Origin: a virus
Strand: one strand, 5' to 3'
DNA length: 45,900 nucleotides
Virus genome (UHGV): UHGV-1347344
The notes under the pieces: model-generated
Seen by the model: only the letters and a program-made list of their open reading frames with translations
Databases searched by the model: none
What the model was told of the DNA's origin: nothing
Translations under genes and position numbers: made by a program
Shown here: one piece after another, positions 1 through 45,900 of the stretch
How the letters are laid out: each line of letters starts with the position of its first letter
How positions within the stretch are numbered: position 1 is the first letter of the stretch

Positions 1-962
1 AGATAGAGCTCACCGCTATCGGGGGAATAGCGCATCATAAGGCCTGGGCTGCTTTTTGTTCCCGAAAATGTTATGAGCCTCACTCCGTCAGCATATAACC
101 GTCCAATCTCGACATCGCTCGTTATGATTATGTTGTGTGACGACAACGTGTACCGCGTTCCGTCTTCTTCGACATAAACGCCAAGCGAAGAAAGCAACCC
201 GCCGCTGTTTCGAGCATACATCTGAGTGGCTTTAATATTATTAACATTATGCACAAAATCATGGGCACCCATGATCGTTCCATTCTTGTCGAGCATGAAA
301 AGCCCTAACTCTTGTTTCGTAGCTGGCGCGGCATTGATGAGATCAAGCCTATTCTTGATCGAAAGATTGCCGGTCACCGTCCCGCCGGACAGGGGCAATT
401 TGGACTGTGCGGCATCGTATGCAGTCTTGACAGCAGTTGCCGATGCAGCCGTCGTCGAATCTGTCGAGCTCACGCTGTCGGTCAGCTTCGCCGCGAGAGT
501 CACGTCAGCAGAGAGCGGCCCGCCGCCAGTGAGCCCAGTTCCGGCGATGACCCGCCGCGAATCTGGAACAAAGTCGCCGGAGACAAAAGATGCAAGCGAA
601 ACCCAGTACGTGCGGTTTGCTTGCTGTGCAGGGTCTTTTGCTCCAGTTCCCAATACATCTGGCCCGGAAGGTTGCAACGCGATGTACTCGACATCATCAC
701 TTCCTTTAACATGAGAGCCTGCGATATAGTTCAGCGTAGCTTGCCACGGGTAGACGCATCCGGATTGTTGGAAAAAGGCGTGTTGACCAAGCAAGTTGAA
801 AAGCGCGTTCATCCACGCTCTTTCAACCATGACGCCGCCCGCGTCCGGGTCGACCTGCGTGATGAACGGAAAGAGATCCCGGAAAGAAGGAATACCTTGA
901 CCTGTCGGGGTCGTCTCAGGGATCTGCACGGTATCCGCTGCATATCCCAAGACGTTGGGCAT
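1..962 (-). CDS. tail fibre protein, N-terminal ~320 codons; ORF runs off the window start
   Basis: Minus-strand frame is open from ATG at 962 to position 1. Translation MPNVLGYAADTVQIPE...LTGGGPLSADVTLAAKLTDSVSSTDSTTAASATAVKTAYDAAQSKLPLSGGTVTGNL carries the typical tail-fibre stem motif. It lies directly downstream of the baseplate J and DUF2313-like genes. It is absent from the ORF track because it has no in-window stop. Confidence 0.75.
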   Translation of the reverse strand, partial: MPNVLGYAADTVQIPETTPTGQGIPSFRDLFPFITQVDPDAGGVMVERAWMNALFNLLGQHAFFQQSGCVYPWQATLNYIAGSHVKGSDDVEYIALQPSGPDVLGTGAKDPAQQANRTYWVSLASFVSGDFVPDSRRVIAGTGLTGGGPLSADVTLAAKLTDSVSSTDSTTAASATAVKTAYDAAQSKLPLSGGTVTGNLSIKNRLDLINAAPATKQELGLFMLDKNGTIMGAHDFVHNVNNIKATQMYARNSGGLLSSLGVYVEEDGTRYTLSSHNIIITSDVEIGRLYADGVRLITFSGTKSSPGLMMRYSPDSGELY

Positions 963-966
963 GATA

Positions 967-1650
967 CTAGGAGTCGAGGGAATAGGCATCTACAGGGCCT
1001 CCATACGGCTGAAAAACGCCGTTGTTGAAATTCTGACCGCCGGATCCGGCGAAACCGAAGGTATGTTTCGGGATGACTTGATAGACGTCATAGCCGACGC
1101 CCGCAGGCTTTGGGGGAACGTCATCGCGCAGGAGAAGCGCACGCTCGTATGGCTGGAGCTTGAAGCCGATAACGTAGCGTATTTTCATCGTTCCGACATG
1201 CACGACGGCAATATGACCGCGATCCGAGAAAAGCCAATGAACGATCTTGTTCAAATCTAGGAGGCTGCCGTCGGTGATGTTCGAAGCTGCTTTCATCCAG
1301 ATCAAAAGATGGTATGCGTTATCTTGAAGTATGAACGTGTTCGATTTGCTCTCATATGCAAAAGGACCGTGCCCAAAGTTGCTGAGGTTTGAACCGGAGA
1401 AACCGAACGGCTTGATGTCCGTCGCCTCTACTTCAAGCGTACGCGGAATGGCGACGATGCGTCCCCACACATCAAGCCCCCATCCGAATGCCGTTTCTGG
1501 GTCAAAGACGGACTCATAGAACGCCGCAATATCCGCCGTGGGCTCAATGACGGCATTCATCGATTCGATGAGCGCCAGCAGCCGTTCAGAGTTGTCGTAT
1601 TGCGAAAGTATCGTTTCGCGCCAGTTATCCACGGCCCGACCTCGCCTCAA
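967..1650 (-). CDS. phage tail protein (DUF2313 / Mu gp48 / P2 gpI-like)
   Basis: 227-aa ORF immediately downstream of baseplate J in a conserved Mu-like order (J, I, fibre). Product assigned by position and family resemblance. Confidence 0.6.
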   Translation of the reverse strand: MRRGRAVDNWRETILSQYDNSERLLALIESMNAVIEPTADIAAFYESVFDPETAFGWGLDVWGRIVAIPRTLEVEATDIKPFGFSGSNLSNFGHGPFAYESKSNTFILQDNAYHLLIWMKAASNITDGSLLDLNKIVHWLFSDRGHIAVVHVGTMKIRYVIGFKLQPYERALLLRDDVPPKPAGVGYDVYQVIPKHTFGFAGSGGQNFNNGVFQPYGGPVDAYSLDS

Positions 1651-2878
1651 GAATGTTCACCGTGACGTTGTCGGAGACGAGCGTGGGGGCTTCATCTATA
1701 TTAATGGTGATGTAGTCGCCCCACGTTGGCGAACCTTCACCGACGGGCGCCGCGATTTCGATACTCACCAAGTCGGTGACGCCCGTTCCGAGCACGGCGG
1801 AATAAAAGCGGCTTGCATACGCCGTATCCCCGATATGAACGCGCTGGACCGTATTTCCGCAGGCGTCAGCGGTTTCTCCGTAGAATTCGGCAACAACGGC
1901 GGTTTTGATGAGTTCTTCGACGTTGCTCGGCATTGAGGCATTTTTGCGGATAGTCACCTGAATGCCCACCAGGAGCGATTCCGGGCGCTCAAAGAGTACC
2001 GTCTCGACCGCTCCGGTTACCGGATCGGTCACAGTGACGCTGGTGTTGCCGTTGTAATCACATCCGGCTGAACAACGGGCGTAAATGGCCTCAGCAATAT
2101 CACTATCCGTCGCGCTGCCGACGACCGCCACATAGATTGAGTGCGGCTTGAGCGTAACGCCCTGCACTTCAAGCGGCGCGCTGGTTTTGTTCTCGCGCAC
2201 ACAGACATCAAGCACGCCATCCAGATCGCCGACGTTGGCATAGACGGCGGCGGCGACGCTCCGGGCGTTCTTCGCGACGCTGGCGTAGCGCCGGGACTCG
2301 AACGCGGCCCGGCTCTCGACGTTTTGTCCGGTGATCCCATCGGCGTTTGTGATCGTATCCCACCCGGGGATGGTACGTACAATCGTAGTCACGGTTCCCT
2401 GCCGGATTTCAATCGGCCCCGGAACCTGACAGGCGAACTCCAAAACGATGCTGCCGGACTGCGGGATCGTGCCTCCTGTCTGGCAGATCAAAACATTCCC
2501 GTCCGCATCTTTCGCGAGCGCCGGGGCGTCGCTGCCGATGCCGGGAATGACTGTACCGGGAAGCCCCGTACAGACACACGGAACAACTGTGGAGCGTGCA
2601 GGCTGCCTGGTCAGGAAGTAGATTTTGGCGAGCGCGTCCTGATAGACGCCCGTCGCAGTCTCGGGGTTGAACATGTTTGCGAGAAACAGGAGCTGGCTGT
2701 TCTTGTCCTGCACGATGGCCGTTTCGGATGTGATGAGCTGTCCCTGCGGCGTGGCCGGATCCGGGTTCAGCCGATTGTCGAATGCCGCCTGCCAATTCGT
2801 TTCGACAGCGTCCCGAACGGTCGCGGTATCGGGGACGACCGGGCCGTTTTCGGTAAAATCGATGCTAGACTGCGACAT
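1625..2878 (-). CDS. baseplate J-like protein (Mu gp47 / P2 gpJ family)
   Basis: 417 aa. Position between the gp25/W-like and DUF2313-like genes. Start overlaps the upstream gene, suggesting coupling. Confidence 0.75.
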   Translation of the reverse strand: MSQSSIDFTENGPVVPDTATVRDAVETNWQAAFDNRLNPDPATPQGQLITSETAIVQDKNSQLLFLANMFNPETATGVYQDALAKIYFLTRQPARSTVVPCVCTGLPGTVIPGIGSDAPALAKDADGNVLICQTGGTIPQSGSIVLEFACQVPGPIEIRQGTVTTIVRTIPGWDTITNADGITGQNVESRAAFESRRYASVAKNARSVAAAVYANVGDLDGVLDVCVRENKTSAPLEVQGVTLKPHSIYVAVVGSATDSDIAEAIYARCSAGCDYNGNTSVTVTDPVTGAVETVLFERPESLLVGIQVTIRKNASMPSNVEELIKTAVVAEFYGETADACGNTVQRVHIGDTAYASRFYSAVLGTGVTDLVSIEIAAPVGEGSPTWGDYITINIDEAPTLVSDNVTVNILEARSGRG

Positions 2879-3299
2879 CTGCGGTTTCCCCCGTTTCCGT
2901 GGTGATGCGGATCGTCCCGCTCAAGATGCGTTTTTCAAGCCGAGAAAGCTGCGTATCAGCCTGCGCTACGCCGGGGACTTCAAGCGCACGGGCATTCGAG
3001 CGCGCCCGCACGAGCTCGGCGGGAGGGAGGGAACCAAGCTCGCGCATGAAGTACGGGATTCCGTCTTGCTGCGCGTAGTACGGTTCTCCTTGGAATGTGC
3101 GTACATACGATGCGACATCCTGCACGATGCGCATAGTCCCCCCTGCCGAAGCAAGATTGCCCCCTACGGAGAGCGTCAAATCCCACTGTCTATCAAGACA
3201 TAATGATAGGAGCCCCGAATCTACCACTTCGGCAGTTGCTTGCACTTCATCACGAATATTAGACAGCGCGCGGATATTCAGAACCGCTCGGAAATTCAT
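2865..3299 (-). CDS. baseplate wedge protein (Mu gp46 / GPW / gp25-like), start refined to internal ATG
   Basis: The 230-aa track ORF has a junk-like N-terminus. The ATG at 3299 forms an ATGA overlap with the upstream stop and gives 145 aa (MNFRAVLNIRALSNIRDE...), the expected size and position for gp46/W. Confidence 0.55.
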   Translation of the reverse strand: MNFRAVLNIRALSNIRDEVQATAEVVDSGLLSLCLDRQWDLTLSVGGNLASAGGTMRIVQDVASYVRTFQGEPYYAQQDGIPYFMRELGSLPPAELVRARSNARALEVPGVAQADTQLSRLEKRILSGTIRITTETGETADVAV

Positions 3300-4075
3300 A
3301 AAGCCCCTTCTTCCGCTTTTACAGATTCGGCAAGCCGAGCCTGCGCAGCGGCGACAAGCGTCGCTATGTCCCGCCATTCTCCATCGCCACAGAGCACGTA
3401 GGTGGCTTGCCCGGCGGCTGCGGGCGGAACAAGGCCGCTTGTCCCGGCTGCCGATGCCGTCGCGCCCTCGTATTCGGGCACGGAGATGATGCCGTTGTTT
3501 ACAGTGAGACCGTCGCCGATGCGTGAAGACGACACAATTTCTGACCAAGAAGACCAATCATTACTCGCTAAGCGATACTGCCTGAGGAACATACGTTCTC
3601 TTGCTGATGAATAGGCATATGCTATCTGATACAAATTCTTTGTGAATGCGTCTTTTTTACTGTAAAAAACTTGCAGGAAGGCGGCGCTTCCATCGATTGG
3701 GCCATTCACGCCACCTGTTGCGTTTATTAAGTAAAATCCTGCTTCGGTAACTGTATTGTAGTCTACATTACTCCCAAGTTCTCGTGCTGCCCCGATCTGC
3801 CCCCGCGCACTCGCCAGATCCCCGAGATCCCCACCAATCGCCACGTCCTTCGCGGTGATCACGCCGCCCGCGTCGGCCTGCGTGGTCTTTCCGTCGACAA
3901 GGTTTGAGGCTTGAGCTCGCTCGATCGCCTCGTTTGCAGTGATCTGTGCAGCTATTGCGGTAGACTGTGCTGCGTCTGCGGCTCCCTGCACTTGCTGAAA
4001 GAACCGTGTGGTTTGTCGCTCGAATTCGCTGCCGGACAGCGGTCCTGTAGGCGGCTGGTACTGAAAATCAGGCAT
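3296..4075 (-). CDS. tail-fibre-like / receptor-binding accessory protein inserted between baseplate V and W
   Basis: 259 aa with Gly/Ala-rich repeats and a C-terminal segment GFYLINATGGVNGPIDGSAAFLQVFYSKKDAF...WSSWSEI reminiscent of fibre knob domains. No counterpart at this position in Mu/P2. Confidence 0.5.
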   Translation of the reverse strand: MPDFQYQPPTGPLSGSEFERQTTRFFQQVQGAADAAQSTAIAAQITANEAIERAQASNLVDGKTTQADAGGVITAKDVAIGGDLGDLASARGQIGAARELGSNVDYNTVTEAGFYLINATGGVNGPIDGSAAFLQVFYSKKDAFTKNLYQIAYAYSSARERMFLRQYRLASNDWSSWSEIVSSSRIGDGLTVNNGIISVPEYEGATASAAGTSGLVPPAAAGQATYVLCGDGEWRDIATLVAAAQARLAESVKAEEGAL

Positions 4076-4086
4076 AACACCCCCCG

Positions 4087-4809
4087 TTACTGTGGTTGTC
4101 CGGATATGCCGGAACCGGGCTCGACCCCGGTATGAACATGGGTTTCCAAGACCTTACCGTTGCTCTCAACCGTCCCTCCCGCGTTCGTGAGGCCGCCGGA
4201 GAACCGGGCCGGACCGCCGTCGCCCTGCGCCGTGCCCGTCCATGTTAGAGAGCCGTTGATGCGCACGTCGGCGTTGATGGTGAGTCCATTTTCCGCCGTC
4301 AGGACGGAAGTTTCCCCGTGCATCGTCAGTTTGGCCACTCCTTCGATGGTGACGCCCTCGTCGTCGACCAGCACATAGCGTTCAGGCGCGGCGTTCAAGA
4401 AACCTCCGAGATAGAAGCCGTCGCCTTTGCTCATGGCACGGGCTGACCCAGGATTGACGGTCCCGTCCGCTCCCCGGCTCTCTTTGAGTGATTCCGTGTC
4501 GCGCATGGCGTAGACGGCGAGGCCGATGTCGCCCGGCTGTGGGTCGATGACGAGGGCGTTTTTCCCGCCTTGGACGCGCAGGTACGGGAGCTTGAAGAGC
4601 ACGCTCTGCTCCTGCGCCTTCTGGTCGCCCGTCACGAGGTTGACGAGAGGCTGCACGTCGACGAAGCCCACCGGGGAGACGCCCGAGCCGGAGACGGCGA
4701 CCACACGCACGGGTTCAGCCGTGGCGATGCGCCCGAGCATCTGGCTGATCATGAAGTCCTGCGCGTTGTACTCGCTGGAATTTGTCGAGAGGCCGCGTTG
4801 TCCCTGCAT
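4087..4809 (-). CDS. baseplate spike protein (gpV / Mu gp45-like)
   Basis: ATG at 4809 overlaps the upstream stop (TAATG). Product MQGQRGL...VRVVAVSGSGVSPVGFVDVQPLVN... has OB-fold spike-like features; Mu-like position. Confidence 0.6.
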   Translation of the reverse strand: MQGQRGLSTNSSEYNAQDFMISQMLGRIATAEPVRVVAVSGSGVSPVGFVDVQPLVNLVTGDQKAQEQSVLFKLPYLRVQGGKNALVIDPQPGDIGLAVYAMRDTESLKESRGADGTVNPGSARAMSKGDGFYLGGFLNAAPERYVLVDDEGVTIEGVAKLTMHGETSVLTAENGLTINADVRINGSLTWTGTAQGDGGPARFSGGLTNAGGTVESNGKVLETHVHTGVEPGSGISGQPQ

Positions 4810-5711
4810 TATTTCTTGTCCTTCTTCGGCTTCGCGCCGGGATAGCTTGCCTTGATCTGGCTTACCCACTGCGTTGCTCCGGGATAGCCTGCCTGCAATT
4901 TGTGGCTCAGGCTTACGATCTGCCAGAGGCCGGATGCGCGGGGGACGATGCTCTCAATACGCACCGGGCCGCCGATCTGGAGCTTCGGCTCGTAGATGCC
5001 TTTCACCGTCACGCCTTCGTTGTCGAAGCTCGGATAGCCAATCATGCCGCTTTTCGCGGACCAGACGGGCGTCGAGCCGCCGTCATCGCTGCGAAGCGTC
5101 GCAAGCGGGGAGATGACCATCTCGCCATCGTCCACGATGAGGTCAATACGGGCATCGTGGGCAAGCTGCTGCGCCTGTTCCATCGGGCCCCCGACGATGG
5201 CGACATTGCGAATGGAAACGGACACGCCCCTGTTGACGAAAGCGAGTCCCATTTGCTTCGCGAGCCCCTGCATGAGCGTGGCAACGTCCTGCGCACCCTG
5301 CGCCGTCAACGGCGGCACGGGCGTGATGCTGGCGACGTATCCCGTGATGCACTCAATATCGAAAGAGGGATCAGGGGCGGAATTGAAGTTCGGAACGGCG
5401 CTCACGATATCGCCGGAGAACGCAAGAGACATCCCGTGCTCTTCATCGCCCGCGTACACGGCAATGCGGTTTTTCGACGCCTGCAACGGCTTGAACGCCA
5501 GCGTCGTCAGAGTCTCCATGTCCGCCAATGGCATGTTGAAAATCTTGACCTTGGCCTTGTTCTTCTCTTTGCCGCCGGGCTTCTGGATGTCCACATCCAT
5601 GCCGAGCCGGATGATCTTGGTGTTCGCACCTTGCCCGGTAACCGTGTTGAAGCCGCCCTCGGCGAGCGTGATATGCGCTTCAAGCAGCTTTTGGGTGAAG
5701 CTCGTGTTCAC
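4809..5711 (-). CDS. baseplate hub protein (P2 gpD / Mu gp44-like)
   Basis: 300 aa, located between the tape-measure-proximal small genes and the spike gene. Confidence 0.5.
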   Translation of the reverse strand: MNTSFTQKLLEAHITLAEGGFNTVTGQGANTKIIRLGMDVDIQKPGGKEKNKAKVKIFNMPLADMETLTTLAFKPLQASKNRIAVYAGDEEHGMSLAFSGDIVSAVPNFNSAPDPSFDIECITGYVASITPVPPLTAQGAQDVATLMQGLAKQMGLAFVNRGVSVSIRNVAIVGGPMEQAQQLAHDARIDLIVDDGEMVISPLATLRSDDGGSTPVWSAKSGMIGYPSFDNEGVTVKGIYEPKLQIGGPVRIESIVPRASGLWQIVSLSHKLQAGYPGATQWVSQIKASYPGAKPKKDKK

Positions 5712-6010
5712 AGCGTTTCCCCTTCTTCAACATAAACGAGCTGGAATCGGTCGCCGAGGCCCGCCCAGTACGGATCTTCTTCGCCCTGCATATCGACAAA
5801 GTAGAGCTGCCCCCGGAAGGCGAGATAGTCGTACAGCTTCAAGCCGACGAGGTTACGGCAGATGAACCCAGACCAGATGACCGTCTGGTCAATGGCAAGG
5901 TCGCAGTACAGGTTCACGCCTCGGGAGATAAACCGGAGGGTGCAGTTCTGTTCCCCAAGCACAATCTGGAGGCTCTGGTTCGGCTCCTGTCGGAGCGGTA
6001 CGGTCATCAT
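5708..6010 (-). CDS. small tail/baseplate assembly protein
   Basis: 100-aa ORF translationally coupled (4-bp overlaps) on both sides within the tail operon. Confidence 0.5.
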   Translation of the reverse strand: MMTVPLRQEPNQSLQIVLGEQNCTLRFISRGVNLYCDLAIDQTVIWSGFICRNLVGLKLYDYLAFRGQLYFVDMQGEEDPYWAGLGDRFQLVYVEEGETL

Positions 6011-6564
6011 CCGAAAATCCCCTCGCCCATCTTTTTCAGTGTGCTTTTTTGCGTCGTCTGCCCCTGTTGTTTCCCGGCATCCGTGGTGCTTGCGTCGGTC
6101 GGATTCTTTGCCTGCGCCTTATTGATTGGCTTTATCGTTTCGTTGCTGTACTGCGGCTCGACCTGCCGGATCTCTTGCAGCATGAGCCCTACAAGCAGCC
6201 TGTCCACACCCTTTTCGGCCTTGCGGTCGTAGTCGTAGGAGACAAGGTTGTAGTCGAGAAATGTCTTCTCAGGGGTGACGATGCTCACGAGATCGGTACT
6301 TTCCGCCAGTTTGTCCAGCGCCTCCAGAAAAGCCGCAAGCTCGTCGCTCTTCCCAGTGCGGCCCATCACGACCGACACCGCCGTGGGAGAAGCGACCTTG
6401 TTGTAATCCGCGAAACTCCCTTTCTCGACGGGGTTGGAGCTGATTTTGTTCTCGGACTTGATCGAGCAGGAAAAGAACGTGTCGAAGTCGAGGGCCTTGG
6501 CGCCGTCTTTATCGAAAATCGACCAGTTTCCGGGCTGTCCCGGAGGAAGCGCGCCGAATGCCAT
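6007..6564 (-). CDS. tail protein downstream of tape measure (Mu gp43 DNA-circulation-N-like, by position)
   Basis: 185 aa; the stop of the tape measure gene (6566) abuts its start. Confidence 0.45.
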   Translation of the reverse strand: MAFGALPPGQPGNWSIFDKDGAKALDFDTFFSCSIKSENKISSNPVEKGSFADYNKVASPTAVSVVMGRTGKSDELAAFLEALDKLAESTDLVSIVTPEKTFLDYNLVSYDYDRKAEKGVDRLLVGLMLQEIRQVEPQYSNETIKPINKAQAKNPTDASTTDAGKQQGQTTQKSTLKKMGEGIFG

Positions 6565-6565
6565 G

Positions 6566-8374
6566 TCAGTACCCGAATGCGCTGTCTACCTGCGCGGTTT
6601 GATTACGAAGTGCCGGAACCACTCCTTGGGCCATCCCTTCCGCATCCGTAGCCTGCGTATAGACCTTGACCTCACCCACATTGGTGGTTGACGTCATCTG
6701 ACGCGAATTATTGACGTTGCTCACGCTTCCCGGACGCGCATCCCCGGCGCGCACCTGCGGCGGCAGAATAGACGGGCGGACATCACCAACCCGCATCGAA
6801 TCGGCGACCCCGCCGGGCTTAGCCTCGGCCTTCGTTTCTTCCGGGCGCGAAGACTCATCGCCGCCGAGCCAATCCTTGATCCAGTCGTGAAGCAAATTGT
6901 AGAGCTTCTGGGCTACCCAGTTCAGCATTTCGACAAGCACATCATTGATTTTGGAGATGCCTCCCCAGATCGTTTTGAGGGCTTCGATAACGCCTTTTCC
7001 GTCCCGTGTAAGAACGGAGTTGAAGAGCTTGGCGACCCCCGAAAGGGCATCCCAGACGCCCCCGAGGATACTTTTGATGCCTTCCCAAATAGCCTTGAAA
7101 CGAGCCCCGATTTCATCGCCAGTTCCGAACATCGACCAGAGCCCGGAAAGTGCAGATTCTCCGCCTTTGATGTAGGTAATGAGATCGTCGACAACCAGCG
7201 CGATCGCGCCGATGCCCGCAATCAACGGCGTAAACGGCGCAATCGCAGCCCATGCCGCCGTCGCCATCGCGCTCAACGCCGGGAGCATGAGCGTCGTAAT
7301 GACCCCGGCTAACGCCGTAAAGAAGACGATCACGAACTGCTTGTTTTCTTTCACCCACCCGAGGAGATCGCCGAGCAGTTTCGTCAAAAACGTGATCGCA
7401 GGGGAGACGGTGCTGGCGAAAAGGGCTGAGATGGCCTCCCATGCGTCATTGAGCCGCTGCTGCGCCTCCCGTTGCTTCTTCGCGTTTTCGATGTCCTGCT
7501 TGCTGTAGATGGCTTGAGCCTTCTGGACTTTCAGAAGCTCCTCAATCCCTTTGCGGCCCTTGAGGATGAGCGGGATGGTTTTTTCGTCGAAGCCGATCTG
7601 CGTGAGGATCGAGGTCGCCTTCTGGCGGTCGATTTTTGACGTGGCGTCGGAAAGCCGAAGAAGCCCTTCTTCAAAGGAAACGGCCTTCCCTTTCGCATCC
7701 GTGAAGCTCACCCCCAGGTCTTTGGTCGCGTCCTTAAGCGGCCCGGAGTCGTGCAAAATGAGATCCTGCATCCAGTCGCCCAGATCCATAAACCGAGTCG
7801 AAAGTTCCTCGGCGTCAACCCCGGCGGCGGCTGCCGTCCGTTGCCATGCCTGCCAGTCTTCAATGCTCATGCCGAGCGCGTCCGAAGTCTTCTCGATAGC
7901 CTGAGCCTGCTCGTAATACTGCGCTACGGAGCTTTTCAGGATGGAGACGCCGCCGATGACGGCGAGGGCCTGCGCTGCCACGCTCTTGAGCCGTTCAAAG
8001 CCAAACGCGCCTTTGTCCGCCGCGTCTTCCAGCGAAACGCCCAGTTTTTTCGCTGCATCATCAAGGGCCTCAAGACGTTCTTTTGCCGCTCCGGTGCGGA
8101 TAAGCCCCTCGCGCATCCGCTGATACTCTTTCGTCACCTCGCTGATTTCGCGGCCTTTTTGCACGGCTTCCTCAAAGGCGGCTTGCAACGAAGATGCGGC
8201 ATCGGCAGACTGGTCAAGCCCTTGGGCCCCCTTGACGCCTGCGTCATATGTCGCGCGCCCCGCGTCAACGGCTGCGGCCTGCACGCCGTCCAGTCCTTTT
8301 TGGGCGTTCTGCACTTGAGCTTTGAAAGCCCCTGCGGAGAGGATGAGGGAAACGACGAGTTCACCTGCGTTCAT
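6566..8374 (-). CDS. tail tape measure protein
   Basis: 602 aa with long coiled-coil segments plus an Ala/Gly-rich hydrophobic core (FFTALAGVITTLMLPALSAMATAAWAAIAPFTPLIAGIGAIALVV). Follows the G/GT chaperone pair. Confidence 0.85.
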   Translation of the reverse strand: MNAGELVVSLILSAGAFKAQVQNAQKGLDGVQAAAVDAGRATYDAGVKGAQGLDQSADAASSLQAAFEEAVQKGREISEVTKEYQRMREGLIRTGAAKERLEALDDAAKKLGVSLEDAADKGAFGFERLKSVAAQALAVIGGVSILKSSVAQYYEQAQAIEKTSDALGMSIEDWQAWQRTAAAAGVDAEELSTRFMDLGDWMQDLILHDSGPLKDATKDLGVSFTDAKGKAVSFEEGLLRLSDATSKIDRQKATSILTQIGFDEKTIPLILKGRKGIEELLKVQKAQAIYSKQDIENAKKQREAQQRLNDAWEAISALFASTVSPAITFLTKLLGDLLGWVKENKQFVIVFFTALAGVITTLMLPALSAMATAAWAAIAPFTPLIAGIGAIALVVDDLITYIKGGESALSGLWSMFGTGDEIGARFKAIWEGIKSILGGVWDALSGVAKLFNSVLTRDGKGVIEALKTIWGGISKINDVLVEMLNWVAQKLYNLLHDWIKDWLGGDESSRPEETKAEAKPGGVADSMRVGDVRPSILPPQVRAGDARPGSVSNVNNSRQMTSTTNVGEVKVYTQATDAEGMAQGVVPALRNQTAQVDSAFGY

Positions 8375-8624
8375 GGAATTTGCTCCAGAGGCGTTGGTTA
8401 TGGCCGTCCACGGCGATGATTTCTAGCATCTCGTAGGCATCGGACAGGCCGTACACTGTCTGCATCTCGTGCAGCGTTGCGAGGTTACGGCTTACCGGGA
8501 TGCCGACGCATCCGGGGAGGTTTGCGTAGTCCCGGAGCCCGAGGGGTTGAGGATCTGCGACAGGCGGGAGGTCAAGCCCTCGCCGCCCTGCAAAAAATCC
8601 AGACAAACGGCGATGGCCTCCCAA
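8361..8624 (-). CDS. tail assembly chaperone -1 frameshift extension (gpGT-like C-terminal part)
   Basis: This ORF is in the -1 frame relative to 8492..9001 on the minus strand. It is entered at TTTTTTG (plus-strand coords 8591..8597). The fusion product would read ...CLDFL then FAGRRGLDLPPVADPQ.... Confidence 0.5.
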   Translation of the reverse strand: MGGHRRLSGFFAGRRGLDLPPVADPQPLGLRDYANLPGCVGIPVSRNLATLHEMQTVYGLSDAYEMLEIIAVDGHNQRLWSKFHERR

Positions 8625-9001
8625 CGCAAACGATAGATCGTGCCCACGTCCTCGACATGGGCGTCGAGGTTTTGCGGAGTAAGCCTGATGGCATCATCGG
8701 GCTTGTGGGGGGTCGGGACGCGATAGATCTGCCCGAGAAGCTCGTCATAGAGCGGTTCGGCCTGTTCCCACCGGAGCCCTGAGAGCCCCCGGAGCCCGGC
8801 GGAAAGCAGCGCGGCGGTGTTCGATGACGCTGAAAGAGTTCGGATGTCGGAGGGCATCTCGGAACCGAAGACGGCGAGCAGCGCACGGGCGGCCCATTTT
8901 TCCAGCTTGGTGACGGGCATTTCCTTGACCTTGAAGGTCTTCCCGGCGTCGCGGCCCTTGTCGATGGCAATGATCTTTTCGTTGAGCATGACGGCCTCCA
9001 C
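8492..9001 (-). CDS. tail assembly chaperone (gpG / Mu gp41-like), 0-frame product
   Basis: 169 aa between the tail tube and tape measure genes. Overlaps a -1 frame ORF (8361..8624) at a slippery site. Confidence 0.65.
   Translation of the reverse strand: MEAVMLNEKIIAIDKGRDAGKTFKVKEMPVTKLEKWAARALLAVFGSEMPSDIRTLSASSNTAALLSAGLRGLSGLRWEQAEPLYDELLGQIYRVPTPHKPDDAIRLTPQNLDAHVEDVGTIYRLRWEAIAVCLDFLQGGEGLTSRLSQILNPSGSGTTQTSPDASASR
8591..8597 (-). promoter_or_regulatory. candidate -1 programmed ribosomal frameshift slippery heptamer T_TTT_TTG
   Basis: On the minus strand, GAT TTT TTG CAG in the gpG-like frame; a -1 shift yields TTT TTT GCA GGG and continues into the 8361..8624 ORF. Confidence 0.5.
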
Positions 9002-9004
9002 GGT

Positions 9005-9454
9005 TTAAAGCGGACTCGCGGTCCATTGGTCAAAGGTGATGACGAAGGCGCTCGCCTGCAAGGTCTGAGCGGCGTTGGGGCTGGACTGCACGGAGGTGAG
9101 GCCGCCCCGTTTTCCGGTGATCTTCCGGTTGATGCTCGGCATGGCGAACTCGGCATTGCAGAGCATCACTTCCCGGGCGGTTTCCTGATACGTCGCCCAG
9201 TCTTCCATGATTTGGCGGCTCGGACTGTCCGCCGCGAGAGTGATTGTGACTTCCTTGTTTGTCGGAACCCACCCAAAGGAGGTATGTCCGTCAACGCCCT
9301 TTTCCGCGACGACTGGGGTATTCGTGGCCACGCTGACCATCGCGTCGGTGCTGAACCCCTCGATCTGCACGGGGCTGTCGTAGAGCCCGGGGACCGTCAG
9401 GAAAAGCGTGCAATTTGCCGCTGTAATCGTCATGTTGCCGAAGTTGTCAGCCAT
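9005..9454 (-). CDS. tail tube protein
   Basis: 149 aa, immediately downstream of the sheath gene; contractile-tail order. Confidence 0.75.
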   Translation of the reverse strand: MADNFGNMTITAANCTLFLTVPGLYDSPVQIEGFSTDAMVSVATNTPVVAEKGVDGHTSFGWVPTNKEVTITLAADSPSRQIMEDWATYQETAREVMLCNAEFAMPSINRKITGKRGGLTSVQSSPNAAQTLQASAFVITFDQWTASPL

Positions 9455-9468
9455 GTTTTACCTCATCA

Positions 9469-10974
9469 TCACTGAATGGCCGTGGCGGGCATGACGATTT
9501 GCTGCACGCTGCCGCCGTCCATGTAGTAGAATTTACATTCGGGGGACTGGCGCTGTCCGCGTACGGTCGCGCCGGGGTCCTTGACCTGCATGTACCAGCC
9601 CTGCGTTTCGAGCGTCTGGGAAACGTCCAGCCCGATTTCCGCGAGGAGCTGCACTTTTTGGGTGTTCGAGATGGTCACGCCCGTGCGGATAGCCCCGAAG
9701 TCGAGAAACCGCGTGATGGTGTCGAGACATGCCGTGCGGATCATGCCGTAGCCGCTCTCGTTGTAGGGGATGCAGTTTACGGCCTTGAACAGATCAAGGA
9801 GGTTAAGCTGGAGGCCGTCTTTGATGGCGATGGCGTCAAGGTAGGTGTCGAGCCAGCCCCATTTGCCGGAAACCTGCCCATTCTGGAAAAACTTGAACTG
9901 GCTGGAGGCCGTGGCGAAGTCCGCATAGCAGTTGTAGCCATTGGCGATCAGCGCATCATAGTTCTCGTCGTTGTCGCAGGTTACGGCAAGCCCTTCGCCT
10001 TGCTTGAAGGCGAATGTGAGCCGTCCGTTCGTCTCTTCAAAATTGATTGAGGCCGCCGTGCCCATGACCCACGCGGCGAGCTCAGGCGTGTTGAACACGG
10101 GAACCGTCCCGTCAAGTTCGAGCACCTTGGCGATCTGATACCCCGCCGAGGCCGTGGAACCCGCGACCTGCGCGGCGTTGTCGGTATCCCACATCACATA
10201 GGCGAAACGGGTATCATATCCGGCGCACCATTGTGCGAGCGCGATCTTGTCGTCAAGCTCTGGCTCCCATACCGTGGAGAACGTCACCCAATCGCGGGCG
10301 TACAGGAGCACGTTGGTCATGCAGTCGGGGAGCGTCTGGCCAGCCATGCCTACGGACTGGACGGCACCGGACTGTTCGGTGAGCAGAAGCAGTGCGCCGA
10401 GGTCGGTCCCGGCTTCCGGCGGTGTCGGAAAGGCCACGGCGGAAGTTGCCCCGGTCGTCGGGCTATCGATCTGGAACGCCCCGGTCTGGCTGGAGTACGT
10501 CACCTTCGCCCCAGTCGCGCCCGCCGTCGTGAGCGCGGTCTGGATCGCCTCCGCAACCTGCGAGAAGCTGGTCGCAGCGGACAAATCCACGGAGGAAAGC
10601 GTGTGCGGCGTGTTGTCGATGGAAATGACCATCGCGCCGTTGGTGACGGCCTGCAACACGGCGAGATTGCCCGTATACTTCGCGCCGCGCAGCCATGCGC
10701 CCACGGACTCGCCGTTGTACCGGGCAAAGAAAATCTTGTCCGGGAGGCTCGTCGTATTCACGTAGCCGGAGAAGTACATGGAAGCCATAGTTGCCTCCTC
10801 CGAAAGCGAGCCGAAATAATTCGTCACGGCCTGCGCGCTTGCGAACTGCACGACACGACCTGCGGGCAAAAGCTCGGACTGCGAAAGGATGAGCCCGGCG
10901 AAGGTCAGGCCCGGCGTGCCGCCCTCGATGATGCGGGGGATGATTTGAACCAGTTTGTCGGCATTGACGCTCAT
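9469..10974 (-). CDS. tail sheath protein
   Basis: 501 aa, upstream of the tube gene; size and position typical of Mu/PBSX-type sheath. Confidence 0.85.
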   Translation of the reverse strand: MSVNADKLVQIIPRIIEGGTPGLTFAGLILSQSELLPAGRVVQFASAQAVTNYFGSLSEEATMASMYFSGYVNTTSLPDKIFFARYNGESVGAWLRGAKYTGNLAVLQAVTNGAMVISIDNTPHTLSSVDLSAATSFSQVAEAIQTALTTAGATGAKVTYSSQTGAFQIDSPTTGATSAVAFPTPPEAGTDLGALLLLTEQSGAVQSVGMAGQTLPDCMTNVLLYARDWVTFSTVWEPELDDKIALAQWCAGYDTRFAYVMWDTDNAAQVAGSTASAGYQIAKVLELDGTVPVFNTPELAAWVMGTAASINFEETNGRLTFAFKQGEGLAVTCDNDENYDALIANGYNCYADFATASSQFKFFQNGQVSGKWGWLDTYLDAIAIKDGLQLNLLDLFKAVNCIPYNESGYGMIRTACLDTITRFLDFGAIRTGVTISNTQKVQLLAEIGLDVSQTLETQGWYMQVKDPGATVRGQRQSPECKFYYMDGGSVQQIVMPATAIQ

Positions 10975-10992
10975 TGCGCCCTCCTGTGTTTG

Positions 10993-11478
10993 CTATGCCA
11001 GCGGATGCACGGAAAGTTCCGCGTCGGTAAAAGTATCCATCTCAACGTGTTCAACGCGGTTCGCTTGGATCAGTACATTGAGCATAAAGCGGGGGTTGTA
11101 CTGTTCGTCCCCTTCCACCTGTGTCATGTCCTGCGGGTCTTCGACGTACAGGGGGGCAATCCCGTACGTTTGCAGGAAGCGGCACCCGACGCCGTCGCGC
11201 AGGAGCGTTGCGAGCGTCTGGGCACGGTCGGCGGCGGTCGGGCCGTAGACGTCAAGCTGGACACGGCGGCGCTGCGGCTGCACGATGGCCTCTCCGCCGC
11301 ACTCGGTCTGGTGCAGGTTCATCGAGAGGCGCGTCATGCTCATCGGGGTGACGAGCACGTAGTTTTTCGCCTTCGGCTTGCTCACGCGGTTGACGTAGCC
11401 GCGAACAACAACGGCGGAATCGCCGAGGTAACGCTTACAAAAATCGCCGAGGGCCTGCACGAGGATGCCGTCACTCAT
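10993..11478 (-). CDS. tail completion / neck protein (DUF1834-like, by position)
   Basis: 161 aa, immediately upstream of the sheath gene. Confidence 0.45.
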   Translation of the reverse strand: MSDGILVQALGDFCKRYLGDSAVVVRGYVNRVSKPKAKNYVLVTPMSMTRLSMNLHQTECGGEAIVQPQRRRVQLDVYGPTAADRAQTLATLLRDGVGCRFLQTYGIAPLYVEDPQDMTQVEGDEQYNPRFMLNVLIQANRVEHVEMDTFTDAELSVHPLA

Positions 11479-11902
11479 CGTCTCCCCCTTTGGGCGGTTC
11501 CGTGGCCCCGACTTCCGGCGGCGCGGTTTCCCGGAGCTTCACGCACCGGATTTTCGTCCATCCCGCCGTGGGATTCCAGCGCTCCAGAACTTGATCTACC
11601 TGCCACTCGGCGCCATCCCAGTAGAGAAGATCGCCGCCCTGCTCCGCCGGACGATCAAGGGCCGACCAGTCCCCTGAAAGATAAAAGTCGTGCCAGATCG
11701 TGTTCTGGCGCTGCTGCACGAGAAATTGCAGCGTCTTGTCGGAGACAGGCTGCGGCTGCGCCATGACTTCAACGGCAGGGGCCCATGCCGGGACCTGCTC
11801 ATACTGCGCGTTTACGGTGAAGCCTGTGGAGACGAGAATCACGACCGACTGAAAAGGGTTCACGATGCCGATAAGCGGACGCACAAGTTCATGGAGATTC
11901 AT
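11471..11902 (-). CDS. head-tail joining protein
   Basis: 143 aa within the connector gene block; coupled overlaps. Confidence 0.45.
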   Translation of the reverse strand: MNLHELVRPLIGIVNPFQSVVILVSTGFTVNAQYEQVPAWAPAVEVMAQPQPVSDKTLQFLVQQRQNTIWHDFYLSGDWSALDRPAEQGGDLLYWDGAEWQVDQVLERWNPTAGWTKIRCVKLRETAPPEVGATEPPKGGDDE

Positions 11903-12462
11903 CTTTTGACTACCTCGTAATCGATGGACTTGAGCAGGCTTCCGGAATCGATGAGCGTCCCCTTTCCCGCGCCCTTGGCGTTCTTGCGGCGCTTGGTGGA
12001 TTCGGCGTTGTCCGGGGGCATATTGCTCTTGATCGTTGCCTGAATGTCGTCTGCCATGCGGCGTCCCACAAGCCGCATCGCCTCTTTCGGCGTCCGTCCG
12101 GCTTCCAATGCTTCCGCGAGGTTATCGCACCATGCGTCTGCCTTGGCATCGAGCGTCGAGCGCAGGAAAGGCCGGGAGGGGATGGTGACGGTGTGGGATT
12201 TGACCGACGCATCCTGCGCAAAATCACTTTTGCCCTTCTTCACGAACCGATTCCCGACGCTGCCGTCACGCTTCCGCTTGAAGTACAAGGTTTGCGTCCG
12301 CTCAGGGATTTCGATTGTTGCGCCGTATTCGTTGTACGCCGCATACTCTGCGACGGGAGTACCACCTTCGCCCCGCGTCGCATTTTCGAGCACCCCGGCC
12401 TTCACGACGATATCGGGGGTAATGTACCGCTTGAGCAGCTTTTCGAGTTCTCCGGACACCAT
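11899..12462 (-). CDS. virion morphogenesis protein (HK97 gp10 / Mu G-like), start refined
   Basis: The internal ATG at 12462 overlaps the upstream stop. Product MVSGELEKLLKRYITPDIVVKAGVLENATRGEGGTPVAEYAAYNEYGAT...IPSRPFLRSTLD matches the gp10-type family pattern. Confidence 0.6.
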   Translation of the reverse strand: MVSGELEKLLKRYITPDIVVKAGVLENATRGEGGTPVAEYAAYNEYGATIEIPERTQTLYFKRKRDGSVGNRFVKKGKSDFAQDASVKSHTVTIPSRPFLRSTLDAKADAWCDNLAEALEAGRTPKEAMRLVGRRMADDIQATIKSNMPPDNAESTKRRKNAKGAGKGTLIDSGSLLKSIDYEVVKR

Positions 12463-12893
12463 TACCCCCACGGATGCCAATACCGGGCGGCATAGTAGCG
12501 ACCGCCCACGGCATAGGGCTGGATGGCCTGCCAAAACGTCTGTCCGCACGGCGTCTGCGCGTAAAAGGCTTTCCCGGTGTTCTGGGGCACGGAGAAGCTG
12601 ATGCTGACAGTTCCTTCCGTCGCCGAGGCCACTGGCCCGGCCTGTCCCACTGGCCACAAGGCCAGCGTCGCCAAGTGGCAGACGAGGAGGTACAGGAGCG
12701 TCTTGCGGATCATGACGCCGTGAGCCGGATCATAAGGAACCGGGGATGAGTTTGTGTTGTCCAAGAGCAGACAGGCGACGTCGAACGCCTGCCGAAGCTG
12801 TGCATCGATCAAGAGAGGCTGCCCGATCTTCAGATCGACGAAGCGCGGATAGGCCTCCCGGAACTCCTGCGGGTCAAAGACAACAACAGCCAC
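12462..12893 (-). CDS. head-tail connector protein (DUF4054-like)
   Basis: 143 aa, MAVVVFDPQEFREAYPRFVDL...; typical position upstream of the gp10-like gene. Confidence 0.5.
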   Translation of the reverse strand: MAVVVFDPQEFREAYPRFVDLKIGQPLLIDAQLRQAFDVACLLLDNTNSSPVPYDPAHGVMIRKTLLYLLVCHLATLALWPVGQAGPVASATEGTVSISFSVPQNTGKAFYAQTPCGQTFWQAIQPYAVGGRYYAARYWHPWG

Positions 12894-12896
12894 GGG

Positions 12897-13310
12897 TTAG
12901 AACCCCGCCTTGCTCTGGAGCGGTTCGGTCTGCGCCTTGGGGTCGTTCTCCACATCCACGGGCTCCAGCCCGTTGCGCAGTTCCGCCCTTTCGTCGGCCT
13001 CGTCCACGGCGTCGGCCTTGCGCGCCTGCGCGAAGATAAGCCCGGACTTGAAGATTTCCATGTGCGGGCCATAGGTCTTTTCAATGTATGCCCAATCGTC
13101 GGCGTTCACCCGCGTCAGCCCGAACGCGCCCACGGGCAGCACGCCCTTTTCCTTTCCGCGCAGGCTGGCGGCGTTGCCTTCGATGAGCACTTTGCGTCCG
13201 TCGGGCATGGGGAACGTGATCCCGGTCGTCCGGTTCAGGGCGACCATTACGGTATCCATCTTCGTCGCCTGCGTTGTTTCCGGGGCGGTATTCTTTTTGG
13301 GTCTGGCCAT
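12897..13310 (-). CDS. hypothetical phage structural protein; first gene of the tail operon, start refined
   Basis: ATG at 13310 is preceded by GGAGGG. The late-promoter element at 13366..13383 and a -10-like CATGAT make the upstream in-frame ATGs at 13343 part of the promoter. Confidence 0.45.
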   Translation of the reverse strand: MARPKKNTAPETTQATKMDTVMVALNRTTGITFPMPDGRKVLIEGNAASLRGKEKGVLPVGAFGLTRVNADDWAYIEKTYGPHMEIFKSGLIFAQARKADAVDEADERAELRNGLEPVDVENDPKAQTEPLQSKAGF

Positions 13311-13365
13311 ATCTCTGTATCCCTCCGTTGTTTTGGTCATCATGGCAAAAGAGCCGGGACGAAAT

Positions 13366-13383
13366 CACCGTGAACAAAGTTCG
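13366..13383 (-). promoter_or_regulatory. late-promoter element copy 1 (CGAACTTTGTTCACGGTG on transcribed strand), tail operon
   Basis: 18-bp motif; CATGAT 21 nt downstream; then GGAGGG and the ATG at 13310. Confidence 0.55.
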
Positions 13384-13384
13384 G

Positions 13385-14173
13385 CTATGCGGCACGGCGA
13401 AGGCGGTACTTGCCCAGCATGTTCAGGTCGTTTTTCAGGGCCAGCCGGAAGGCTTCGATCACGTCGACGTGGTACGCCTTCACGCTCCCGAAACGGCTGT
13501 CCTCGATTTCCCGGATTTCGTAATCCATACGGCGGGACATATCGGAAAGCTTGCGTCCCGCGACGGAGTACGCGGCTGGCGTATCTGCGAAGACGTCAAG
13601 GAACCACGGGATGCCCTTCACGGACTTGTAGTCCCTGCCCCGCCCAAGTTCGTTCTCAAGAGCCGCAGCCTTGCGTACGGCTGCGGAGGCGGTTGCCATT
13701 GCGGTGGCCTCGCGGCGTGAACCAATTTCGGCCTTGGTGCGGATTGCCTCGTCGCGCTCGGCTTCGATGCGCCTGATGGTGTCCTGCGCGACCAGCACGG
13801 CGCGGGCAAGGATGGCTTCGGGGGTATCGTCCGGCTTGGCTATCAGGTAGCCGCCCGTCTTGCGGATGGATGGGATGACCTCATGCGTCACCCACCGCTT
13901 GAACGCCTTGGCTTCGGGCTTGCGGGAACGCAGGATGAGGGAATACAGGCCCGGTTCGGAAATAATTGTCATTTCCTGCTTTCCACCGGGGGTGTCCATA
14001 CTATGGACGCCCTTTTCATCCTCATCCAGAAGTGCAAGGCTTGAACGAGGGTTGCCCATTTCAAGAATATCGCACACGTCTTTCGCCACGAACCATGGTT
14101 GCACCTTGCGCTCAACAACGCGAAGGGAACCGAACTTTTCATGCTCGAAAAGAGCCAAGGGGGAATTTTCCAT
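13385..14173 (-). CDS. phage antirepressor (BRO-N N-terminal domain plus KilAC-like C-terminal domain)
   Basis: Start at 14173 (MENSPLALFEHEKFGSLRVVERKVQPWFVAKDVCDILEM...) is preceded by GGAGGTG. The N-terminus follows the BRO-N pattern. The gene has its own upstream copy of the late-promoter element. Confidence 0.7.
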   Translation of the reverse strand: MENSPLALFEHEKFGSLRVVERKVQPWFVAKDVCDILEMGNPRSSLALLDEDEKGVHSMDTPGGKQEMTIISEPGLYSLILRSRKPEAKAFKRWVTHEVIPSIRKTGGYLIAKPDDTPEAILARAVLVAQDTIRRIEAERDEAIRTKAEIGSRREATAMATASAAVRKAAALENELGRGRDYKSVKGIPWFLDVFADTPAAYSVAGRKLSDMSRRMDYEIREIEDSRFGSVKAYHVDVIEAFRLALKNDLNMLGKYRLRRAA

Positions 14174-14226
14174 CGCTGCACCTCCATAGTGTTTTGGAGA
14201 TGATGCAGCATGGCGGCGTGGGGGCA

Positions 14227-14244
14227 CACCGTGAACAAGGTTCG
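14227..14244 (-). promoter_or_regulatory. late-promoter element copy 2, upstream of antirepressor
   Basis: CGAACCTTGTTCACGGTG; CATCAT 21 nt downstream; then GGAGGTG and the ATG at 14173. Confidence 0.55.
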
Positions 14245-14347
14245 TACAGGCAAAAGAAAAGCCCCTTTCGGGGCGGAGGGCGGCGGCGGTGGATTTTTGG
14301 AACGGCCTATGCCATGATAGCCTCATCTATAATAAGGGGGATGATGT

Positions 14348-14947
14348 ATGGCTACCTACATCAAGTTTCTGGCAGGGGACTACGGGAAAGAAGAATATAT
14401 TTACATTAAGAATAAAAACAAGTTGCGTTGCTCTTCAAAAATGTTTGGAGCAAAGGAACTTTTTCTTTCCAGTATTGCCTCTTGCGAAGTAGCCAATGAA
14501 GAATCGGTCAAAAAGCTCGGCGGAACTTTGGGAGGCGCACTTGTCGGCGGCGTCTTGCTTGGAGGCATCGGAGCGGTTGCGGGTGCGGTAGCTGGAGGCA
14601 AGACGACTGAGTCTACCGTCATTATTGAGTTCAAAAATGGAAATAAGGCATTGGCAAAGGTGAATAGCCCCATGATGGAGGTTATCCGCGCACACCTTTT
14701 TGATGACCAATTGGCCCAAGAGCGTGGAGAACCAAACCCGCTTATACATCATGAACGTTCTCAGACGCCCCCTAAAAAAATTGCCCTTATCATTGGAGTG
14801 CTGATAACAGTAGTGCTAGCCGTATTGTGGCTGAGTTGTGCCCTCCAAACGCCGCCCAATACGAATGGGGCCTTGTTATGGGGAATCCTCACTATCCTTT
14901 CCGGACTGTATTCTTGGAAAACCTATAAGAAAATATATAAATCTTAA
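14348..14947 (+). CDS. glycine-zipper membrane protein (hypothetical)
   Basis: 199 aa with GGTLGGALVGGVLLGGIGAVAGAVAGG (GxxxG zipper) and two C-terminal TM helices. AT-rich codon usage. RBS AAGGGGGA. Confidence 0.5.
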   Translation: MATYIKFLAGDYGKEEYIYIKNKNKLRCSSKMFGAKELFLSSIASCEVANEESVKKLGGTLGGALVGGVLLGGIGAVAGAVAGGKTTESTVIIEFKNGNKALAKVNSPMMEVIRAHLFDDQLAQERGEPNPLIHHERSQTPPKKIALIIGVLITVVLAVLWLSCALQTPPNTNGALLWGILTILSGLYSWKTYKKIYKS

Positions 14948-14982
14948 TATATTAACTTGAATCCGAACAGGGAGAGAGGACC

Positions 14983-15363
14983 ATGGATTTTTCGGAAAGA
15001 ATTGCTGAATTGTCGAAAGTAGAGATAGAGTCCGAAGATACCCCACAAGGAAAAGAGCTGGATTCGCGTATAGTCACCACCGAGGAAGAAAAAGAGGCGT
15101 ATTACCTTGTCAAATCGCTTCTGGTGGGCACCGTTGATCCGGCCCGCGTAGCCATGCGGGACAGCATCAGCTACTGCTCCATCCTTCTTGACGACAACAG
15201 GCTCAAGCCTCTGTGCCGCCTGTATTTCAACGGAAAACAGTGGAGGGTCGGACTGTTTGATGGGGAGAATAAAGACGCAAAGGAAGACATCGAAAAACTG
15301 GAAGATATTATCCCCTTTGCGGATCGAATCCGGGCTACGGCCTTGAAATACGATAACAAGTAA
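14983..15363 (+). CDS. hypothetical acidic cytoplasmic protein
   Basis: 126 aa with RBS GGAGAGAGGA; part of the AT-rich cargo island. Confidence 0.5.
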   Translation: MDFSERIAELSKVEIESEDTPQGKELDSRIVTTEEEKEAYYLVKSLLVGTVDPARVAMRDSISYCSILLDDNRLKPLCRLYFNGKQWRVGLFDGENKDAKEDIEKLEDIIPFADRIRATALKYDNK

Positions 15364-15714
15364 AACTTTCCAACGTGGCGTTGCCCGCCAATGATGAAGA
15401 ACATCCAGATGCGGGCAATGCCACTGCTTTTCTCTTTACATTTTCCGAGTTTTGTGCTGTCTTTTGTGCACGGGCTTCAGAACCCCGTAGGCGGACAAAC
15501 GCCACCCGATAGCATGGCGCTTTTTTATGCCCTTTTTCCAAAGTCAAGAGTTTTTCTTGGCTGTCTTTTGGGCTATTATTGCATCCAATGTTTGCCGGGT
15601 GTGGCGGATATGTCCAAGCGAAAGCTAAAGGCCGCCAGCGGTTCCTACGCCGTTCTGAACACCCGGCGCTTTCTATTTCAGAGAGTGCAATTCAGACAAC
15701 GTAGGAGTTGCATT

Positions 15715-16386
15715 ATGGAAATGGCCCTAATCTTCAACGAATTTATCTTCACGCCTGTCACTCACCAAAACAGTCTCTGGATTCGTTCTTCTGAATTGGC
15801 TAAAGCACTTGGCTATTCCGACGACCGCAAGGTTGGTGTGCTCTATGCCCGACATAAGGATGAATTCTCCAATAATATGAGCGTGGTTCTCAATTTGAGT
15901 ACCACGGATGTACCCGCTATGAATCGCATCTTTTCCCTTCGGGGCTGCCATTTGGTTGCGATGCTAGCGCGTACTCCTATTGCCAAGGCGTTCCGCCGTT
16001 GGGTGCTGGATGTGATTGAACAGTACGGCGACAGGGTGCCCGTTGCCGAACCCGTGACGCTCAACGACGAGCTGATCAGTGCGGCGGAACGTGCCGAGCT
16101 CAAGCTCATCGTAGACGCCAAGCTCTCGACATACCCCGCAGCCGTGCAGGGCAAGGCCCGCGCCGAGATATGGGCGAAGCACAACCGCCACTTCCGCATC
16201 GCGGAATACAGTCAGCTCCCGGCCAGGCTTATGCCCGAGGCCCGCGAGTTCCTGCTTTCCGTCCGCGTCCGCGCCATCAATGCCATACCCACGGCGGAAT
16301 CCGCGATTCCGTACCCTGCGCTTCCCGTCGCATCGTCACTATACCGCGACCGCGTGAGGGAGCTTGAACGGCTCGAACAGGATTAG
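15715..16386 (+). CDS. BRO-N domain protein (antirepressor-like), start refined
   Basis: ATG at 15715 follows AGGAG. Product MEMALIFNEFIFTPVTHQNSLWIRSSELAKALGYSDD... matches BRO-N. The upstream part of the 331-aa track ORF is non-coding-looking. Confidence 0.6.
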   Translation: MEMALIFNEFIFTPVTHQNSLWIRSSELAKALGYSDDRKVGVLYARHKDEFSNNMSVVLNLSTTDVPAMNRIFSLRGCHLVAMLARTPIAKAFRRWVLDVIEQYGDRVPVAEPVTLNDELISAAERAELKLIVDAKLSTYPAAVQGKARAEIWAKHNRHFRIAEYSQLPARLMPEAREFLLSVRVRAINAIPTAESAIPYPALPVASSLYRDRVRELERLEQD

Positions 16387-16635
16387 ATGGAACTTGCAGT
16401 CCTGATCCGCGACCGCGCTTATGGACTGGAACGAGACTTCCGCCGAGTGACGCAAGGAACGTATCCCGAACTGCTCCGGCATGTATCGCCATCCGGGAAG
16501 ACGCCCGTTGACGCGCTTATCCAGCTCATGACAGCCCCAACCTACACCGCCCGGCAAAACCTCGAATCCGCGCTTGATGATATACGTCTTGCCATCCGTG
16601 CCGCGAAGACGGCAAACAGGTTGATGCTAGGGTAA
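16387..16635 (+). CDS. hypothetical protein
   Basis: 82 aa, abutting the stop of the BRO-N gene. Confidence 0.4.
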   Translation: MELAVLIRDRAYGLERDFRRVTQGTYPELLRHVSPSGKTPVDALIQLMTAPTYTARQNLESALDDIRLAIRAAKTANRLMLG

Positions 16636-16651
16636 TCCTTGGCAAGCCTAC

Positions 16652-17002
16652 ATGAATCATATAAGACTTTACCAACGGAGGGATTCCCCCATGCTGCTGT
16701 TCGATGATGGGAAAAAGCTTGAAAAGGCCGTCGGCGAGGAAGCCGCAAAAGCCATCGTGGAAGTACTGGAACGCTTTGACGAGAGTCAAAGGAACGCCAG
16801 TGCCACCAAGGGAGATCTGCGCGAAACGGAACTGCGGTTGCAAAAAGAAATTCGGGAATTGGACCTGAAAGTGCAAGCGGAGATCGAAAAAATTCGTGCT
16901 GAAGTGTTGAAGGTCAAGTATGATCTTTTGAAATGGCAAATCGCCATAGGGTTTGCCCTTGTCGCAGTTATGGCCAAGGGCTTCGGCTGGCTCGGATTCT
17001 AA
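16652..17002 (+). CDS. coiled-coil protein with C-terminal TM helix (XhlA / DUF1640-like)
   Basis: 116 aa; heptad-rich LRETELRLQKEIRELDLKVQAEIEKIRAEVL followed by WQIAIGFALVAVMAKGFGWLGF. Followed by a terminator. Confidence 0.45.
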   Translation: MNHIRLYQRRDSPMLLFDDGKKLEKAVGEEAAKAIVEVLERFDESQRNASATKGDLRETELRLQKEIRELDLKVQAEIEKIRAEVLKVKYDLLKWQIAIGFALVAVMAKGFGWLGF

Positions 17003-17022
17003 TAAAGAAAGAATATCGTAGA

Positions 17023-17060
17023 AAAGGGGTGGCTTTAAGAGCCGCCCCTTTTTGTTTTTC
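17023..17060 (+). terminator. rho-independent terminator
   Basis: aaggggtggct-ttaa-gagccgcccctt stem followed by tttttgttttt. Confidence 0.7.
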
Positions 17061-17102
17061 TGCCTCTCCCTTCTGTTACTGACGAGTTAAAAAAGATAAA
17101 AC

Positions 17103-17147
17103 TTTTTTGAAAAAATTGTTTATTTTTTCAAAAAATGGTGCTATTGT
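17103..17147 (+). promoter_or_regulatory. cassette promoter: 33-bp palindrome (TTTTTTGAAAAAAT-tgttt-ATTTTTTCAAAAAA) plus extended -10 TGcTATTGT
   Basis: Perfect 14-bp inverted arms at 17103..17116 and 17122..17135. TGCTATTGT at 17139..17147. RBS AAAGGAGAG precedes the ATG at 17181. Confidence 0.55.
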
Positions 17148-17180
17148 ATTTTCAACGAAAGGGACAAAAGGAGAGTTCTC

Positions 17181-17537
17181 ATGATAACCATCACCACAGC
17201 CAACAACGAAACAACTCTTGAAAACGACAAGGCTTTCTGTGCATATCGTATCGAAACAGAAATCGATTTTGATGAAGATGGTTATGAAGTGGACGGAGAG
17301 CAATATGTGCTCATCGAAAAGCTTTTTGTTCCCTCAGAAAATCGCGGAAACGGCATTGCCCGCCGCCTTCTTCGTGAAGCCGTCTCTCACGCTCGCGCTA
17401 CTTACCCCAGAATGGCGATTAGGTTGGTAGCTGAACCTCTGGATGCCGATACAGATATGGATCGGCTGGTGGCCTTTTATGAAAGCGAAGGTTTTGATGT
17501 GATCGAAGCTGGCGAAATCGTAGTCATGGAACACTAA
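17181..17537 (+). CDS. small GNAT-family N-acetyltransferase
   Basis: 118 aa with acetyl-CoA binding motif A (LFVPSENRGNGIARRLL). Confidence 0.6.
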   Translation: MITITTANNETTLENDKAFCAYRIETEIDFDEDGYEVDGEQYVLIEKLFVPSENRGNGIARRLLREAVSHARATYPRMAIRLVAEPLDADTDMDRLVAFYESEGFDVIEAGEIVVMEH

Positions 17538-17557
17538 ACAGAACAAAGGAGTAAGAC

Positions 17558-17728
17558 ATGACCCGCTATTCTATCCTGCTCACGACTGGCACAACGGGAA
17601 CCATCGATACCGAACAGCATCTTGAAGAGGGCATGGAAGTAGTCATTACCTTGCACGATGAAAACGGAAACAGAACGCAGGAAACCGGACTCATCGCTGA
17701 AATTCTTGACGAAGAATTTTTAGGGTAA
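17558..17728 (+). CDS. small hypothetical protein (56 aa)
   Basis: Strong RBS AAGGAGTAAGAC before ATG. Product MTRYSILLTTGTTGTIDTEQHLEEGMEVVITLHDENGNRTQETGLIAEILDEEFLG. Below the ORF-track size cutoff. Confidence 0.5.
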   Translation: MTRYSILLTTGTTGTIDTEQHLEEGMEVVITLHDENGNRTQETGLIAEILDEEFLG

Positions 17729-17750
17729 TCGAATTAAAAGGAAAAACACC

Positions 17751-18251
17751 ATGAAGCTATACCACGGAAGCATGATTGAACATCTGGCTATCTCTAACTC
17801 AGGAACAGGGTTAGGGTATAACTTCGGAGCGATGTTCTTTGCCCGTACTTACGGACATGCAAAGGAATACGGAAATTACGTCTACCAGTGCGAAATAGAC
17901 ATCAAGGACATCTTCTTGAACGAGGATCTCCCGTATCTTGAAGATGGCGCTGCTGGAACGGCTCTACGTGAAGTTATGGCAGAGCGCGGTATAGACGAAA
18001 AGTATTTTGATCTCTGCTGGTATGCCGTGGTTGAAGAGAAAATTGGTTATCAAGATGAAGACTGGGTAAACCTCCTCAACATGGACGACGATGACGCAAG
18101 TTGGGAGGCTCAGGCCATGCGGATCGCCTTTGCCCGTAAGCTTGGATTTAAAGCTGTGGAGATGGATGACGAATGCGGCAGCATTGCGGTTCTTCCCGAG
18201 TTCATAAAGCTGGAAGCGTCAACGGAGGAGGACGATGAAGAGGAAGACTAA
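17751..18251 (+). CDS. minimal PARP-like (H-Y-E class) ADP-ribosyltransferase domain protein with polyacidic C-terminus (putative)
   Basis: N-terminus KLYHGSMIEHLAISNSGTGLGYNFGAMFFARTYGHAKEYGNY parallels PARP catalytic LWHGSRTTNFAGILSQGL...[20 protein letters not shown] (H-G-S, then GYxFG..YFA, then Y). Candidate catalytic Glu in CWYAVVEEK. C-terminus STEEDDEEED. Confidence 0.45.
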   Translation: MKLYHGSMIEHLAISNSGTGLGYNFGAMFFARTYGHAKEYGNYVYQCEIDIKDIFLNEDLPYLEDGAAGTALREVMAERGIDEKYFDLCWYAVVEEKIGYQDEDWVNLLNMDDDDASWEAQAMRIAFARKLGFKAVEMDDECGSIAVLPEFIKLEASTEEDDEEED

Positions 18252-19626
18252 GATAGACATCGACGATCTTATCGATTTCAGTTCAAAGCTGGTGAACTCG
18301 AATTCCAGCATCGGTATTCGCTTGTCGTCGGGTGCCGCGCTCTCCCTTCCGTACCTGTCCACGAGGACATGTCTTGCGGCAGGGATTTCTATGCCGCTGG
18401 ATACGGCAAACGGGGCCAAGGATGTGGGAAAAGTAAGTGCTCTATACAAAACACTCGAAGAGGGGGAGGAAGGAGAGAAAGCAGATACAGAGGCGGCATT
18501 GAAGAAAATCCGTAAAACAGGATTTGCTAGAAAAACAGAGTCTGTCGACAGACGGATTCGTCAACTGCTCATTCCTAAAGACGTACCCTCTGGGTATGTC
18601 TCTTTGTCTCCCCTCCCCTCCATTGGACTTTCCGTTTTGCTGTTAGGAGCCGTTACAAGGCATAATCAAGATGTCTTTTCAAAAAAGAAGGAAGGTATCA
18701 AAATTCGACGGGCACATCTCGCTTTGGGCGGGGCAAACCCTCAGAATCTAGGATACGCTGCGTCCAAAAAGGCGATACAATATCCTATTTTTCTTTCTAC
18801 ACCCAAATCCGTGCGCGGAAATGCCAGCCGTCAGGCGTCAGGAAAGGGAACTTACCTGATCCTTTCCAATCTCTTTGTGCAAACGGCAAACATCTTGACG
18901 AATTATACTATGCTCAACGGCGCGCCCCTCTTTGCAGCATGGGGGATGGGACATGCACTGGAGCGCGAGATGCATGGTCCCAAGGTTACCGGAGTATGCC
19001 TTGTTGTGCATAGCATCGAACCCCTTGGGGAGCATGAAACCGCTATTTTCGAGCCTAGCCAAAGATTAGGAGCGGCTTTTACTTTTGAAAAATCCCGTAA
19101 CGGGAGCGACTACGCAAAAGGCTCCACACATCTCTCTTTGCAGCCCGGTGCAACGGGGCATATACGGGTAAGCCTTATCTTTGAACTGTCGGAAGCCCTG
19201 CATTCCGTACCGAACGCCGTGGATCTTTTCTTGAACTTCGGAAAGTTCTCCGGTGGGCTGATCACTTCATACGACGCCCCGGCTTTGCATGATGACCGCT
19301 CTACGCTTCTAGAGTGCATTCCCGCCGGGAAAGTTGTTTTGGATCGGCGCGACGTTATGAGTCCTGGAAACCCCATTGAACAGCTTGTAACCGCGATAGG
19401 AACGTACAGCGGAAAATGGCTGTCCGCAACGAATATCGGTTTTTCAGCAATCACAGACTTTCAAGTTCGCGGAGGGGCACGGAACGGACATCTTCATGCC
19501 TTTGCCGAGCCGCTGATCGGCATTACAGAATACGTCTCTACTGAAAAGAGGATACACGGGTATTTCTGGCGCAGCCAGTGGGAAGAAGATAGCTTTTTGA
19601 TGAGGGGAGATTCAACAAATGAATGA
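18235..19626 (+). CDS. 463-aa protein of unknown function (partner of the ART-like gene)
   Basis: Overlaps the upstream gene by 17 nt and the downstream gene by 8 nt (operonic). No P-loop, HEPN, nuclease or macro motif recognised by eye. Confidence 0.65.
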   Translation: MKRKTKIDIDDLIDFSSKLVNSNSSIGIRLSSGAALSLPYLSTRTCLAAGISMPLDTANGAKDVGKVSALYKTLEEGEEGEKADTEAALKKIRKTGFARKTESVDRRIRQLLIPKDVPSGYVSLSPLPSIGLSVLLLGAVTRHNQDVFSKKKEGIKIRRAHLALGGANPQNLGYAASKKAIQYPIFLSTPKSVRGNASRQASGKGTYLILSNLFVQTANILTNYTMLNGAPLFAAWGMGHALEREMHGPKVTGVCLVVHSIEPLGEHETAIFEPSQRLGAAFTFEKSRNGSDYAKGSTHLSLQPGATGHIRVSLIFELSEALHSVPNAVDLFLNFGKFSGGLITSYDAPALHDDRSTLLECIPAGKVVLDRRDVMSPGNPIEQLVTAIGTYSGKWLSATNIGFSAITDFQVRGGARNGHLHAFAEPLIGITEYVSTEKRIHGYFWRSQWEEDSFLMRGDSTNE

Positions 19627-19840
19627 TGCACAAGAAAAAAAGCAGGGTGGACGCCGTAAAGGATCTGGACGTAAAAAAAGGGTTGAAAATCGTGCAACAG
19701 TAAAGACTGTATCTATGCCGGATCATGTCTGGGAACGGCTGAACGATGTATGTACGGATAGGGGTATCCTACGCTCACAGGTAGTACGGGAAGCAGTCGA
19801 GATGTGGCTGGACGCAAATATACAGCAGCTTGGAAAATGA
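19619..19840 (+). CDS. ribbon-helix-helix (CopG/Arc-like) DNA-binding protein
   Basis: 73 aa with a basic N-terminus, beta-strand ATVKTVSMPDHVWERL then helices SQVVREAVEMWL. Last gene before the terminator. Confidence 0.6.
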   Translation: MNDAQEKKQGGRRKGSGRKKRVENRATVKTVSMPDHVWERLNDVCTDRGILRSQVVREAVEMWLDANIQQLGK

Positions 19841-19857
19841 CGCCTGATACGTAAAGA

Positions 19858-19893
19858 AAGCCCCAACCGTTAAACAGGCGGTTGGGGCTTTCG
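19858..19893. terminator. bidirectional rho-independent terminator between convergent cassette and capsid operon
   Basis: Perfect 10-bp stem gccccaaccg / cggttggggc with a 9-nt loop, flanked by A-run and T-run. Confidence 0.75.
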
Positions 19894-19912
19894 CATGGAG
19901 GGAAGGATGGGA

Positions 19913-20926
19913 CTAGGCTCCAGTCATTTGCGCAAAGGCAAAGGGCATGAGCACGATACCGCCGTAGGTGGTGCCGACGAACTTCTGACGGAAGCTGGAC
20001 AGGTCGGGCACGACGCGTCCGGCACGCATCTTTTCTCCGAAGGCCAGCGTGCCGGATCGCTGCCCGTTCACTTCGGGGGCGATGAGGAACATGTTTTCCC
20101 CGGCGGTCATGCTGTGCAGCTCGGGGACGGTCACGATGTCAATGCGGGTGAAGTACCGCTTCAACATATCCAGCACGGACACGTTGAAATCGGTAGCCGC
20201 GCCGAGGCGAACGGCCAGTTCGGGGGAGAGGCAGAGCTTGAGGGGCGTGTCTTTGTCAATGAGGCCGCTGGACTGCTCGGAAAGCTGCGCGAACAGGATG
20301 AGGACGTCATTGTAGATCTGCACCGTGGTCTTGTCGGCCCATTTCGTGGAGCCGCCCGTGCCCGTGGCCCCTGCGGTGATCGCAGCAGGGAGGTTCGGAT
20401 CGTTAAGGATGCCGTAGATTTCCTTCCCGGCGACTCCGCGCAGGTAGAAACGGTTCTGGTCGATGTCGATGACGTTGGCGGCCGCACGCTGCTTGGAGGC
20501 AGCGAGGTTGACTTTTGCCGTGCTCGACATGTCCACTTCAAAGTCGCCGTAGGTGATGGACGTCTGGAAGACGTACTGCACGCGGGTTTGCCATTCGGAG
20601 TTCACGCCCGAAGTCGTGCCGTTGGCATAGTCGGAATACGGCTCGGTCTTTCCGGTCATTTCGTCCACGCGCCACTTCATGTACGGGGTCGTCCAATCGC
20701 CCTTCTTCTCTTCACCGAAGATTTCACGGGCGCGCCGGGGCGCGGTCAGGATTTCGATGACCATCGGGTCGATATACGCCAGAAGCTCGGCGGGGACGGT
20801 CGTGTTCGGAGTAGTGATGAGCGCGGCGTCCTGCGCAATGCGGGCGCGGTTCTCCGGAGTTGCCCACATGCGGGCGCCCGGGAAGATAAAGCCGTAGCGC
20901 TTGGCCTGTTCAAAAGTCGGATTCAT
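19913..20926 (-). CDS. major capsid protein
   Basis: 337 aa, downstream of the scaffold/protease and decoration genes; lambda E-like size. Confidence 0.7.
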   Translation of the reverse strand: MNPTFEQAKRYGFIFPGARMWATPENRARIAQDAALITTPNTTVPAELLAYIDPMVIEILTAPRRAREIFGEEKKGDWTTPYMKWRVDEMTGKTEPYSDYANGTTSGVNSEWQTRVQYVFQTSITYGDFEVDMSSTAKVNLAASKQRAAANVIDIDQNRFYLRGVAGKEIYGILNDPNLPAAITAGATGTGGSTKWADKTTVQIYNDVLILFAQLSEQSSGLIDKDTPLKLCLSPELAVRLGAATDFNVSVLDMLKRYFTRIDIVTVPELHSMTAGENMFLIAPEVNGQRSGTLAFGEKMRAGRVVPDLSSFRQKFVGTTYGGIVLMPFAFAQMTGA

Positions 20927-20936
20927 GTAGTACCTC

Positions 20937-21575
20937 CTACGCTCCGGCGGCGGCTGCGCCGAGGTTGGTGCGGGCCTGTTCCGCAGTGGTTGCGCCAGTT
21001 CCGCCGTTGGCCACGCCGAGCGCTCCGGTGGCGTTGCTGAAATCTTTCTGCATCAGGTTCGAGGTGTCGCCGCCGGATCCCGACGCTGCGGCCTGTCCCC
21101 AATTGCTGATGATGATCGGTTCCCCGATTTCGCCGGGCGTCTTGACGACCCACCCCGTATCGAGGTGCGTGGCGTCGGGGGTCCCGGTGCTGATTGAACC
21201 GTCAGCGGTGGAGGCAAGGACGGCCTGCCCCACCGTGGCCTTGGTCGTGGAAACGGCCCAATAGTCGCCCTTCACAGCCACGGTGAGGTTCGAGCCTGCC
21301 GGGACAGTCAGGGTGCCGTCAGAAAGCAGTTCATAGTTCACGTAGTTGATGACGCGCTCCACGAAGCCGAGCACGGCTGTGGCGGTGCCCGCGACGTTGG
21401 TGGCCCGCGTGTTGTCGATCACGCCGGAATCCACGACAGGGAAGACGAAGCGCCCCACAGGGAGGGCCACCGCCGCCAGAGGGTTGAGCGGGGTGTAGAT
21501 GCTCTGGTCGGGCGTCGCTTTATCGCCCGCAACGCCGGGAGCGACGGAAAGATTGACTTGGGACTGCAAAGGCAT
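20937..21575 (-). CDS. head decoration / head fibre protein, start refined
   Basis: ATG at 21575 preceded by AGGAGG. C-terminus GALGVANGGTGATTAEQARTNLGAAAAGA is a fibre-type motif. Sits between the scaffold and capsid genes. Confidence 0.5.
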   Translation of the reverse strand: MPLQSQVNLSVAPGVAGDKATPDQSIYTPLNPLAAVALPVGRFVFPVVDSGVIDNTRATNVAGTATAVLGFVERVINYVNYELLSDGTLTVPAGSNLTVAVKGDYWAVSTTKATVGQAVLASTADGSISTGTPDATHLDTGWVVKTPGEIGEPIIISNWGQAAASGSGGDTSNLMQKDFSNATGALGVANGGTGATTAEQARTNLGAAAAGA

Positions 21576-21585
21576 GGTGTGCCTC

Positions 21586-23513
<1,928 letters not shown>

Positions 23514-23521
23514 TGTTTCTC

Positions 23522-24307
23522 CTAGTCCCCGAACTCGGGGATTACCGCTCTGTACGTGCATTGGCACCCCGGAAGCTCACCGCAAAGCACTTTGCGCTTC
23601 ACGTCAGAGTCGTAAAGACCTTCCGTGATGACGAACTTTTTCCCATTCATGAGCTGGTGGGTATGGCGGCTCGTTTTCTTCCCCGGCACATGTACCCAGA
23701 TGCCTTCGGTGATGCCGAGTTCCTTATCCTGCACCCGCTTAAGGGCCTCGGTCACCTTGTTGGACTGGTCGCGGGCAATGAATTCTGCCCGGCGCCGGGT
23801 GATCTCGTACCGCTTGTGCAGTTCGTCGGCGAGGAACTCCACGTCCCGGCCCGTGCTGGCGGAACGCATTACAAGCCCGGTAACTTCGGTAATGTACTGC
23901 TGCGGAATGGACTTGATGATACTGTAATTTTCCAGTAGCAACGCCCGTTCCACATCATTCATGGCCCGGGTGCTGGCCTTCATCTTTACCGTGAAGCCCG
24001 CATCCTTGAGGGCCTGCCGCATCCCGGCTTCCGTGCGCCGCCTCGTACTGCCCACGAACTCCCGTGCAAAACTCTCCGCGCTTTCCCTCCACCGCTTCGT
24101 CCAGTACCGGAACAGGCTCTTGAGGCGGTCTTGCAGGTCACTCGCCGGGGACGCATCCTGTGCTATGCGGGTTTCCTGCTTCCTGTACTCGGCGCGCAGC
24201 CACCACACGACGGAACGCTGCATCTCGTCGAGAAGCGACACCAGCCGCTTCCGGTATTTCGCCCGGATGCCCGCGTTGGGCTTGATGGCGCGGATGACCT
24301 TAGCCAT
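23522..24307 (-). CDS. head morphogenesis protein (Mu F / SPP1 gp7 family)
   Basis: Downstream of portal. Contains the Mu-F pattern WWLRAEYRKQ...; start ambiguous between 24307 and 24331. Confidence 0.7.
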   Translation of the reverse strand: MAKVIRAIKPNAGIRAKYRKRLVSLLDEMQRSVVWWLRAEYRKQETRIAQDASPASDLQDRLKSLFRYWTKRWRESAESFAREFVGSTRRRTEAGMRQALKDAGFTVKMKASTRAMNDVERALLLENYSIIKSIPQQYITEVTGLVMRSASTGRDVEFLADELHKRYEITRRRAEFIARDQSNKVTEALKRVQDKELGITEGIWVHVPGKKTSRHTHQLMNGKKFVITEGLYDSDVKRKVLCGELPGCQCTYRAVIPEFGD

Positions 24308-25847
24308 AGACGGCCCCGGCCTTGTCCACATCGTCGATGTCGGGCATCAAGCCCTCTTCCCCGGCTTCCGGCAGGGCATCAGGCATTCCATTGCCCTGCG
24401 GCACTTCCGCCGGGTCGATGTCGGAGAAGCCGCTGTCCGGGTCACTGGCAAGGGATTGCCGGGCTTCTTCCTGAGAGATGATGTCCCGATCCATGTAGAC
24501 GGCGATGGTGTCGGCCTTGGTCTTCTGGAGCGTCGCAAGGGCTGCCCTGTCCTCTTCGCCGAGGGGCGCGAAGTCGAAAGTCACGGAAGGGTCGATGGTT
24601 CCGCGCAGGTAGAGCTGGATACAGTCGAGCGCCTTCTTGATGCCGTCGCGCAGGACTTTCTCCTGCTGGCTCCTGACATGGTCGTAATAGTTGCGGATGT
24701 CCGATTCGCCCGTGGCATTGAACCCTGACGGGCTGATGCCGAGCAGCTTGACCGCCGGGGTTCGGTTCAGGGCGGCGAGGATTTCAAGGGACTGGCGCAC
24801 GATGTCGGTCACGCCTGAAAGCGGGGTTTCCAGCTTGACCACGTCTTCCGATTCTTTGTCGACGGCAAGCACGCCGTCATTGGTCATGGTCTGAATCATG
24901 TACCGGATGCGGGTATCGATCTGAGCGGTGCCCCCGGCTGAGTACAGGATGTCTTCCATCTTCGTCTTGAAGACGGTCAGCGAAAACTTGGTCAGTAGCC
25001 GGGCTTCGGCGGCGCGGCATTCCTGAAAATGCAGGACGTAATCCCAGAGGATCTGCGCCTGCGGGATGCCCAAAAAATTGTAGGCGGGCCGCAGCAGCAC
25101 CGGGCATTCGTTCGCAACCAATCGGATGAGGCGCGAGGCGTGTACCCGCTGTCCGAGCACCCACCACCAGCGCGGGCGGAAGTAGTCCGGCTCAAGCGGC
25201 GAAAGGCTGTTGTAGTCTCCGGGGAAGACGTTCACGGGGTCGATGACGACGAAGCGCAGCACGCCGCCGGGCCTGAGTTCGGCGGAATACGGGCTGACGT
25301 TCAGCGGGCGTTCCAGCTCTTCCCCGACTGCTCCGGTGTCGATGAAAAGGAAGGCCCCGCCCTCGTACCCCACAAGCTCGGTCGCCTCATGGAAAAGGCG
25401 TTGCAGTGCGAACCTCTTACACGCCTGCGCAAGGTCGGTGAGCAATGACTCGTCGCCGCCCTCCCCTTCGCGCTTGAACTCAATCCATGCTCGGGTCATG
25501 TCGTCGGATACCGTCTCGACGCAGGCACGAATCAATCCGTTCTGGGCAAGATTCTGGAGGACGCCGTAGCCCATGAATTGCGGCGCAATCCCGACCCCAA
25601 GCTCAAGCGAGTGCTGGAGCAGGGAATAGACGCCGGAATCCGCAAGCCGCGTATCCATCGCAAGCTGCACCTCTTTGGGCGCGCCGAGCGTCTTCGCAGG
25701 ACCGTACAGCCGACTGATGTCGTCGGGCGTAGGCGGCAAAGACTGAGCAAGGCCGCCGCGCACGTCCGGGGAGAGATTCAGACGGCGCGACGGTTGCACT
25801 TGCGGAGGTATGGAGGTGGCGTGTCGAAAAGTGCGCTTCTTGCTCAT
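24300..25847 (-). CDS. portal protein (DUF935 / Mu gp29-like)
   Basis: 515 aa upstream of the Mu-F gene. Late-promoter element and -10-like hexamer immediately upstream, possibly giving a leaderless start. Confidence 0.8.
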   Translation of the reverse strand: MSKKRTFRHATSIPPQVQPSRRLNLSPDVRGGLAQSLPPTPDDISRLYGPAKTLGAPKEVQLAMDTRLADSGVYSLLQHSLELGVGIAPQFMGYGVLQNLAQNGLIRACVETVSDDMTRAWIEFKREGEGGDESLLTDLAQACKRFALQRLFHEATELVGYEGGAFLFIDTGAVGEELERPLNVSPYSAELRPGGVLRFVVIDPVNVFPGDYNSLSPLEPDYFRPRWWWVLGQRVHASRLIRLVANECPVLLRPAYNFLGIPQAQILWDYVLHFQECRAAEARLLTKFSLTVFKTKMEDILYSAGGTAQIDTRIRYMIQTMTNDGVLAVDKESEDVVKLETPLSGVTDIVRQSLEILAALNRTPAVKLLGISPSGFNATGESDIRNYYDHVRSQQEKVLRDGIKKALDCIQLYLRGTIDPSVTFDFAPLGEEDRAALATLQKTKADTIAVYMDRDIISQEEARQSLASDPDSGFSDIDPAEVPQGNGMPDALPEAGEEGLMPDIDDVDKAGAVYG

Positions 25848-25880
25848 GGGGGCATCATGTTATGAGCGAAGAAGAAAACA

Positions 25881-25898
25881 CACCGTGAACAAGGTTCG
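25881..25898 (-). promoter_or_regulatory. late-promoter element copy 3, upstream of portal/head operon
   Basis: CGAACCTTGTTCACGGTG; CATGAT 21 nt downstream, ending 7 nt before the portal ATG. Confidence 0.55.
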
Positions 25899-25934
25899 GG
25901 TGCATGGATGTCGGACACCTTTCATATTGTATCA

Positions 25935-25980
25935 ATATAGATTAATCTATATATACATGGATACCTTTAGGGAGGTATCC
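25935..25980 (+). promoter_or_regulatory. 18-bp perfect palindrome ATATAGATTAATCTATAT plus RBS-sequestering hairpin upstream of endonuclease I gene
   Basis: Palindrome at 25935..25952. 8-bp stem ggatacct/aggtatcc (25959..25980) encloses the GGAGG RBS; ATG at 25983. Confidence 0.5.
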
Positions 25981-25982
25981 GC

Positions 25983-26729
25983 ATGTACAAAAGCATCATG
26001 GTGTTTTTGCTGGCCGCGCTAGTTATGACGTCCGAGGCGCAGGCCGCGGGCAACGAATGGAACGATTCGTTCAGCAAGGCCAAAAAAACGTTGGAGCGAC
26101 AAATCTATCATGACCACCGGATCACGCTCTACTGCGGGGCGGCGTTCGACGAGAAGAAGAACGTCACCCTCCCGGAGGGTTTTACTGCCGCGAAGCACGA
26201 GAAGCGGGCCGGGAAGGTGGAATGGGAACACGTGGTCCCCGCCGAGAACTTCGGGCAGGCGTTCGCGGAGTGGCGCGAGGGCGACGCGCAGTGCGTGGAC
26301 AACAGGGGAAAGGCGTTCAAAGGCCGCAAGTGTGCCGAGAAGGTCAATAAAGACTATCGGTACATGCAGGCGGACATGTACAACCTGTATCCGGCCATCG
26401 GCGCGGTGAATGCCCTACGCCAGAACTACAACTTTCAGATGTTGCCGGGCGAGGAGCCGGACTTCGGAAGCTGCGGGATGAAGATCGCCGACCGCAGGGC
26501 CGAGCCGCCTATCAGAGCGAGGGGACAGATTGCCCGGACCTACAAGTATATGGCCGACGCCTATGCCCCGCGCTACCGCATGAGCCGCCAGCAGACGCAG
26601 CTCATGGACGCATGGGACAAGATGTATCCGGTTGATGCGTGGGAATGCACGCGGGCCAGACGTATTGAAAGACTACAAGGTAACGAGAACCCTTTTGTGA
26701 AGGAAAGATGTCAAGAAGCAGGACTCTAA
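25983..26729 (+). CDS. endA: secreted endonuclease I (EndA/Dns/Vvn family periplasmic-extracellular DNase)
   Basis: Signal peptide MYKSIMVFLLAALVMTSEAQA followed by the Endonuclease_1 pattern (…YHDHRITLYCGAAF…WEHVVPAENFG…DMYNLYPAIGAVNALR…). Opposite strand to the flanking packaging genes. Confidence 0.75.
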   Translation: MYKSIMVFLLAALVMTSEAQAAGNEWNDSFSKAKKTLERQIYHDHRITLYCGAAFDEKKNVTLPEGFTAAKHEKRAGKVEWEHVVPAENFGQAFAEWREGDAQCVDNRGKAFKGRKCAEKVNKDYRYMQADMYNLYPAIGAVNALRQNYNFQMLPGEEPDFGSCGMKIADRRAEPPIRARGQIARTYKYMADAYAPRYRMSRQQTQLMDAWDKMYPVDAWECTRARRIERLQGNENPFVKERCQEAGL

Positions 26730-26743
26730 CTATTTACATTCAT

Positions 26744-28213
26744 TTATATTCTCCTTCCCATACGTGGATGATTGAGGATGGCGGGGTTGATGCACATAGG
26801 CCGCTTGGTATCGAAATCACGCAGCGCCTGTGTTGTGGCGTCCACTTGGTCGTCGTGGGGCGCACCGGGGAACTGTGTCAGTTCCGCGACGTACTCCCGC
26901 GCCCACGGGCAATGCTCAGGGTGCGGGAGCAGGACGTTCCCGGCCTCGAAGAACGTGGTCACGGCATGGGCCCGGGCCGTCTTGCTGCCGTCCGGCTCCA
27001 CGGGGATGATACCAGGCACAGCATGTTTCAGCGCGTCGATAACCGCCGGGCCGTTGGCCTTATCCTCCACCAGCTTACGGGCTGCGCCGGGCCATTTAGC
27101 GGCGAGCGCCCGGAACGCGGCGACCGTATCCGTAAATCCCATGCGCCGCCGGACCTGATCGAGGAGGTAGCGGTCGGCCCCCTTGCGGCCCCACACCTGC
27201 CCCACAACAAAGTCGGTATCGTCGCCGTCCTTGAACGTCATATCCCACGAGATAAGGAGCTGGTCGAACTGCTCTGGCAGATCTTTGGGGAGCCAGAAGC
27301 GCAACCACTCGGATTTGAAAATGGCGCCGCCGTCTGGCGTAGGCCGCTGCTGGTACAGGGCCTCCCAGTCGCGTGTGCCGAGGGCTTTCTTAATGGCAAG
27401 GAGCTGGCTCAGCGGGTAACGTTCCGGGTGCAGGGCTTCCCCGGCCTTACGATGTGGCTCGTCCGCCGTGGCGATGGCAGGGAAGTCCACCACACGCCAG
27501 TGGTCGCCCTCCCCCCGTGCGGCGGCCTCAAGCAGCCGCCCGGAAAGGTCGGCCATGTGCCAGCGCGTATTGATAATGAGAACCCCCCCGCCGGGCGCGA
27601 GGCGCGTGTACAGCGTGGACGTGTACCAGTCCCAGACGTTCTGGCGGATGGTCGGGGAATCGGCGGATGCCCGGTCTTTGAATGGGTCATCGACGATGAC
27701 GATATGCCCGCCCATGCCCGTGATGCCGCCGCCCACGCCAGCGGAACGGTAGCATCCAGCGTGCCCCACTACCTCGAATATATCTGAGTTGCGGAGGTAG
27801 GAACCGTTCCCCACGGTGCGGATGTTCTTGCCGTACAGCGCCGTGCCGGGAAAGAGTTCCCGGTATTCCGGACTGTCGATGACGCGCTGAACGTCGCGGT
27901 TCATGCGCGAGGACAGGTCGGCGGTGTAGCTCGTGGAAATGACGGATAGATCGGGATAGCGGCCCAAGGCGTAAGCCGGGAAGCGGCGCGAGGCGAGCTC
28001 GCTTTTCCCGTGGCGCGGGGGCATGGTCAGCATGAGGCGCGGGGAACGCCCGGCTACGACATCTGCAAGGAAAGCGTCAAGCTCGGAACAGATTTCCTCA
28101 TGCACCCATCCCATGCAGTAGCCGGGCATGGTGTAGCGCACGAAGGCCGCGAGACAGCTCCGGGCCAGCGCACAACGAATTTCAGCAAGCACCTCACCCG
28201 TCATTCCTCTCAT
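26744..28213 (-). CDS. terminase large subunit
   Basis: 489 aa. ATPase region TMPPRHGKSELASRRFPAYAL (Walker A-like) then a nuclease domain. Preceded by terS. Confidence 0.85.
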   Translation of the reverse strand: MRGMTGEVLAEIRCALARSCLAAFVRYTMPGYCMGWVHEEICSELDAFLADVVAGRSPRLMLTMPPRHGKSELASRRFPAYALGRYPDLSVISTSYTADLSSRMNRDVQRVIDSPEYRELFPGTALYGKNIRTVGNGSYLRNSDIFEVVGHAGCYRSAGVGGGITGMGGHIVIVDDPFKDRASADSPTIRQNVWDWYTSTLYTRLAPGGGVLIINTRWHMADLSGRLLEAAARGEGDHWRVVDFPAIATADEPHRKAGEALHPERYPLSQLLAIKKALGTRDWEALYQQRPTPDGGAIFKSEWLRFWLPKDLPEQFDQLLISWDMTFKDGDDTDFVVGQVWGRKGADRYLLDQVRRRMGFTDTVAAFRALAAKWPGAARKLVEDKANGPAVIDALKHAVPGIIPVEPDGSKTARAHAVTTFFEAGNVLLPHPEHCPWAREYVAELTQFPGAPHDDQVDATTQALRDFDTKRPMCINPAILNHPRMGRRI

Positions 28214-28598
28214 TCTCTTTAAAAGCCTCCCGCGTCAGCTTAAGCAATTCATCGGAGGAAAGATGGGAAAGATCAAGTGCTGGTGCAGGCGACATCGTTC
28301 TATCAGAACTGGAAAGATCAATTTTTTGAATCTCTCGCCATCCCATACGAGTCTTTGCCCAGAAAATAAGAGCGGTTGTGTCACCCGACATAGCTTTGTC
28401 GAAGAGCCGCTTTCCAACTTTCACATTAGCGTTGGTTCTTCCTGTGATAAGCTCCTGCTTATAGAGCTTCACCATCGTATCAACAGACATACCAATCTTT
28501 GCTGCGATTTCATCTTGCGGTACTCCGTATTGAGCCATTGCCTCAACAAGCGCCGCCTTTGTTCCAGATCTTTTTATCGCAGGTCTACCACCGCTCAT
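28194..28598 (-). CDS. terminase small subunit (HTH)
   Basis: 134 aa overlapping terL by 20 nt. HTH-like AAKIGMSVDTMVKLYKQ. Confidence 0.6.
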   Translation of the reverse strand: MSGGRPAIKRSGTKAALVEAMAQYGVPQDEIAAKIGMSVDTMVKLYKQELITGRTNANVKVGKRLFDKAMSGDTTALIFWAKTRMGWREIQKIDLSSSDRTMSPAPALDLSHLSSDELLKLTREAFKENERNDG

Positions 28599-29542
28599 AG
28601 AACGCCTCCGAGCAGGTTGATGTAGTACGGAATCGTTAGTTCAAGCCCCTCATCCAAGCTCGTTGTCGGCTTGAATCCCAAAAGAGCGGACGCTTTTCCA
28701 ATATCAGGAACGCGCCGCGTGGGGTCGTCGTCAGGAATGGGCCGGAATACGATTTTTGATGACGACCTGACTTTTTCGATTATAGTCTTGGCAAGCTCCA
28801 AGATCGTGATTTCTTCGGGGTTTCCAATATTTACCGGACCCGTGATATGACTATCCGACTCCATCAGCCGGACAATCCCTGATATCGTATCGCGCACAAA
28901 ACAAAACGAGCGTGTCTGAGAACCATCCCCGTATACGGTTATATCCTCACCCCGCAAGGCTTGGCAGATGAAGTTAGGAATAACCCGACCATCGTTTATC
29001 GACATCATGGGGCCGTAGGTGTTGAACAGACGCACAACCTTAACCTTGATCCCCTCTTCCCGGTAAAAGTCGAAGAAGAGACTTTCTGCGCAGCGTTTCC
29101 CCTCATCGTAGCAGGCTCGGATGCCGATGGGGTTGACGTTGCCTCTATCAGTCTCTCGCTGAGGCGAAACTAGTGGCTCGCCATATACTTCTGATGTGGA
29201 TGCCTGCAAAACCGTCGCACCATGTACCTTGGCAAGCTCCAGTATATTCAATGCCCCAAGTACGCAGGTCTTTGTAGTCTGAATTGCATTTTTGCCCTGA
29301 TAGTTTAAAGGGCTTGCTGGACATGCGAGATTGTAAATTTCGTCTATATGCTCAGAAGCCTCAAAAGGAGAACAAATATCATGAAGAAAGAACTGAAAGT
29401 TTTTGAGCCGATTGGGGATATTATTAATATTTCCGGTTGAAAGATCGTCTATGCAGATAACCTTGTGTCCTTTTTTAAGCAATTCCCTGCAAAGATGTGC
29501 TCCTAAAAATCCGGCACCACCTGTTACGAGACTTGTTTTCAT
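28595..29542 (-). CDS. uxs: UDP-glucuronate decarboxylase (UDP-xylose synthase family SDR)
   Basis: MKTSLVTGGAGFLGAHLC…NYQGKNAIQTTKTCVLGALNILELAKVHGATVLQASTSEVYG…NPIGIRACYDEGKRCAESLFFDF…VRLFNTYGP closely parallels UXS/ArnA-C (GxxGxxG, YxxxK). Low GC. Confidence 0.85.
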   Translation of the reverse strand: MKTSLVTGGAGFLGAHLCRELLKKGHKVICIDDLSTGNINNIPNRLKNFQFFLHDICSPFEASEHIDEIYNLACPASPLNYQGKNAIQTTKTCVLGALNILELAKVHGATVLQASTSEVYGEPLVSPQRETDRGNVNPIGIRACYDEGKRCAESLFFDFYREEGIKVKVVRLFNTYGPMMSINDGRVIPNFICQALRGEDITVYGDGSQTRSFCFVRDTISGIVRLMESDSHITGPVNIGNPEEITILELAKTIIEKVRSSSKIVFRPIPDDDPTRRVPDIGKASALLGFKPTTSLDEGLELTIPYYINLLGGVL

Positions 29543-30408
29543 GAATCCGCCTTTTGGTATCGAGGGGAAAGGATTTTGGGCGTGCAGTGATTCCAAGAGA
29601 TTTTATGGTGGTATCGCATATACGTATCTTTGAGCGTCGATATTTTCACAGCAGATGGGCACATCATGACAGTATAAAAACTTTTCATATATGTACCATT
29701 TTCAAGATACATATCGGTCAGCCCACCAGCTTGAGATTGTGTCTCAGCTTGATTGATGCACGTATTCCCGAACGAGAAAAACAGCTTGCCCCGATGCCCC
29801 AGAGTGACATACGTGTTAACGTCATCATTCATACGTCCAACGAACTTGAAAGGGCGTAATGTCTTGCAAAAAAACGCGTTCATGGCTTTTCGTTTCACAG
29901 CCAATTTGGGGGAATCAATAGCCCCACCAATGAAATCGCCATTCTGCATAAAGCAGACGCTTAAAGATGGAGTTCTTTCTAAAAAATCTAGATAGGCATC
30001 GAAGACATCATCGAGGCATTGTGGGTATACATATTTCAAGACGCCATCTTTTGCATATCTGTGCTGGAACGAGTCATAATCATCGTCAAGTTCTAAGAAA
30101 AAATCGAGTCCCAAGCCCTCGGCTATTTTGTGACACATATTTCTAGCAAAAAGGACCGTATTTTTCTTCTGGATATTATCACCACGATCAGTAAATCGTG
30201 CTGCATCTTCCTTACAAAAGCGGATCACTTCTTTACCATACCGACGAATATATTCATCACCTGTCGTATCTTCATCATCAATAATGAGGTAAATGGGGCC
30301 TGTATATCCATGCTTTCGGAGTGAACGATATGTTTGCTGATTCTGAGGGCGTCCATACGTAAGTATAAAGCAAGCAAATTTTTCATGCCTCATCGTTCTT
30401 ATCCTCAC
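29539..30408 (-). CDS. putative glycosyltransferase (DxD-type)
   Basis: 289 aa with FILTYGRP and LELDDDYD motifs. 4-bp overlap with the uxs-like gene; AT-rich. Confidence 0.45.
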   Translation of the reverse strand: MRIRTMRHEKFACFILTYGRPQNQQTYRSLRKHGYTGPIYLIIDDEDTTGDEYIRRYGKEVIRFCKEDAARFTDRGDNIQKKNTVLFARNMCHKIAEGLGLDFFLELDDDYDSFQHRYAKDGVLKYVYPQCLDDVFDAYLDFLERTPSLSVCFMQNGDFIGGAIDSPKLAVKRKAMNAFFCKTLRPFKFVGRMNDDVNTYVTLGHRGKLFFSFGNTCINQAETQSQAGGLTDMYLENGTYMKSFYTVMMCPSAVKISTLKDTYMRYHHKISWNHCTPKILSPRYQKADS

Positions 30409-30685
30409 GGATTAAGGCATCTCGAAGTTCATCTATCTGGGAAGAGAGCTCAACAAACCCGTTTTCAATCGCATTATCAATGTCGATGATAACAAGGGCT
30501 GACTGCTCCATAAGTCGCTGCATTTCAGGGGATGCGTTTGCGTAGTACTCTGCGATGTTCTCGTAGTTGAAAACCGTATGCCGATGAGCAGCCGCGAGAA
30601 GAAAGGCTTTTTCTTTCGGAGAAACGGTTGAGTCATGAATGGCCTTTGGCGAGTTCATTATCCTTTGTCTGGTCGTACAGTTCAT
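30383..30685 (-). CDS. hypothetical protein
   Basis: 100 aa, first gene of the low-GC sugar moron; start uncertain. Confidence 0.35.
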   Translation of the reverse strand: MNCTTRQRIMNSPKAIHDSTVSPKEKAFLLAAAHRHTVFNYENIAEYYANASPEMQRLMEQSALVIIDIDNAIENGFVELSSQIDELRDALIREDKNDEA

Positions 30686-31154
30686 CTACGCAAACAGATC
30701 TACCCGTAGGCTCATATATGGGGGTTGTGGCTTTCGCTGTGTACTTATCTTCTACGGGAACATCTTCTTGGGGCTCGAAAAGCTCAGCCTCAAAACCGAT
30801 AAGATCAGTATCAAAATCGGCTAGTTTGAGCTCTTCAAGCTCAAGGGCCAAAAGTTCGTTGTCCCATTCAGCCCAGTTTGCGGACTGATTGGCAAGCAGT
30901 CGAAAAGCCTTGACTTGAACATCACTCAACTCGTCGGCAAGAGCCACAGGGACATCTTTCAAGCCGAGTTTCTGAGCTGCTTTCAGGCGCAGATGTCCAT
31001 CAACGACGGTGCCATCGGACTTAGCGACAATGGGGATACGGAATCCGAACTCCCGGATGGCCGCACACATACGATCAACCTGCGCATCATTTTTGCGCGG
31101 GTTCCTTGCGTAAGGTATCAATCGCTCAATAGGCCATTGCTCGACATTCAGCAT
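30633..31154 (-). CDS. ParB-like nuclease domain protein
   Basis: 173 aa, IERLIPYARNPRKND…VVDGHLRLKAAQKLG (ParB N-terminal / sulfiredoxin-like fold). Confidence 0.65.
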   Translation of the reverse strand: MLNVEQWPIERLIPYARNPRKNDAQVDRMCAAIREFGFRIPIVAKSDGTVVDGHLRLKAAQKLGLKDVPVALADELSDVQVKAFRLLANQSANWAEWDNELLALELEELKLADFDTDLIGFEAELFEPQEDVPVEDKYTAKATTPIYEPTGRSVCVDELYDQTKDNELAKGHS

Positions 31155-31173
31155 TTTTATAGTTCCGAAAAAG

Positions 31174-31449
31174 TTACAGCGTAAAGAACTTCATAATGAG
31201 CGCGCCGAGGCTGCCGGCCGCAGCAGCCACGCCAGCAAGGACGGACAGCCCCCCGGCGCGCTTATTCTCGGCAGCTTCAAGCGCGGCGATACGGACATCC
31301 AGTGCTGCGAGGCGCTTGCCGTGATCCTTGAGCTGCGTAATCACGATGTCGTCGAGGCGCTGGTTGGTGCCCGCGACTTCGGCCTTGAGCCCGGAAAGCT
31401 CGGCCTTCACTTCCCCGATCTCGCGGACAAGCTGCACGTCGTCGTTCAT
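31174..31449 (-). CDS. XhlA-like lysis-associated coiled-coil membrane protein
   Basis: 91 aa: coiled coil plus C-terminal TM (GLSVLAGVAAAAGSLGALIMKFF), inside the lysis cassette. Confidence 0.45.
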   Translation of the reverse strand: MNDDVQLVREIGEVKAELSGLKAEVAGTNQRLDDIVITQLKDHGKRLAALDVRIAALEAAENKRAGGLSVLAGVAAAAGSLGALIMKFFTL

Positions 31450-31769
31450 CTCCCAGCCTCAACGCTCTTGATCCACAGGAGCAGGTTCCCGGCCTCTCCT
31501 GCGGGCAGGTGCACCCACTCGCCGGGCTCGGTGAACGTCTCGCCCCGGTAGGTGTAGGACCACTCACCCGTCACGACGGCCCCCGGCGTCAGAGGAGCCG
31601 GGCTTGTCACGGTGGTCGGCGCCGCCACTGTGCTGCACCCACTCGCCGCCAGCGTCATCACGAACAGCAGCGCGATCAGCCTCGCGGCGTTCGCCGTACC
31701 GTTGACGCAGCCACAGCTTGAGGAGCCCGGCGAGCGATGAAAGGAACTCAAGGACGGCCCGCACATCAC
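31446..31769 (-). CDS. lipoprotein (possible o-spanin-like lysis component)
   Basis: Lipobox LAASGC; true start probably internal or non-ATG. Confidence 0.4.
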   Translation of the reverse strand: MMCGPSLSSFHRSPGSSSCGCVNGTANAARLIALLFVMTLAASGCSTVAAPTTVTSPAPLTPGAVVTGEWSYTYRGETFTEPGEWVHLPAGEAGNLLLWIKSVEAGR

Positions 31770-32056
31770 TTCCCCGTCACGGCCTTGACTTCGGCCTTCA
31801 CGGTTTCGGACTTGCCGTCAGCCACGGCACCCCTATTCTGCCCAAAGTGTGCGGCAAGGGCGTGCGTCCAGCGGTAGAAGACGGCATAAAGCCCGGTCAG
31901 TTCCTTCGGCACGGGCATCCATACGGTGGCCACGGCGCACAGGCCGCACACGGTCATGACCACGCTCAGGGCGGTGACGAGCCACGCCGCATCGGGGTAC
32001 TGCGCGGAAAGGCCCATCAAGGTCGAAAGGATGAAATCAATCACGGTCGCTTCCAT
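31766..32056 (-). CDS. holin-like 2-TM membrane protein, start refined
   Basis: ATG at 32056 overlaps the endolysin stop (TGATG). Product MEATVIDFILSTLMGLSAQYPDAAWLVTALSVVMTVCGLCAVATVW…. Confidence 0.5.
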   Translation of the reverse strand: MEATVIDFILSTLMGLSAQYPDAAWLVTALSVVMTVCGLCAVATVWMPVPKELTGLYAVFYRWTHALAAHFGQNRGAVADGKSETVKAEVKAVTGK

Positions 32057-32442
32057 CAGTACTTGCCTCCATGCTGGTAAAAGGCCACGTCGCGCGGCTT
32101 GTCGGGGTCGTTGTCCACATGGATCCACGTTGGGGCCAGCTCGATGCGCCGGAATCCGACTTCAAGCAGGGCTTGCAGCATGACGAAACGGGAATGGGAA
32201 TCCACGCAGCGGATATCCACGGCATAGCCGCGAGTGTGCGCGGAGGTGGGCACGCCGCCGACCGCCTTGTTGTGCTTCGGGCAGCGGTAGGCGGAAGAAA
32301 GGGGGAACGGGATACCCGCCAGATCACGGGCCTCATCGAGCATCTGGAGCAGATCGGCGTCCATCTTCTCCATGCCCGCGCCGCACCCGCACTTGCAGCG
32401 GAATTCGACCGGGGAGAAGTGGCGCAAGGGAAGAACAGCCAT
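32056..32442 (-). CDS. endolysin, peptidase M15 (L-Ala-D-Glu / D-Ala-D-Ala carboxypeptidase-like)
   Basis: ATG at 32442 preceded by AGGAGG. FSPVEFRCKCGCG… and SAHTRGYAVDI metal-site motifs. Confidence 0.7.
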   Translation of the reverse strand: MAVLPLRHFSPVEFRCKCGCGAGMEKMDADLLQMLDEARDLAGIPFPLSSAYRCPKHNKAVGGVPTSAHTRGYAVDIRCVDSHSRFVMLQALLEVGFRRIELAPTWIHVDNDPDKPRDVAFYQHGGKY

Positions 32443-32489
32443 AAAAAATCCTCCTGCGTCCATTCTCGCACAAGAGAATAGGGGGAGGA

Positions 32490-32507
32490 CACCGTGAACA
32501 AGATTCT
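32490..32507 (-). promoter_or_regulatory. late-promoter element copy 4, upstream of lysis/packaging operon
   Basis: AGAATCTTGTTCACGGTG; GAGAAT 22 nt downstream; then AGGAGG and the ATG at 32442. Abuts the stop of the Mor-like gene. Confidence 0.55.
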
Positions 32508-32898
32508 ACAACAGCCGATATTGCTGCTGTGGTTCCGGGTTCCCGCAAAGCTGCTTTTTGAGCCGACGGACGTACCTAGTGGTCACGCCAAGGGCTTCGG
32601 CGATGGCGTCCGGCTTCTCCCCTGCTTCCAGACGGGACAGGATACGTCCTTTGAACGGTTCACCACGGCGCAGGTTGGGCACGACGATCTGCATCCCCCC
32701 AAATTCTGTACAGAGGGCCGCCATACGCTGCCGACCAAGCAACTCCAGAAGAAAACCTGTGGGCTTCCGGGGGATAAAGTATGAACGTCCACCGCACTGT
32801 GCGCAGAGGATGACCGCCCCCACGTCACCGATGGCCTCTGACAGTTCGAACTGACTCACCCACACGTCACTCATGAGCACCAACCTTGTGTTCCCCAA
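32506..32898 (-). CDS. Mor/C-family late transcription activator
   Basis: 130 aa with GGRSYFIPR and a C-terminal HTH (AIAEALGVTTRYVRRL). The gene ends at the first late-promoter element. Confidence 0.6.
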   Translation of the reverse strand: MGNTRLVLMSDVWVSQFELSEAIGDVGAVILCAQCGGRSYFIPRKPTGFLLELLGRQRMAALCTEFGGMQIVVPNLRRGEPFKGRILSRLEAGEKPDAIAEALGVTTRYVRRLKKQLCGNPEPQQQYRLL

Positions 32899-33127
32899 GC
32901 CATAGCCGCAGTGCGGTCACAGCTACATCGAGGGCTTCGTCGCGGATACGCTCCGGAGTTTCGTGCTCAACGGCGTATACAAGCTCACGGTACTCCTCCC
33001 CGATAACGCCGAGCGCATGGTATTTGCCCTCCGCGAAAACAGGGTGCTTCCCGCGTGCTTCCGACAGCCGCTGCATGAGTGCCGCAAGAGCCTGTTCACC
33101 AAGTATCGTGATGTCGATGTTATGCAC
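32867..33127 (-). CDS. hypothetical protein (GTG start)
   Basis: GTG at 33127 preceded by AAGGAGG, in frame with the 100-aa track ORF. Confidence 0.35.
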   Translation of the reverse strand: MHNIDITILGEQALAALMQRLSEARGKHPVFAEGKYHALGVIGEEYRELVYAVEHETPERIRDEALDVAVTALRLWLGEHKVGAHE

Positions 33128-33302
33128 TGGTAGCCTCCTTGTGGGCGTCAAGCTCGTCGGTATAGGCACAGACGCCGTACCCGTGATGAGTTGCCCTGTC
33201 GCAGTCGTGGACGGGGTAGGCGTAGCGGATCATGAGGAGGCGGCTAACTCCGGTGTAGGCTGTGATGGACTTCCAGCCGAGCAGCAATTTCCGTTCATTC
33301 AT
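33120..33302 (-). CDS. small HTH DNA-binding protein (AlpA/excisionase-like)
   Basis: ATG at 33302 overlaps the RusA stop. Product MNERKLLLGWKSITAYTGVSRLLMIRYAY…. Confidence 0.45.
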   Translation of the reverse strand: MNERKLLLGWKSITAYTGVSRLLMIRYAYPVHDCDRATHHGYGVCAYTDELDAHKEATSA

Positions 33303-33730
33303 TGCGCTTCCTCCTGTGTGTACACGGCTACCTCCCAATGCGGGACTGCTGCGTAGCATTTCGAGCAACGCAGGGACACCACCTGCCTGTCGTCGCCCCA
33401 GAACCCGGTGCGCGACATGGCGTCCTTGAGCTGCTTTGCCATGTTGTCGAGATCCGGTTTCTTCGTGTGGGCGATTTCGCCGCGCAACATGGCCTCTCGT
33501 TGTTTTTTCGTGGTCGATACAGGTATCGGCATCCCCGCGATAAATTCGAGCACGAGAGGGCCTTCCAGCGGCTTTTTCGGGGCGCGTGCCAAAAGCAGAT
33601 CGTCAAGCACGGCTTCCGCGCTCTTCTGCCCGGCAGACTTGTAAACCACGCTGTGCCCACAACGGACGGTGTGCCGGACTCGGGCCTGTGCCGTGGGCGT
33701 GCAGTTCAGGACAAAGCGGTAGGCTGTCAC
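33299..33730 (-). CDS. rusA: RusA-family Holliday junction resolvase (GTG start proposed)
   Basis: …KKPDLDNMAKQLKDAMS…GFWGDDRQVVSL is the RusA signature. GTG at 33730 overlaps the upstream stop (GTGA) and gives 143 aa. Longer ATG starts (33847, 33865) would overlap the upstream gene by more than 100 nt. Confidence 0.65.
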   Translation of the reverse strand: MTAYRFVLNCTPTAQARVRHTVRCGHSVVYKSAGQKSAEAVLDDLLLARAPKKPLEGPLVLEFIAGMPIPVSTTKKQREAMLRGEIAHTKKPDLDNMAKQLKDAMSRTGFWGDDRQVVSLRCSKCYAAVPHWEVAVYTQEEAQ

Positions 33731-34152
33731 TGCTCCATCCCCAACGCCCGGAGATGGGCAAGCTGTTTGTTCAAGGGCATATCCGGCATACCGTGCCTTC
33801 TGACGTCCATCTTCTCCCGCAGGTTTGAGAGAATCTTCGCGCACCATTCTGCGCCTTCTTCGCAACGCTCATCGAACGTCAAAGCATTTTCCGGCAAGGC
33901 TTCGCGGTTCACGGCTGGCGTCAGTTTCCGGGCCTCTTCCACCTGCCGCATCACGTCGGCAGGAACGGGGAAGAACCGCAGGACGGCCTGCGTCCGACGC
34001 ATCCCCTCGCGGAACTCCGCATCGCTCACGTCAGCCAACACGTCGCCCCAAGTCCTGACCAGCAACTCGAATTCCGCCTGCGCGGGCCTCGGCTGCCGAT
34101 AGAGCACAAACGCCTTGCTGAGTTCCAGAGCCAAAAGCTGCAAACTCGCCAT
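33727..34152 (-). CDS. hypothetical replication-module protein; start uncertain
   Basis: The 141-aa track ORF overlaps the O-like gene by 122 nt. GTG at 34029 or ATG at 34002 would be non-overlapping alternatives. Confidence 0.4.
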   Translation of the reverse strand: MASLQLLALELSKAFVLYRQPRPAQAEFELLVRTWGDVLADVSDAEFREGMRRTQAVLRFFPVPADVMRQVEEARKLTPAVNREALPENALTFDERCEEGAEWCAKILSNLREKMDVRRHGMPDMPLNKQLAHLRALGMEQ

Positions 34153-35002
34153 TTCTGTATACCTCGTCGAGTTTCAAAACCTGTTCCGCAAAATCGCCGC
34201 GTTCCGCCGCTTCCACCTGCCTCGCCGTCATAGGGGCGGCTCGCTGCTGGATAGGGCTCGACCTGCTGGCGTTGTTCTGCGCCCGGTCAAGCCATGAGTT
34301 CAGGAACCGCCGTACCCCAGTTTTTGTTTTCCGCTTCCGGGGATTGCTCAGGCACCACGCCCTGACCTGTGCAAGCTCACCAGCCACGTCTACCCCCGGA
34401 TAAGCTGCAGCGTACTCGCTGGCCAAAGATGCGGGGACCGGAAACTCGGAACCGTCAGCAAGCGGGATCATGGCTACAGACTGTTCCTGCTCACCTTCCG
34501 GTTCCGGCGCCGAGGATGCGCCAGCATCGCTCTGCGCAAGATCTGTCTTTCTCTCTTCTTTCTTACTTTCTTTCTTTATATCTTTCTTGTTTGTGGCCCT
34601 CTGCTGGCCCTCTGCTGGCCCTCTGCTGGCCTCTTGCTGGACCTCCTGCTGGCCTTTCTGTTGGCCTTCCGCTGGCCTTTCATCTTGGTATCTATGCCAA
34701 TTTAAAAAAGAAACTACTGTACATCTGTTGGTCGATCTGCTGGACACAATTTCGAGTTTTTTGAGCAGTTCAAAAGCTGTTCTTACCTGCTTTTCACTCA
34801 ACCCCAGATCAGAGGCTGCCTTAGCTCGTCCAAAGATGACTTCCCCCGGCTCAAGATCAAAGACCATGCCCGCAACGATTTGACGATGGTGACGGTATGT
34901 AGTCTTGAGCAACAGGTAGCCAAAGAGCTGCCACGCGGGGCCGTTTTGGAGCAGCCCGCTATCTAGGCATTTCCGCCAGAGCTTGACATATCCTTGTTCC
35001 AT
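34031..35002 (-). CDS. replication initiator (lambda O / DnaD-like winged-helix N-terminal domain) containing the origin iterons
   Basis: N-terminus YVKLWRKCLDSGLLQNGPAWQLFGYLLLKT…. The central low-complexity part is encoded by tandem 11-12 bp repeats. RBS GGAGACAA. Confidence 0.55.
   Translation of the reverse strand: MEQGYVKLWRKCLDSGLLQNGPAWQLFGYLLLKTTYRHHRQIVAGMVFDLEPGEVIFGRAKAASDLGLSEKQVRTAFELLKKLEIVSSRSTNRCTVVSFLNWHRYQDERPAEGQQKGQQEVQQEASRGPAEGQQRATNKKDIKKESKKEERKTDLAQSDAGASSAPEPEGEQEQSVAMIPLADGSEFPVPASLASEYAAAYPGVDVAGELAQVRAWCLSNPRKRKTKTGVRRFLNSWLDRAQNNASRSSPIQQRAAPMTARQVEAAERGDFAEQVLKLDEVYRNGEFAAFGSGTQQGVCALSAAEARAGGIRVAGQDLGRRVG
34595..34681. repeat. iteron array: about 7-8 tandem copies of GGCCCTCTGCT-like 11-12-mer, flanked by AT-rich stretches; candidate ori
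   Basis: Three perfect ggccctctgct copies then ggcctcttgct, ggacctcctgct, ggcctttctgtt, ggccttccgct. AT-rich 34550..34593 and 34690..34775. Confidence 0.6.
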
Positions 35003-35263
35003 AGGTATATTGTCTCCATTGTTTGGTGTTTTTGTTTGGCCTCCTGTTCCAGCAGGGGGCCTTTTCTTTTGCCTATGCCTTAGAACCTTTAAGTTCTACT
35101 TCAAACATATCCGGCCTCTTCTCGCAGTACAGGCGGCAGAAGTTCACGTCTTTGACGAACCCGTTTCGGGACGTCCACGCCGGGACTCCGTACTCTTTCG
35201 ACCAGTCCGCAAAACACAGGACGCGCCGCCCATCACGGTGAAGCCGACCCAAGCGGCACGGGC

Positions 35264-35662
35264 CTACACCCATGCCTGCCCCATAACCTGGTATTCCGGG
35301 ATACCACCCGTTTCAGATTCGCTGCGGAGCTTTTCCCAACAAGCTGAACACCTGTAATTGTTTGTGGGCTTCCCGCAGTCATGGCACTTACGCTTGAAAA
35401 GTGTTGACTGATTGCTCTGTGGATGAGCTTCAAGCCATTCTTCGCGGCTCACCCCGGCTCTGAAAGCATACCCACAAACTTTGTCGCAAAAAGCTGCATT
35501 CCCTTTCGCTGGAAATTCTTTTCCGCAGCACTTGCACTTTTGAGGCCCTCGCGTCTGTGCGGCCTTATCCTTGCACTCTTTTGAGCAGTACTTTGCGGTT
35601 TCGGCAAAGTACCGTTTCACTTCAAACATCCGACCGCACTGTTGGCAAATCAGGATCGGCAT
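35264..35662 (-). CDS. Cys-rich zinc-ribbon protein
   Basis: 132 aa with repeated CxxC pairs (CQQC, CSKEC, CKCC, CDKVC, CHDC, CSAC). Confidence 0.4.
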   Translation of the reverse strand: MPILICQQCGRMFEVKRYFAETAKYCSKECKDKAAQTRGPQKCKCCGKEFPAKGNAAFCDKVCGYAFRAGVSREEWLEAHPQSNQSTLFKRKCHDCGKPTNNYRCSACWEKLRSESETGGIPEYQVMGQAWV

Positions 35663-35811
35663 TTTACTGCCTCGCTTGGTTGTAATCTCGCCTATACCGA
35701 GTGTTCGTCTGGTCTATCTCGTCCTTCCGTTCTTCCGCAGCCTTGGAGACGATGGACGGATGCGCTTTTTCCCGCATAAGCATATTCATCTTTCCGCCAC
35801 ACACGGCGTCA

Positions 35812-36045
35812 TCAGGCTAGTCCATGATTCACCTCTTCGGGTTCGCTGGGAGTATTGGGAGCGGCTATCCGAGACATAGCATCCCGCAGCGCATCAGCTT
35901 TTGCAGAAACCATATCTTTCCTTTCACGAGATAACACGCGAGTTACGGTTACCGGGGTAACACCTGCTTCAAGAGCCAAACGACGAGCAGAAATTTTGTG
36001 CTCCATCAAAAAAAATCGGAGTTCTGAAACGATTCGTGCTTCCAT
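35812..36045 (-). CDS. Cro/C-like XRE-family HTH regulator; first gene of the leftward early/replication operon
   Basis: 77 aa, LMEHKISARRLALEAGVTPVTVTRVLS (HTH). Confidence 0.55.
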   Translation of the reverse strand: MEARIVSELRFFLMEHKISARRLALEAGVTPVTVTRVLSRERKDMVSAKADALRDAMSRIAAPNTPSEPEEVNHGLA

Positions 36046-36064
36046 GCGACAGATCGTACCTTAT

Positions 36065-36085
36065 GGTATTGGTAAAGTAAATACC
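36065..36085. promoter_or_regulatory. candidate operator: inverted repeat GGTATT-N9-AATACC in the divergent control region
   Basis: Seen directly in the sequence between the Cro-like gene and the rightward TTTACT-N16-TATTAT promoter-like element (36104..36131). Confidence 0.35.
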
Positions 36086-36613
36086 GATTTGTAAACTTTT
36101 TGCTTTACTTTGTGTTTCCATTTGGTATTATGACTTCACAACGAACGGGGAATGCGAACACGCCAGGCACCTAGCCGGAAAGTAGCCAGAATGCCCCGTG
36201 AAAAGGAAGCCGGTTTGGGCGGCATGAAGGCCGTAGCGGATACGGTGGGCGGAGCAAGAGGCCGCCCGGAAAGCTCGAAAGAGGCCCGTGAGACTGGTGA
36301 TGTGAAGACAGGCCGCGTAGGGACGGCGGGACGGAAAAACGGCTGAAAAGAAGGCCGAAGCGCAAAGCGCACCGAAGCGACGGGGGCCGAGCCGACCAAC
36401 AGGGCCCACGGTTACGACACAAAGATCGGGCCGTGAAACGATGAAATACGAATTTCTACATCCGGGCGGTCAGTTGACTTTCTGACAATTCACCGCCCCG
36501 CATGAGAGGCGCAGCGACAATGCGCGTTGCGCCGAACCATGCGTTGAGATGTGCCGCATGGGAGCGCGCCCCGGCGGGGATTGGCCCCGTCGGGTGCTTG
36601 CCTTGAATCATCG

Positions 36614-36640
36614 AAGCCCGGAACTACGCCGGGCTTTTTC
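36614..36640 (+). terminator. rho-independent terminator/attenuator 48 nt upstream of the first rightward early gene
   Basis: 8-bp stem aagcccgg/ccgggctt with a 7-nt loop, then TTTTT. Confidence 0.55.
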
Positions 36641-36687
36641 ATTGGTTCTGGGACCCCGGAACGAACTTTAACCAAGAGGATACAGCC

Positions 36688-36954
36688 ATGCGTAACCCCT
36701 ACGAATATGAACCGGAAGATGAGCCCCACGTATGCGCAACCTGCGCCCGCTACTTCGAGAGCGACCAGCTGTGCAATATCTCTTCGGACATGGTGAAGGC
36801 CATCAAGGAACGGTTCGGCATCATGCTTGCCGATGCCGAGGTTGCCATCGACCCGAAGAAGATCACCCACTGCGAGGGATGGGTAAGCGCAGAACTTCAC
36901 GACAGGTACGCGCTGTATCGGGACAAGTTGGAAAAGAGGAGGAACGCGGCATGA
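36688..36954 (+). CDS. hypothetical protein (first rightward early gene)
   Basis: 88 aa with RBS AAGAGGA. Confidence 0.45.
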   Translation: MRNPYEYEPEDEPHVCATCARYFESDQLCNISSDMVKAIKERFGIMLADAEVAIDPKKITHCEGWVSAELHDRYALYRDKLEKRRNAA

Positions 36955-37157
36955 ACGGCACCATTTTCTGCCCGCACTGCAAGCTCAAGTACGACAAGGC
37001 CGTGAGGCTCAGGAGGCACCGCGACTTCTGGATCTGCTCGTCCTGCGCGGAATACTACACCGCCGAGACGCTGGTCACGGCGTGCGAGAACGCCGCACGG
37101 TCGTTTCTGGCAAAGGCCAACTACCTCAAAATCATGGCACGGAGGGCAGCGGCATGA
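36951..37157 (+). CDS. zinc-ribbon protein
   Basis: ATGA coupling. Product MNGTIFCPHCKLKYDKAVRLRRHRDFWICSSCAEYY… (CxxC…CxxC). Confidence 0.45.
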   Translation: MNGTIFCPHCKLKYDKAVRLRRHRDFWICSSCAEYYTAETLVTACENAARSFLAKANYLKIMARRAAA

Positions 37158-37312
37158 TTTCCAACGTCTACATGAAGCACGCCAAGGTATCTTTGGAACG
37201 GCCTAAAAAGGTTGACCGGGCTAGAGTTGCTGCGGTCATCATCTTTATGGCTGTCATGCTCGGTATCTGCATTCTTCCACAGATCTTGTACGGGATGGAG
37301 GCCATGCGATGA
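37154..37312 (+). CDS. small membrane protein (52 aa)
   Basis: ATGA overlaps on both sides; TM segment AAVIIFMAVMLGICILPQIL. Below the track cutoff. Confidence 0.35.
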   Translation: MISNVYMKHAKVSLERPKKVDRARVAAVIIFMAVMLGICILPQILYGMEAMR

Positions 37313-38139
37313 AACCGGAAATGCGGCTCAATGAACCGCCAGAAGTCTACCACGCCACCCGCGCCATAAGCAAAAGCGGTATGGACAAGCTCAGGCAGGC
37401 CCCCGCCAAATTCAAAGCTTGGATGGACGGCGTTACAGAAGAGGAAACGGAAGCATTCCTTTTCGGTTCTGTTTTCCACTGCCTTGCACTCGAACCCGGA
37501 GAATTCGGCAAACGGTACGCCGTAAAGCAATTCAACGGCTCAACCAAGGCGGGCAAGGAAGAAACCGCGACCGCCAAGGCCGCAGGGCTGGAACTGGTGC
37601 CAGCCAAAATACACAATGCAGCTTCGGCAATGGCGGAATCCGTTCTGATTCATCCTTTGATCGGCAAGTTGATGACTGCAAAGGATAAGCGGACGGAAGT
37701 CTCTATATACTGGAGCGAAACCGTGGACGGGCTCGAAATTCCATGCAAGGCCCGGCTGGACATGCTTGCCACCGTGCCGGGGTTCGGGCTCGTCGCCGTT
37801 GACCTTAAAAGCACGGACGACGCCAGCCCGGAAGGGTTGGCCCGCTCTGTACTCAAGTGGGGATATCACAGACAGGCAGTATGGTACCGCCGCGCACTCC
37901 GGGCCGTGGGCATGGACTCCAGCGTGTTCGTGCTCGTCGCCGTCGAGAAGACCGCCCCCCACCTTGTCACCGCCGCCAACGTCAGCGAGGACGCGCAGCA
38001 AGTCGGACTTGAAGAAATCAAGGACGCACTCAGCACATACGCATCCTGCACCAAGTCCGGCCTCTGGCCCGGATACGTTTCTGAAATCATCGATCTTGAC
38101 CTGCCCGAATGGGCTTACAAGAGGAGATTCGCCGCATGA
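37309..38139 (+). CDS. PD-(D/E)XK exonuclease (RecE/YqaJ-like), partner of RecT
   Basis: 276 aa, …GFGLVAVDLKST… (D-x-K). Coupled (ATGA) to the downstream recT. Confidence 0.6.
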   Translation: MKPEMRLNEPPEVYHATRAISKSGMDKLRQAPAKFKAWMDGVTEEETEAFLFGSVFHCLALEPGEFGKRYAVKQFNGSTKAGKEETATAKAAGLELVPAKIHNAASAMAESVLIHPLIGKLMTAKDKRTEVSIYWSETVDGLEIPCKARLDMLATVPGFGLVAVDLKSTDDASPEGLARSVLKWGYHRQAVWYRRALRAVGMDSSVFVLVAVEKTAPHLVTAANVSEDAQQVGLEEIKDALSTYASCTKSGLWPGYVSEIIDLDLPEWAYKRRFAA

Positions 38140-39041
38140 GTCAACTTGTACAGCAGAACAATATCACAGACCTTATCAAATCGCAGATGCCCGCCATTGC
38201 TTTGGTGATGAATGGCACATCGGAAAGGGAGCGGAAAATCAAGGCAGAACGTTTTGCACGTATCTGTCTGACCGCTGTCCGTAAAAATCCAAAACTCATG
38301 AAGTGCTCGCAAGAAAGCTTTGCAGCGGCTCTTATGAACTGTGCACAGCTCAACCTTGAGCCCAATACGCCGCAGGAATTGGCATATCTTATTCCCTATA
38401 AGGATGAATGCCAATTTCAAATTGGATACAAAGGGTTTCTACAGCTCGTATATCGTTCTGGCATTGTCTCATCATTCAATGCCGATGTTGTATACAGGGC
38501 TGAGGTTGAAAACGGTATGTTCGAATACCGTAAAGGGATCACACCAACCATTACCCACAAAGTCGATCTACTGCATCCAGAAGCCCGCGAGGGAGAACTT
38601 ATTGCGGCCTATGCAGCATGTACGCTCAAGGGCGGCGGTGAGGGGATGCTTCGACTTGTTGATAAAAAGGACATCGAGCGCGCACAAAAGACTAGCGCCA
38701 GTCTCGCCGCGAACAAAAAGTATGGAAAGGACAGCCCGTGGATTTCTTCTCCAGAAGCCATGTGGATGAAGACAGCCATCAAACGTCTTGCCGCTTGGCT
38801 TCCTCAGACGGAAATGCTGGCAATGGCCGTTGACCTCGACGACAAGTCAGAACGCGGGGAATCCCAACTTGTTCTTCCTGAATTGACGCCGACAGATGGC
38901 CTAAACGCGGCACTCACGGGAAGCACGCCGGAAGCGCAACCCGTCAATATGATCACCTGTCCGAAAACTGAAAAGCAGGTGAACGACTTGAAGTGTTCCG
39001 AATGTGACCAGCACGCCCAATGCCCGGCGTGGGCAGAATAA
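38136..39041 (+). CDS. recT: RecT-family single-strand annealing recombinase
   Basis: 301 aa with RecT family-wide similarity (…CAQLNLEPNTPQELAYLIPYKDECQFQIGYKGFLQLVYRSG…). Confidence 0.8.
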   Translation: MSQLVQQNNITDLIKSQMPAIALVMNGTSERERKIKAERFARICLTAVRKNPKLMKCSQESFAAALMNCAQLNLEPNTPQELAYLIPYKDECQFQIGYKGFLQLVYRSGIVSSFNADVVYRAEVENGMFEYRKGITPTITHKVDLLHPEAREGELIAAYAACTLKGGGEGMLRLVDKKDIERAQKTSASLAANKKYGKDSPWISSPEAMWMKTAIKRLAAWLPQTEMLAMAVDLDDKSERGESQLVLPELTPTDGLNAALTGSTPEAQPVNMITCPKTEKQVNDLKCSECDQHAQCPAWAE

Positions 39042-39096
39042 CCACCCCGGCCCGGCTCACCACCGGGCCTTTCTTTTACCATAAGGAGAAAGAGCC

Positions 39097-39501
39097 ATGA
39101 GCAGTCCTCTCGACATGCGAACCATGAACAACGGCGGCGTGGTCGAAGCCGTCAACATCGCGCTTGCCAAGGTCGCGGACAACATCGCGGACGTGAACAC
39201 GCCGCCGGACAAGCCCCGTACCGTCACCCTCAAAATCACATTCAAGCCCGACGAGAGCCGGACGCTGATCGCATCCAAGGCCGTTGTGACGACCAACCTC
39301 CAGCCGCAGGAACCGCAGACCATCCCGGTCGTGCTCGACAAGCTCGACGGCGCGCCCATGCTGTTCGAGTCATTCACCGACAACCGCCCCGACCAGTACC
39401 GCTTTGACGGCACCATGCCCTCTGAACTCAGGGGGAACGGCAGCGTGACCGTGAACGTAACCCCGTTCAAGAAGGCTGAGGAACACCCCATCAACCAGTA
39501 A
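39097..39501 (+). CDS. hypothetical protein
   Basis: 134 aa with RBS AAGGAGAAAG. Confidence 0.45.
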   Translation: MSSPLDMRTMNNGGVVEAVNIALAKVADNIADVNTPPDKPRTVTLKITFKPDESRTLIASKAVVTTNLQPQEPQTIPVVLDKLDGAPMLFESFTDNRPDQYRFDGTMPSELRGNGSVTVNVTPFKKAEEHPINQ

Positions 39502-39518
39502 CAAAAGGAAAAAATCAC

Positions 39519-39791
39519 ATGGAAATCAACCGTATTGAAGCTGACAGGCACCTCATCGGCGTAGGCCGGGAACTCGAATCCCTTGACGGCAAGGCCAAGG
39601 CCACACTTCCCATTCATGCCACGGAAGACGGGATGCGGTTCTACAAGCCTATGCTTGAAGGAGAATGGATTCCTCTCCTTGACGCCGCTCAGGGCACGCT
39701 CAACGTGGGCACCTTGCAGGCCGTGGTGGACTACATCAACCAGAACCCCGACGGGGATGGACCTCAGCAAGATCCTTGTCCACGTTTGTGA
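39519..39791 (+). CDS. hypothetical protein, possibly the N-terminal part of a frameshifted gene
   Basis: 90-aa ORF overlapping the next ORF in another frame across a GGGG run near 39757. Confidence 0.35.
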   Translation: MEINRIEADRHLIGVGRELESLDGKAKATLPIHATEDGMRFYKPMLEGEWIPLLDAAQGTLNVGTLQAVVDYINQNPDGDGPQQDPCPRL

Positions 39792-40284
39792 TGTGACTAC
39801 CGTGAAAGTCATGTCCATCCCCTTTGGGGGCTGGAAGCAGCGCACCACGTACATGCGGGCCGACGCCGTCGTCCCTGCCCACCGTTTCGGAAGCTGGACC
39901 TCGCCCGACGAGTTTGTCCCCTATCTCCAGTCCTGCTTTGTCCCCTCGGACGATCTCGACGCGCTCATCAAGATCAGCGGCAATCTCGTGGACACCTCGG
40001 AAGTCCGCGTACAGGACGACGGCGTGTCGCAGGAGGTTTCCATCCGCCAAGGCGCGGCACGCAAGGCCGAAGTGCCCGTACCGTCCCCTGCGGTTATCTT
40101 CCCGTTCAGCACCTTTGCGGAAGTCGCGCAGCCCGCGCACAAGGTCGTGTTCCGGCTCCAGTCCAGCCCGCTGGCCTGCAAACTCATCGAATGCGACGGC
40201 GGCGCGTGGAAGCTGGAAGCCATCGCCAATATCCGCACATGGCTGATTGAAAACCTGCCCGAAGGCGTGAAGGTCATCGCGTAG
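39757..40284 (+). CDS. hypothetical protein, possibly the C-terminal part of a frameshifted gene
   Basis: 175 aa from ATG at 39757; the upstream part of the 233-aa track ORF looks non-coding. Confidence 0.4.
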   Translation: MDLSKILVHVCDVTTVKVMSIPFGGWKQRTTYMRADAVVPAHRFGSWTSPDEFVPYLQSCFVPSDDLDALIKISGNLVDTSEVRVQDDGVSQEVSIRQGAARKAEVPVPSPAVIFPFSTFAEVAQPAHKVVFRLQSSPLACKLIECDGGAWKLEAIANIRTWLIENLPEGVKVIA

Positions 40285-40332
40285 CACCCCACGCCCCGCC
40301 CTCCCCCGGCGGGGCTTTTCATACCCCAAACC

Positions 40333-40599
40333 GTGGGCCGCGCATACGAAGCACGCGGAGATGATATGCAACAAGTCACAAAAGAAAGCGTAAACTGGCA
40401 TGAGTACGCACCAGCAAGAAATTGTGAGAATTGCCAGTATGGTAGACGTATTGATGTATATCAGTGCGTCTACCGCTGTGAGCTTAACGATTGGAATACC
40501 GGAACACTGTCAATCTGCGATAAATGGACGAAAAAGGCGGAATGGCGAAATGGGAAAGGCGGCTCACGTGGGTGTGGGTCGCCTTCTTTCTTTGGATAG
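40333..40599 (+). CDS. hypothetical Cys-rich protein
   Basis: 88 aa. Confidence 0.35.
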   Translation: MGRAYEARGDDMQQVTKESVNWHEYAPARNCENCQYGRRIDVYQCVYRCELNDWNTGTLSICDKWTKKAEWRNGKGGSRGCGSPSFFG

Positions 40600-40650
40600 T
40601 ATGGATGGTGTGCAGGGGCGCGGCTGCATGAACAACGCGCGGAGTGAAAT

Positions 40651-40986
40651 ATGCTGACGGAAAAGGAGCGTGAGTGGCTCACGGTTCGGAAAAAGGCTTG
40701 CGCCCGGTGCGGCAAAGTCCCGTCCCGGTGCAGCCAAGACCAGCGGAACGTCTGCTATAGGGCGGGCTTCCCGCTGTGGGACAAAACGACAGTTACGTTT
40801 GAATCGTACCGCGACGCCGCCGAGTTCGAGGCGAGGGTATCACGGTGTATTGCTGAGAATGTATCAGAACTAGATATGATATCTAACAACTTGCAGTTCC
40901 TTGATGGTTTCAAAGCCAAAAGCCTAGCGTGGTACATCCTGCGGGAAGCGCGTATCGCCGTTGAGGAGAAGATGGACAATGAGTGA
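40651..40986 (+). CDS. hypothetical protein
   Basis: 111 aa containing CARCGK…C. Confidence 0.4.
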   Translation: MLTEKEREWLTVRKKACARCGKVPSRCSQDQRNVCYRAGFPLWDKTTVTFESYRDAAEFEARVSRCIAENVSELDMISNNLQFLDGFKAKSLAWYILREARIAVEEKMDNE

Positions 40987-41182
40987 AACCTCCCTTGAAT
41001 CCATCATGAAGTGCTCGAAAGAGGCGATTGCGCGGGCGTATATGTGCCGGGACTATTATGAAAACATGAAAGAATGCCCTGAGGTTACGCCGATAAGGTG
41101 TTATCTCGGTCACTTCTGCGGAGACATAACCCCGCAGGAGTGGGAAGAAGTGCTGAACAGCGCGCAGGAGCCGAAAGAATGA
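40979..41182 (+). CDS. hypothetical protein
   Basis: 67 aa from ATG at 40979 overlapping the upstream stop. Confidence 0.35.
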   Translation: MSETSLESIMKCSKEAIARAYMCRDYYENMKECPEVTPIRCYLGHFCGDITPQEWEEVLNSAQEPKE

Positions 41183-41670
41183 CCATCACCACCGCAGAAC
41201 TCGCCCGCATCCGTTCCGCCGCCATTGGCGACATGCTCGGAGATCCCGGGGCGCTCGACAAACTTAGTCCGGCGGCTACCATTTTCAGGCTGTGCCGGGA
41301 ACTGGAACTATCGCGGAAACACGCCGTCACCATGTCAGAAGTAGCAGCCGCAGCGTGGGGCGGGGAAATCCCGTCACCGTTGCCCGGTCATACTCACATG
41401 ACCGAAGAAGAATTTACCGAAAGATATAACTGCCCTTGGTGTGGCGGTTCTGGTCACATCGACGATTGCGATGAAGCAGACAAACAGGTCAAGGCTCAAC
41501 TGGAACGGCTGGATCGGGAAGCGGATGTCCTCAGTATCTGGCTTGCAAACGCATATATCGACATTGATTTACTGCCCGAGATCGATTCCGGTGCTATGAA
41601 TCCGCCGTTGCCTGAAGATGTACGGGAAGCCGCACGCGAGGCTGCTAGAAAAGATGAACTCCAAACATGA
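41179..41670 (+). CDS. hypothetical protein
   Basis: ATGA coupling at 41179. Contains CPWCGGSGHIDDCDE. Confidence 0.4.
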   Translation: MTITTAELARIRSAAIGDMLGDPGALDKLSPAATIFRLCRELELSRKHAVTMSEVAAAAWGGEIPSPLPGHTHMTEEEFTERYNCPWCGGSGHIDDCDEADKQVKAQLERLDREADVLSIWLANAYIDIDLLPEIDSGAMNPPLPEDVREAAREAARKDELQT

Positions 41671-41816
41671 AAGAAATGCCGCAAGAGTATGGGCATTGGC
41701 AGAATTGCTTGCAATCTCTGGCGGATGTGAAGGATGTAATCTCAGGGGACTGCACAGTTGTCAGGATATCGTATCCAGAAAACTGTGCTGGATCAAAAAG
41801 GCCGATGAGATGATTA
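41667..41816 (+). CDS. small hypothetical protein (49 aa)
   Basis: ATGA coupling with the upstream gene. Alternative to the 41618..41869 track ORF in another frame. Confidence 0.25.
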
Positions 41817-41843
41817 AAAGGCGCAAGGCCGTGGGGAGGCTAA

Positions 41844-42368
41844 ATGAACTCAACGCCACAAATTCTTGATCCCTGTTGCGGTGGAAAAATGCTTTGGTTC
41901 AATAAAAATGATCATCGTGCTGCATTTTGTGACAGCAGACGAGAAAAGCATATACTTTGTGACGGAAGAGTTTTTGAAGTGAATCCAGATACGGTATGCG
42001 ATTTTCGCAAGTTACCCTTTCCTGACGAATCCTTTTTTCTTATTTGCTTCGATCCTCCACACCTCTTGCAAGCGGGAGAAACGTCTTGGATAAAGAAAAA
42101 ATATGGAAGCCTTAATAGGCTAACGTGGAGCGAAGACTTGTCGAAAGGGTTCGACGAATGCTGGCGCGTCCTCAAGCCCGGAGGGACGCTGATTTTCAAG
42201 TGGAACGAGACTCAGATCAGCTTGCGCGATGTGCTTTCCTGCTTTTCAAGACGCCCAGTTTTTGGACATACGACAACGAAACGCCGAGACACGCACTGGA
42301 TGACTTTTTACAAGGAAGCCGCTCGCGAGGCCGTGGAGGAAGGAGAAGAATCATGCCCGAAGAACTGA
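41844..42368 (+). CDS. small SAM-dependent methyltransferase (DPPH motif; putative DNA N6-adenine/N4-cytosine MTase class)
   Basis: 174 aa with ILDPCCGGK (motif I-like) and FLICFDPPHL (motif IV-like DPP[YFH]). RBS GGAGG. Confidence 0.45.
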   Translation: MNSTPQILDPCCGGKMLWFNKNDHRAAFCDSRREKHILCDGRVFEVNPDTVCDFRKLPFPDESFFLICFDPPHLLQAGETSWIKKKYGSLNRLTWSEDLSKGFDECWRVLKPGGTLIFKWNETQISLRDVLSCFSRRPVFGHTTTKRRDTHWMTFYKEAAREAVEEGEESCPKN

Positions 42369-42700
42369 CGTTGCTACCGTGCCCACTGTGTCAAGCAAGA
42401 GCACACGTTGAATGCCACAATGGAAAGTTCCGTGTGATATGTAAAGGCGAATCAGGATGTCCATTCAGAATGGGCGGAAAGTGGTTTGTTTTTCCCGATG
42501 AGTGCTATGACTGGTGGAACGCCTTCCCCCGAACACTGGAGTGGACGGACGAGCCGCCGAAGGTGCCGGGGTGGTACTGGTATCGCCACAAGCCTAGCCG
42601 TACAATCGCCATGATCAATGTAGACGTCGAGCCAATAGAATATGAATCCCTTCCCGGACAATGGGCAGGCCCCATCCCCGAACCCCGCGAACCGAAGTAG
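42353..42700 (+). CDS. lar: Lar-family restriction alleviation protein
   Basis: ATG at 42353 preceded by GGAGGAAGGAGAAGAA. Product MPEELTLLPCPLCQARAHVECHNGKFRVICKGESGCPFRMGGKWF…ECYDWWNAFPRT matches the Lar pattern (PCPFCGG…AIEAWNRR). Confidence 0.6.
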   Translation: MPEELTLLPCPLCQARAHVECHNGKFRVICKGESGCPFRMGGKWFVFPDECYDWWNAFPRTLEWTDEPPKVPGWYWYRHKPSRTIAMINVDVEPIEYESLPGQWAGPIPEPREPK

Positions 42701-42736
42701 CCCCGAAAGGGGCTTTCCTTTTTTCAGGAGAACCTC

Positions 42737-42916
42737 ATGCCCGAGAAGATTTCCCGTTTCGCTATCCTCGTCCGCGACATGCGGGCGGCCCAGAAACGCT
42801 ACTTCGAAACGCGGGACAAGGCCGACCTGTCCCGTGCCAAGGAACTCGAAAAGAAGGTGGACGACGAAATCACCGTCATCTTTGGCGGTGTTCGGACGCA
42901 AGGAACCTTGTTGTAG
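42737..42916 (+). CDS. small hypothetical protein (59 aa)
   Basis: RBS AGGAGAAC. Product MPEKISRFAILVRDMRAAQKRYFETRDKADLSRAKELEKKVDDEITVIFGG…. Below the track cutoff. Confidence 0.35.
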   Translation: MPEKISRFAILVRDMRAAQKRYFETRDKADLSRAKELEKKVDDEITVIFGGVRTQGTLL

Positions 42917-42927
42917 GAGAACCAATC

Positions 42928-43422
42928 ATGCGAAGACCCATCAACCCCGTAATCCCCTACCCGCACGAGGCCATCCAGCACACTCGCTGTGTTCTGGCCT
43001 TGTCCATGATCACCGTGGCGATTTCTTTCCTCAAGCCGGAAATGCTGGCGCAGCTTGGCGACCTCGGAAAGCAGGTCGAGAAGGTCAACCGCTGGATCGA
43101 CCGATGCGCGGACGACACGCAGAAGCGCAGACTCTCCGCAGGCGCGAAACGGGATCTGGATGCCCGGTTCCATATCCTTGCCGGGCACGTCGGGGATATT
43201 CAGGCGTCTGCCGCCGATGCTTCCCGCTGGACGCAATGGGCCGCCGGGATGTGGGCCGGACTGACCTTCCTTGAGGACTGCCGGAACACCTGCCCTGTCT
43301 ACTTCCGAGGCCTTCACTGGCACAACCTGCTCAAGACGCTGACCACGCTGTGTAATGCGCTCGAAAAGGTCGACCCGCAGATCGCTGAGATTGGGACGCG
43401 GGTGTACGAGCGGGCCGCGTAG
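42928..43422 (+). CDS. hypothetical protein
   Basis: ATG at 42928 preceded by TAGGAGAA; 164 aa. Confidence 0.45.
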   Translation: MRRPINPVIPYPHEAIQHTRCVLALSMITVAISFLKPEMLAQLGDLGKQVEKVNRWIDRCADDTQKRRLSAGAKRDLDARFHILAGHVGDIQASAADASRWTQWAAGMWAGLTFLEDCRNTCPVYFRGLHWHNLLKTLTTLCNALEKVDPQIAEIGTRVYERAA

Positions 43423-43436
43423 GGAGGATAAGAAAT

Positions 43437-43649
43437 ATGGAAACGACAATCTCGGAAATCCGCTCAATCGTACAGCGGCGTCGGGAGTTGGAGATTGAAG
43501 ACCAACGTCTCTACCAACGGTTTCTCGAACTGCTCGAACTCAACCAAGGGACTAGAAAATCTTCCCGCGATAGGCTATCCCCAGAATCAGGGAAGGCGCT
43601 TTTTGCTGGCTTGAAGAGAGGTTCTCATGAGCGTAGCAAAGCGCGGTGA
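43437..43649 (+). CDS. hypothetical protein (possibly excisionase-position gene)
   Basis: 70 aa directly upstream of int, overlapping it. RBS GGGAGGATAAG. Confidence 0.4.
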   Translation: METTISEIRSIVQRRRELEIEDQRLYQRFLELLELNQGTRKSSRDRLSPESGKALFAGLKRGSHERSKAR

Positions 43650-44691
43650 CGGCAGATTTGTCGTCAAGTTCAAAGATGAAGAAGGGCGCTGGAAACAGCG
43701 CTCTTTCCGTACTGATGAAGAGGCCCGGCAGTTCGATGCGGATTGCCAATATGATAAGGTGGAAAACACGCGCCTGACGCTGTTGGAGGCGGTGCTGGTG
43801 TACTTAAAGAACACTGAGTACGCCGAAAAAACCATAGCAACGTACGAGTTTTTGGTCTGTGGCCATGACAGGCAAAACGGCTATCACCGGGAAGGTCCAG
43901 CGGAGTTTATTGCCGACCGTTTTGTTGACACATTGACACGTCGTGACCTCGAAAATGTGCGCGAGAGGTGCAGGAATGATGGCCTGACTATGACAAGCAT
44001 CAACTCCTACGTTTCAAAACTCAAGGCCGCAATCAATTGGTGCGTCGAACAGGATTTGCTCCACGAGAATCCTTGGGGGAAATATCGGCAACTCCCAGGC
44101 GCAAAAAACAAGCCACGGACGGGAACGCTGGAAGACTTCCACAAACTCTTTCCTGTGCTCCCGCCGTGGCTTCAATGGGCAGCCCAAACCGCCATTGCCC
44201 TATGTCTGCGTCCCGGCATATCCGAACTTTTCCGTCTCGAATGGTCGGCATTCGACTGGAAGGCTAGAACTGTGTGCGTTTACATGCCGAAAGTTTGTAC
44301 TACAAAACTTGTATTCCCGCCAGAGGCATATCTTGCCGAAGCGTGGCTACGGTTCAAGTCAGACATGGCAGCTGGAAAAACCCTCGTTTGCCGTGGGAGA
44401 AAAGGCACGGCAGTGACCTCCTCCATGTACCACAAGTCATGGGATAGGGCATGTAAAAAAATCGGCGTACTTATGCCTATGTACGCGTTACGGCATATTG
44501 CTGCTTCCGAAATGCTGGCAAATGGGGTGGACATCGCAGCAGTGGCCGCGCAACTTGGGCACAAGAACATCACCACAACAGGGGCATTCTACACTCATGC
44601 GCTGGCATCATCCCAACGGCGTGCAGCTACATGCCTCCCTGATTGCACCAACTTGGTGCGGAATGGTGCAGAAAAACAATTACATAATTAA
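43627..44691 (+). CDS. int: tyrosine integrase/recombinase
   Basis: 354 aa with a C-terminal catalytic region (…ALRHIAASEMLANGVDIAAVAAQLGHKNITTTGAFYTHAL, R…H-x-x-R…Y). Last gene of the rightward early operon. Confidence 0.85.
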   Translation: MSVAKRGDGRFVVKFKDEEGRWKQRSFRTDEEARQFDADCQYDKVENTRLTLLEAVLVYLKNTEYAEKTIATYEFLVCGHDRQNGYHREGPAEFIADRFVDTLTRRDLENVRERCRNDGLTMTSINSYVSKLKAAINWCVEQDLLHENPWGKYRQLPGAKNKPRTGTLEDFHKLFPVLPPWLQWAAQTAIALCLRPGISELFRLEWSAFDWKARTVCVYMPKVCTTKLVFPPEAYLAEAWLRFKSDMAAGKTLVCRGRKGTAVTSSMYHKSWDRACKKIGVLMPMYALRHIAASEMLANGVDIAAVAAQLGHKNITTTGAFYTHALASSQRRAATCLPDCTNLVRNGAEKQLHN

Positions 44692-44860
44692 TAAAAACAA
44701 TGTATTGAGCATAAAAGCTATCTTCCGTTACGGAAGCGATACTATCTAATCATTTTAATATGTAACGAACATCCTGCACCAAACAGCTTGGTGCAGACGG
44801 CAAAAAGCGTCTTCCCAACGCCTCAAAAAAGTGAGCATCGGTATGCTGTGTGAATGCGAA

Positions 44861-44900
44861 AAACCCCCTCTCGATTCGCGCCGGGAGGGGGATTTTTTTG
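44861..44900 (+). terminator. rho-independent terminator downstream of int
   Basis: ccccctc…gaggggg stem followed by TTTTTTT. Confidence 0.55.
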
Positions 44901-44905
44901 TGTCT

Positions 44906-45136
44906 TCAATCCGACTTTTTCGCCACGAATCGGATCTCATCTCGGTGCTCAGGCAGCCACCTGCATTTGTTCAGGCACCACCACGGAGTGATGATGAACC
45001 GACCATCAGCTTTCGCTTTCCTGTCGGGATGAGCACCCGACACGGCACAGTCCAGAGAACACAGCATCAGGGCTTGAACGCGCTCACCGTGTGGGCAACG
45101 CAAGTTTTCCTCTTCTTCGGGCATGGGTAGTGGCAT
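44906..45136 (-). CDS. hypothetical protein downstream of tfa
   Basis: 76-aa ORF; weak. Confidence 0.3.
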   Translation of the reverse strand: MPLPMPEEEENLRCPHGERVQALMLCSLDCAVSGAHPDRKAKADGRFIITPWWCLNKCRWLPEHRDEIRFVAKKSD

Positions 45137-45188
45137 GACCTTCCTCCTTGTTTCTAAAGAGTCTAGCCATGCCTACGATTTTTGCAAA

Positions 45189-45590
45189 TCACGGCTCTAC
45201 AGGCCACGGACACGCCGGATCATCCGGCCCATTCCACGGAAATCCCGGCTGTTGCGGCAAATCGCGGAGCGCTTGCCGATAGACCTTGATCTCTTCAAGC
45301 TTGTCTTGTGAAATCGGATAGTCCGGTATGACGAGGTAATCAGTCTCAGCAATACGTCTATCACGCTCAGCGCGTACGTGAGCTGCGAGATCTTCGGTTG
45401 TCGGTACGGGAGGGACATAGGGCTGTTCTTCAGTCACGCATTCAGGGTGCGCCTCGGCATAGGCAAATGCCTCGTCCCATTCTTCCGCGAATTCGGCAGA
45501 GTAGGGATAGACATGGTAGGGCATACCATTTTTCGTGATGACGTATGAGTCGTCAAAAGTGCGGTGGATGATTTGCGAAAAATCAATCAT
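45189..45590 (-). CDS. tfa: tail fibre assembly protein (Tfa, Caudovirales tail assembly chaperone family)
   Basis: C-terminal …RRIAETDYLVIPDYPISQDKLEEIKVYRQALRDLP is the Tfa signature. Directly downstream of a tail-fibre C-terminus. Confidence 0.7.
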   Translation of the reverse strand: MIDFSQIIHRTFDDSYVITKNGMPYHVYPYSAEFAEEWDEAFAYAEAHPECVTEEQPYVPPVPTTEDLAAHVRAERDRRIAETDYLVIPDYPISQDKLEEIKVYRQALRDLPQQPGFPWNGPDDPACPWPVEP

Positions 45591-45602
45591 TTTAACCTCT
45601 TT

Positions 45603-45900
45603 TTATGCAACACGAGCACAAAGCCCGGCGACCATGTAGTCTGTGGGTGCGTTCGGGATTACTGTGCCCCCTGCTACATTCGGATAGTATTTCGCAGCGC
45701 CTTTGCCGCCACTGGAGTTGAAGCAGATACACACGACATTATATGTACCACCGGACGGCACGGTGATTTGCGGACCCGAGAGATTGACGACCCATTGCAC
45801 GGCTGGAGCGGCTATCAGAGCTGACCCTGCGCTGTTTGCATAGTTTGCAGTATCAGCGTTCCCAGCAGTATCTGCTTTTCCGTGAACGGCCCTACCGTCG
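45603..45900 (-). CDS. tail fibre protein C-terminal part (ORF open to the window end; in frame with the fibre ORF at 1..962 if the sequence is circular)
   Basis: Minus-strand frame is open from 45900 to the stop at 45603 (DGRAVHGKADTAGNADTANYANSAGSALIAAPAVQWVVNLSGPQITVP…). Followed by tfa. Confidence 0.65.
   Translation of the reverse strand, partial: DGRAVHGKADTAGNADTANYANSAGSALIAAPAVQWVVNLSGPQITVPSGGTYNVVCICFNSSGGKGAAKYYPNVAGGTVIPNAPTDYMVAGLCARVA

Follow-up and report, generated by a model that had tools for sequence, protein, structure and literature searches.

The 45,900-bp stretch of viral DNA analysed here (in full, the window) very probably (roughly 95%) represents, in its entirety, the closed-circle genome of a temperate myophage, as yet uncultivated, whose host is Bilophila wadsworthia. 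The position at which the assembled circle was opened is arbitrary and lies within the tail-fibre gene. Bilophila wadsworthia is a sulphide-producing gut pathobiont, and a literature search for papers on its phages found none. That a circular contig is opened inside a gene is a routine assembly outcome with little at stake, its practical consequence being that rotating the record keeps the fibre gene unsplit. The gain lies elsewhere: in a reference genome, closed and complete, for one of the temperate phages of this species; in base-exact attP, attB, attL and attR sites, which make prophage calling and induction assays possible; and in the recognition of the ‘Csy2’ of Bilophila genomes as a prophage gene outside CRISPR-Cas.

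One tail-fibre gene across the two ends

On the minus strand, the reading frame that starts at ATG 962 has run through 320 codons plus two bases when it reaches position 1, while at the other end, between 45899 and 45603, 98 codons are open before TAA (45603-45605) is reached. Joining 45900 to 1 yields the junction codon CTC (Leu) and a single uninterrupted ORF of 419 aa that reads ...RYSPDSGELY-L-DGRAVHGKADTAGNADTANYANSAG..., with ...SGELY-L-DGRAVHGK... as the junction peptide region. The first-pass annotation had claimed that the window ends are in-frame halves of one fibre of ~420 aa with CTC at the junction. End-to-start concatenation and renewed ORF calling bore this out, returning one unbroken fibre ORF (419 aa, or 428 aa from ATG 989) and then the chaperone gene. 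The likelier start is the in-frame ATG further upstream, at 989: GGAGG precedes it by 8 nt, and in six other contigs gene callers likewise assign this gene a product of 428 aa. Read from there, the 5′ part of the gene occupies 1-989 (minus strand; codons 1-329, then the first two bases of the junction codon) and the 3′ part 45603-45900 (minus strand; the third junction-codon base, 98 codons and the TAA). The fibre repeat domain belongs to PF03406 Phage_fiber_2 (29.2 bits; cut-off 22).

Directly downstream of the fibre gene lies that of a 133-aa, tfa-like tail-fibre assembly chaperone (45189-45590, minus strand; PF16778, 80.7 bits, 7e-23; phrog_4912). Next comes a conserved 76-aa ORF (44906-45136, minus strand) with which the late operon closes; gene callers place it behind tfa in each of ten related contigs, and profile searches gave it no family match. 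The end of the late operon is marked by a terminator-like, G+C-rich hairpin with T-runs on both sides (44864-44891, plus strand).

The junction is also found in relatives. A protein-guided search of IMG/VR for related fibres returned 36 loci; the exact 33-mer spanning the junction is absent from this database, its relatives there differing at a few bases. The junction aligns gap-free in six other fibres (L002, L003, L004, L008, L012 and L021). Apart from L002, five metagenome contigs and B. wadsworthia ATCC 49260 (NZ_JNJP01000012.1) retain ...RYSPD(S/T)GELYLDGRAVHGKAD..., again gap-free, and the ATCC 49260 fibre shares 90% amino acid identity over residues 1-419.

Closure of the genome

By its coordinates, the window coincides with bases 1-45900 of ENA contig ERZ807456 NODE_2_length_45955, and it is identical to that contig over 35189-45900, the part of the contig (L006) with which it was compared. 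The final 55 bases of the ENA contig, directly after base 45900, are those of window 1-55, and 45955 - 55 = 45900. We infer that this terminal overlap is the SPAdes k-mer overlap on a circular path at k=55, a value taken from the overlap size and absent from the contig name. With the 55 removed bases read as such an overlap, base 45900 runs straight into base 1 and the fibre gene is intact. The evidence for circularity thus consists of the contig overlap and of other assemblies: contig L002, which comes from another sample and has 99.4% identity, is gap-free from window position 9690 down to 1 and then from 45900 down to 44719.

Could the circle be an assembly artefact, produced by a repeated 55-mer in or between fibre genes or by a tandem prophage, so that junction sequence is missing? 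Such an origin gains some credit from the mosaic nature of the fibre genes: the fibre centre (residues ~214-300 of 428) differs even from that of the 99.4%-identical L002, the fibres of L001 and L005 have an in-frame 135-aa deletion and B. wadsworthia ATCC 49260 holds four fibre paralogues. Yet contigs from other samples cross the junction base for base and without insertion, the junction peptide is conserved gap-free, the remainder of the circle is the contiguous window and the attP form described below occurs independently in contig L012, making an artefact highly improbable. The other possibility, that the window was cut out of some larger genome or an integrated prophage and that its ends join in frame by coincidence, is refuted. 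As a round number, 45,900 might point to an arbitrary cut, but it is explained as 45955 less the 55-nt overlap; furthermore, the window holds no host gene and its attP is intact, whereas integrated copies have host genes directly past the 76-aa ORF or directly past int.

All expected phage modules are present in the window, and host genes are absent from it. The gene content comprises terS, terL, portal, Mu-F, protease-scaffold, capsid, connectors, sheath, tube, tape measure and baseplate as well as fibre, chaperone, endolysin, late activator, RusA, a DnaD-like loader, RecT/exonuclease and integrase. The closed, complete genome therefore agrees with the earlier proposal of a complete circular or circularly permuted genome, as judged from the 55-nt overlap, independent collinear contigs, att sites and full modules. 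What follows base 45900 is the window's own start instead of host DNA, and neither a stop codon nor a frameshift is present at the join. The complete gene set claimed at the same time was likewise recovered (packaging, capsid, tail, endolysin, replication, recombination and int), the repressor being without a clear candidate: no clear CI-type protein was identified in the window, only a weak 77-aa HTH (35812-36045). Megablast of both window halves against 50,697 GenBank phage records gave no match, nor did an Rfam search of the window, be it to a CRISPR repeat family or to another known RNA.

Integration at an 18-bp core

The phage encodes a 354-aa tyrosine integrase (43627-44691, plus strand; PF00589) that is transcribed towards attP, and an identical integrase protein is found at prophage-host junctions in many contigs. 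The attP common core, TATCTTCC(G)TTACGGAAG, measures 18 bp (44719-44736) and begins 27 nt past the int stop codon. It is surrounded by TGGTGCRGA repeats on both attP arms (44654, 44664 and 44789, with an inverted copy at 44774-44782).

Comparison of sites places attL in L017 and L020, attR in L002 and attP in the window, and the core TATCTTCCTTTACGGAAG is common to attP, attB, attL and attR. The reconstructed empty attB was matched exactly in 21 contigs from other gut metagenomes; L082, L085, L087 and L098 show it between the two host flanks, with 99-100% identity. A second contig in attP form, L012, is 96.8% identical over window 42927-45465. The window's own attP core has a G at 44727, as opposed to the T of attB, attL, attR and this second attP contig. 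Judging from these site sequences, the phage integrates via its tyrosine integrase at the 18-bp core. As tRNA genes were found neither at the junctions nor in the window, the phage does not use one as its att site. Because the window has the excised attP form, the sequenced DNA is free phage DNA and not a prophage. For this exact variant, B. wadsworthia is the inferred host species, the host flanks of the att contigs themselves carrying no species assignment. A plasmid-prophage, suggested by a ParB_N protein (30633-31154, minus strand), was rejected given the integrase and the documentation of all four att forms.

Head genes and packaging mode

The head and packaging module is encoded on the minus strand and consists of TerS (28194-28598), TerL (26744-28213; Terminase_6N/6C), portal (24300-25847), a Mu-F-like (Mu-F/SPP1-gp7-like) head protein (23522-24307), protease-scaffold (21586-23292), cement/minor capsid (20937-21575) and major capsid (19913-20926). 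An Endonuclease_I gene lies inside the module on the plus strand (25983-26729). The presence of terS and terL, claimed at the outset, holds for this minus-strand pair. It does not hold for a plus-strand pair of 166 and 463 aa (17751-19626), which has the right sizes for terS/terL and instead encodes an AcrIF11-like protein and a Cas8f-Cas5f fusion.

As to the virion DNA, we lean towards headful packaging with circularly permuted, terminally redundant ends, because TerL is of the Terminase_6 type and has relatives in the phiPLPE group, and because a Mu-F/SPP1-gp7-like protein is present. Among characterised phages, TerL has its best matches at only 39-50% identity, too distant to settle how the DNA is packaged. 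Aaphi23 and S1249 (46.5-46.7%), two members of the phiPLPE group of small myoviruses, are among the nearest phage relatives of TerL, which has no sequence match in PDB. Five genomes of the phiPLPE group were assembled as circles and read as circularly permuted (PMC3391216), and the packaging mode of Aaphi23 is taken indirectly from the same source.

With somewhat less than an even chance, the sequenced DNA could instead come from an excised phage replicating after induction, as a covalently closed circle or a replicative concatemer, or represent joined cos-ended DNA, the virion DNA then not being circularly permuted. Temperate phages with such a lambda-like module order frequently use cos sites, and the sequence holds no direct sign of permutation. 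An intact attP whose coverage is high (179x according to the contig name) would suit any excised form. What speaks against this alternative is, again, the Terminase_6-type TerL, whose closest relatives are in the Aaphi23/phiPLPE group reported as permuted, and the start of terS, which is overlapped by an epimerase gene at 28595-28598 and so leaves no upstream intergenic gap for cos. A cos site was not identified in the window. Sequence alone cannot separate a true circle or concatemer from permuted linear virion DNA; headful packaging is the mode that we slightly favour.

Tail, late and early genes

The tail is contractile and of the E217/Pam3 type, with sheath, tube and baseplate wedge genes present. 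All tail genes are on the minus strand. The baseplate and tape-measure block (967-8374; also matching phrog_6 and phrog_587) was annotated from Pfam calls on collinear contigs that are 94-99% identical. It includes a 259-aa protein (3296-4075) and the tape measure (6566-8374), along with Phage_Wedge1 (967-1632), baseplate wedge (1625-2878), a sheath-initiator-like protein (2865-3299), Apex (4087-4809), E217_GP41 (4809-5711), Pam3_gp18 (5708-6010) and Dit_like (6007-6564). A 227-aa reading of the Phage_Wedge1 gene (967-1650) had no exact match on record, because gene callers use the 221-aa start. The adjoining block from tube to connectors (9005-13343; PF22764, PF11863, PF23961, PF22755 and PF13262) encodes tail tube (9005-9454), tail sheath (9469-10974; PF11863; phrog_205 tail sheath, 2e-82), tail terminator (10993-11478) and head-tail connector proteins (up to 13343).

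Beyond terS, late and early-right genes fill 28595-35002 on the minus strand: besides ParB_N, these are a sugar epimerase/dehydratase (28595-29596), a TAGT glycosyltransferase (29539-30408), endolysin (32056-32463), late activator (32506-32898), RusA (33299-33865) and a DnaD-like loader (34031-35002). The early-left block (37309-42368, plus strand; Pfam on L006, with a further match to phrog_954) contains an exonuclease (DUF3799; 37309-38139), RecT (38136-39041) and a DNA methyltransferase (41844-42368).

An accessory island with a candidate anti-CRISPR cassette

Between the tail and head modules, a 5.5-kb accessory island of low GC3 (14348-19840) runs on the opposite (plus) strand. Along with genes for BRO/anti-repressor, endonuclease and GNAT proteins, it includes, at 17751-19840, a candidate anti-CRISPR cassette of three plus-strand genes that was found in two unrelated prophage backbones. 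The first encodes a 166-aa AcrIF11-like protein (17751-18251; PF26151 AcrIF11_ADP_ribosyl; PDB AcrF11 7.6e-4). The second encodes the 463-aa fusion (18235-19626), assigned by PADLOC (Cas5f 1.8e-21; Cas8f 1.3e-20) and by BLASTP against a canonical I-F locus; it joins the N-terminal part of Cas8f to the whole of Cas5f and is without the C-terminal ~40% of Cas8f. The third gene (19619-19840; 73 aa, CopG match) encodes an RHH/CopG-like protein and overlaps the end of the fusion gene.

NCBI names the 463-aa protein ‘type I-F Csy2’ in Bilophila genomes. This annotation refers to a prophage gene and not to part of a CRISPR-Cas locus: cas7f, cas6f, cas2/3, cas1 and a repeat array were all absent from the window and from the 14 related contexts examined, in contrast to L036, which carries a canonical type I-F locus. 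The best 120 Csy3 homologues include none named Bilophila. The fusion gave no tblastn match in GenBank phages, the canonical Cas8f of L036 no sequence match in PDB, and AlphaFold, given an alignment of 18 sequences, modelled the fusion with a mean pLDDT no higher than 46.

We tentatively suggest that the fusion might be a phage-borne, Cas-derived anti-CRISPR. As a faulty subunit, it would be taken up into the type I-F surveillance complex or titrate it, and it would act alongside the AcrIF11-like ADP-ribosyltransferase, under the control of the RHH protein. The locus combines homology to a known Acr, a neighbouring small DNA-binding gene and a position in a phage accessory region; inhibition itself is predicted. 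There is precedent in AcrIB3, a Cas5 homologue, and AcrIB4, a homologue of the Cas8b C-terminus (Katz et al., bioRxiv 10.1101/2023.06.24.545427). As with AcrIB3, AcrIB4 and AcrIF11, an accessory phage gene homologous to Cascade subunits lies outside CRISPR-Cas, next to AcrIF11-like and small DNA-binding genes. Unlike AcrIB3 and AcrIB4, the fusion belongs to subtype I-F and joins part of Cas8f to Cas5f, its role being predicted from sequence.

Comparison with known phages

The closest relatives of the window are the ATCC 49260 prophage (NZ_JNJP01000012.1; IMG/VR UViG_2561511128_000006) and UViG_3300008599_000014, which share 90-96% DNA identity with it across most of the tail module, apart from short stretches that do not align. 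In both, the fibre is contiguous and 90-92% identical over residues 1-419, with the same chaperone gene and 76-aa ORF behind it; UViG_3300008599_000014 was compared through the fibre only. Similarity to the ATCC 49260 prophage ends at window 44883, so that its integrase/att module differs. The window is the excised attP form of a mosaic variant different from this prophage.

The phiPLPE/Aaphi23 small temperate myoviruses (43-50 kb) resemble the window in genome size, contractile tail, lambda-like lysogeny genes and circular assembly. The comparison with this group was made on the terminase. DNA similarity is absent, and the tail proteins of the window differ in matching Pfam families named for Pseudomonas phage E217 and cyanophage Pam3.

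Finally, the first-pass annotation had the gene order matching lambda exactly. This was right for fibre, tfa, attP and int with the early region beyond, and the window does follow a lambda-like order of packaging, head, tail, side fibre, fibre chaperone, attP, int, recombination, immunity, replication, late regulator and lysis. As in lambda, int is transcribed towards attP, and a RecT/exonuclease pair replaces bet/exo. The match is not exact, however: the 76-aa ORF intervenes between tfa and attP, and the accessory island splits head from tail. Of the features of a lambdoid siphovirus, the module order is shared, whereas the non-contractile tail and the Nu1/A terminase with cos are not; in their place, the window has a contractile tail with sheath and baseplate wedge and a Terminase_6 enzyme. 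It further differs from lambda in its Mu-F-like head protein, in having no b region and in carrying an accessory island between head and tail.

A tail-fibre gene divided by the window ends

On the minus strand, the fibre frame opened by the ATG at 962 runs for 320 codons plus two bases before it meets the window edge at position 1, and the other half of the gene is a minus-strand frame from 45899 to 45603, in which 98 open codons are followed by TAA. Joining base 45900 to base 1 creates the codon CTC and a single ORF of 419 aa (...RYSPDSGELY-L-DGRAVHGKADTAGNADTANYANSAG...). When the window sequence is doubled, this ORF reaches further upstream to an ATG at 989 (428 aa), which we take as the start because a GGAGG motif sits 8 nt upstream of it and gene callers assign 428 aa to the fibre gene in six other contigs. 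The first-pass annotation, which had described the window ends as in-frame halves of one fibre gene, was hence right about ends, phase, join and CTC codon, its start codon moving from ATG 962 to ATG 989.

The chaperone protein (45189-45590) has an exact match in the ENA contig ERZ807456 NODE_2_length_45955_cov_179.42, whose NODE_2 rank in its assembly may point to a virus-enriched sample. Over the stretch compared (35189-45955), this contig is identical to the window from 35189 to 45900 in the same coordinates, and its final 55 bases equal window positions 1-55. In SPAdes, a k=55 path that closes on itself leaves a 55-base overlap of both ends, and 45,955 minus 55 gives 45,900, the round length of the window. 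A contig from a different sample (L002, 99.4% identical) continues gap-free from window position 9690 to 1 and then from 45900 to 44719, and the junction is also crossed by L003, L004, L008, L009 and L010 at 94-97% identity. At the protein level, alignment shows the junction peptide conserved without a gap in L002, L003, L004, L008, L012 and L021, the last being the genome of Bilophila wadsworthia ATCC 49260, with a fibre 90% identical over residues 1-419. Given the 55-base overlap and independent assemblies collinear over the junction, neither of the two findings named beforehand as speaking against a join, host DNA at the edges or a stop codon or frameshift at the joined position, is seen, and both checks thus speak for it. 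The split gene is confirmed, and the reading of the window as a circular or permuted phage genome is supported once the fibre start, the tail type and the wording of the likeness to lambda are corrected.

The fibre itself has a modular build. Residues 1 to about 200 hardly vary among relatives, while differences cluster at residues of about 214-300 even against L002, which is 99.4% identical in the rest of its DNA. An in-frame deletion of 135 aa is found in L001 and L005, and L012 combines another C-terminal tip with a chaperone of 138 aa.

Attachment sites and relatives

The integrase gene (43627-44691, plus strand) ends 26 nt before CTATCTTCCGTTACGGAAG (44718-44736). In the gut metagenome contigs L017 and L020, an identical integrase is followed by CTATCTTCCGTTACGGAAG and directly by host genes on the LysE side (attL); in L002, the phage end with fibre, chaperone and a 76-aa ORF is followed by other host genes on the RtcR side (attR). 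The empty site rebuilt from both host flanks, GGAAGGGG-TATCTTCCTTTACGGAAG-GCCGTC, has exact matches in 21 contigs, four of which join both flanks at 99-100% identity. The attachment site is thereby documented in all four forms with a common core of 18 bp (window 44719-44736), and as the window holds attP, the assembled DNA was excised phage DNA rather than a prophage. The attP core has G at 44727 versus T in every other form, and TGGTGCRGA repeats on both attP arms look like arm-type binding sites. The very same 354-aa integrase is used with a second, similar site, CTATCTTCCTTCGGTGAA (L011, L013 and L015 on one side, L007 on the other). The host site of core TATCTTCCTTTACGGAAG has RtcR and LysE genes on its two sides, and that of CTATCTTCCTTCGGTGAA lies between ferritin and 2-thiouridine-desulfurase-like genes; a tRNA search found no tRNA gene involved.

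GenBank phage records gave no match at the DNA level. Close relatives occur in IMG/VR, among them one whose fibre is 92% identical, and B. wadsworthia ATCC 49260 carries a related prophage, which together argue that the phage is a mosaic variant of a Bilophila prophage family. Judged by these matches, the family is already in public data, unnamed.

Cargo genes and a candidate anti-CRISPR cassette

That a circular contig should be cut open within a gene is routine; the item of this window that merits a separate look is a candidate anti-CRISPR cassette (17751-19840, plus strand). Its three genes close a plus-strand island of 5.5 kb and low GC3 (14348-19840) that separates the head from the tail modules. 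The first gene (17751-18251) encodes a 166-aa AcrIF11-like, ADP-ribosyltransferase-like protein (precomputed PF26151; PDB AcrF11 at 7.6e-4), the second (18235-19626) a 463-aa Cas8f-Cas5f fusion, and the third (19619-19840), overlapping the end of the fusion gene, a 73-aa RHH/CopG-like protein. Compared with Cas8f and Cas5f from the standard type I-F locus of contig L036, the fusion aligns through its residues 9-191 with canonical Cas8f residues 41-275 (30% identity, E = 1e-26) and through residues 206-462 with the whole of Cas5f (41% identity, E = 4e-58). It lacks the C-terminal ~40% of Cas8f. Neither cas7f, cas6f, cas2/3 or cas1 nor a repeat array lies near the cassette, and the best 120 Csy3 matches include no Bilophila-named homologue that would indicate a type I-F system in this genus. 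NCBI names the 463-aa protein 'type I-F Csy2 [Bilophila wadsworthia]'; its predicted structure was of too poor quality for use. The cassette is 99% conserved over >450 blocks of the collection and present in two unrelated Bilophila prophage backbones, and a 60%-identical version has another gene order. For type I-B, anti-CRISPRs derived from Cas proteins have been described, the main text of the preprint on them giving no Cas-derived example for type I-F (Katz et al., bioRxiv 10.1101/2023.06.24.545427).

At the start of the island, two BRO-N/anti-repressor genes on either side of it are opposed (13385-14173, minus; 15715-16386, plus), and 14983-15363 encodes a 126-aa endonuclease-like remnant where most relatives have a 356-aa HSDR_N-type (restriction-enzyme N-terminal) gene. 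Between portal and terL, an Endonuclease_I gene (PF04231; 25983-26729) forms a moron-like insert on the opposite, plus strand; among relatives, this slot is empty in L026 and holds ORF6N and SocA_Panacea genes in L027 and a YoeB/Phd toxin-antitoxin pair in L031. Just upstream of terS, three minus-strand genes of low GC3 may constitute a DNA-modification or sugar-modification module: that of a TET-associated glycosyltransferase (PF20691; 29539-30408) lies between those of an NAD-dependent sugar epimerase/dehydratase (28595-29596) and of a ParB_N-domain protein (30633-31154). The ORFs scanned include no TET/JBP oxygenase. In the relative L034, glycosyltransferase and epimerase/dehydratase are fused as one 599-aa protein.

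Packaging and comparison with lambda

The nearest phage TerL relatives are those of Proteus phage RS51pmB (50%) and Aaphi23/S1249 (46.5-46.7%). Aaphi23 has been assigned to the phiPLPE group, which consists of small myoviruses; five members of the group yielded circular assemblies, which were interpreted as circular permutation (PMC3391216). Together with an encoded Mu-F/SPP1-gp7-like head protein and a gene map in which no intergenic gap before terS could house a cos site, these relatives favour headful packaging, to which we give a probability of about 55%, all of these indications being weak at such identities. A truly circular molecule, a concatemer or cos ends that were joined, the last at odds with the lack of cos room, would be a somewhat less probable source of the closed sequence.

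In order, the minus strand encodes terS, terL (Terminase_6N/6C), portal, Mu-F-like protein, protease-scaffold, cement and major capsid, then connector proteins, tail terminator, sheath, tube, tape measure, Dit-like protein, baseplate proteins, fibre and chaperone; a DnaD-like loader, RusA, late activator and endolysin come earlier in transcription order, and exonuclease, RecT, methyltransferase and integrase are on the plus strand. The gene set had been called complete, and all modules are indeed present, but no clear repressor was found among the window genes, which offer a weak 77-aa HTH protein only. The claim that gene order matches lambda exactly is borne out for the order of modules, including an int transcribed towards attP, yet overstated for the virion, which is unlike that of lambda in having a contractile tail as in Pseudomonas phage E217 and cyanophage Pam3.

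Follow-up and report, generated by a model that had tools for sequence, protein, structure and literature searches.

The closest described counterparts of the arrangement considered here are the activators of phage Mu. Mor and C are reported to bind 16-bp dyads centred at -43.5, in promoters without a -35 (PMC4390567, PMC2582627); the Mor dimer is placed on two inverted repeats within that element (PMC4390567). Mor, the middle activator, serves one promoter, Pm, and a second activator, C, follows it. Other small phage activators that work on the host polymerase are Ogr of P2 and Delta of P4, and RinA, ArpU and LtrC, serving several late operons in P2 and one in the case of RinA; these protein families are unrelated to the activator discussed below. 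The P2 sites, TGT-N12-ACA near -55, are also placed differently from those described here. RinA represents a family of small late activators of Gram-positive phages (PMC3152322, PMC3753634).

The stretch analysed (the window, 45,900 nt) is a Bilophila wadsworthia prophage of the integrase type, not a transposable one. A pattern search of the whole window for (C/A)GAA(C/T)(C/T)TTGTTCACGGTG finds all four of its matches on the minus strand; the pattern MGAAYYTTGTTCACGGTG matches exactly four times, at sites 1-4 of Table 1 (0.00 expected from shuffles), and allowing up to three mismatches adds no further site in the window (0.17 expected). All four copies announced by the sequence-only reading are therefore present: they occur on the late strand only, all are intergenic, and each stands before the first gene of a late block, as had been claimed. 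We put at roughly 0.75 the probability that these 18-mers are binding sites for a 122-aa Mor-like HTH protein, at about -51 to -34 of late promoters without a -35. Late promoters dependent on an adjacent small HTH protein were the core of that reading, and the placement of the element, its conservation, its spacing, its tracking of activator alleles and the missing -35 all argue for them. Comparison of related phages supports reading the window as a new example of an already described form of phage gene regulation.

The symmetry originally ascribed to the element holds in part: the dyad GAAC-N3-GTTC is found in three of the four copies, and copy 4 has GAAT-N3-GTTC. What stays invariant is the promoter-proximal core, (T)GTTCACGGTG; because the left GAA is loosely placed, the element is asymmetric and has no clean GAAC-N3-GTTC dyad.

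Table 1. Features of the late region and its predicted control elements (positions in the window).
Feature	Position	Strand	Remarks
First neck/tail operon gene	12897..13310	-	then DUF4054, collar protein, neck terminator, DUF3383 sheath protein and tape-measure protein
P_tail -10-like hexamer, CATGAT	13339..13344	-	predicted +1 = A 13332; ATG 13310, GGAGGG before the ATG
Site 1, CGAACTTTGTTCACGGTG	13366..13383	-	predicted activator site of neck/tail promoter; 1 nt past Bro-N stop codon
Bro-N domain gene	13385..14173	-	between sites 2 and 1; Bro-N, 1e-24
P_bro -10-like hexamer, CATCAT	14200..14205	-	predicted +1 = A 14193; ATG 14173
Site 2, CGAACCTTGTTCACGGTG	14227..14244	-	predicted activator site of Bro-N gene promoter
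Terminator-like hairpin, GCCCCGAAAGGGGC, with T-run	14261..14274	-	directly upstream of site 2
Low-GC island	14348..19840	+	opposite strand; breaks late region between capsid and neck genes
Portal gene	24300..25847	-	Phage_portal_3; then MuF-like, DUF2213 and major capsid genes
Portal promoter: CATGAT (25854-25859), 6 nt, portal ATG (25845-25847)	25845..25859	-	-10-like hexamer; predicted +1 = A of ATG
Site 3, CGAACCTTGTTCACGGTG	25881..25898	-	predicted activator site of portal/head promoter, predicted -51 to -34
Endonuclease I gene	25983..26729	+	3e-29; breaks late region between terminase and portal
Peptidase M15 endolysin	32056..32442	-	Peptidase_M15_3, 5.7e-16; predicted first gene transcribed from P_lys
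Hairpin, then U-run	32448..32490	-	directly before endolysin AUG; -19 kcal/mol, z -2.4
P_lys -10-like hexamer, GAGAAT	32462..32467	-	TGc before hexamer (extended -10); predicted +1 = A 32455, first base of AGGAGG RBS
Site 4, AGAATCTTGTTCACGGTG	32490..32507	-	predicted activator site of lysis/DNA-modification/terminase promoter P_lys, predicted -52 to -35
Activator gene	32506..32874	-	122 aa from ATG 32874, stop TAG 32506-32508; putative divergent Mor-family HTH protein; last early-operon gene, after RusA

The activator gene is the only Mor-like one in the window, and its homologues are all 122 aa, starting at the same Met. Its stop codon shares two bases with the start of copy 4, so that the gene ends at that copy, as the sequence-only reading had it. 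Features shared with Mu Mor and C are an HTH at the C-terminus, a GG-x-x-Y-(I/V)-P strand and a Q-x-x-LL tail. Against Pfam it matches HTH_23 (1.2e-5) and scores 21.1 bits with Mor, below the gathering cut-off of 24.9; Pfam Mor is matched by 10 of 13 close homologues (E<=0.01) and by 72 of 88 wider relatives (E<=1e-3). Alignment to Mu Mor and C with hhalign reaches 57% probability and is confined to the HTH and tail; searched against PDB sequences, a profile of the close homologues did not pick up any Mor chain, and fold comparison gave no match to Mor (1RR7). The assignment to the Mor family can thus be kept in a qualified form: the activator is read, by transitive sequence evidence only, as a divergent member.

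The parallel to Mu first drawn from the sequence holds in several features. The gene for a small HTH activator directly precedes the lysis promoter in Mu, where C stop, terminator, Plys and endolysin follow one another, and in the window, where the promoter is a predicted one and the junction carries a probable terminator. Both phages have, by prediction in the window, a number of scattered late promoters with a -10 but without a -35, and a site of about 16-18 bp covering the -35 region; its centre is near -43.5 in Mu (PMC2582627) and falls between about -42.5 and -45 in the window. Late control extends to DNA modification in Mu and, as predicted, in the window. The activator stop codon abuts the promoter that the protein would activate, as it does for Mor and Pm, and the protein shares with Mor the GG-x-x-YIP strand linker. 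The differences are several: the phage is not transposable like Mu but an integrase/RecT-type temperate myovirus; it has a single activator tier, whose protein seems to govern every late block; that protein is only marginally similar and carries a duplicated helix-GG-strand unit; the site lacks symmetry and is invariant in its promoter-proximal half; and one promoter is apparently leaderless. That there are four promoters, as had been stressed, is incidental.

The -10-like hexamers have the sequences and distances claimed for them, 21 nt downstream of sites 1-3 and 22 nt downstream of site 4, and at all four sites the seventh base after the hexamer is an A, the predicted +1. Hexamers agreeing with TATAAT at 4/6 positions or more, A2 and T6 included, stand at that offset from 1.9% of minus-strand positions; for independent sites, the chance of all four would be about 1e-7, a figure that overstates independence because the four may be paralogous copies. 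The hexamers begin with C or G, not with T. No sigma-70 -35/-10 promoter was detected at or upstream of any of the four sites, and a usable -35 is found at 0/4, in agreement with the original claim. The predicted centre of the site falls at -42.5 if the 18-mer is counted, at -45 for GAAC-N3-GTTC and at -44.5 for the palindrome of relative L133. Every proposed late start (13310, 14173, 32442 and, for the portal gene, 25847) is an ATG; the first three, chosen in the sequence-only reading, are preceded by ribosome-binding sites of the GGAGG type. At the portal the ATG lacks a leader, and hexamer, 6 nt and ATG in succession imply a leaderless mRNA, which had been suspected. Just ahead of the portal hexamer stands a TAA in frame with the gene, and codons 13-16 show in-frame indels.

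The same geometry bears on whether the element might be read directly by an alternative sigma factor, be it a host ECF factor, sigma-54 or the 122-aa protein itself as a mimic of sigma region 4. We regard this as unlikely: the GTTCACGGTG core ends 21 nt before the hexamer, leaving about 25 nt from core to -10, too far for a -35/-10 pair of the sigma-70 family; inspection reveals neither a conserved CGTC-type -10 16-17 nt past GAAC nor GG-N10-GC; and the palindromic sites of two relatives (L133, L136) are what one expects of a dimeric activator.

Conservation was followed in relatives drawn from metagenomes and IMG/VR. Contigs with activators 75-99% identical carry the same element past the activator stop (L001-L014, L037, L123 and others) and, always on the late strand, before portal, Bro-N, tail, baseplate and other genes; 18-mer and hexamer are invariant, and spacers and upstream DNA vary. 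An element of this function was expected upstream of the late genes of relatives sharing the activator, and it is kept at the same places in all of them; the number and classes of promoters differ from one relative to another. The site 3 class is kept in 21 distinct sequences with unrelated upstream DNA, the site 2 class in 20 (17 in a stricter grouping), and site 1 also where Bro-N is not directly upstream. Portal promoters of relatives read CAT(G/T)AT, six variable nucleotides (five different variants) and ATG, and hexamer, 6 nt and ATG recur in L125 and L133. At lysis junctions, hexamer-N6-AGGAGG is found in 14/15, from five activator lineages; L132 has hexamer-N6-ACAGGAGG.

Activators of 40-55% identity go with altered sites, in four forms: GAA-N4/5-GTTCAGGGT(G/A); CCCTGAA-N4-TTCAGGGTA, in L133 the perfect palindrome CCCTGAA-N4-TTCAGGG; GACGGAA-N4-TTCCGGGGA; and CCCGGAA-N4-TTCCGGGCA. 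With one exception (L136 2247), these sites are followed at a distance of 21 nt by a hexamer that has A2 and usually T6. Misfits to the geometry are L136 2247 and the short ORFs past the second sites of L126 and L130.

This co-variation weighs against a repressor. Stoperators, as published for mycobacteriophage L5, are few, asymmetric, intergenic sites in a single orientation relative to transcription, and the 18-mers share all of these properties; a lysogen immunity repressor bound there could block read-through into the late genes. Nevertheless, a CI-like repressor 97% identical between L007 and L127 is found with a C-variant site in the first and a G-variant in the second, and the window, which has the C-variant, contains no homologue of it; as judged from these sequences, it is the activator allele, and not the CI-like repressor, that the site variant tracks. 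The 21-nt hexamer distance, hexamer-N6-ATG and hexamer-N6-AGGAGG are moreover promoter features, needless for a roadblock, and we consider sites of the stoperator type improbable.

A different function for the small protein is suggested by the lysis junction, where a hairpin and U-run lie between site and endolysin AUG in all lineages. The hairpin includes the -10 hexamer, and its 3' arm forms the ribosome-binding site; equivalents in L128, L001, L132 and L133 have z from -2.75 to -6.0, with no alignment-level consensus for these hairpins. Because the lysis-class hexamers (GAGAAT/GAGAGT/GAGGGT) pair within the hairpin, their conservation has a second possible cause. The protein might be a Q-like antiterminator, with the 18-mer as its loading site, the modified polymerase reading through hairpin and U-run; like lambda Q, it would be a master late switch, and it is encoded after RusA/NinG-type genes and before lysis genes. 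Lambda Q, however, antiterminates from one constitutive promoter, whereas the window has several promoter-like units, no sigma-70 promoter at or upstream of any site and a protein of an unrelated family, akin to Mor. Between site and start codon the portal segment shows no significant hairpin (z -0.24) and the tail segment folds no better than shuffles (z +0.25), although that of Bro folds (z -3.45); the portal hexamer leads directly to its ATG; and at least four dispersed sites per genome would not be needed. Antitermination is accordingly very improbable. The hairpin is a probable terminator or RBS-masking structure against early read-through transcripts.

Under activator-dependent promotion, events could run as follows: the activator, made from the last gene of the early operon, would accumulate and bind all of the sites, probably in dimeric or higher oligomeric form; lying across part of the -35 region, it would recruit host RNA polymerase of the sigma-70 type; transcription would start 7 nt past the hexamer. 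P_lys would drive endolysin, DNA-modification cassette and terminase; the portal promoter, portal and head genes, as leaderless mRNA; P_bro, the Bro-N gene; and P_tail, neck and tail genes. The hairpin and U-run would probably stop or mask early read-through transcripts, and late transcripts would escape because their predicted start falls within its 3' arm, at the ribosome-binding site itself. Several promoters would be needed because opposite-strand insertions split the late region into separate blocks; each site is predicted to restart late transcription, past the activator gene or past such insertions. Relatives have other opposite-strand genes at the terminase-portal junction.

Least probable of all is that the repeats serve chiefly as recombination 'boundary' sequences where modules meet, or are duplicated ends of inserted genes, with no role in transcription: conservation does begin abruptly at base 1-2 of the 18-mer, upstream DNA is unrelated among relatives and the sites lie at mosaic joints beside inserted genes, but 18 bp is very short for homologous exchange, and the fixed hexamer distance, the strand bias and the co-variation with activators of 40-55% identity would go unexplained.

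The Bro-N gene is probably an inserted accessory gene (moron) with a duplicated promoter, as suggested by site pairs 861, 876 and 828 bp apart in relatives; the Bro-N and tail promoters share the sequence CAT(G/C)AT(G/C)(A/T)CCAAAACA, which runs on past the hexamer.

The four 18-mers on the minus strand probably mark late promoters that depend on the activator, the 122-aa Mor-like helix-turn-helix (HTH) protein; we put the chance that this reading is right at about three in four. It agrees with the Mor/C-type interpretation made from the sequence alone, and draws on promoter geometry, on conservation in relatives and on co-variation of the site with the activator. The pattern MGAAYYTTGTTCACGGTG is matched four times within the 45.9 kb of the window, and only on the minus strand: at 13366 (site 1, tail), 14227 (site 2, Bro-N), 25881 (site 3, portal) and 32490 (site 4, lysis), with 0.00 expected from shuffles; allowing three mismatches adds no further copy in the window. 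On the minus-strand reading the hexamers CATGAT, CATCAT and CATGAT lie 21 nt past the 18-mer, and GAGAAT lies 22 nt past it. The coordinates and spacing (21/21/21/22 nt) of the sequence-only reading are thereby confirmed. Its dyad, GAAC-N3-GTTC, is found in three copies but not in copy 4, whose left arm reads GAAT.

Each hexamer matches TATAAT at four of six positions, A2 and T6 included; a match at least this good, with both of those bases, occurs at that offset at 1.9% of minus-strand positions. A scan for the sigma-70 consensus found a -35/-10 promoter at none of the four sites. The combination of a hexamer with no -35 is the architecture that had been proposed, that of Mor/C promoters; activation there needs the host sigma-70 holoenzyme, with contacts to alpha-CTD and to sigma region 4. 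The seventh base after the hexamer is A at all four sites. With this base as the inferred +1, the 18-mer would span -51 to -34 and be centred at -42.5, with the centre of GAAC-N3-GTTC at -45; the palindrome of L133, a distantly related locus, would be centred at -44.5 on the same count. These positions fall where the activator site had been placed, near Mu's -43.5; two published accounts have Mor and C binding 16-bp elements centred at -43.5 (PMC4390567; PMC2582627). Symmetry of the site is weak in the window phage and clear in L133 and in L136, another distant locus. All lysis-class promoters and some tail-class ones have the extended -10 'TG'; it is absent from portal and Bro promoters and is therefore no general feature. 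Other readings of the same bases were rejected: TTGTTC as a -35 lies 27 nt from the hexamer and has no conserved -10 17 nt downstream, and neither an ECF-type GAAC...CGTC nor a sigma-54 GG-N10-GC is conserved over the four sites (by inspection).

Pfam scans reveal a complete late region on the minus strand (see table). The sites are placed exactly where late transcription must begin or restart: past the activator gene, past the Endonuclease I insert, past the island and past Bro-N. This accords with the earlier statement that each 18-mer heads a late block.

Features of the window around the four sites (Pfam scans)
Feature	Coordinates	Strand	Remarks
RusA	33299-33865	-	
Small HTH protein (activator)	32506-32874	-	
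Peptidase M15 endolysin		-	after activator gene
ParB_N / type II methyltransferase N-domain protein	30633-31154	-	low-GC cassette
TET-associated glycosyltransferase	29539-30408	-	5.8e-36; low-GC cassette
NAD-dependent epimerase/dehydratase	28595-29596	-	1e-49; low-GC cassette
Large terminase, T4-type	26744-28213	-	
Endonuclease I (EndA-like) gene	25983-26729	+	between terminase and portal
Portal	24300-25847	-	then MuF-like protein, DUF2213
Major capsid protein	19913-20926	-	
Low-GC island, 5.5 kb	14348-19840	+	between capsid and Bro-N genes
Bro-N gene	13385-14173	-	after gap; then neck, DUF3383 sheath, tape-measure genes

Genes for a tyrosine integrase, for RecT and for a PDDEXK nuclease are present as well, which makes this an integrase-type temperate phage, not a Mu-like transposable one; none of the roughly 50 largest ORFs matched a transposase in Pfam. 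The activator gene is the only Mor-like gene in the window, and there is no Mor-then-C two-tier cascade. No deposited phage matched 22 kb of the window by Megablast, and the window yielded no Rfam or tRNA match. An activator 99% identical is encoded on a contig of Bilophila wadsworthia ATCC 49260, where the prophage is a mosaic relative of the window.

Close homologues of the activator (n = 14, 69-99% identity) all stem from metagenomes. In three retrieved homologue contigs (75-79%) and in the ATCC 49260 prophage (99%) the 18-mer lies between the activator stop and the endolysin gene; after lysis-class sites, close relatives encode either a lysozyme or an M15 peptidase as endolysin. Searching IMG/VR for the 16-mer core gave 109 stretches: some two thirds belong to relatives with the lysis, portal, Bro-N and tail classes and two further promoter classes; the other third or so are chance matches in unrelated contigs, left out by context. 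Within each promoter class the 18-mer and hexamer are invariant and the 21-nt spacer varies, and the DNA 5' of the first base of the 18-mer is unrelated between relatives. Absence of the element from relatives sharing the activator was to have counted against the sequence-only reading; it is present in them. In L011, a related contig, it precedes a baseplate gene.

The two classes absent from the window were seen in three IMG/VR contigs (L051, L054 and L059), both with a G-to-A change at the last site base. One consists of CGAACCTTGTTCACGGTA, 22 nt and TATCCT, upstream of a 90-aa ORF; the other, of CGAATCTTGTTCACGGTA, 21 nt and CATGCT, precedes a sheath-initiator/baseplate gene, whose homologue in the window (about 2952-3215, 37% identity) is without a site of its own. 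The portal-gene site of close relatives lies past varied opposite-strand inserts: in the slot of Endonuclease I they have a ParA-like ATPase, another Endonuclease I or an unknown 208-aa gene. Such variety indicates an insertion hotspot just upstream of the portal promoter; the sites mark accessory-gene insertions of opposite strand in the late region.

The wider activator family has about 1000 members by profile search. A distant set of 12 IMG/VR loci has activators 40-69% identical to P0015, the first sequence of query alignment A4, itself 55% identical to the window activator; a 12-sequence subset alignment served as the query. In the 55%-identity clade (loci L125-L131) the site reads GAA-N4/5-GTTCAGGGT(G/A) and is followed after 21 nt by CATGGT, CACAGT, CATAGT, CATGCT, CATTGT or CAAGGT; it precedes a second gene as well as the same M15 endolysin gene. 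L133, at 44% to the query, carries two copies of a perfect palindrome, (TA)CCCTGAA-N4-TTCAGGG(TA), the central four bases inverted between them, with CATACC or CATGGT after 21 nt. In L132 the site is GACGGAA-CTTC-TTCCGGGGA, with CAGTGT after 21 nt, and in L136 it is CCCGGAA-N4-TTCCGGGCA, in two copies, the first of which (2247) lacks a hexamer 21 nt on. Save for that copy, the hexamer distance with A2 is kept at every distant site, and T6 is kept in all but the CATACC of L133. As far as these sequences go, the site drifts with the activator protein while the hexamer distance holds.

This co-variation bears on an alternative, that the 18-mers are 'stoperator' sites for a repressor. The related contigs L007 and L127 have a 97%-identical CI-like repressor in common; L007 has a clade-A activator with a TTCACGG site and L127 a clade-B activator with TTCAGGG. 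The window has the clade-A site and no homologue of that repressor. The site variant thus follows the activator allele and not the immunity repressor. This swap contradicts the stoperator idea, as does the promoter geometry, and on both counts it is set aside. In this sample the predicted recognition helix, TTRY or TERY, goes with C or G in the site; as this is a single evolutionary event, the tie between helix and base is suggestive. Even so, the family offers a natural variant series for DNA-recognition specificity in Mor proteins: TTCACGG with TTRY, and TTCAGGG and TTCCGGG with TERY.

The activator is treated here as a divergent branch of the Mor family, on transitive similarity and shared motifs. 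Its own Pfam matches are to HTH_23 (1.2e-5) and to Mor, the latter at 21.1 bits (E 3.3e-4) against a gathering cut-off of 24.9, which individual relatives straddle at 21-29 bits. Mor (PF08765) is matched at E<=0.01 by 10 of 13 close homologues (best 1.1e-7) and at E<=1e-3 by 72 of the 88 sequences of the wider family (best 4e-12). Comparison of these 88 with Mor and C by hhalign gave a probability of 57% and an E of 1e-4 over 38 columns, covering the HTH and tail only. Proteins of the Mor/C type, about 120-140 aa long, begin with an acidic region for dimerisation, continue through a conserved beta-strand linker GG-x-x-YIP to a basic HTH in the C-terminal part, and end in a short tail (bioRxiv 10.1101/2025.05.02.651988). 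The activator fits this layout: 122 aa, an acidic N-terminus (D3, E10, E13, D17), predicted strands CGGRSYFIP and FGGMQIVVP, a three-helix HTH at 74-110, and a basic C-terminus ending in QQYRLL, which resembles QPSLL of Mor and QPDLF of C. The family assignment of the sequence-only reading is thus favoured by transitive matches and motifs; against it stand the score below cut-off and the lack of a fold match to the Mor crystal structure (PDB 1RR7). PDB sequences searched with a profile of close homologues gave no Mor match. Deposited phage genomes contain no close homologue, only gp6 of EBPR siphovirus 4, 32% identical and annotated hypothetical. The Mor model aligns to residues ~10-39 or ~44-111, differing among family members, so that a helix-GG-strand unit is duplicated in the activator relative to Mor; the two copies are ILCAQCGGRSYFIP (residues 10-39) and ALCTEFGGMQIVVP (44-72).

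At the lysis junction of every lineage, a hairpin and then a U-run separate the site from the endolysin AUG; the hairpin encloses the hexamer, and its 3' arm is the ribosome-binding site. The window hairpin folds at -19 kcal/mol (z -2.4), and z is -2.75 in L001, a relative contig, -4.0 in L128, -5.3 in L133 and -6.0 in L132. By eye the arms change together (ATTCTC/GAGAAT, CCCTC/GAGGG, TTCTC/GAGAG). RNAalifold found no consensus structure or common register over 15 lysis junctions; the arm changes are therefore not formal covariation, and the hairpin claim draws on individual folds and on those changes. The hexamer's position inside the hairpin also gives two possible causes for its conservation in this class. 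Such a hairpin would terminate or mask early read-through RNA; late RNA, starting inside the 3' arm, would escape both. In Mu, the annotation places terminators at both corresponding junctions, behind mor and behind C. A fuller scheme is offered tentatively, and as a whole we hold it to be doubtful: the ~45-nt junction would be an early-RNA terminator and RBS-masking hairpin enclosing the late -10, with late mRNAs starting at the RBS, and the activator would belong to a Mor-like subfamily that has the helix-strand unit twice, reads an asymmetric site and took the place of Q in integrase-type phages.

Between the Bro-N site and its AUG (14168-14229, minus strand) the RNA likewise folds better than shuffles (-25.7 kcal/mol, z -3.45), its hexamer region paired with the RBS and AUG. 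A transcript begun at the predicted +1 would be without the 5' arm, as at the lysis junction.

A terminator-like hairpin near one site might recall Q-like antitermination, with the 18-mer as the Q-type element; in lambda, a single constitutive late promoter carries a Q-binding element, and the terminator after it is read through. Such a mode of control is contradicted by the dispersal of the four sites, only one of which is followed by a hairpin and U-run, by the scan, which found no sigma-70 promoter at or upstream of them, and by the protein family of the activator; for these reasons it too is set aside. Recognition of the 18-mer in a sigma-like manner fails on spacing, some 25 nt from core to hexamer, and on the palindromic sites of relatives. 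Were the 18-mers recombination boundaries and nothing more, the constant distance to the hexamer, the bias to one strand and the co-variation of site and activator would be left without explanation.

Activator-dependent promoters would also fix gene starts, with a probable leaderless portal gene among them; the start codons chosen from sequence alone are correct. Portal-class sites share the hexamer CAT(G/T)AT, and without exception exactly six bases, variable in sequence, separate it from an ATG. An in-frame TAA lies directly 5' of the hexamer, so that this ATG is the sole start codon upstream of codon 17; portal genes of relatives have in-frame indels at codons 13-16. Hexamer-N6-ATG is the canonical leaderless geometry, with +1 at the A of ATG, and lends the hexamer independent support as a -10; genuine ORFs also follow it in L125 (125 aa) and L133 (422 aa). 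Second sites in L126 and L130 have the same arrangement with ORFs of only 22-35 aa after it, and are not counted as leaderless. The portal promoter thus probably gives a leaderless mRNA starting at the A of ATG, a possibility already raised and now strengthened by the TAA and by conservation in relatives. In the lysis class the hexamer is followed by six bases and AGGAGG in 14 of 15 distinct junctions, from five lineages; the L132 junction has two extra bases (ACAGGAGG). Lysis-class +1 would then coincide with the first base of the ribosome-binding site or lie just ahead of it.

The proposed mechanism has a small Mor-type activator binding at about -43 of several dispersed late promoters without a -35. 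As with Mu C and its late promoters, the activator is encoded beside the lysis promoter. Unlike Mu, the window phage is non-transposable, with a single activator tier and with the activator gene at the position of lambda Q; unlike C, the activator has a duplicated N-terminal unit. The site differs as well, its promoter-proximal half invariant and its distal half loose, and one promoter is probably leaderless and another embedded in a terminator. The parallel once drawn between four promoters here and four in Mu is not meaningful, because relatives differ in promoter numbers and classes. Lambda uses Q where these integrase-type phages have the activator; the comparison suggests that Mu-type late control, with a small activator near -43 and no -35, extends to integrase-type phages of Desulfovibrionaceae. 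What results is a testable map of late transcription units, with four promoters, predicted starts and one master activator, for a prophage family common in the human gut bacterium B. wadsworthia; as cultured ATCC 49260 carries a close relative, experiments are possible.

Several accessory regions adjoin these transcription units. The lysis-terminase late operon contains a low-GC (44-51%) cassette (28595-31154, minus strand), likely a DNA hypermodification module under late control; it is present also in two relatives (L008 and L009) and absent from the others. The Bro-N and tail promoters (14200-14221 and 13339-13360, minus strand) share the post-hexamer sequence CAT(G/C)AT(G/C)(A/T)CCAAAACA and not the spacer, and site pairs 828-876 bp apart flank the Bro-N gene in relatives. 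The shared sequence suggests that the tail promoter was duplicated and that its copy came in, or spread, together with this gene.

The plus-strand island includes a second Bro-N protein, a weak ART-PolyVal match and a 463-aa ORF (18235-19626) that resembles a Cas8f-Cas5f fusion: PADLOC assigns residues 10-193 to Cas8f (1.3e-20) and 208-453 to Cas5f (1.8e-21), and Pfam gives Cas_Csy2 (1.3e-10). No Cas7f, Cas6f or Cas3 was recognised adjoining it. Standing alone on a prophage, such a type I-F Cascade subunit might act as a decoy or anti-CRISPR, or be what is left of a larger system. In L125 (IMGVR_UViG_2562617176_000006), positions 949-1572 hold a CRISPR-like array of at least 11 repeats of GTTATCCGCCGCGTAGGCGGTTTAGAAG with a 60-bp period, on a contig that also has late promoters and a related activator. 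Taken with the Cas8f/Cas5f-like ORF, the array gives a hint of interplay between this group of phages and type I-F CRISPR.

Follow-up and report, generated by a model that had tools for sequence, protein, structure and literature searches.

A gene of the AcrIF11 anti-CRISPR ADP-ribosyltransferase family beside an orphan Cas8f-Cas5f fusion in a temperate Bilophila phage

The gene at positions 17751-18251 (+ strand) of the virus genome UHGV-1347344 very probably encodes an AcrIF11-family anti-CRISPR enzyme of a temperate Bilophila phage. The window, meaning the whole 45,900-nucleotide stretch that was analyzed, is a prophage, and the gene lies within an operon that also encodes an orphan fusion of two type I-F Cas subunits. 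The 166-residue product would bind NAD+ in a diphtheria-toxin-like ADP-ribosyltransferase (ART) pocket formed by H5, the aromatic positions Y34/H36 and Y45, and the D140/E141 loop. It would then attach a single ADP-ribose to the asparagine with which Cas8f reads the PAM in the host’s assembled type I-F Csy complex, a residue that is N250 in Pseudomonas and would be the final N of GGSNPQN in Bilophila. A Csy complex modified in this way would be unable to bind target DNA, allowing the phage or prophage to escape CRISPR targeting. Because it is catalytic, the enzyme would work sub-stoichiometrically. Characterized AcrIF11 homologues carry out this NAD+-dependent mono-ADP-ribosylation of the PAM-reading Cas8f Asn, acting only on assembled Csy and blocking its DNA binding (PMC12421852, PMC13131331).

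Family, fold and catalytic residues

The open reading frame starts with ATG, ends with TAA and is preceded by an AAGGA ribosome-binding site. Its translation matches letter for letter the segments quoted in the initial annotation: KLYHGS...GYNFGAMFFARTYGHAKEYGNY, WYAVVEEK, and the C-terminal EASTEEDDEEED. By a word-indexed search the protein has 32 homologues at 49-97% identity, and the top match is a Bilophila wadsworthia “hypothetical protein”. A profile made from 98 family members retrieved 878 relatives at E<=1e-3 from 1.84 billion cluster representatives, with 102 of them at E<=1e-30. The dN/dS ratio (Nei-Gojobori, homologous loci) was 0.11 against a 97% identical copy and 0.21 against a 73% identical copy. 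The homologues, the profile relatives and these low ratios together establish a real gene rather than a chance reading frame. A tblastn search with the protein against 50,697 GenBank phage records gave no match at E<=1e-5, and our search of the literature for Bilophila together with anti-CRISPR found nothing.

The family assignment is direct. NCBIfam model NF052490 (“AcrIF11 family anti-CRISPR ADP-ribosyltransferase”), an equivalog model, matches the protein at E 7.4e-31 with 108 bits against a cutoff of 50. The match spans residues 1-146 and covers profile positions 1-140 of 142. Pfam PF26151 (AcrIF11_ADP_ribosyl) is precomputed on relatives, including the 97% identical protein P0001. A sequence search of the PDB retrieved two solved family members, AcrIF11Pae2 (8DWQ, PMC12421852; E 3.4e-6) and AcrIF11Pae1 (6KYF; E 7.6e-4). 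The matching PHROGs family is unannotated. With a local copy of Pfam, the ART-PolyVal domain PF18760 stayed below threshold (18.4 bits against 31.2, E 0.0039) and aligned with residues 1-83 only. By these profile matches, the gene encodes a real ADP-ribosyltransferase that belongs to a curated and already described anti-CRISPR family. The protein has every defining feature of the AcrIF11 family that can be tested computationally, and its activity is predicted from them.

The AcrIF11-type ART domain is also found, at E<=1e-30, as part of very large proteins (P0196, P0294, P0286 and P0283; 1,200-3,500 aa) that are presumably polyvalent or ejected. The stand-alone Acr may therefore come from, or have spawned, polyvalent-protein domains.

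Structure prediction, which the initial annotation had proposed along with a profile comparison against ART families, agrees with the family assignment. An AlphaFold model built on a 98-sequence alignment reached a pLDDT of 85.9 and a pTM of 0.83; the homologue search behind this alignment used pieces of both PDB AcrIF11 sequences as seeds. A model made from the 20 close homologues alone was discarded (pLDDT 57.6, beta-core unfolded). The retained model has an ART beta-core formed by residues 1-48 and 135-147, with strands at 2-7, 28-31, 43-48, 135-140 and 143-147, and a helical insert at residues 57-130. Foldseek returned 6KYF as the sole PDB match, and among viral models it returned ART domains of polyvalent proteins. 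The predicted model can be superposed on the solved AcrIF11 structures. It also carries the marks of the H-Y-E clade: a histidine on strand 1, aromatic residues on strands 2 and 3, a late acidic residue, and the split beta-sheet NAD fold. The claim that this is a small phage-borne ART of the H-Y-E clade (diphtheria-toxin-like, ARTD) was therefore correct. Its nearest relatives are AcrIF11 and then ART-PolyVal.

The N-terminal resemblance to ART motifs noticed at the outset also reflects true homology. Only five columns are invariant in the 98 family members: H5, G132, D140, E141 and G143. Another four positions, Y45, S7, W118 and Q121, are at least 90% conserved. In HMMER and MAFFT alignments, H5 of the H5-G6-S7 motif (17763-17771) corresponds to Pae2 H20, and S7/E10 to Pae2 S22/E25. 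H5, a candidate residue of the initial annotation, is the NAD-binding histidine of the H-Y-E signature. Y34 and Y45 had been named as candidates too, and the aromatic segment that runs from one to the other (17850-17885) supplies positions two and three of the H-Y-Y-E signature. Conservation of Y45 extends through the family. Y34 is ambiguous, as Pae2 Y46 aligns at H36, two residues away; the uncertainty in the Y34-versus-H36 equivalence is at most two residues. The loop D140-E141-C142-G143 (18168-18179) lies between the last two beta-strands, and D140/E141 align with Pae2 D146/E147 and Pae1 D115/E116. The mutants H20A/Y46A and D146A/E147A of Pae2 and D115A of Pae1 no longer ADP-ribosylate Cas8f or protect the phage (Chen et al. 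2025, PMC12421852). From this alignment with essential residues, D140/E141 is the predicted catalytic pair.

Two other readings of the enzyme itself have to be weighed against an AcrIF11 function. The initial annotation described a PARP-like enzyme with its catalytic glutamate at E95 or E96 of WYAVVEEK, and E96 is indeed invariant within the 20 close homologues. The pair sits at the end of helix 83-94, inside the helical insert, where AcrIF11 family members vary most (PMC12421852), and is not conserved family-wide; E95/E96 is therefore not the catalytic glutamate. No Pfam PARP model, including the PARP catalytic domain PF00644, matched the protein at E<=1, and the protein is nearer to the diphtheria-toxin/ART-PolyVal branch than to PARP. 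We regard this reading as extremely unlikely. The other alternative keeps the fold and changes the job. The ART fold alone does not fix the substrate, as the same domain is found inside giant polyvalent phage proteins, and the enzyme could be a toxin or host-takeover ART (such as T4 Alt/Mod or ART-PolyVal) or a RES-like NAD+ degrader unrelated to CRISPR. This is more conceivable but still unlikely. The ART-PolyVal score falls short of its cutoff, whereas the AcrIF11 score clears its own cutoff two-fold. The gene stands alone and has a size typical of the AcrIF11 family, it lies beside Cas-derived and ribbon-helix-helix (RHH) genes in a prophage of a type I-F-bearing species, and characterized AcrIF11 members modify only Cas8f in vivo.

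The polyacidic tail and the CRISPR target in the host lineage

The polyacidic C-terminal tail singled out in the initial annotation is real. Residues 147-166 lie outside the family model, and the tail EASTEEDDEEED (18213-18248) is predicted to be disordered (pLDDT ~47), with 9 D/E among its last 12 residues. It is a feature of one clade. All 18 members of the Bilophila-phage clade, which takes in the 51-57% identical proteins P0028 and P0030, have 7-9 D/E in their last 12 residues; the other 80 family members have 1-5, and none of them has the tail. The family as a whole is strongly acidic, with net charges of -15 to -35.

The tail codons also carry the start of the next gene. A Shine-Dalgarno-like run, GGAGGAGGA, occupies 18224-18232, and the ATG of the downstream gene follows at 18235 (the two together span 18224-18237), giving a 17-nt overlap of the acr gene and the fusion gene. 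The same purine-rich DNA thus encodes DDEEED in the acr frame and MKRKTK in that of the downstream gene, and this arrangement suggests that the two genes are translationally coupled. The tail might then be a mere by-product of the overlapping start and Shine-Dalgarno run, and we rejected this as its sole cause. The tail is kept in locus L082 (as PEDDEDNE), where the acr gene is the last of its operon, and in L079, where the fusion is absent and a different gene lies downstream. Its retention in both loci indicates that the tail is selected for itself. The initial annotation suggested a DNA-mimic or autoinhibitory tail. It may be a disordered, DNA-like appendage through which the enzyme docks on the Csy complex at its lysine-rich, DNA-binding surface. 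We prefer this role, though tentatively and at somewhat under even chances; docking on a basic Csy surface is favored by the acidic AcrIF11 residues that lie near Cas7f K58/K60 (Chen et al., PMC12421852).

The target of such an enzyme is present in the host species. When one genome was scanned for each species, type I-F loci turned up across the Desulfovibrionaceae. The species representative of B. wadsworthia, ATCC 49260 (L012), has a complete type I-F locus at 1946-10404 and 13424-13572 with two arrays built on a 28-nt repeat, GTTATCCGCCGTGTAGGCGGTTTAGAAG. NCBIfam models confirm its Cas2-3 (753 bits), Cas5f, Cas7f (241 bits) and Cas6f. A putative Cas1 reading frame was identified from its position and from the parallel with Lawsonia locus L005, whose cas1 is a Pfam Cas_Cas1 match, and the 420-aa Cas8f from its position. 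This protein matches no NCBIfam model, which indicates a divergent Cas8f missed by current models. Its GGSNPQN motif aligns with PA14 GGTKPQN(250), covering K247-N250; the whole-protein match is weak (E 0.04-0.06) and the motif is exact. The host lineage therefore has both a type I-F system and, in its Cas8f, the predicted acceptor Asn motif.

The phage genome itself contains a protospacer-like site. The site at 7788-7819 (+), flanked by a 5'-CC PAM, matches a type I-F spacer of an uncultured Bilophila sp. (L008 position 13848) at 27 of 32 positions, and the next best of the 402 spacers extracted from the type I-F loci matches at 23 of 32. A match of this kind with a CC PAM points to phages of this group being under type I-F pressure. 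The protospacer-like site falls inside a minor-tail/tape-measure-like gene (6566-8374, - strand).

The operon and its Cas8f-Cas5f fusion

The prophage encodes an integrase (43627-44691), RecT, a PDDEXK protein, portal, Mu F-like, capsid and terminase proteins, and E217-like tail genes. The acr operon lies in a + strand island between the - strand tail and head modules. Its genes encode, in order, a GNAT acetyltransferase, a 56-aa protein, AcrIF11, a Cas8f(N-terminal domain)-Cas5f fusion, and an RHH protein. A strong terminator with a 15-bp stem (17021-17053) and then an AT-rich promoter-like region mark the operon boundary at 17021-17136 (+), a prediction made at consensus level only. Two 13-nt palindromes, TTTTTTGAAAAAA (17103) and TTTTTTCAAAAAA (17123), lie there 20 nt apart and are conserved in L001, L002 and L004. 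Where the cassette sits in other phage backbones, the sequence ahead of it does not conserve them, leaving a role as operators unsupported.

Several features elsewhere in the window deserve mention. Downstream of the operon, + strand reading frames at 19895-21040, 21499-22740 and 22747-23259 were considered as cas7/cas6 and rejected; they match no family and are antisense to capsid/head genes. An Endonuclease I family gene (25983-26729, +, Pfam E 3e-29) is the lone + strand gene between those for portal and terminase. A GDP-mannose 4,6-dehydratase/NAD-dependent epimerase gene (28595-29596, -, Pfam E 1e-49) adjoins the terminase region and may be a moron that modifies surface polysaccharide. 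The reading frame at 34031-35002 (-), which has no family match, contains 7.5 copies of the 11-nt tandem repeat TGGCCCTCTGC (34594-34678) and, next to them, a (TCTT)12 tract (34542-34588), possibly a slippage-prone or phase-variable site.

The first gene of the operon (17181-17537, +) encodes the 118-aa GNAT acetyltransferase, which matches Pfam Acetyltransf_7, _1 and _10 above their cutoffs. The gene accompanies the cassette in L001-L004 and L083. It is always followed by the gene for the 56-aa acidic protein (17558-17728, +). The two are a constant pair at the head of acr operons, in L083 without AcrIF11. AcrVA5 is an acetyltransferase anti-CRISPR, and by this analogy the GNAT and 56-aa proteins are possibly further inhibitors.

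The last gene (19619-19840, +) encodes a 73-aa RHH protein with a basic N-terminal arm and weak matches to Pfam RHH_1 and RHH_3. Comparable small RHH genes lie beside the acr gene or the fusion in L079 (1488-1676), L082 (7480-7650), L083 and L003 (2562-2732). Every AcrIF11 or fusion locus of the clade has a small RHH protein with a basic N-terminal arm rich in Gly, Arg and Lys; in L083 the same RHH forms the C-terminus of a 220-aa HTH-repeat protein. The small RHH proteins are candidate Aca-type repressors of the RHH class. The locus is of acr type in that it is phage-encoded and its operon ends in such a candidate aca gene.

An unusual product of the operon is the 463-aa fusion (18235-19626, +), which NCBI labels “Csy2”. 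PADLOC matched Cas8f at residues 10-193 (E 1.3e-20) and Cas5f at residues 208-453 (E 1.8e-21). Compared with the B. wadsworthia subunits, the fusion shares 35% identity with Cas8f over residues 41-252 and 40% with Cas5f over its whole length; the final ~170 residues of Cas8f have no counterpart in it. We take this missing C-terminal region, from Pseudomonas structures, to be the helical bundle that recruits Cas2/3. The PAM-loop motif is retained as GGANPQN. Its N171 is invariant in all seven viral fusions and corresponds to PA14 N250, the AcrIF11 acceptor, in the alignment of a 6-sequence profile to PA14 Csy1; PDB searches that started from one sequence, either the fusion or a Desulfovibrionaceae Cas8f, yielded no useful match. 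The gene is under purifying selection (dN/dS 0.12, Nei-Gojobori). The window contains no CRISPR array and no cas gene besides the fusion, which is thus an orphan and does not belong to a CRISPR-Cas system carried by the phage.

It is worth asking whether the enzyme and the fusion form one obligate two-part device, with the fusion, for example, recruiting or presenting the enzyme or serving as its real substrate. The 17-nt overlap with its Shine-Dalgarno run inside the acr tail would fit such a device, as would the acceptor-type GGANPQN with its invariant N171. The distribution of the two genes makes it decidedly improbable. In L082 and L084 the order is reversed (fusion, RHH, AcrIF11), with the RHH gene between them; L083 has the fusion and the GNAT gene and no AcrIF11; and L079-L081 have AcrIF11 with an RHH gene and no fusion. 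The cassette also occurs in a different phage backbone (L003). Such shuffling of modules among phages is the behavior of independent acr genes in an anti-defense island, and Pseudomonas AcrIF11 works alone.

As an independent gene, the fusion is a candidate Cas-derived anti-CRISPR and, if confirmed, would be the first for type I-F. Cas-derived Acrs are known for type I-B, namely AcrIB3 and AcrIB4 (bioRxiv 10.1101/2023.06.24.545427), and a 2026 review lists none for type I-F (PMC13131331). The whole operon (17181-19840) could then be a multi-pronged type I-F anti-CRISPR arsenal, with the fusion acting as a “poison subunit”, a new type of inhibitor and the second Acr of the locus. This is a serious possibility, though we would not put it at even odds. 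The single-chain fusion would replace host Cas8f and Cas5f at the crRNA 5' handle. Csy complexes holding it would be unable to trigger DNA degradation, since it lacks the Cas8f region that recruits Cas2/3 in Pseudomonas. AcrIF11, with its DNA-mimicking acidic tail, would inactivate complexes already assembled, and the GNAT acetyltransferase might be a third, AcrVA5-like enzymatic inhibitor.

Relation to known systems

The 166-aa gene itself is not a discovery, and the adjacent Cas8f-Cas5f fusion is the more novel lead. Bilophila wadsworthia is a clinically relevant gut sulfidogen. The gene is of modest value in extending an enzymatic anti-CRISPR family into the phages of this species. Being divergent, with an acidic tail and an H-Y-Y-E signature that looks canonical, it could help explain how AcrIF11 recognizes the Csy complex, a question raised in PMC12421852. 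The locus matters more as bait for guilt-by-association, offering the fusion and the GNAT and 56-aa genes as candidates.

The closest characterized relatives are AcrIF11Pae1 (6KYF) and AcrIF11Pae2 (8DWQ), mono-ADP-ribosyltransferases of Pseudomonas aeruginosa. The Bilophila phage protein is 27-29% identical to both, so its function is transferred by homology. At position 45 it has a tyrosine where AcrIF11Pae1, described as H-F-H-D, has a histidine, and it therefore looks nearer than Pae1 to the canonical H-Y-Y-E signature. It also has a 20-residue extension ending in the polyacidic tail, which both Pseudomonas proteins lack. Its source is a gut bacterium of the Desulfovibrionaceae rather than a gammaproteobacterium, and, unlike Pseudomonas AcrIF11, it has an RHH gene and a Cas8f-Cas5f fusion as neighbors.

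More distant relatives share the fold. The structural relationship to ART-PolyVal (PF18760) is clear, even with a Pfam score under the gathering cutoff. ART-PolyVal domains are found within multi-domain injected proteins of phages and conjugative elements. The split beta-sheet NAD core, with a histidine on the N-terminal first strand, aromatic residues next and a late acidic residue, is shared with diphtheria toxin, exotoxin A and PARP domains.

Finally, the fusion is best compared with Listeria AcrIB3, a homologue of Cas5, and AcrIB4, a homologue of the C-terminal part of Cas8b. Each is an orphan viral cas homologue in an anti-CRISPR locus. The fusion is ~35-40% identical to the host subunits and, like AcrIB3 and AcrIB4, would presumably be built into the effector complex as a subunit that does not work properly. 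It differs from them in belonging to type I-F rather than type I-B, and in joining the Cas8f N-terminal domain and the whole of Cas5f in one chain while omitting the Cas8f C-terminal region.

Follow-up and report, generated by a model that had tools for sequence, protein, structure and literature searches.

The window analysed here is the whole stretch of 45,900 nucleotides of the UHGV virus genome UHGV-1347344, which belongs to a phage whose host is Bilophila wadsworthia, a carrier of a CRISPR-Cas system that is of type I-F. It contains an operon with the order operator/promoter, GNAT gene, 56-aa gene, AcrIF11-like gene, Cas8f–Cas5f fusion gene, ribbon-helix-helix (RHH) gene and terminator. 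The features of this cassette, together with a protospacer located elsewhere in the window, are the following:

7788..7819, + strand: protospacer of a Bilophila sp. type I-F spacer (27/32 positions, 5'-CC PAM)
17021..17053, + strand: intrinsic-terminator-like hairpin, a 15-bp stem followed by a T-run (inverted repeat I2)
17103..17135, + strand: palindrome pair TTTTTTGAAAAAA and TTTTTTCAAAAAA (14-nt inverted repeat without mismatch) that overlaps a promoter-like site
17181..17537, + strand: GNAT acetyltransferase, 118 aa, first gene of the operon (Pfam Acetyltransf_7, E 1.9e-7)
17558..17728, + strand: 56-aa protein that accompanies the GNAT gene across loci (ORF list, related loci)
17751..18251, + strand: AcrIF11-family ADP-ribosyltransferase homolog, 166 aa, first noticed as an ADP-ribosyltransferase (ART)-like gene (PF26151, PDB sequence matches)
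18235-19626, + strand: Cas8f–Cas5f fusion gene, an ATG-initiated ORF of 463 aa
18235..18813, + strand: aa 1-193 of the fusion, homolog of the Cas8f (Csy1) N-terminal domain (PADLOC, host alignment, conserved columns)
18814..18849, + strand: aa 194-205, short linker VRGNASRQASGK in place of the helical bundle of Cas8f (~168 aa) and of the cas8f/cas5f gene junction
18850..19626, + strand: aa 206-463, full-length Cas5f (Csy2) homolog (Pfam, PADLOC, host identity, Foldseek)
19619..19840, + strand: RHH protein, 73 aa, last gene of the operon (weak Pfam RHH_1/RHH_3; PHROG transcriptional repressor)
19856..19892, no strand assigned: perfect 37-nt hairpin, bidirectional terminator (sequence; self-inverted BLAST match)

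The ATG of the 463-aa ORF lies directly 3' of GGAGGAGGA, and the gene overlaps both neighbours, as the original prediction had stated, by 17 nt with the upstream 166-aa gene (17751-18251) and, downstream, by 8 nt with the 73-aa gene (19619-19840). Records exist of a 99%-identical protein on 326 contigs, the full length is retained by relatives down to 60% identity, and dN/dS is ~0.2 for the Cas8f-like half and likewise for the Cas5f half. Thus, the ORF is a real gene and not a chance reading frame, and it is under purifying selection.

The C-terminal half of the product is a Cas5f protein in its full extent. The homology spans residues ~206-457; Pfam Cas_Csy2 (PF09614) matches with 41.5 bits, above its gathering cutoff of 25, and the PADLOC Cas5f model aligns with aa 208-453 over model positions 1-249/254 (E 1.8e-21), so that the curated threshold is exceeded and the whole domain is covered. 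This half shares 40% identity with the Cas5f of B. wadsworthia ATCC 49260, and 52 of the 91 Cas5f columns conserved among host proteins are identical across all 7 phage proteins. Among the Foldseek matches in the PDB, each of the top 23 is either a Cas5f chain or an I-F3 Cas8/5 fusion, with E values from 1e-8 to 6e-4. The query was the AF2 model of the fusion, which was built from a 38-sequence alignment, has a mean pLDDT of only 50 and is usable for the Cas5f half only; the fold of the N-terminal half is thus putative. What the gene lacks is the setting of a genuine cas5f, i.e., an operon with cas7f, cas6f, cas2/3 and an array.

Homology to the Cas8f (Csy1) N-terminal domain extends over residues ~9-193. 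The PADLOC Cas8f model matches aa 10-193 with an E value of 1.3e-20 over model positions 27-216/401, and the identity to aa 41-252 of the B. wadsworthia ATCC 49260 Cas8f is 35%. The conserved-column analysis revealed that this half retains the motifs of the clade (NSN, RxRQ, GGxNP(Q/H)N and P..P), that GGxNP(Q/H)N and other motifs of the domain are present in every phage copy, and that most of its host-invariant columns are identical in 7/7 phage proteins. The conserved first ~30 residues of the host Cas8f are absent, and the alignments show that the Cas8f-like part stops directly past P(L/I)F..(A/T)P, a conserved motif. This end corresponds to a domain boundary. The AF2 model of the host Cas8f (pLDDT 82), which matches the Cas8f chains of Pseudomonas aeruginosa PA14 over their full length (6ne0_A, E 7e-6), places the boundary at aa 243-248, with a linker of low confidence (aa 243-245) followed by a domain made up entirely of helices (aa 248-414, pLDDT >90). 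The host alignment to the fusion ends there, and the helical domain has no counterpart anywhere in the 463 aa. In PA14, the N-terminal domain of Cas8f together with Cas5f makes up a stable heterodimer by which the crRNA 5' end is anchored, while the helical bundle bears the helix that recruits Cas2/3 (Rollins et al., bioRxiv 10.1101/453720). The fusion therefore contains the former domain and is devoid of the bundle that carries this helix.

K247-N250 of PA14 probably has its counterpart in the GGxNP(Q/H)N motif, the NPQN of which is N168-N171 in the fusion. This equivalence is suggested by the position of the motif ~20 aa before the end of the domain and by the Lawsonia variant GGSKPQN, its sole supports, since the sequence mapping onto PA14 failed: profiles of 7 and 40 Cas8f sequences gave no PDB Cas8f match, and neither did an Acinetobacter Cas8f used as query, a protein of the same clade. 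The Cas8f clade to which the fusion belongs is too divergent for such a match. The N-terminal half is closest (~44%) to a class of 375-382-aa Cas8f proteins of Desulfovibrio-type genomes and not to the B. wadsworthia Cas8f, so that the primary target could be another I-F variant.

The original prediction had described the product as a beta-rich orphan of a probably uncharacterised family, without P-loop, HEPN, macro or nuclease signature. The domain search indeed gave zero matches of these four kinds, but the structure and remote-homology check that had been advised identified the Cas8f N-terminal domain and Cas5f, and the AF2 model, of low confidence, is mixed alpha/beta. With matches to Pfam Cas_Csy2 and to both PADLOC models, and with the name 'type I-F CRISPR-associated protein Csy2' already attached to the protein at NCBI, this is a known Cas family, functionally uncharacterised only in its phage-specific fused and truncated form. 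No match for the fusion protein was obtained in PHROGs or in the phage GenBank collection.

The gene that overlaps the start of the fusion encodes a protein with a precomputed Pfam assignment to PF26151 (AcrIF11_ADP_ribosyl). Its best PDB matches are 8DWQ (3.4e-6, full length) and 6KYF (AcrF11, 7.6e-4), both of them AcrIF11 structures (PMC13131331), and its C-terminal VEMDDECG motif aligns to both. These matches identify the gene as an enzyme of an anti-CRISPR family and not as the toxin of a toxin/sensor cassette. The substrate of AcrIF11 is Cas8f, which is modified only in the assembled complex, and the Pseudomonas enzyme is active alone (PMC12421852). The proposed tie between both genes thus holds in that they are co-transcribed and functionally linked, but its nature is different from that first proposed, since the fusion is a homolog of the complex that AcrIF11 targets. 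Nor is the pairing obligate: among related phage loci, both genes are unlinked or in a different order in L009, the fusion is present without the ART gene in L011, and the ART gene is present with the fusion deleted in L035 and L037. The two families co-occur in loci of the P0001 and P0007 types.

The remaining genes and signals also fit an anti-CRISPR operon. The hairpin at 17021..17053 would putatively end the upstream transcription unit and insulate the cassette, and the hairpin at 19856..19892 separates it from a convergent capsid gene. The TTTTTTGAAAAAA and TTTTTTCAAAAAA palindromes have no other exact copies in the window (expected 0.09), are conserved 5' of the cassette in the loci of related phages, also where the GNAT gene is absent, and constitute a candidate operator for the RHH regulator. 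The GNAT gene is variable, missing from L029, L032, L033 and L037. The RHH domain is kept at the end of the operon in L011 (59% identity), and the 73-aa protein is a candidate Aca-type autoregulator, for which Aca14 provides an RHH precedent (PMC13551039). With an AcrIF11-family gene overlapping the fusion, an RHH regulator and an operator, the layout is that of an acr-aca operon.

The host I-F locus comprises cas2/3, cas8f, cas5f, cas7f, cas6f, cas1 and an array. The protospacer at 7788..7819, and the match of a Bilophila spacer in sister phages (29/32, also beside a 5'-CC PAM), provide evidence that the I-F CRISPR of the host targets this phage type. In addition, a solitary repeat lies ~100 bp away from the fusion gene in the sister loci L009-L012. 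It agrees with the host I-F repeat in 25/28 positions and keeps the hairpin, which is a second anti-I-F signature. Such a repeat was not found in the window when canonical or Bilophila I-F repeats were searched with up to 7 errors, nor with Rfam CRISPR-DR models or TRF, and the window has no array; tblastn detected no further cas homolog there.

In each of 12 related phage loci, the fusion gene is surrounded by phage or accessory genes; none of the related loci has cas7f, cas6f, cas2/3, cas1 or an array, and the cassette is located in phage accessory islands. Hence this is an orphan cas homolog that phages carry apart from cas operons and arrays. Two unrelated phage backbones share the cassette with 96.7-98.3% nucleotide identity, and it is deleted from some phages, i.e., the fusion gene is mobile between unrelated backbones and polymorphic for presence/absence. 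In a search of 1.84 billion representatives, a single 50% cluster covers both halves, and all other matches are separate Cas8f or Cas5f proteins with <=47% identity, which sets the fusion apart as a clade of its own that has diverged from bona fide Cas proteins. It documents the capture of a cas8f-cas5f pair from which a domain was then deleted.

The best explanation for these data, to which we assign a probability of roughly 60%, is that the fusion is a cas-derived anti-CRISPR of a B. wadsworthia phage, acting as a faulty Cascade tail module in the manner of AcrIB3 and AcrIB4. It would be a single-chain copy of the Csy/Cascade 'tail', i.e., the N-terminal domain of Cas8f fused to Cas5f. Its expression would be early, under a strong promoter with the RHH protein as probable repressor, and together with the AcrIF11-family ADP-ribosyltransferase. 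The fusion and its host counterpart Cas8f:Cas5f would be rivals for the 5' handle of the crRNA and for the Cas7f backbone, and the complexes containing it would be unable to present the 'nuclease recruitment helix' to Cas2/3 and may also close poorly on DNA. We propose that, without presentation of this helix, the phage DNA would remain undegraded. AcrIF11 might disable the complexes pre-assembled with host Cas8f while the fusion poisons the newly assembling ones. Incorporation into Cascade, loss of Cas2/3 recruitment, this division of labour and autoregulation by the RHH protein are steps that we infer. Productive binding of the fusion to host Cas7f and crRNA is plausible at 35-40% identity, given the 38% of AcrIB3, and residues relevant to assembly are preserved in both halves. 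As a counterpoint, a Cascade that cannot recruit Cas2/3 but still binds phage DNA could harm the phage.

Other functions have to be weighed against this one. The fusion could act by sequestration and not as part of a full defective Cascade: it would form dead-end subcomplexes in which the crRNA 5' handle, Cas7f or intermediates of Cas6f and crRNA are bound and titrated, and in sister phages it may cooperate with the RNA of the solitary repeat. We regard this as a possible but rather improbable mechanism. Cas5f and the Cas8f N-terminal domain are precisely the module that binds the crRNA 5' handle, the repeat-like unit adjoins the fusion gene in L009-L012, and there is a precedent in the Racrs, described as RNA anti-CRISPRs that imitate CRISPR repeats and occur as solitary units in viral genomes (PMC10651486). 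Against it, the window has no solitary repeat at up to 7 errors, and the conservation of Cas-family residues in both halves would suit full integration into the complex equally well.

It is unlikely, though conceivable, that the phage turns the host Cascade into a nuclease-free RNA-guided DNA binder, a natural dCascade used for silencing or for blocking competitors, blind to Cas2/3, perhaps loaded with the solitary-repeat RNA in sister phages, and representing an evolutionary intermediate, arisen on a phage, toward nuclease-free I-F3 or type IV-like systems. The Cas8f N-terminal motifs, including GGxNP(Q/H)N, are kept in all phage copies, the nuclease-recruiting domain alone has been removed, and the natural Cas8/5 fusions of transposon-associated I-F3 systems function without Cas2/3. 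However, the phage encodes no guide array, tniQ or effector partner, the co-operonic AcrIF11 should prevent this very complex from binding DNA, and the presence/absence polymorphism and acr-type regulation suit a plain inhibitor.

Marginally less credible still is that the fusion does not act on Cascade but serves the ADP-ribosyltransferase as a decoy, scaffold or regulator, e.g., presenting or absorbing its activity. The overlap of both genes in the window, the co-occurrence of their families in P0001-type and P0007-type loci and the fact that AcrIF11 requires assembled Cas8f as substrate (PMC12421852) are in line with this idea, but the association is not obligate, as judged from L011, L035, L037 and the gene order of L009, and AcrIF11 alone suffices in Pseudomonas (PMC12421852).

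The suggestion that an ART toxin has in this protein its antitoxin, its sensor or a partner that processes ADP-ribose is very improbable: beyond an overlapping, co-transcribed gene of ART fold nothing speaks for it, and an ART toxin-antitoxin or defence cassette was rejected since the ART belongs to the AcrIF11 family, its partner, a Cas8f/Cas5f homolog, carries neither a macro nor a NADAR nor a hydrolase signature, the two genes do not stay paired in related loci, and the cassette lies in phage accessory islands with acr-aca architecture. Equally improbable is a non-functional cas remnant or a component of a phage-encoded CRISPR-Cas system, in spite of the plain Csy2 annotation at NCBI and of phages such as ICP1 that carry whole I-F systems (PDB matches), because the dN/dS of ~0.2 and the ORF intact in 55-99% identical copies on hundreds of contigs speak against a decaying pseudogene, and the absence of cas7f, cas6f, cas2/3 and cas1 homologs and of an array from the window and the related loci speaks against a phage CRISPR-Cas system.

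To our knowledge, no cas-derived type I-F anti-CRISPR and no Acr that unites two Cascade subunits in one chain is known apart from this candidate. The literature search retrieved no recognisably cas-derived type I-F anti-CRISPR and no paper joining Bilophila, anti-CRISPR and I-F. If confirmed, a defective tail module of this kind would possibly be the first cas-gene-derived anti-CRISPR for type I-F, in which a Cascade tail devoid of the nuclease-recruitment domain offers a testable prediction of the point at which interference is blocked, and its architecture would be a natural design for nuclease-free I-F Cascade tools. It would also mean that two distinct anti-I-F weapons, the enzymatic AcrIF11 and a subunit mimic, are stacked under one regulator, and would open a view on the phage-host conflict in B. 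wadsworthia, a neglected and clinically relevant gut pathobiont. From a practical point of view, the public 'Csy2' label on the fusion can produce false CRISPR-Cas calls in prophages.

Compared with the Cas8f:Cas5f pair of the PA14 Csy complex (6NE0, 5UZ9), the parts retained in the fusion are exactly the 'tail' that binds the crRNA 5' handle. It differs from bona fide Csy1:Csy2 in being one chain without the helical bundle and the conserved N-terminal segment, 35-42% identical to the host copies, and encoded by a phage without other cas genes or an array. With the Cas8/Cas5 proteins of I-F3 CAST systems (6PIF, 6PIG, 6LNB, 9VTQ) it shares the order Cas8-then-Cas5, the operation free of Cas2/3 and weak matches in sequence and fold of the Cas5 portion. 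However, the I-F3 fusions have 510-695 aa, and their Cas5 portion starts ~60-180 residues further from the N-terminus (~260-270 of 511-521 or ~388 of 640, versus ~205 of 463 in the phage fusion); the PADLOC Cas85f models match only the last ~77 aa (aa 381-457), the I-F3 sequence matches in the PDB are weak and partial (E 0.0035 to 0.8), and no tniQ, tnsABC, cas7 or cas6 lies near the fusion gene. Neither a full-length model match nor the accompanying transposition and cas genes of I-F3 are thus present. Since its nearest relatives are the I-F1-type Cas8f and Cas5f of Desulfovibrionaceae, it is a fusion independent of those of I-F3.

AcrIF3 resembles the fusion in a strategy built on the interface between Cas8f and Cas2/3 recruitment, but it mimics the helical bundle and sequesters Cas2/3, whereas the fusion is everything but the bundle and is the one with clear Cas sequence homology. 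The operon has a parallel in Pasteurella multocida, where AcrIF6 and a Cas5f homolog are found in an acr-aca operon of the RHH Aca14 type (PMC13551039). Both arrangements have an AT-rich inverted repeat in the promoter, an in-operon RHH gene and a known AcrIF beside a Cas5f homolog, although for P. multocida the description speaks of a Cas5f homolog and not of a Cas8f-Cas5f fusion.

The closest precedents are two inhibitors of type I-B: AcrIB3, a Cas5 homolog (38% identity) without the hook element that replaces Cas5 in Cascade, and AcrIB4, a homolog of the C-terminal domain of Cas8b, which block DNA binding (Katz et al.). Table S3 of the same work lists orphan cas8f and cas5f matches in a prophage of B. 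wadsworthia 3_1_6 with the same spacing as in the fusion (Katz et al.). As AcrIB3 and AcrIB4, the fusion is a phage/MGE-encoded homolog of Cascade subunits (Cas5 and part of Cas8) with ~38% identity to their host counterparts, encoded by an orphan gene in an anti-defence locus, in a clade apart from bona fide Cas proteins, and proposed to act as a faulty subunit, as is proposed or shown for the two I-B inhibitors. In contrast to both, it belongs to type I-F and not to I-B and joins two subunits in one chain; it retains the N-terminal domain of Cas8 where AcrIB4 retains the C-terminal one, and it is devoid of the helical bundle that recruits Cas2/3. Because this bundle is missing, the block is predicted to lie possibly downstream of DNA binding, unlike that of AcrIB3 and AcrIB4.

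The gene located at 18235-19626 on the + strand, whose ATG start codon lies directly downstream of GGAGGAGGA, encodes a 463-aa protein, and this ORF is a real gene. As the original prediction had proposed, it overlaps both neighbouring genes, i.e., by 17 nt the 166-aa gene (17751-18251) and by 8 nt the 73-aa gene (19619-19840). There are 326 contigs on record with a 99%-identical protein, mostly human-gut assemblies, and full-length relatives were found down to 60% identity. The dN/dS ratio against the relatives (Nei-Gojobori) was 0.20 overall, about 0.21 for the N-half and 0.17-0.19 for the C-half.

The same prediction regarded the protein as an orphan, but it matches the Pfam family Cas_Csy2 (41.5 bits vs a gathering cutoff of 25) and the Cas8f and Cas5f models of PADLOC, and its NCBI record is named [quoted passage not shown]. 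The Cas8f match covers residues 10-193 (E 1.3e-20; positions 27-216 of the 401-position model), and the Cas5f match covers residues 208-453 and the model from one end to the other (E 1.8e-21; positions 1-249 of 254). In the alignments with genuine Cas8f and Cas5f proteins (A1, A4), the N-half aligns with the N-terminal domain of Cas8f and ends just past the conserved GG(A/S)NPQN...P(L/I)F..(A/T)P motifs; a linker of about 12 residues joins it to a complete Cas5f part, whose first residue is the counterpart of the host Cas5f start. Host-invariant residues are largely retained in all seven phage proteins. The AF2 model of the fusion is poor (pLDDT 50), and its top 23 PDB matches are throughout Cas5f chains or I-F3 Cas8/5 fusions. 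When 1.84 billion representatives were searched exhaustively with HMMER, both halves were spanned only by the fusion's own 50% cluster, all remaining matches being separate Cas5f or Cas8f proteins. The label "Csy2" on a phage fusion could cause spurious cas calls in prophages.

To define the missing part of Cas8f, the B. wadsworthia protein (P0038) was modelled from an 88-sequence alignment (mean pLDDT 82.4). In the model, an N-terminal domain of mixed alpha/beta structure is followed by a low-confidence hinge (aa 243-245) and then by an entirely helical C-terminal domain (aa 248-414, pLDDT >90). Foldseek matched it to Cas8f chains from P. aeruginosa Csy complexes along the full length of those chains (6ne0_A, E 7e-6; also 7yhs_A, 7jzx_A, and 5uz9_A). 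Taken together, the alignments and this model indicate that the fusion keeps the N-terminal domain and lacks precisely the helical bundle. Also missing are the first ~30 residues of host Cas8f, with a conserved W...Y segment among them. [quoted passage not shown] In this I-F clade (Bilophila, Lawsonia, Desulfovibrio, and some Acinetobacter; e.g., L019:5182-6444, L013:8643-10004, and L025:4838-6004), the Cas8f proteins mostly have no Pfam Cas_Csy1 match and are annotated as hypothetical proteins; no PDB relative was detectable by sequence, although the AF2 model matches PA14 Cas8f.

The fusion gene sits in a low-GC accessory island on the + strand, flanked by head and tail modules on the - strand, and its transcription unit has the following layout:

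17021-17053, terminator of the preceding unit
17103-17135, twin palindromes overlapping a promoter-like site
17181-17537, + strand, GNAT
17558-17728, + strand, 56-aa gene
17751-18251, + strand, ART-like gene
18235-19626, + strand, fusion
19619-19840, + strand, ribbon-helix-helix (RHH) protein
19856-19892, perfect hairpin terminator

The palindromes are absent elsewhere in the window (expected 0.09), and in related loci they are conserved ahead of the cassette. The precomputed Pfam family of the ART-like gene is AcrIF11_ADP_ribosyl, and its best PDB sequence matches are 8DWQ (E 3.4e-6, full length) and 6KYF. The GNAT acetyltransferase and the 56-aa gene (17181-17728) head this acr-type operon, the former reminiscent of the acetyltransferase anti-CRISPR AcrVA5. 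Both PDB matches are AcrIF11 structures (PMC13131331), and AcrIF11 modifies Cas8f within the assembled Csy complex by ADP-ribosylation of N250 and blocks DNA binding (PMC13131331, PMC12421852). In a sister phage (L011:5538-6200), an RHH domain 59% identical to the window protein forms the C-terminus of a 220-aa protein bearing three HTH-like repeats, which suggests that the operon regulator evolved modularly.

The window is of phage nature (major capsid, Mu-F-like, portal, terminase, and E217-like tail genes), and neither a homolog of host Cas2/3, Cas7f, Cas6f, or Cas1 nor a CRISPR-like repeat was found anywhere in it. The host B. wadsworthia ATCC 49260 (L019) encodes cas2/3, cas8f, cas5f, cas7f, cas6f, and cas1 together with an array of repeat GTTATCCGCCGTGTAGGCGGTTTAGAAG; identity to the phage protein is 35% for its Cas8f (N-half) and 40% for its Cas5f (C-half). 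The host Cas5f cluster is recorded on 816 contigs. Two of the 124 spacers from related I-F loci match these phages, both from Bilophila sp. (L015): one matches window positions 7788-7819 at 27/32 positions, for which the chance expectation in this search space is estimated at ~3e-5, and the other matches sister phages at 29/32. The matched sites outside the window are L005/L008:13520-13551 and L011:8104-8135. The protospacers of both spacers are preceded by 5'-CC, the type I-F PAM, and the mismatches could be escape variants.

The cassette is 96.7-98.3% identical in nucleotide sequence between two unrelated backbones, one E217/Mu-F-like and the other siphovirus-like (tape-measure gene, Phage_tube_2). 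The GNAT and 56-aa genes are missing from several cassettes that are nearly identical in other respects (L029, L032, L033, and L037). In three loci of the same phage type (L035:2444-5500, L037:2499-4476, and L036) the fusion gene is deleted except for about 13-18 codons at its start and 23-33 at its end, with the genes for the AcrIF11-like and RHH proteins still present; these natural variants show that the fusion is a dispensable accessory gene.

In the divergent lineage of P0007 (60% identity), AcrIF11 is absent or the gene order is different. About 100 bp upstream of its fusion gene, on the opposite strand, lies a solitary repeat-like unit, CTTATCCGCCGCGTAGGTGGTTTAGAAG, which has no similar counterpart in the window:

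L009:9688-9715, minus strand, solitary repeat
L010:9689-9716, minus strand, solitary repeat
L011:3134-3161, minus strand, solitary repeat
L012:5707-5734, minus strand, solitary repeat

It is identical to the Bilophila I-F repeat at 25/28 positions, a G-U pair preserving the hairpin, and it resembles the RNA anti-CRISPRs of PMC10651486 and is a candidate RNA anti-CRISPR (Racr).

Elsewhere in the window, a second low-GC island (28595-31154, GC ~0.45) encodes an NAD-dependent sugar epimerase/dehydratase, a ParB_N-domain protein, and a TET-associated glycosyltransferase (PF20691, E 5.8e-36). This gene set suggests that the phage DNA is hypermodified (glycosylated 5hmC-type), which would amount to a further anti-restriction or anti-CRISPR strategy. 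The match of the 126-aa ORF at 14983-15363 to an endonuclease PHROG is confined to the C-terminal third of that family, and the ORF appears truncated, since the sister phages L002-L004 have a 356-aa HSDR_N_2 protein at this place. A tandem array of about 7.5 copies of the 11-nt unit TGGCCCTCTGC (34594-34678) adjoins a (TCTT)n run (34542-34588).

The best-supported reading, to which we assign a probability of roughly 60%, is that the fusion is a cas-derived anti-CRISPR which imitates the Cascade tail in a single chain. It would compete with the host Cas8f:Cas5f during Cascade assembly, and a Cascade built with it would be unable to recruit Cas2/3; AcrIF11 would disable the complexes already holding host Cas8f, and the fusion would complement it. 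Sequestration of crRNA or Cas7f by its Cas8f- and Cas5f-like halves is rather unlikely. Repurposing of Cascade into a nuclease-free binder is improbable, and slightly more so is a role as accessory to the AcrIF11 homolog encoded next to it. We give very little credit to the toxin-antitoxin role first envisaged for this gene pair, and equally little to a non-functional remnant, a reading that the dN/dS of 0.20 argues against.

In the literature searched, the fusion protein is neither described nor tested, and no paper connects Bilophila, anti-CRISPR, and I-F. The orphan cas phenomenon itself has been published: Table S3 of Katz et al. lists hits in a B. wadsworthia 3_1_6 prophage, an orphan cas8f (36% identity) and cas5f (26% identity) 612 nt apart, an arrangement that agrees with the architecture of the window fusion. 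The novelty appears to lie in the fused architecture that lacks the bundle, in its combination with AcrIF11 under the control of an RHH regulator, and in the predicted mechanism. The RHH regulator at the operon's end and the AT-rich inverted repeat at its promoter resemble those of Aca14-type acr operons, one of which encodes AcrIF6 and a Cas5f homolog (PMC13551039). Direct precedents for a cas-derived anti-CRISPR are AcrIB3, a Cas5 homolog (38% identity) that takes the place of Cas5 in Cascade, and AcrIB4, which is homologous to the C-terminal domain of Cas8b (Katz et al.).

What the first reader, a model, noticed from the sequence alone, without database searches (positions are those of the whole stretch)
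25898..26743. Secreted endonuclease I moron between portal and terminase, with palindromic operator and RBS-occluding hairpin
An EndA/Dns/Vvn-type periplasmic DNase with a signal peptide is inserted on the opposite strand to the packaging genes. Its upstream region has a perfect 18-bp palindrome ATATAGATTAATCTATAT, which looks like a repressor site. It also has an 8-bp stem (ggatacct/aggtatcc) that sequesters the GGAGG Shine-Dalgarno. A phage-encoded extracellular DNase could restrict natural transformation or eDNA/biofilm, or help escape from DNA traps. The regulation looks deliberate.
Basis: partly seen in the sequence, partly recalled or inferred. Interest (0 to 1): 0.55.

Follow-up and report, generated by a model that had tools for sequence, protein, structure and literature searches.

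The report
Host-derived secreted DNase carried by phage
A temperate phage of the gut bacterium Bilophila wadsworthia carries, between its DNA-packaging and portal genes, an intact secreted DNA-cutting enzyme that it copied from its host together with the host gene's own control region; phage-borne secreted DNases are already known, so this is a well-documented new example, not a new kind of system.

Summary
ORF 25983-26729(+) is an intact Endonuclease I (Vvn/EndA/Dns family) with a Sec signal peptide. It lies antisense between portal (24300-25847, -) and large terminase (26744-28213, -). The 18-bp perfect palindrome (25935-25952) and a hairpin covering the Shine-Dalgarno and AUG (about 25955-25986) are real.

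Comparison adds three points.
1. The roughly 860-bp cassette (25900-26759) sits in a cargo hot spot. Of 30 informative close relatives, 17 carry intact endA, one a decayed remnant, 7 have TerL abutting portal, and 4 carry other cargo.
2. The gene is under purifying selection (dN/dS about 0.1). It has been taken up by several unrelated Desulfovibrionaceae phage backbones, including Mu-like ones.
3. The palindrome and hairpin were not invented by the phage. Chromosomal endA genes of Bilophila and relatives (78-88% identical) carry the same 20-bp dyad box at about -49 and the same hairpin. Five of 12 hairpin pairs show compensatory changes, and the box shows one symmetric double change.

Most likely this is a lysogenic-conversion gene that remains under host control. 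It resembles Campylobacter CJIE1 Dns and Vibrio ICE IdeA, which block DNA uptake. The protein that binds the box, the transcription start and the enzyme activity are untested. It is a new member of a known kind, of moderate interest.

The parts
25900..26759 (.). Cargo cassette inserted between the TerL 3' end and the portal 5' region.
   Evidence: In cargo-free relatives (L018, L024, L034, L035, L038), 21 nt occupy this interval. Homology to them ends at GGTTCGG (25893-25899) and resumes at ATACGTGG (26760-26767). The insertion replaced the last four TerL codons.
25899..25924 (.). Left junction segment (GGTGCATGGATGTCGGACACCTTTCAT).
   Evidence: It is shared by endA-bearing relatives and by L039, which carries different cargo (IS200/IS605). 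It is absent from cargo-free relatives. Both the L016 deletion and the L039 cargo start right after ...TTTCAT.
25927..25932 (+). TTGTAT, a possible -35-like hexamer (weak inference).
   Evidence: A TTG(T/C)A(C/T) motif lies just upstream of the box in most variants. The consensus promoter scan found nothing at its threshold.
25934..25953 (.). 20-bp dyad box AATATAGATTAATCTATATA (perfect 18-bp palindrome 25935-25952); candidate operator or promoter element.
   Evidence: It is conserved upstream of chromosomal and phage endA copies: L089, L090/L093, L092, L173, L181, L307, L310, L311, L037. In 6 of 10 variants, 9-10 of the 10 positions are symmetric. L307 carries a symmetric double change, GATTAATC to GACTAGTC.
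25955..25986 (+). 5'-UTR hairpin that pairs the Shine-Dalgarno and the AUG. 5' arm ACATGGATACCU; 3' arm AGGUAUCC-(GC bulge)-AUGU.
   Evidence: -22.2 kcal/mol for 61 nt, z = -4.55; hairpin present in 9 of 10 box-bearing variants; 82 of 92 canonical cells, 5 of 12 pairs with compensatory changes, slide controls 16-47%.
25970..25975 (+). Shine-Dalgarno GGGAGG, 7 nt before the ATG.
   Evidence: Sequence. Paired in the minimum-free-energy structure.
25983..26729 (+). endA-like gene: secreted Endonuclease I, 248 aa.
   Evidence: Pfam PF04231 E 3e-29; Vvn 1OUO E 9e-50; PHROG 6861 E 2e-63; dN/dS 0.09-0.13 among phage copies.
25983..26045 (+). Sec signal peptide (residues 1-21, cleavage predicted after AQA).
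   Evidence: Inspection of the sequence. The alignment with mature Vvn starts at residue 29, matched to Vvn residue 5.
26730..26743 (.). 14-nt gap between the convergent stop codons of endA and TerL, with no terminator.
   Evidence: One search found no terminator-like site. Relatives L013, L307 and L181 have a GC-rich hairpin after endA that the window lacks.
24300..25847 (-). Portal gene (context; backbone).
   Evidence: Phage_portal_3, E 8e-81.
26744..28213 (-). Large terminase gene (context; backbone). Its last codons were altered by the insertion.
   Evidence: Terminase_6N and 6C. C-terminus compared with L018.

Best explanation
The segment 25900-26759 is an accessory ('moron') cassette in a temperate Bilophila wadsworthia phage. 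It encodes an intact, Sec-exported, non-specific Mg2+-dependent DNase of the Endonuclease I family (Vvn/EndA/Dns). The phage took the gene from a Desulfovibrionaceae chromosome together with the gene's native 5' control region. The cassette landed in a recombination-prone cargo hot spot between the large terminase and portal genes, antisense to the late operon.

The control region has two layers. The first is a 20-bp dyad-symmetric AT-rich box centred about 40 nt upstream of the ATG; it most likely binds a dimeric host transcription factor at or next to the promoter. The second is a short 5'-UTR hairpin that pairs the Shine-Dalgarno sequence and the start codon, so translation is held down unless the hairpin is opened.

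These signals are host-type and the gene faces away from the late genes. It is therefore most likely expressed from the prophage under host control. The enzyme is then delivered to the periplasm or medium, where it degrades extracellular or incoming DNA. By analogy with CJIE1 Dns of Campylobacter and IdeA of Vibrio ICEs, this would block DNA uptake and/or allow eDNA to be scavenged.

Shown: family, intactness, insertion polymorphism, purifying selection, host origin, and conservation with covariation of the box and hairpin. Inferred: enzyme activity, export, expression in the lysogen, identity of the box-binding factor, and the benefit to phage or host.
For: Family and catalytic site. PF04231 at E 3e-29. 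Vvn at E 9e-50, with the EWEH histidine aligned to the residue mutated in 1OUP, and with the Arg (GRK) and Asn (VN..R.N) motifs kept.

Host. The same prophage, with endA 97% identical, is in B. wadsworthia ATCC 49260 (L091). The window carries an integrase and RecT, so the phage is temperate.

Hot spot. Among 30 informative relatives with portal at least 91% identical, 17 have intact endA, 1 a remnant (L016), 7 have TerL abutting portal, and 4 carry other cargo: an antirepressor, IS200/IS605, or a SocA/Panacea toxin-antitoxin pair.

Selection. dN/dS is 0.09-0.13 with dS up to 0.38 among phage copies. The 58-nt control region shows 0 of 58 differences, whereas the flanking CDS and left junction differ by 6-17%.

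Host origin. Copies that are 88%, 84% and 78% identical sit among ordinary chromosomal genes (L089, L090, L310). They carry the same box and hairpin.

Hairpin. It folds in 9 of 10 variants (z from -1.8 to -4.9) and in none of 4 box-less copies. Five of 12 pairs show double-sided changes; 89% of cells are canonical against 16-47% in slide controls.

Box. There is a symmetric double change in L307 and constant spacing at -47 to -51.

Precedents. MGE-borne periplasmic or secreted DNases that inhibit transformation are reviewed in PMC12378983 and PMC4372405. A host regulator, Rgg, controls a prophage DNase in PMC3629212.
Against: No sigma-70-like promoter and no terminator were found at the scan thresholds, so the classical 'own promoter plus terminator' moron anatomy is incomplete. 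The window copy has lost the terminator hairpin seen after endA in relatives.

The protein that would bind the box is unknown. A search for other box-carrying genes was uninformative.

About a third of close relatives do without the gene and one carries a remnant, so any benefit is conditional.

Other phages place endA inside lytic operons without the box or hairpin. This suggests the enzyme can also serve the lytic cycle.

Vvn Glu113 is Gln in this clade. The change is conserved and its effect is unknown.

It is not established that Bilophila is naturally transformable.
Confidence: 0.7

Rival explanations
1. The nuclease mainly serves the lytic cycle, not the lysogen. It would be released at lysis to digest the viscous host DNA so that virions disperse, or to recycle nucleotides.
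For: Copies 77-87% identical sit inside lytic operons of Mu-like phages with no box or hairpin. They lie before Mor (L007-L010, L183) or between baseplate genes Gp45 and Gp46 (L308). None of them folds a hairpin.
Against: In the window the gene is antisense to the late operon and keeps the host-type control region unchanged (0 of 58 differences). Late transcription from TerL would produce antisense RNA across it.
Confidence: 0.2
2. The palindrome is not a repressor operator. It would be the core promoter itself (an AT-rich -10 or UP-like element, possibly bidirectional and also restarting portal transcription). Alternatively its dyad symmetry is kept by a mutational mechanism such as hairpin-templated repair.
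For: The box is the only strongly AT-rich stretch in a 60-65% GC region. Its right end (TATATA, or TAnnnT starting at box position 19) looks like a -10 element in most variants. No separate consensus promoter was found. An 18-bp palindrome somewhere in 45.9 kb is not rare by chance.
Against: Both half-sites are conserved over dS of about 1, and L307 changed both halves symmetrically. A one-sided -10 element does not need that. Chromosomal contexts show no consistent divergent gene that would require a bidirectional promoter.
Confidence: 0.25
3. The hairpin is not a simple translational brake. It could be a sensor (RNA thermometer, or a CsrA-type or sRNA target) or a 5'-terminal stabiliser of the mRNA.
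For: SD/AUG-sequestering hairpins are the architecture of RNA thermometers (established knowledge). The loops of the variants expose GGA motifs. If transcription starts just after the box, the stem would be 5'-terminal.
Against: Stems of 10-14 pairs with -15 to -19 kcal/mol for 42 nt are more stable than typical thermometers. No Rfam family matches. No data bear on CsrA or sRNAs.
Confidence: 0.25
4. The gene is a neutral hitch-hiker in a recombination hot spot with no function for phage or lysogen.
For: It is absent from 11 of 30 close relatives and decayed in L016. The hot spot also collects IS elements and toxin-antitoxin pairs.
Against: dN/dS is about 0.1 at dS up to 0.38 within the phage lineage. 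The control region is invariant. Several unrelated phage backbones acquired the gene independently.
Confidence: 0.05

Closest known systems
Dns (CJE0256) of the Mu-like prophage CJIE1 of Campylobacter jejuni (Gaasbeek et al. 2009, as summarised in PMC12378983 and PMC4372405)
   Same: A prophage-borne DNase with a signal peptide that acts in the periplasm or outside the cell. It is an accessory gene, present in only part of the strains. Endonuclease I genes are annotated in Campylobacter phage CAM-P21 and in Helicobacter prophages, and they are detectable by tblastn from this protein family. Desulfovibrionaceae Mu-like phages also carry endA.
   Different: The host phylum and phage backbone differ. 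Here the gene sits between TerL and portal, antisense. It is only about 30% identical to the Helicobacter prophage enzymes. Inhibition of transformation has been shown for CJIE1 Dns but was not tested here. That CJE0256 itself belongs to PF04231 is from memory and was not tested.
IdeA / SxnA of Vibrio cholerae ICEs (VchInd5, SXT) (PMC12378983)
   Same: A nuclease encoded by a mobile element, located in the periplasm, that degrades incoming DNA and so lowers transformation.
   Different: The carrier is an ICE, not a phage. Its family relationship to Endonuclease I was not tested here.
Prophage-encoded extracellular DNases of Streptococcus pyogenes (Spd1, Spd-3, Sda1) (PMC3258162, PMC3629212)
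   Same: Secreted DNases carried as lysogenic-conversion genes. Spd-3 is controlled by a host transcription factor (Rgg) that binds upstream of the phage gene. That is the same logic proposed here for the box.
   Different: The host is Gram-positive. These enzymes belong to a different branch of the beta-beta-alpha-metal nucleases, not PF04231. Their established role is escape from neutrophil DNA traps.
Chromosomal Endonuclease I: Vvn (V. vulnificus), EndA (E. coli), Dns (V. cholerae)
   Same: Same fold family. The match to the solved Vvn structure is E 9e-50 over the whole mature domain, with the catalytic EWEH histidine conserved. All have a Sec signal.
   Different: Identity to the Salmonella EndA-family gene is only about 45%. 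The score is below the NCBIfam equivalog cut-off (198 against 372 bits). Six of the eight Vvn cysteines are kept, there is a 13-residue insertion, and Vvn E113 is Q. This copy is phage-borne.
Phage morons and cargo hot spots (the concept from lambdoid phages and from P2/P4 defence hot spots; own knowledge)
   Same: A dispensable gene inserted between two conserved essential genes, on the opposite strand, with its own regulatory signals. The same site holds alternative cargo in relatives.
   Different: No terminator and no consensus promoter were found in the window copy. The regulatory signals are demonstrably those of the donor host gene.

Membership tests
Endonuclease I (Pfam PF04231; Vvn/EndA/Dns) | Profile match above the curated threshold over the whole domain | tested here: met
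   102.9 bits against a 25-bit cut-off, profile positions 67-233 of 235. phmmer to Vvn 1OUO at E 9e-50, residues 29-243.
Endonuclease I (Pfam PF04231; Vvn/EndA/Dns) | Beta-beta-alpha-metal active site: general-base His in the EWEH motif, metal-binding Asn, and Arg | tested here: met
   His83 aligns with the Vvn residue that differs between 1OUO (H) and 1OUP (A). The GRK Arg and the VN..R.N Asn are conserved. Vvn E113 is Q here.
Endonuclease I (Pfam PF04231; Vvn/EndA/Dns) | N-terminal Sec signal peptide (periplasmic or secreted) | tested here: met
   By inspection only: K3, a hydrophobic core IMVFLLAALVM, and AQA|A. Homology to mature Vvn begins right after it. No dedicated predictor was available.
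Endonuclease I (Pfam PF04231; Vvn/EndA/Dns) | Orthology with E. coli EndA (NCBIfam equivalog PRK15137) | tested here: not met
   197.7 bits against a cut-off of 372. It is a family member but not an equivalog.
Endonuclease I (Pfam PF04231; Vvn/EndA/Dns) | Mg2+-dependent non-specific DNase activity | not testable with these tools
   Needs an enzyme assay.
Phage moron / accessory cargo gene | Dispensable: present or absent between otherwise near-identical phages at a fixed site | tested here: met
   17 intact, 1 remnant, 7 empty and 4 with other cargo among 30 relatives whose portal is at least 91% identical.
Phage moron / accessory cargo gene | Own promoter and terminator flanking the gene | tested here: inconclusive
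   The consensus scan found neither. A conserved AT-rich box with a TTG motif upstream suggests a promoter region. The terminator hairpin present in relatives is missing here.
Phage moron / accessory cargo gene | Expressed from the repressed prophage | not testable with these tools
   Needs a transcriptome of a lysogen.
MGE-encoded DNases that inhibit natural transformation (CJIE1 Dns, IdeA/SxnA) | Carried on a mobile element and exported to the periplasm or medium | tested here: met
   Temperate phage with an integrase, present as a prophage in B. wadsworthia ATCC 49260, with a signal peptide.
MGE-encoded DNases that inhibit natural transformation (CJIE1 Dns, IdeA/SxnA) | Lowers transformation, or uptake of foreign DNA, by the carrier cell | not testable with these tools
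   Needs a genetic assay. Natural competence of Bilophila is not established.
Translational control by an SD-sequestering 5'-UTR hairpin | SD and/or AUG base-paired in a stable local structure | tested here: met
   (z = -4.55). (9 of 10 variants).
Translational control by an SD-sequestering 5'-UTR hairpin | Structure conserved through compensatory substitutions | tested here: met
   Five of 12 pairs have double-sided changes (L173, L181, L307). A 2-nt indel converts the window's bulge into paired bases in L090 and L037. These counts rest on a manual, structure-aware alignment. The MAFFT alignment A2 places the arms in different registers.
Translational control by an SD-sequestering 5'-UTR hairpin | The hairpin lies within the transcript (transcription start upstream of it) | not testable with these tools
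   The transcription start is unknown.
Transcription-factor operator | Dyad symmetry conserved among orthologous promoters at fixed spacing | tested here: met
   Ten variants. In 6 of 10, 9-10 of the 10 positions are symmetric. Spacing is -47 to -51. L307 has a symmetric double change.
Transcription-factor operator | A cognate DNA-binding protein and a regulon | tested here: inconclusive
   There is no regulator gene in the cassette and none is conserved next to the chromosomal copies. In 1.5 Mb of fetched loci the box occurs only upstream of endA. The metagenome scan was dominated by AT-rich noise. The one attractive hit (L294, LysR/SDR) is not from Bilophila.
Rfam cis-regulatory RNA families | Match to a curated covariance model | tested here: not met
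   Only two chance-level hits, at E 3.4 and 9.7.

The most novel reading that the evidence does not exclude
Secreted Endonuclease I may be a recurrent phage-spread exclusion weapon in gut sulfidogens. Several unrelated Desulfovibrionaceae phage lineages would have acquired it to destroy incoming DNA in the periplasm, whether transforming DNA that could cure the prophage or DNA of competing elements. In this reading, the 20-bp dyad box plus SD/AUG hairpin is an undescribed two-layer host sensor module (transcriptional and translational) that the phage co-opted whole, so a host physiological signal decides when the phage-borne nuclease is made.
Probability: 0.2. Interest if true: 0.6.

Novelty: new member of a known kind. 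Interest (0 to 1): 0.4.

Why it matters
Bilophila wadsworthia is a bile-associated, H2S-producing gut pathobiont whose phages are almost unstudied. A prophage that supplies a regulated secreted DNase could change how this bacterium handles extracellular DNA. That includes uptake of foreign genes, biofilm matrix, nucleotide and phosphate scavenging, and possibly host DNA traps.

The comparative data also give three concrete resources:
- a mapped cargo hot spot between TerL and portal in a widespread gut phage family;
- a clear case of a phage capturing a host gene together with its control region;
- a small conserved control module (dyad box plus SD/AUG hairpin, supported by covariation) that is absent from Rfam and can be tested directly.

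Tried and rejected
1. Consensus promoter and terminator scan of 25700-26900: nothing found. My hand-picked -35/-10 candidates give inconsistent spacings between variants, so I do not claim a promoter.

2. The repeat finder did not report the 18-bp palindrome. I verified it by script.

3. Search for a box regulon. In 1.5 Mb of fetched loci the box occurs only upstream of endA. Two high-GC hits were followed up (L294 LysR/SDR and L287 Phd-type antitoxin). L294 shares an extra ATGGATAC after the box, but its LysR has no gut or Desulfovibrionaceae relatives. I rejected it as a chance or unrelated operator.

4. The idea that the palindrome is the end of an IS200/IS605-type or other mobile cassette. 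Downstream flanks of endA share nothing across contexts and there is no second hairpin. Rejected.

5. The RNA-hairpin reading of the box. The symmetric change in L307 falls where the loop would be, so it argues for DNA-level symmetry. This is weak evidence.

6. The MAFFT alignment of the UTRs (A2) puts the 5' arms in shifted registers, so I did not use the count of structure pairs on it. Pair counts come from a manual alignment and lean towards the structure. The independent per-sequence folds do not have this bias.

7. PADLOC: no defence-system model hits the nuclease.

8. Gaasbeek et al. 2009 (PMC2655492) is not held, so I could not check the family assignment of CJE0256 directly.
Full report
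**What is there.**
The window is a temperate phage or prophage. It has an integrase at 43627-44691, a RecT and PDDEXK exonuclease pair at 37309-39041, and RusA and Mor-like genes. The morphogenesis block lies on the minus strand: small terminase candidate 28194-28598, TerL 26744-28213, portal 24300-25847, Mu-F-like 23522-24331 and DUF2213 21586-23292.

Between TerL and portal, on the plus strand, lies ORF 25983-26729 (248 aa). It matches Pfam Endonuclease_1 (E 3e-29). It matches the solved Vibrio vulnificus nuclease Vvn over the whole mature domain (E 9e-50) and PHROG 6861, a family of unknown function (E 2e-63).

The catalytic histidine of the EWEH motif is present. It aligns with the position that differs between PDB 1OUO and the H-to-A mutant 1OUP. 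The GRK arginine and the VN..R.N asparagine are also present. Six of the eight Vvn cysteines are kept, and Vvn E113 is glutamine.

The N-terminus is MYKSIMVFLLAALVMTSEAQA|AG. By inspection it is a standard Sec signal, and homology to mature Vvn starts directly after it. The score is below the NCBIfam equivalog cut-off for E. coli EndA. The protein is therefore a family member but not an ortholog of EndA.

**The cis elements.**
The palindrome ATATAGATTAATCTATAT is at 25935-25952 and is perfect. It is the longest perfect palindrome in the window. An 18-bp palindrome somewhere in 45.9 kb is not rare by chance: 61 of 300 Markov simulations contain one. At this particular 83-nt spot it is rare: 66 of 200,000 shuffles reach 18 bp.

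This fold pairs both the GGAGG and the AUG. A 61-nt stretch folds at -22.2 kcal/mol with z = -4.55. No Rfam family matches. No consensus sigma-70 promoter or intrinsic terminator was found.

**Host and relatives.**
The same prophage, with endA 97% identical, lies on a scaffold of Bilophila wadsworthia ATCC 49260 (L091). A portal-based scan of IMG/VR returned 78 related loci. I classified the TerL-portal junction in the 32 whose portal is at least 91% identical:
- 17 have an intact endA with the palindrome. One more shows the palindrome at a contig end.
- L016 keeps only codons 15-105. It has lost the control region and the first 14 codons of the signal peptide.
- 7 have TerL abutting portal, with about 60 nt between them.
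- 4 carry other cargo: an antirepressor-like gene or an IS200/IS605 tnpA-tnpB pair.
- 2 are uninformative.

Some endA-bearing relatives carry additional genes between endA and TerL: an antirepressor (P22_AR_N) and a SocA/Panacea pair. More distant relatives, with portal 47-78% identical, never have endA.

Alignment with the empty-site phages puts the cassette at 25900-26759. It replaced 21 nt, including the last four TerL codons. The site is therefore a cargo hot spot, and endA is its most common occupant.

**Is the gene maintained?**
Among phage copies, dS reaches 0.38 with dN/dS of 0.09-0.13. Differences occur in blocks, which indicates recombination between alleles. The 58 nt from 25925 to the start codon show 0 of 58 differences in six of seven comparisons; the seventh has a 2-nt TA deletion. 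In the same comparisons the left junction differs by 15-17% and the coding sequence by 3-12%.

Seventeen relatives have intact copies.

**Where it came from.**
Copies that are 88% (L089), 84% (L090, and L093 from an uncultured Bilophila genome) and 78% (L310) identical sit among ordinary chromosomal genes: GGDEF, LysR, MFS transporters, a sulfate transporter and a racemase. These chromosomal genes carry the same upstream module.

I collected ten distinct variants: window, L089, L092, L090, L037, L173, L181, L307, L311 and L310. They share a 20-bp dyad box, consensus TATATAGAT-WW-ATCTATATA, starting 47-51 nt before the ATG. Six of the ten variants have 9-10 of 10 symmetric positions. In L307 both halves changed together, GATTAATC to GACTAGTC.

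Directly downstream, 9 of the 10 variants fold into a hairpin that pairs the SD and usually the AUG (z from -1.8 to -4.9). The arms differ in sequence but stay complementary:
- L173 changes G-C to A-U.
- L307 changes C-G to U-A.
- L181 changes four consecutive pairs.
- L090 and L037 have two extra bases on the 5' arm that pair with the two bases bulged in the window.

In a manual alignment, 82 of 92 cells are canonical and 5 of 12 pairs have double-sided changes. Sliding the partner strand by 1-3 positions gives 16-47% canonical cells. The manual alignment favours the structure. The per-sequence folds do not depend on it.

Homologs of 76% identity or less from other genera have neither element. 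The phage therefore captured the gene with its native control region, and that region has stayed intact in the phage.

**Recurrent capture by phages.**
Close homologs also occur in other phage backbones:
- Mu-like phages, 87% identical, just before pRha/Mor (L007-L010).
- A Mu-like phage, 78% identical, between a repressor-like HTH gene and Mor (L183).
- The baseplate operon of a Mu-like phage, 77% identical, between Gp45 and Gp46 (L308).
- A phage with lambda-type portal and GpA terminase, 79% identical, next to a restriction-modification module and HicAB (L181). This copy has the box and a hairpin with a different stem sequence.
- Another prophage region, 72% identical (L185).

The four operon-embedded copies lack both box and hairpin, and their leaders do not fold.

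In the isolate-phage collection, Endonuclease I is rare. It appears in four Helicobacter prophages, Campylobacter phage CAM-P21, and two Salmonella records: a 2.7-kb fragment and a chromosomal scaffold that is not a phage.

**How it most likely works.**
Shown: an intact, exported-type Endonuclease I gene, maintained by selection, sits in a dispensable hot spot of a temperate phage and carries a host-derived, conserved two-part control region.

Inferred:
- The box binds a dimeric host factor at or near the promoter. This rests on dyad symmetry, fixed spacing and the lack of any regulator gene travelling with it.
- The hairpin limits translation initiation.
- The gene is expressed from the prophage, because it faces away from the late operon and late transcription would be antisense to it.

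The endA and TerL stop codons are only 14 nt apart and no terminator lies between them. Relatives have a GC-rich hairpin after endA. Transcriptional interference between endA and late transcripts is therefore possible in this variant.

The biological role is inferred by analogy. CJIE1 Dns in Campylobacter, and IdeA and SxnA in Vibrio ICEs, degrade incoming DNA and block transformation (PMC12378983, PMC4372405). Streptococcus pyogenes prophage DNases are lysogenic-conversion factors, and Spd-3 is controlled by the host regulator Rgg (PMC3258162, PMC3629212).

The operon-embedded copies in Mu-like phages keep open a role in the lytic cycle, such as clearing DNA at lysis.

**Novelty and score.**
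Phage-borne secreted DNases, including Endonuclease I-type enzymes in Campylobacterota prophages, are already known. This is a new member of a known kind.

The new points are:
- the Bilophila/Desulfovibrionaceae setting;
- the mapped TerL-portal hot spot;
- the repeated capture by unrelated phages;
- the conserved box-plus-hairpin module inherited from the host gene.

I rate interest at 0.4. The case is solid and experimentally tractable, but it would not surprise a specialist.

Noticed in passing
window 18235-19626 (+): A 463-aa ORF looks like a Cas8f-Cas5f fusion. PADLOC gives Cas8f E 1e-20 for residues 10-193 and Cas5f E 2e-21 for residues 208-453; Pfam gives Cas_Csy2 E 1e-10. It sits alone in a plus-strand island (14348-19626) between tail and capsid genes. 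The island also holds a Bro-N protein (15391-16386) and a GNAT acetyltransferase (17181-17537). No Cas7, Cas6 or CRISPR array was looked for. It could be a remnant, a decoy, or part of a phage-borne type I-F-like system.
   Followed up: partly
window 28595-30408 (-): A low-GC island (0.40-0.52, against 0.60-0.65 for the phage) lies between the small-terminase candidate and a ParB_N gene (30633-31154). It encodes an NAD-dependent sugar epimerase/dehydratase (333 aa) and a TET-associated glycosyltransferase (PF20691, E 6e-36). This suggests a DNA base hypermodification (glycosylation) module. No TET/JBP or cytosine methylase was found among the neighbouring ORFs I scanned. Relatives such as L001 have different genes at this position, so it may be a second cargo hot spot.
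   Followed up: partly
L036 2911-3945, L039 787-1830, L044, L058 1992-3035: In several close relatives the TerL gene is interrupted by about 1 kb after residue 459. The in-frame insert starts ...GGIPIEKVKEGDFVV and ends ...VLVHN|C, then rejoins DATTQALRDF. This looks like an intein. A 213-aa ORF with HNH-like and zinc-ribbon features overlaps it in another frame. The window's TerL has no insert.
   Followed up: no
L039 1924-3563: An IS200/IS605-type pair occupies the same TerL-portal hot spot in place of endA: a Y1 transposase-like ORF of 138 aa and a TnpB-like ORF of 402 aa. It is inserted right after the same ...CACCTTTCAT junction that bounds the endA cassette and the L016 deletion.
   Followed up: no
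L014 818-1821; L307 4945-5538: A SocA/Panacea-type antitoxin-like gene (197 aa) with a downstream 137-aa partner, and a P22_AR_N/KilAC-like antirepressor (about 310 aa), lie between endA and TerL in some relatives. The hot spot can hold up to about 3.3 kb of stacked cargo.
   Followed up: partly
L181 1-2530: In the lambda-type-packaging phage that carries endA with the box and hairpin, the gene sits next to a Vsr / HinfI-like restriction enzyme / C5-methylase module and a HicAB pair near the portal. This looks like another packaging-module cargo cluster.
   Followed up: no
window 25988-26009 (+): A second predicted hairpin lies in codons 2-9 of endA (CAAAAGCAUCAUGGUGUUUUUG). It encloses the second in-frame AUG (Met6) and lies directly after the SD/AUG hairpin. 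Its conservation was not examined.
   Followed up: no
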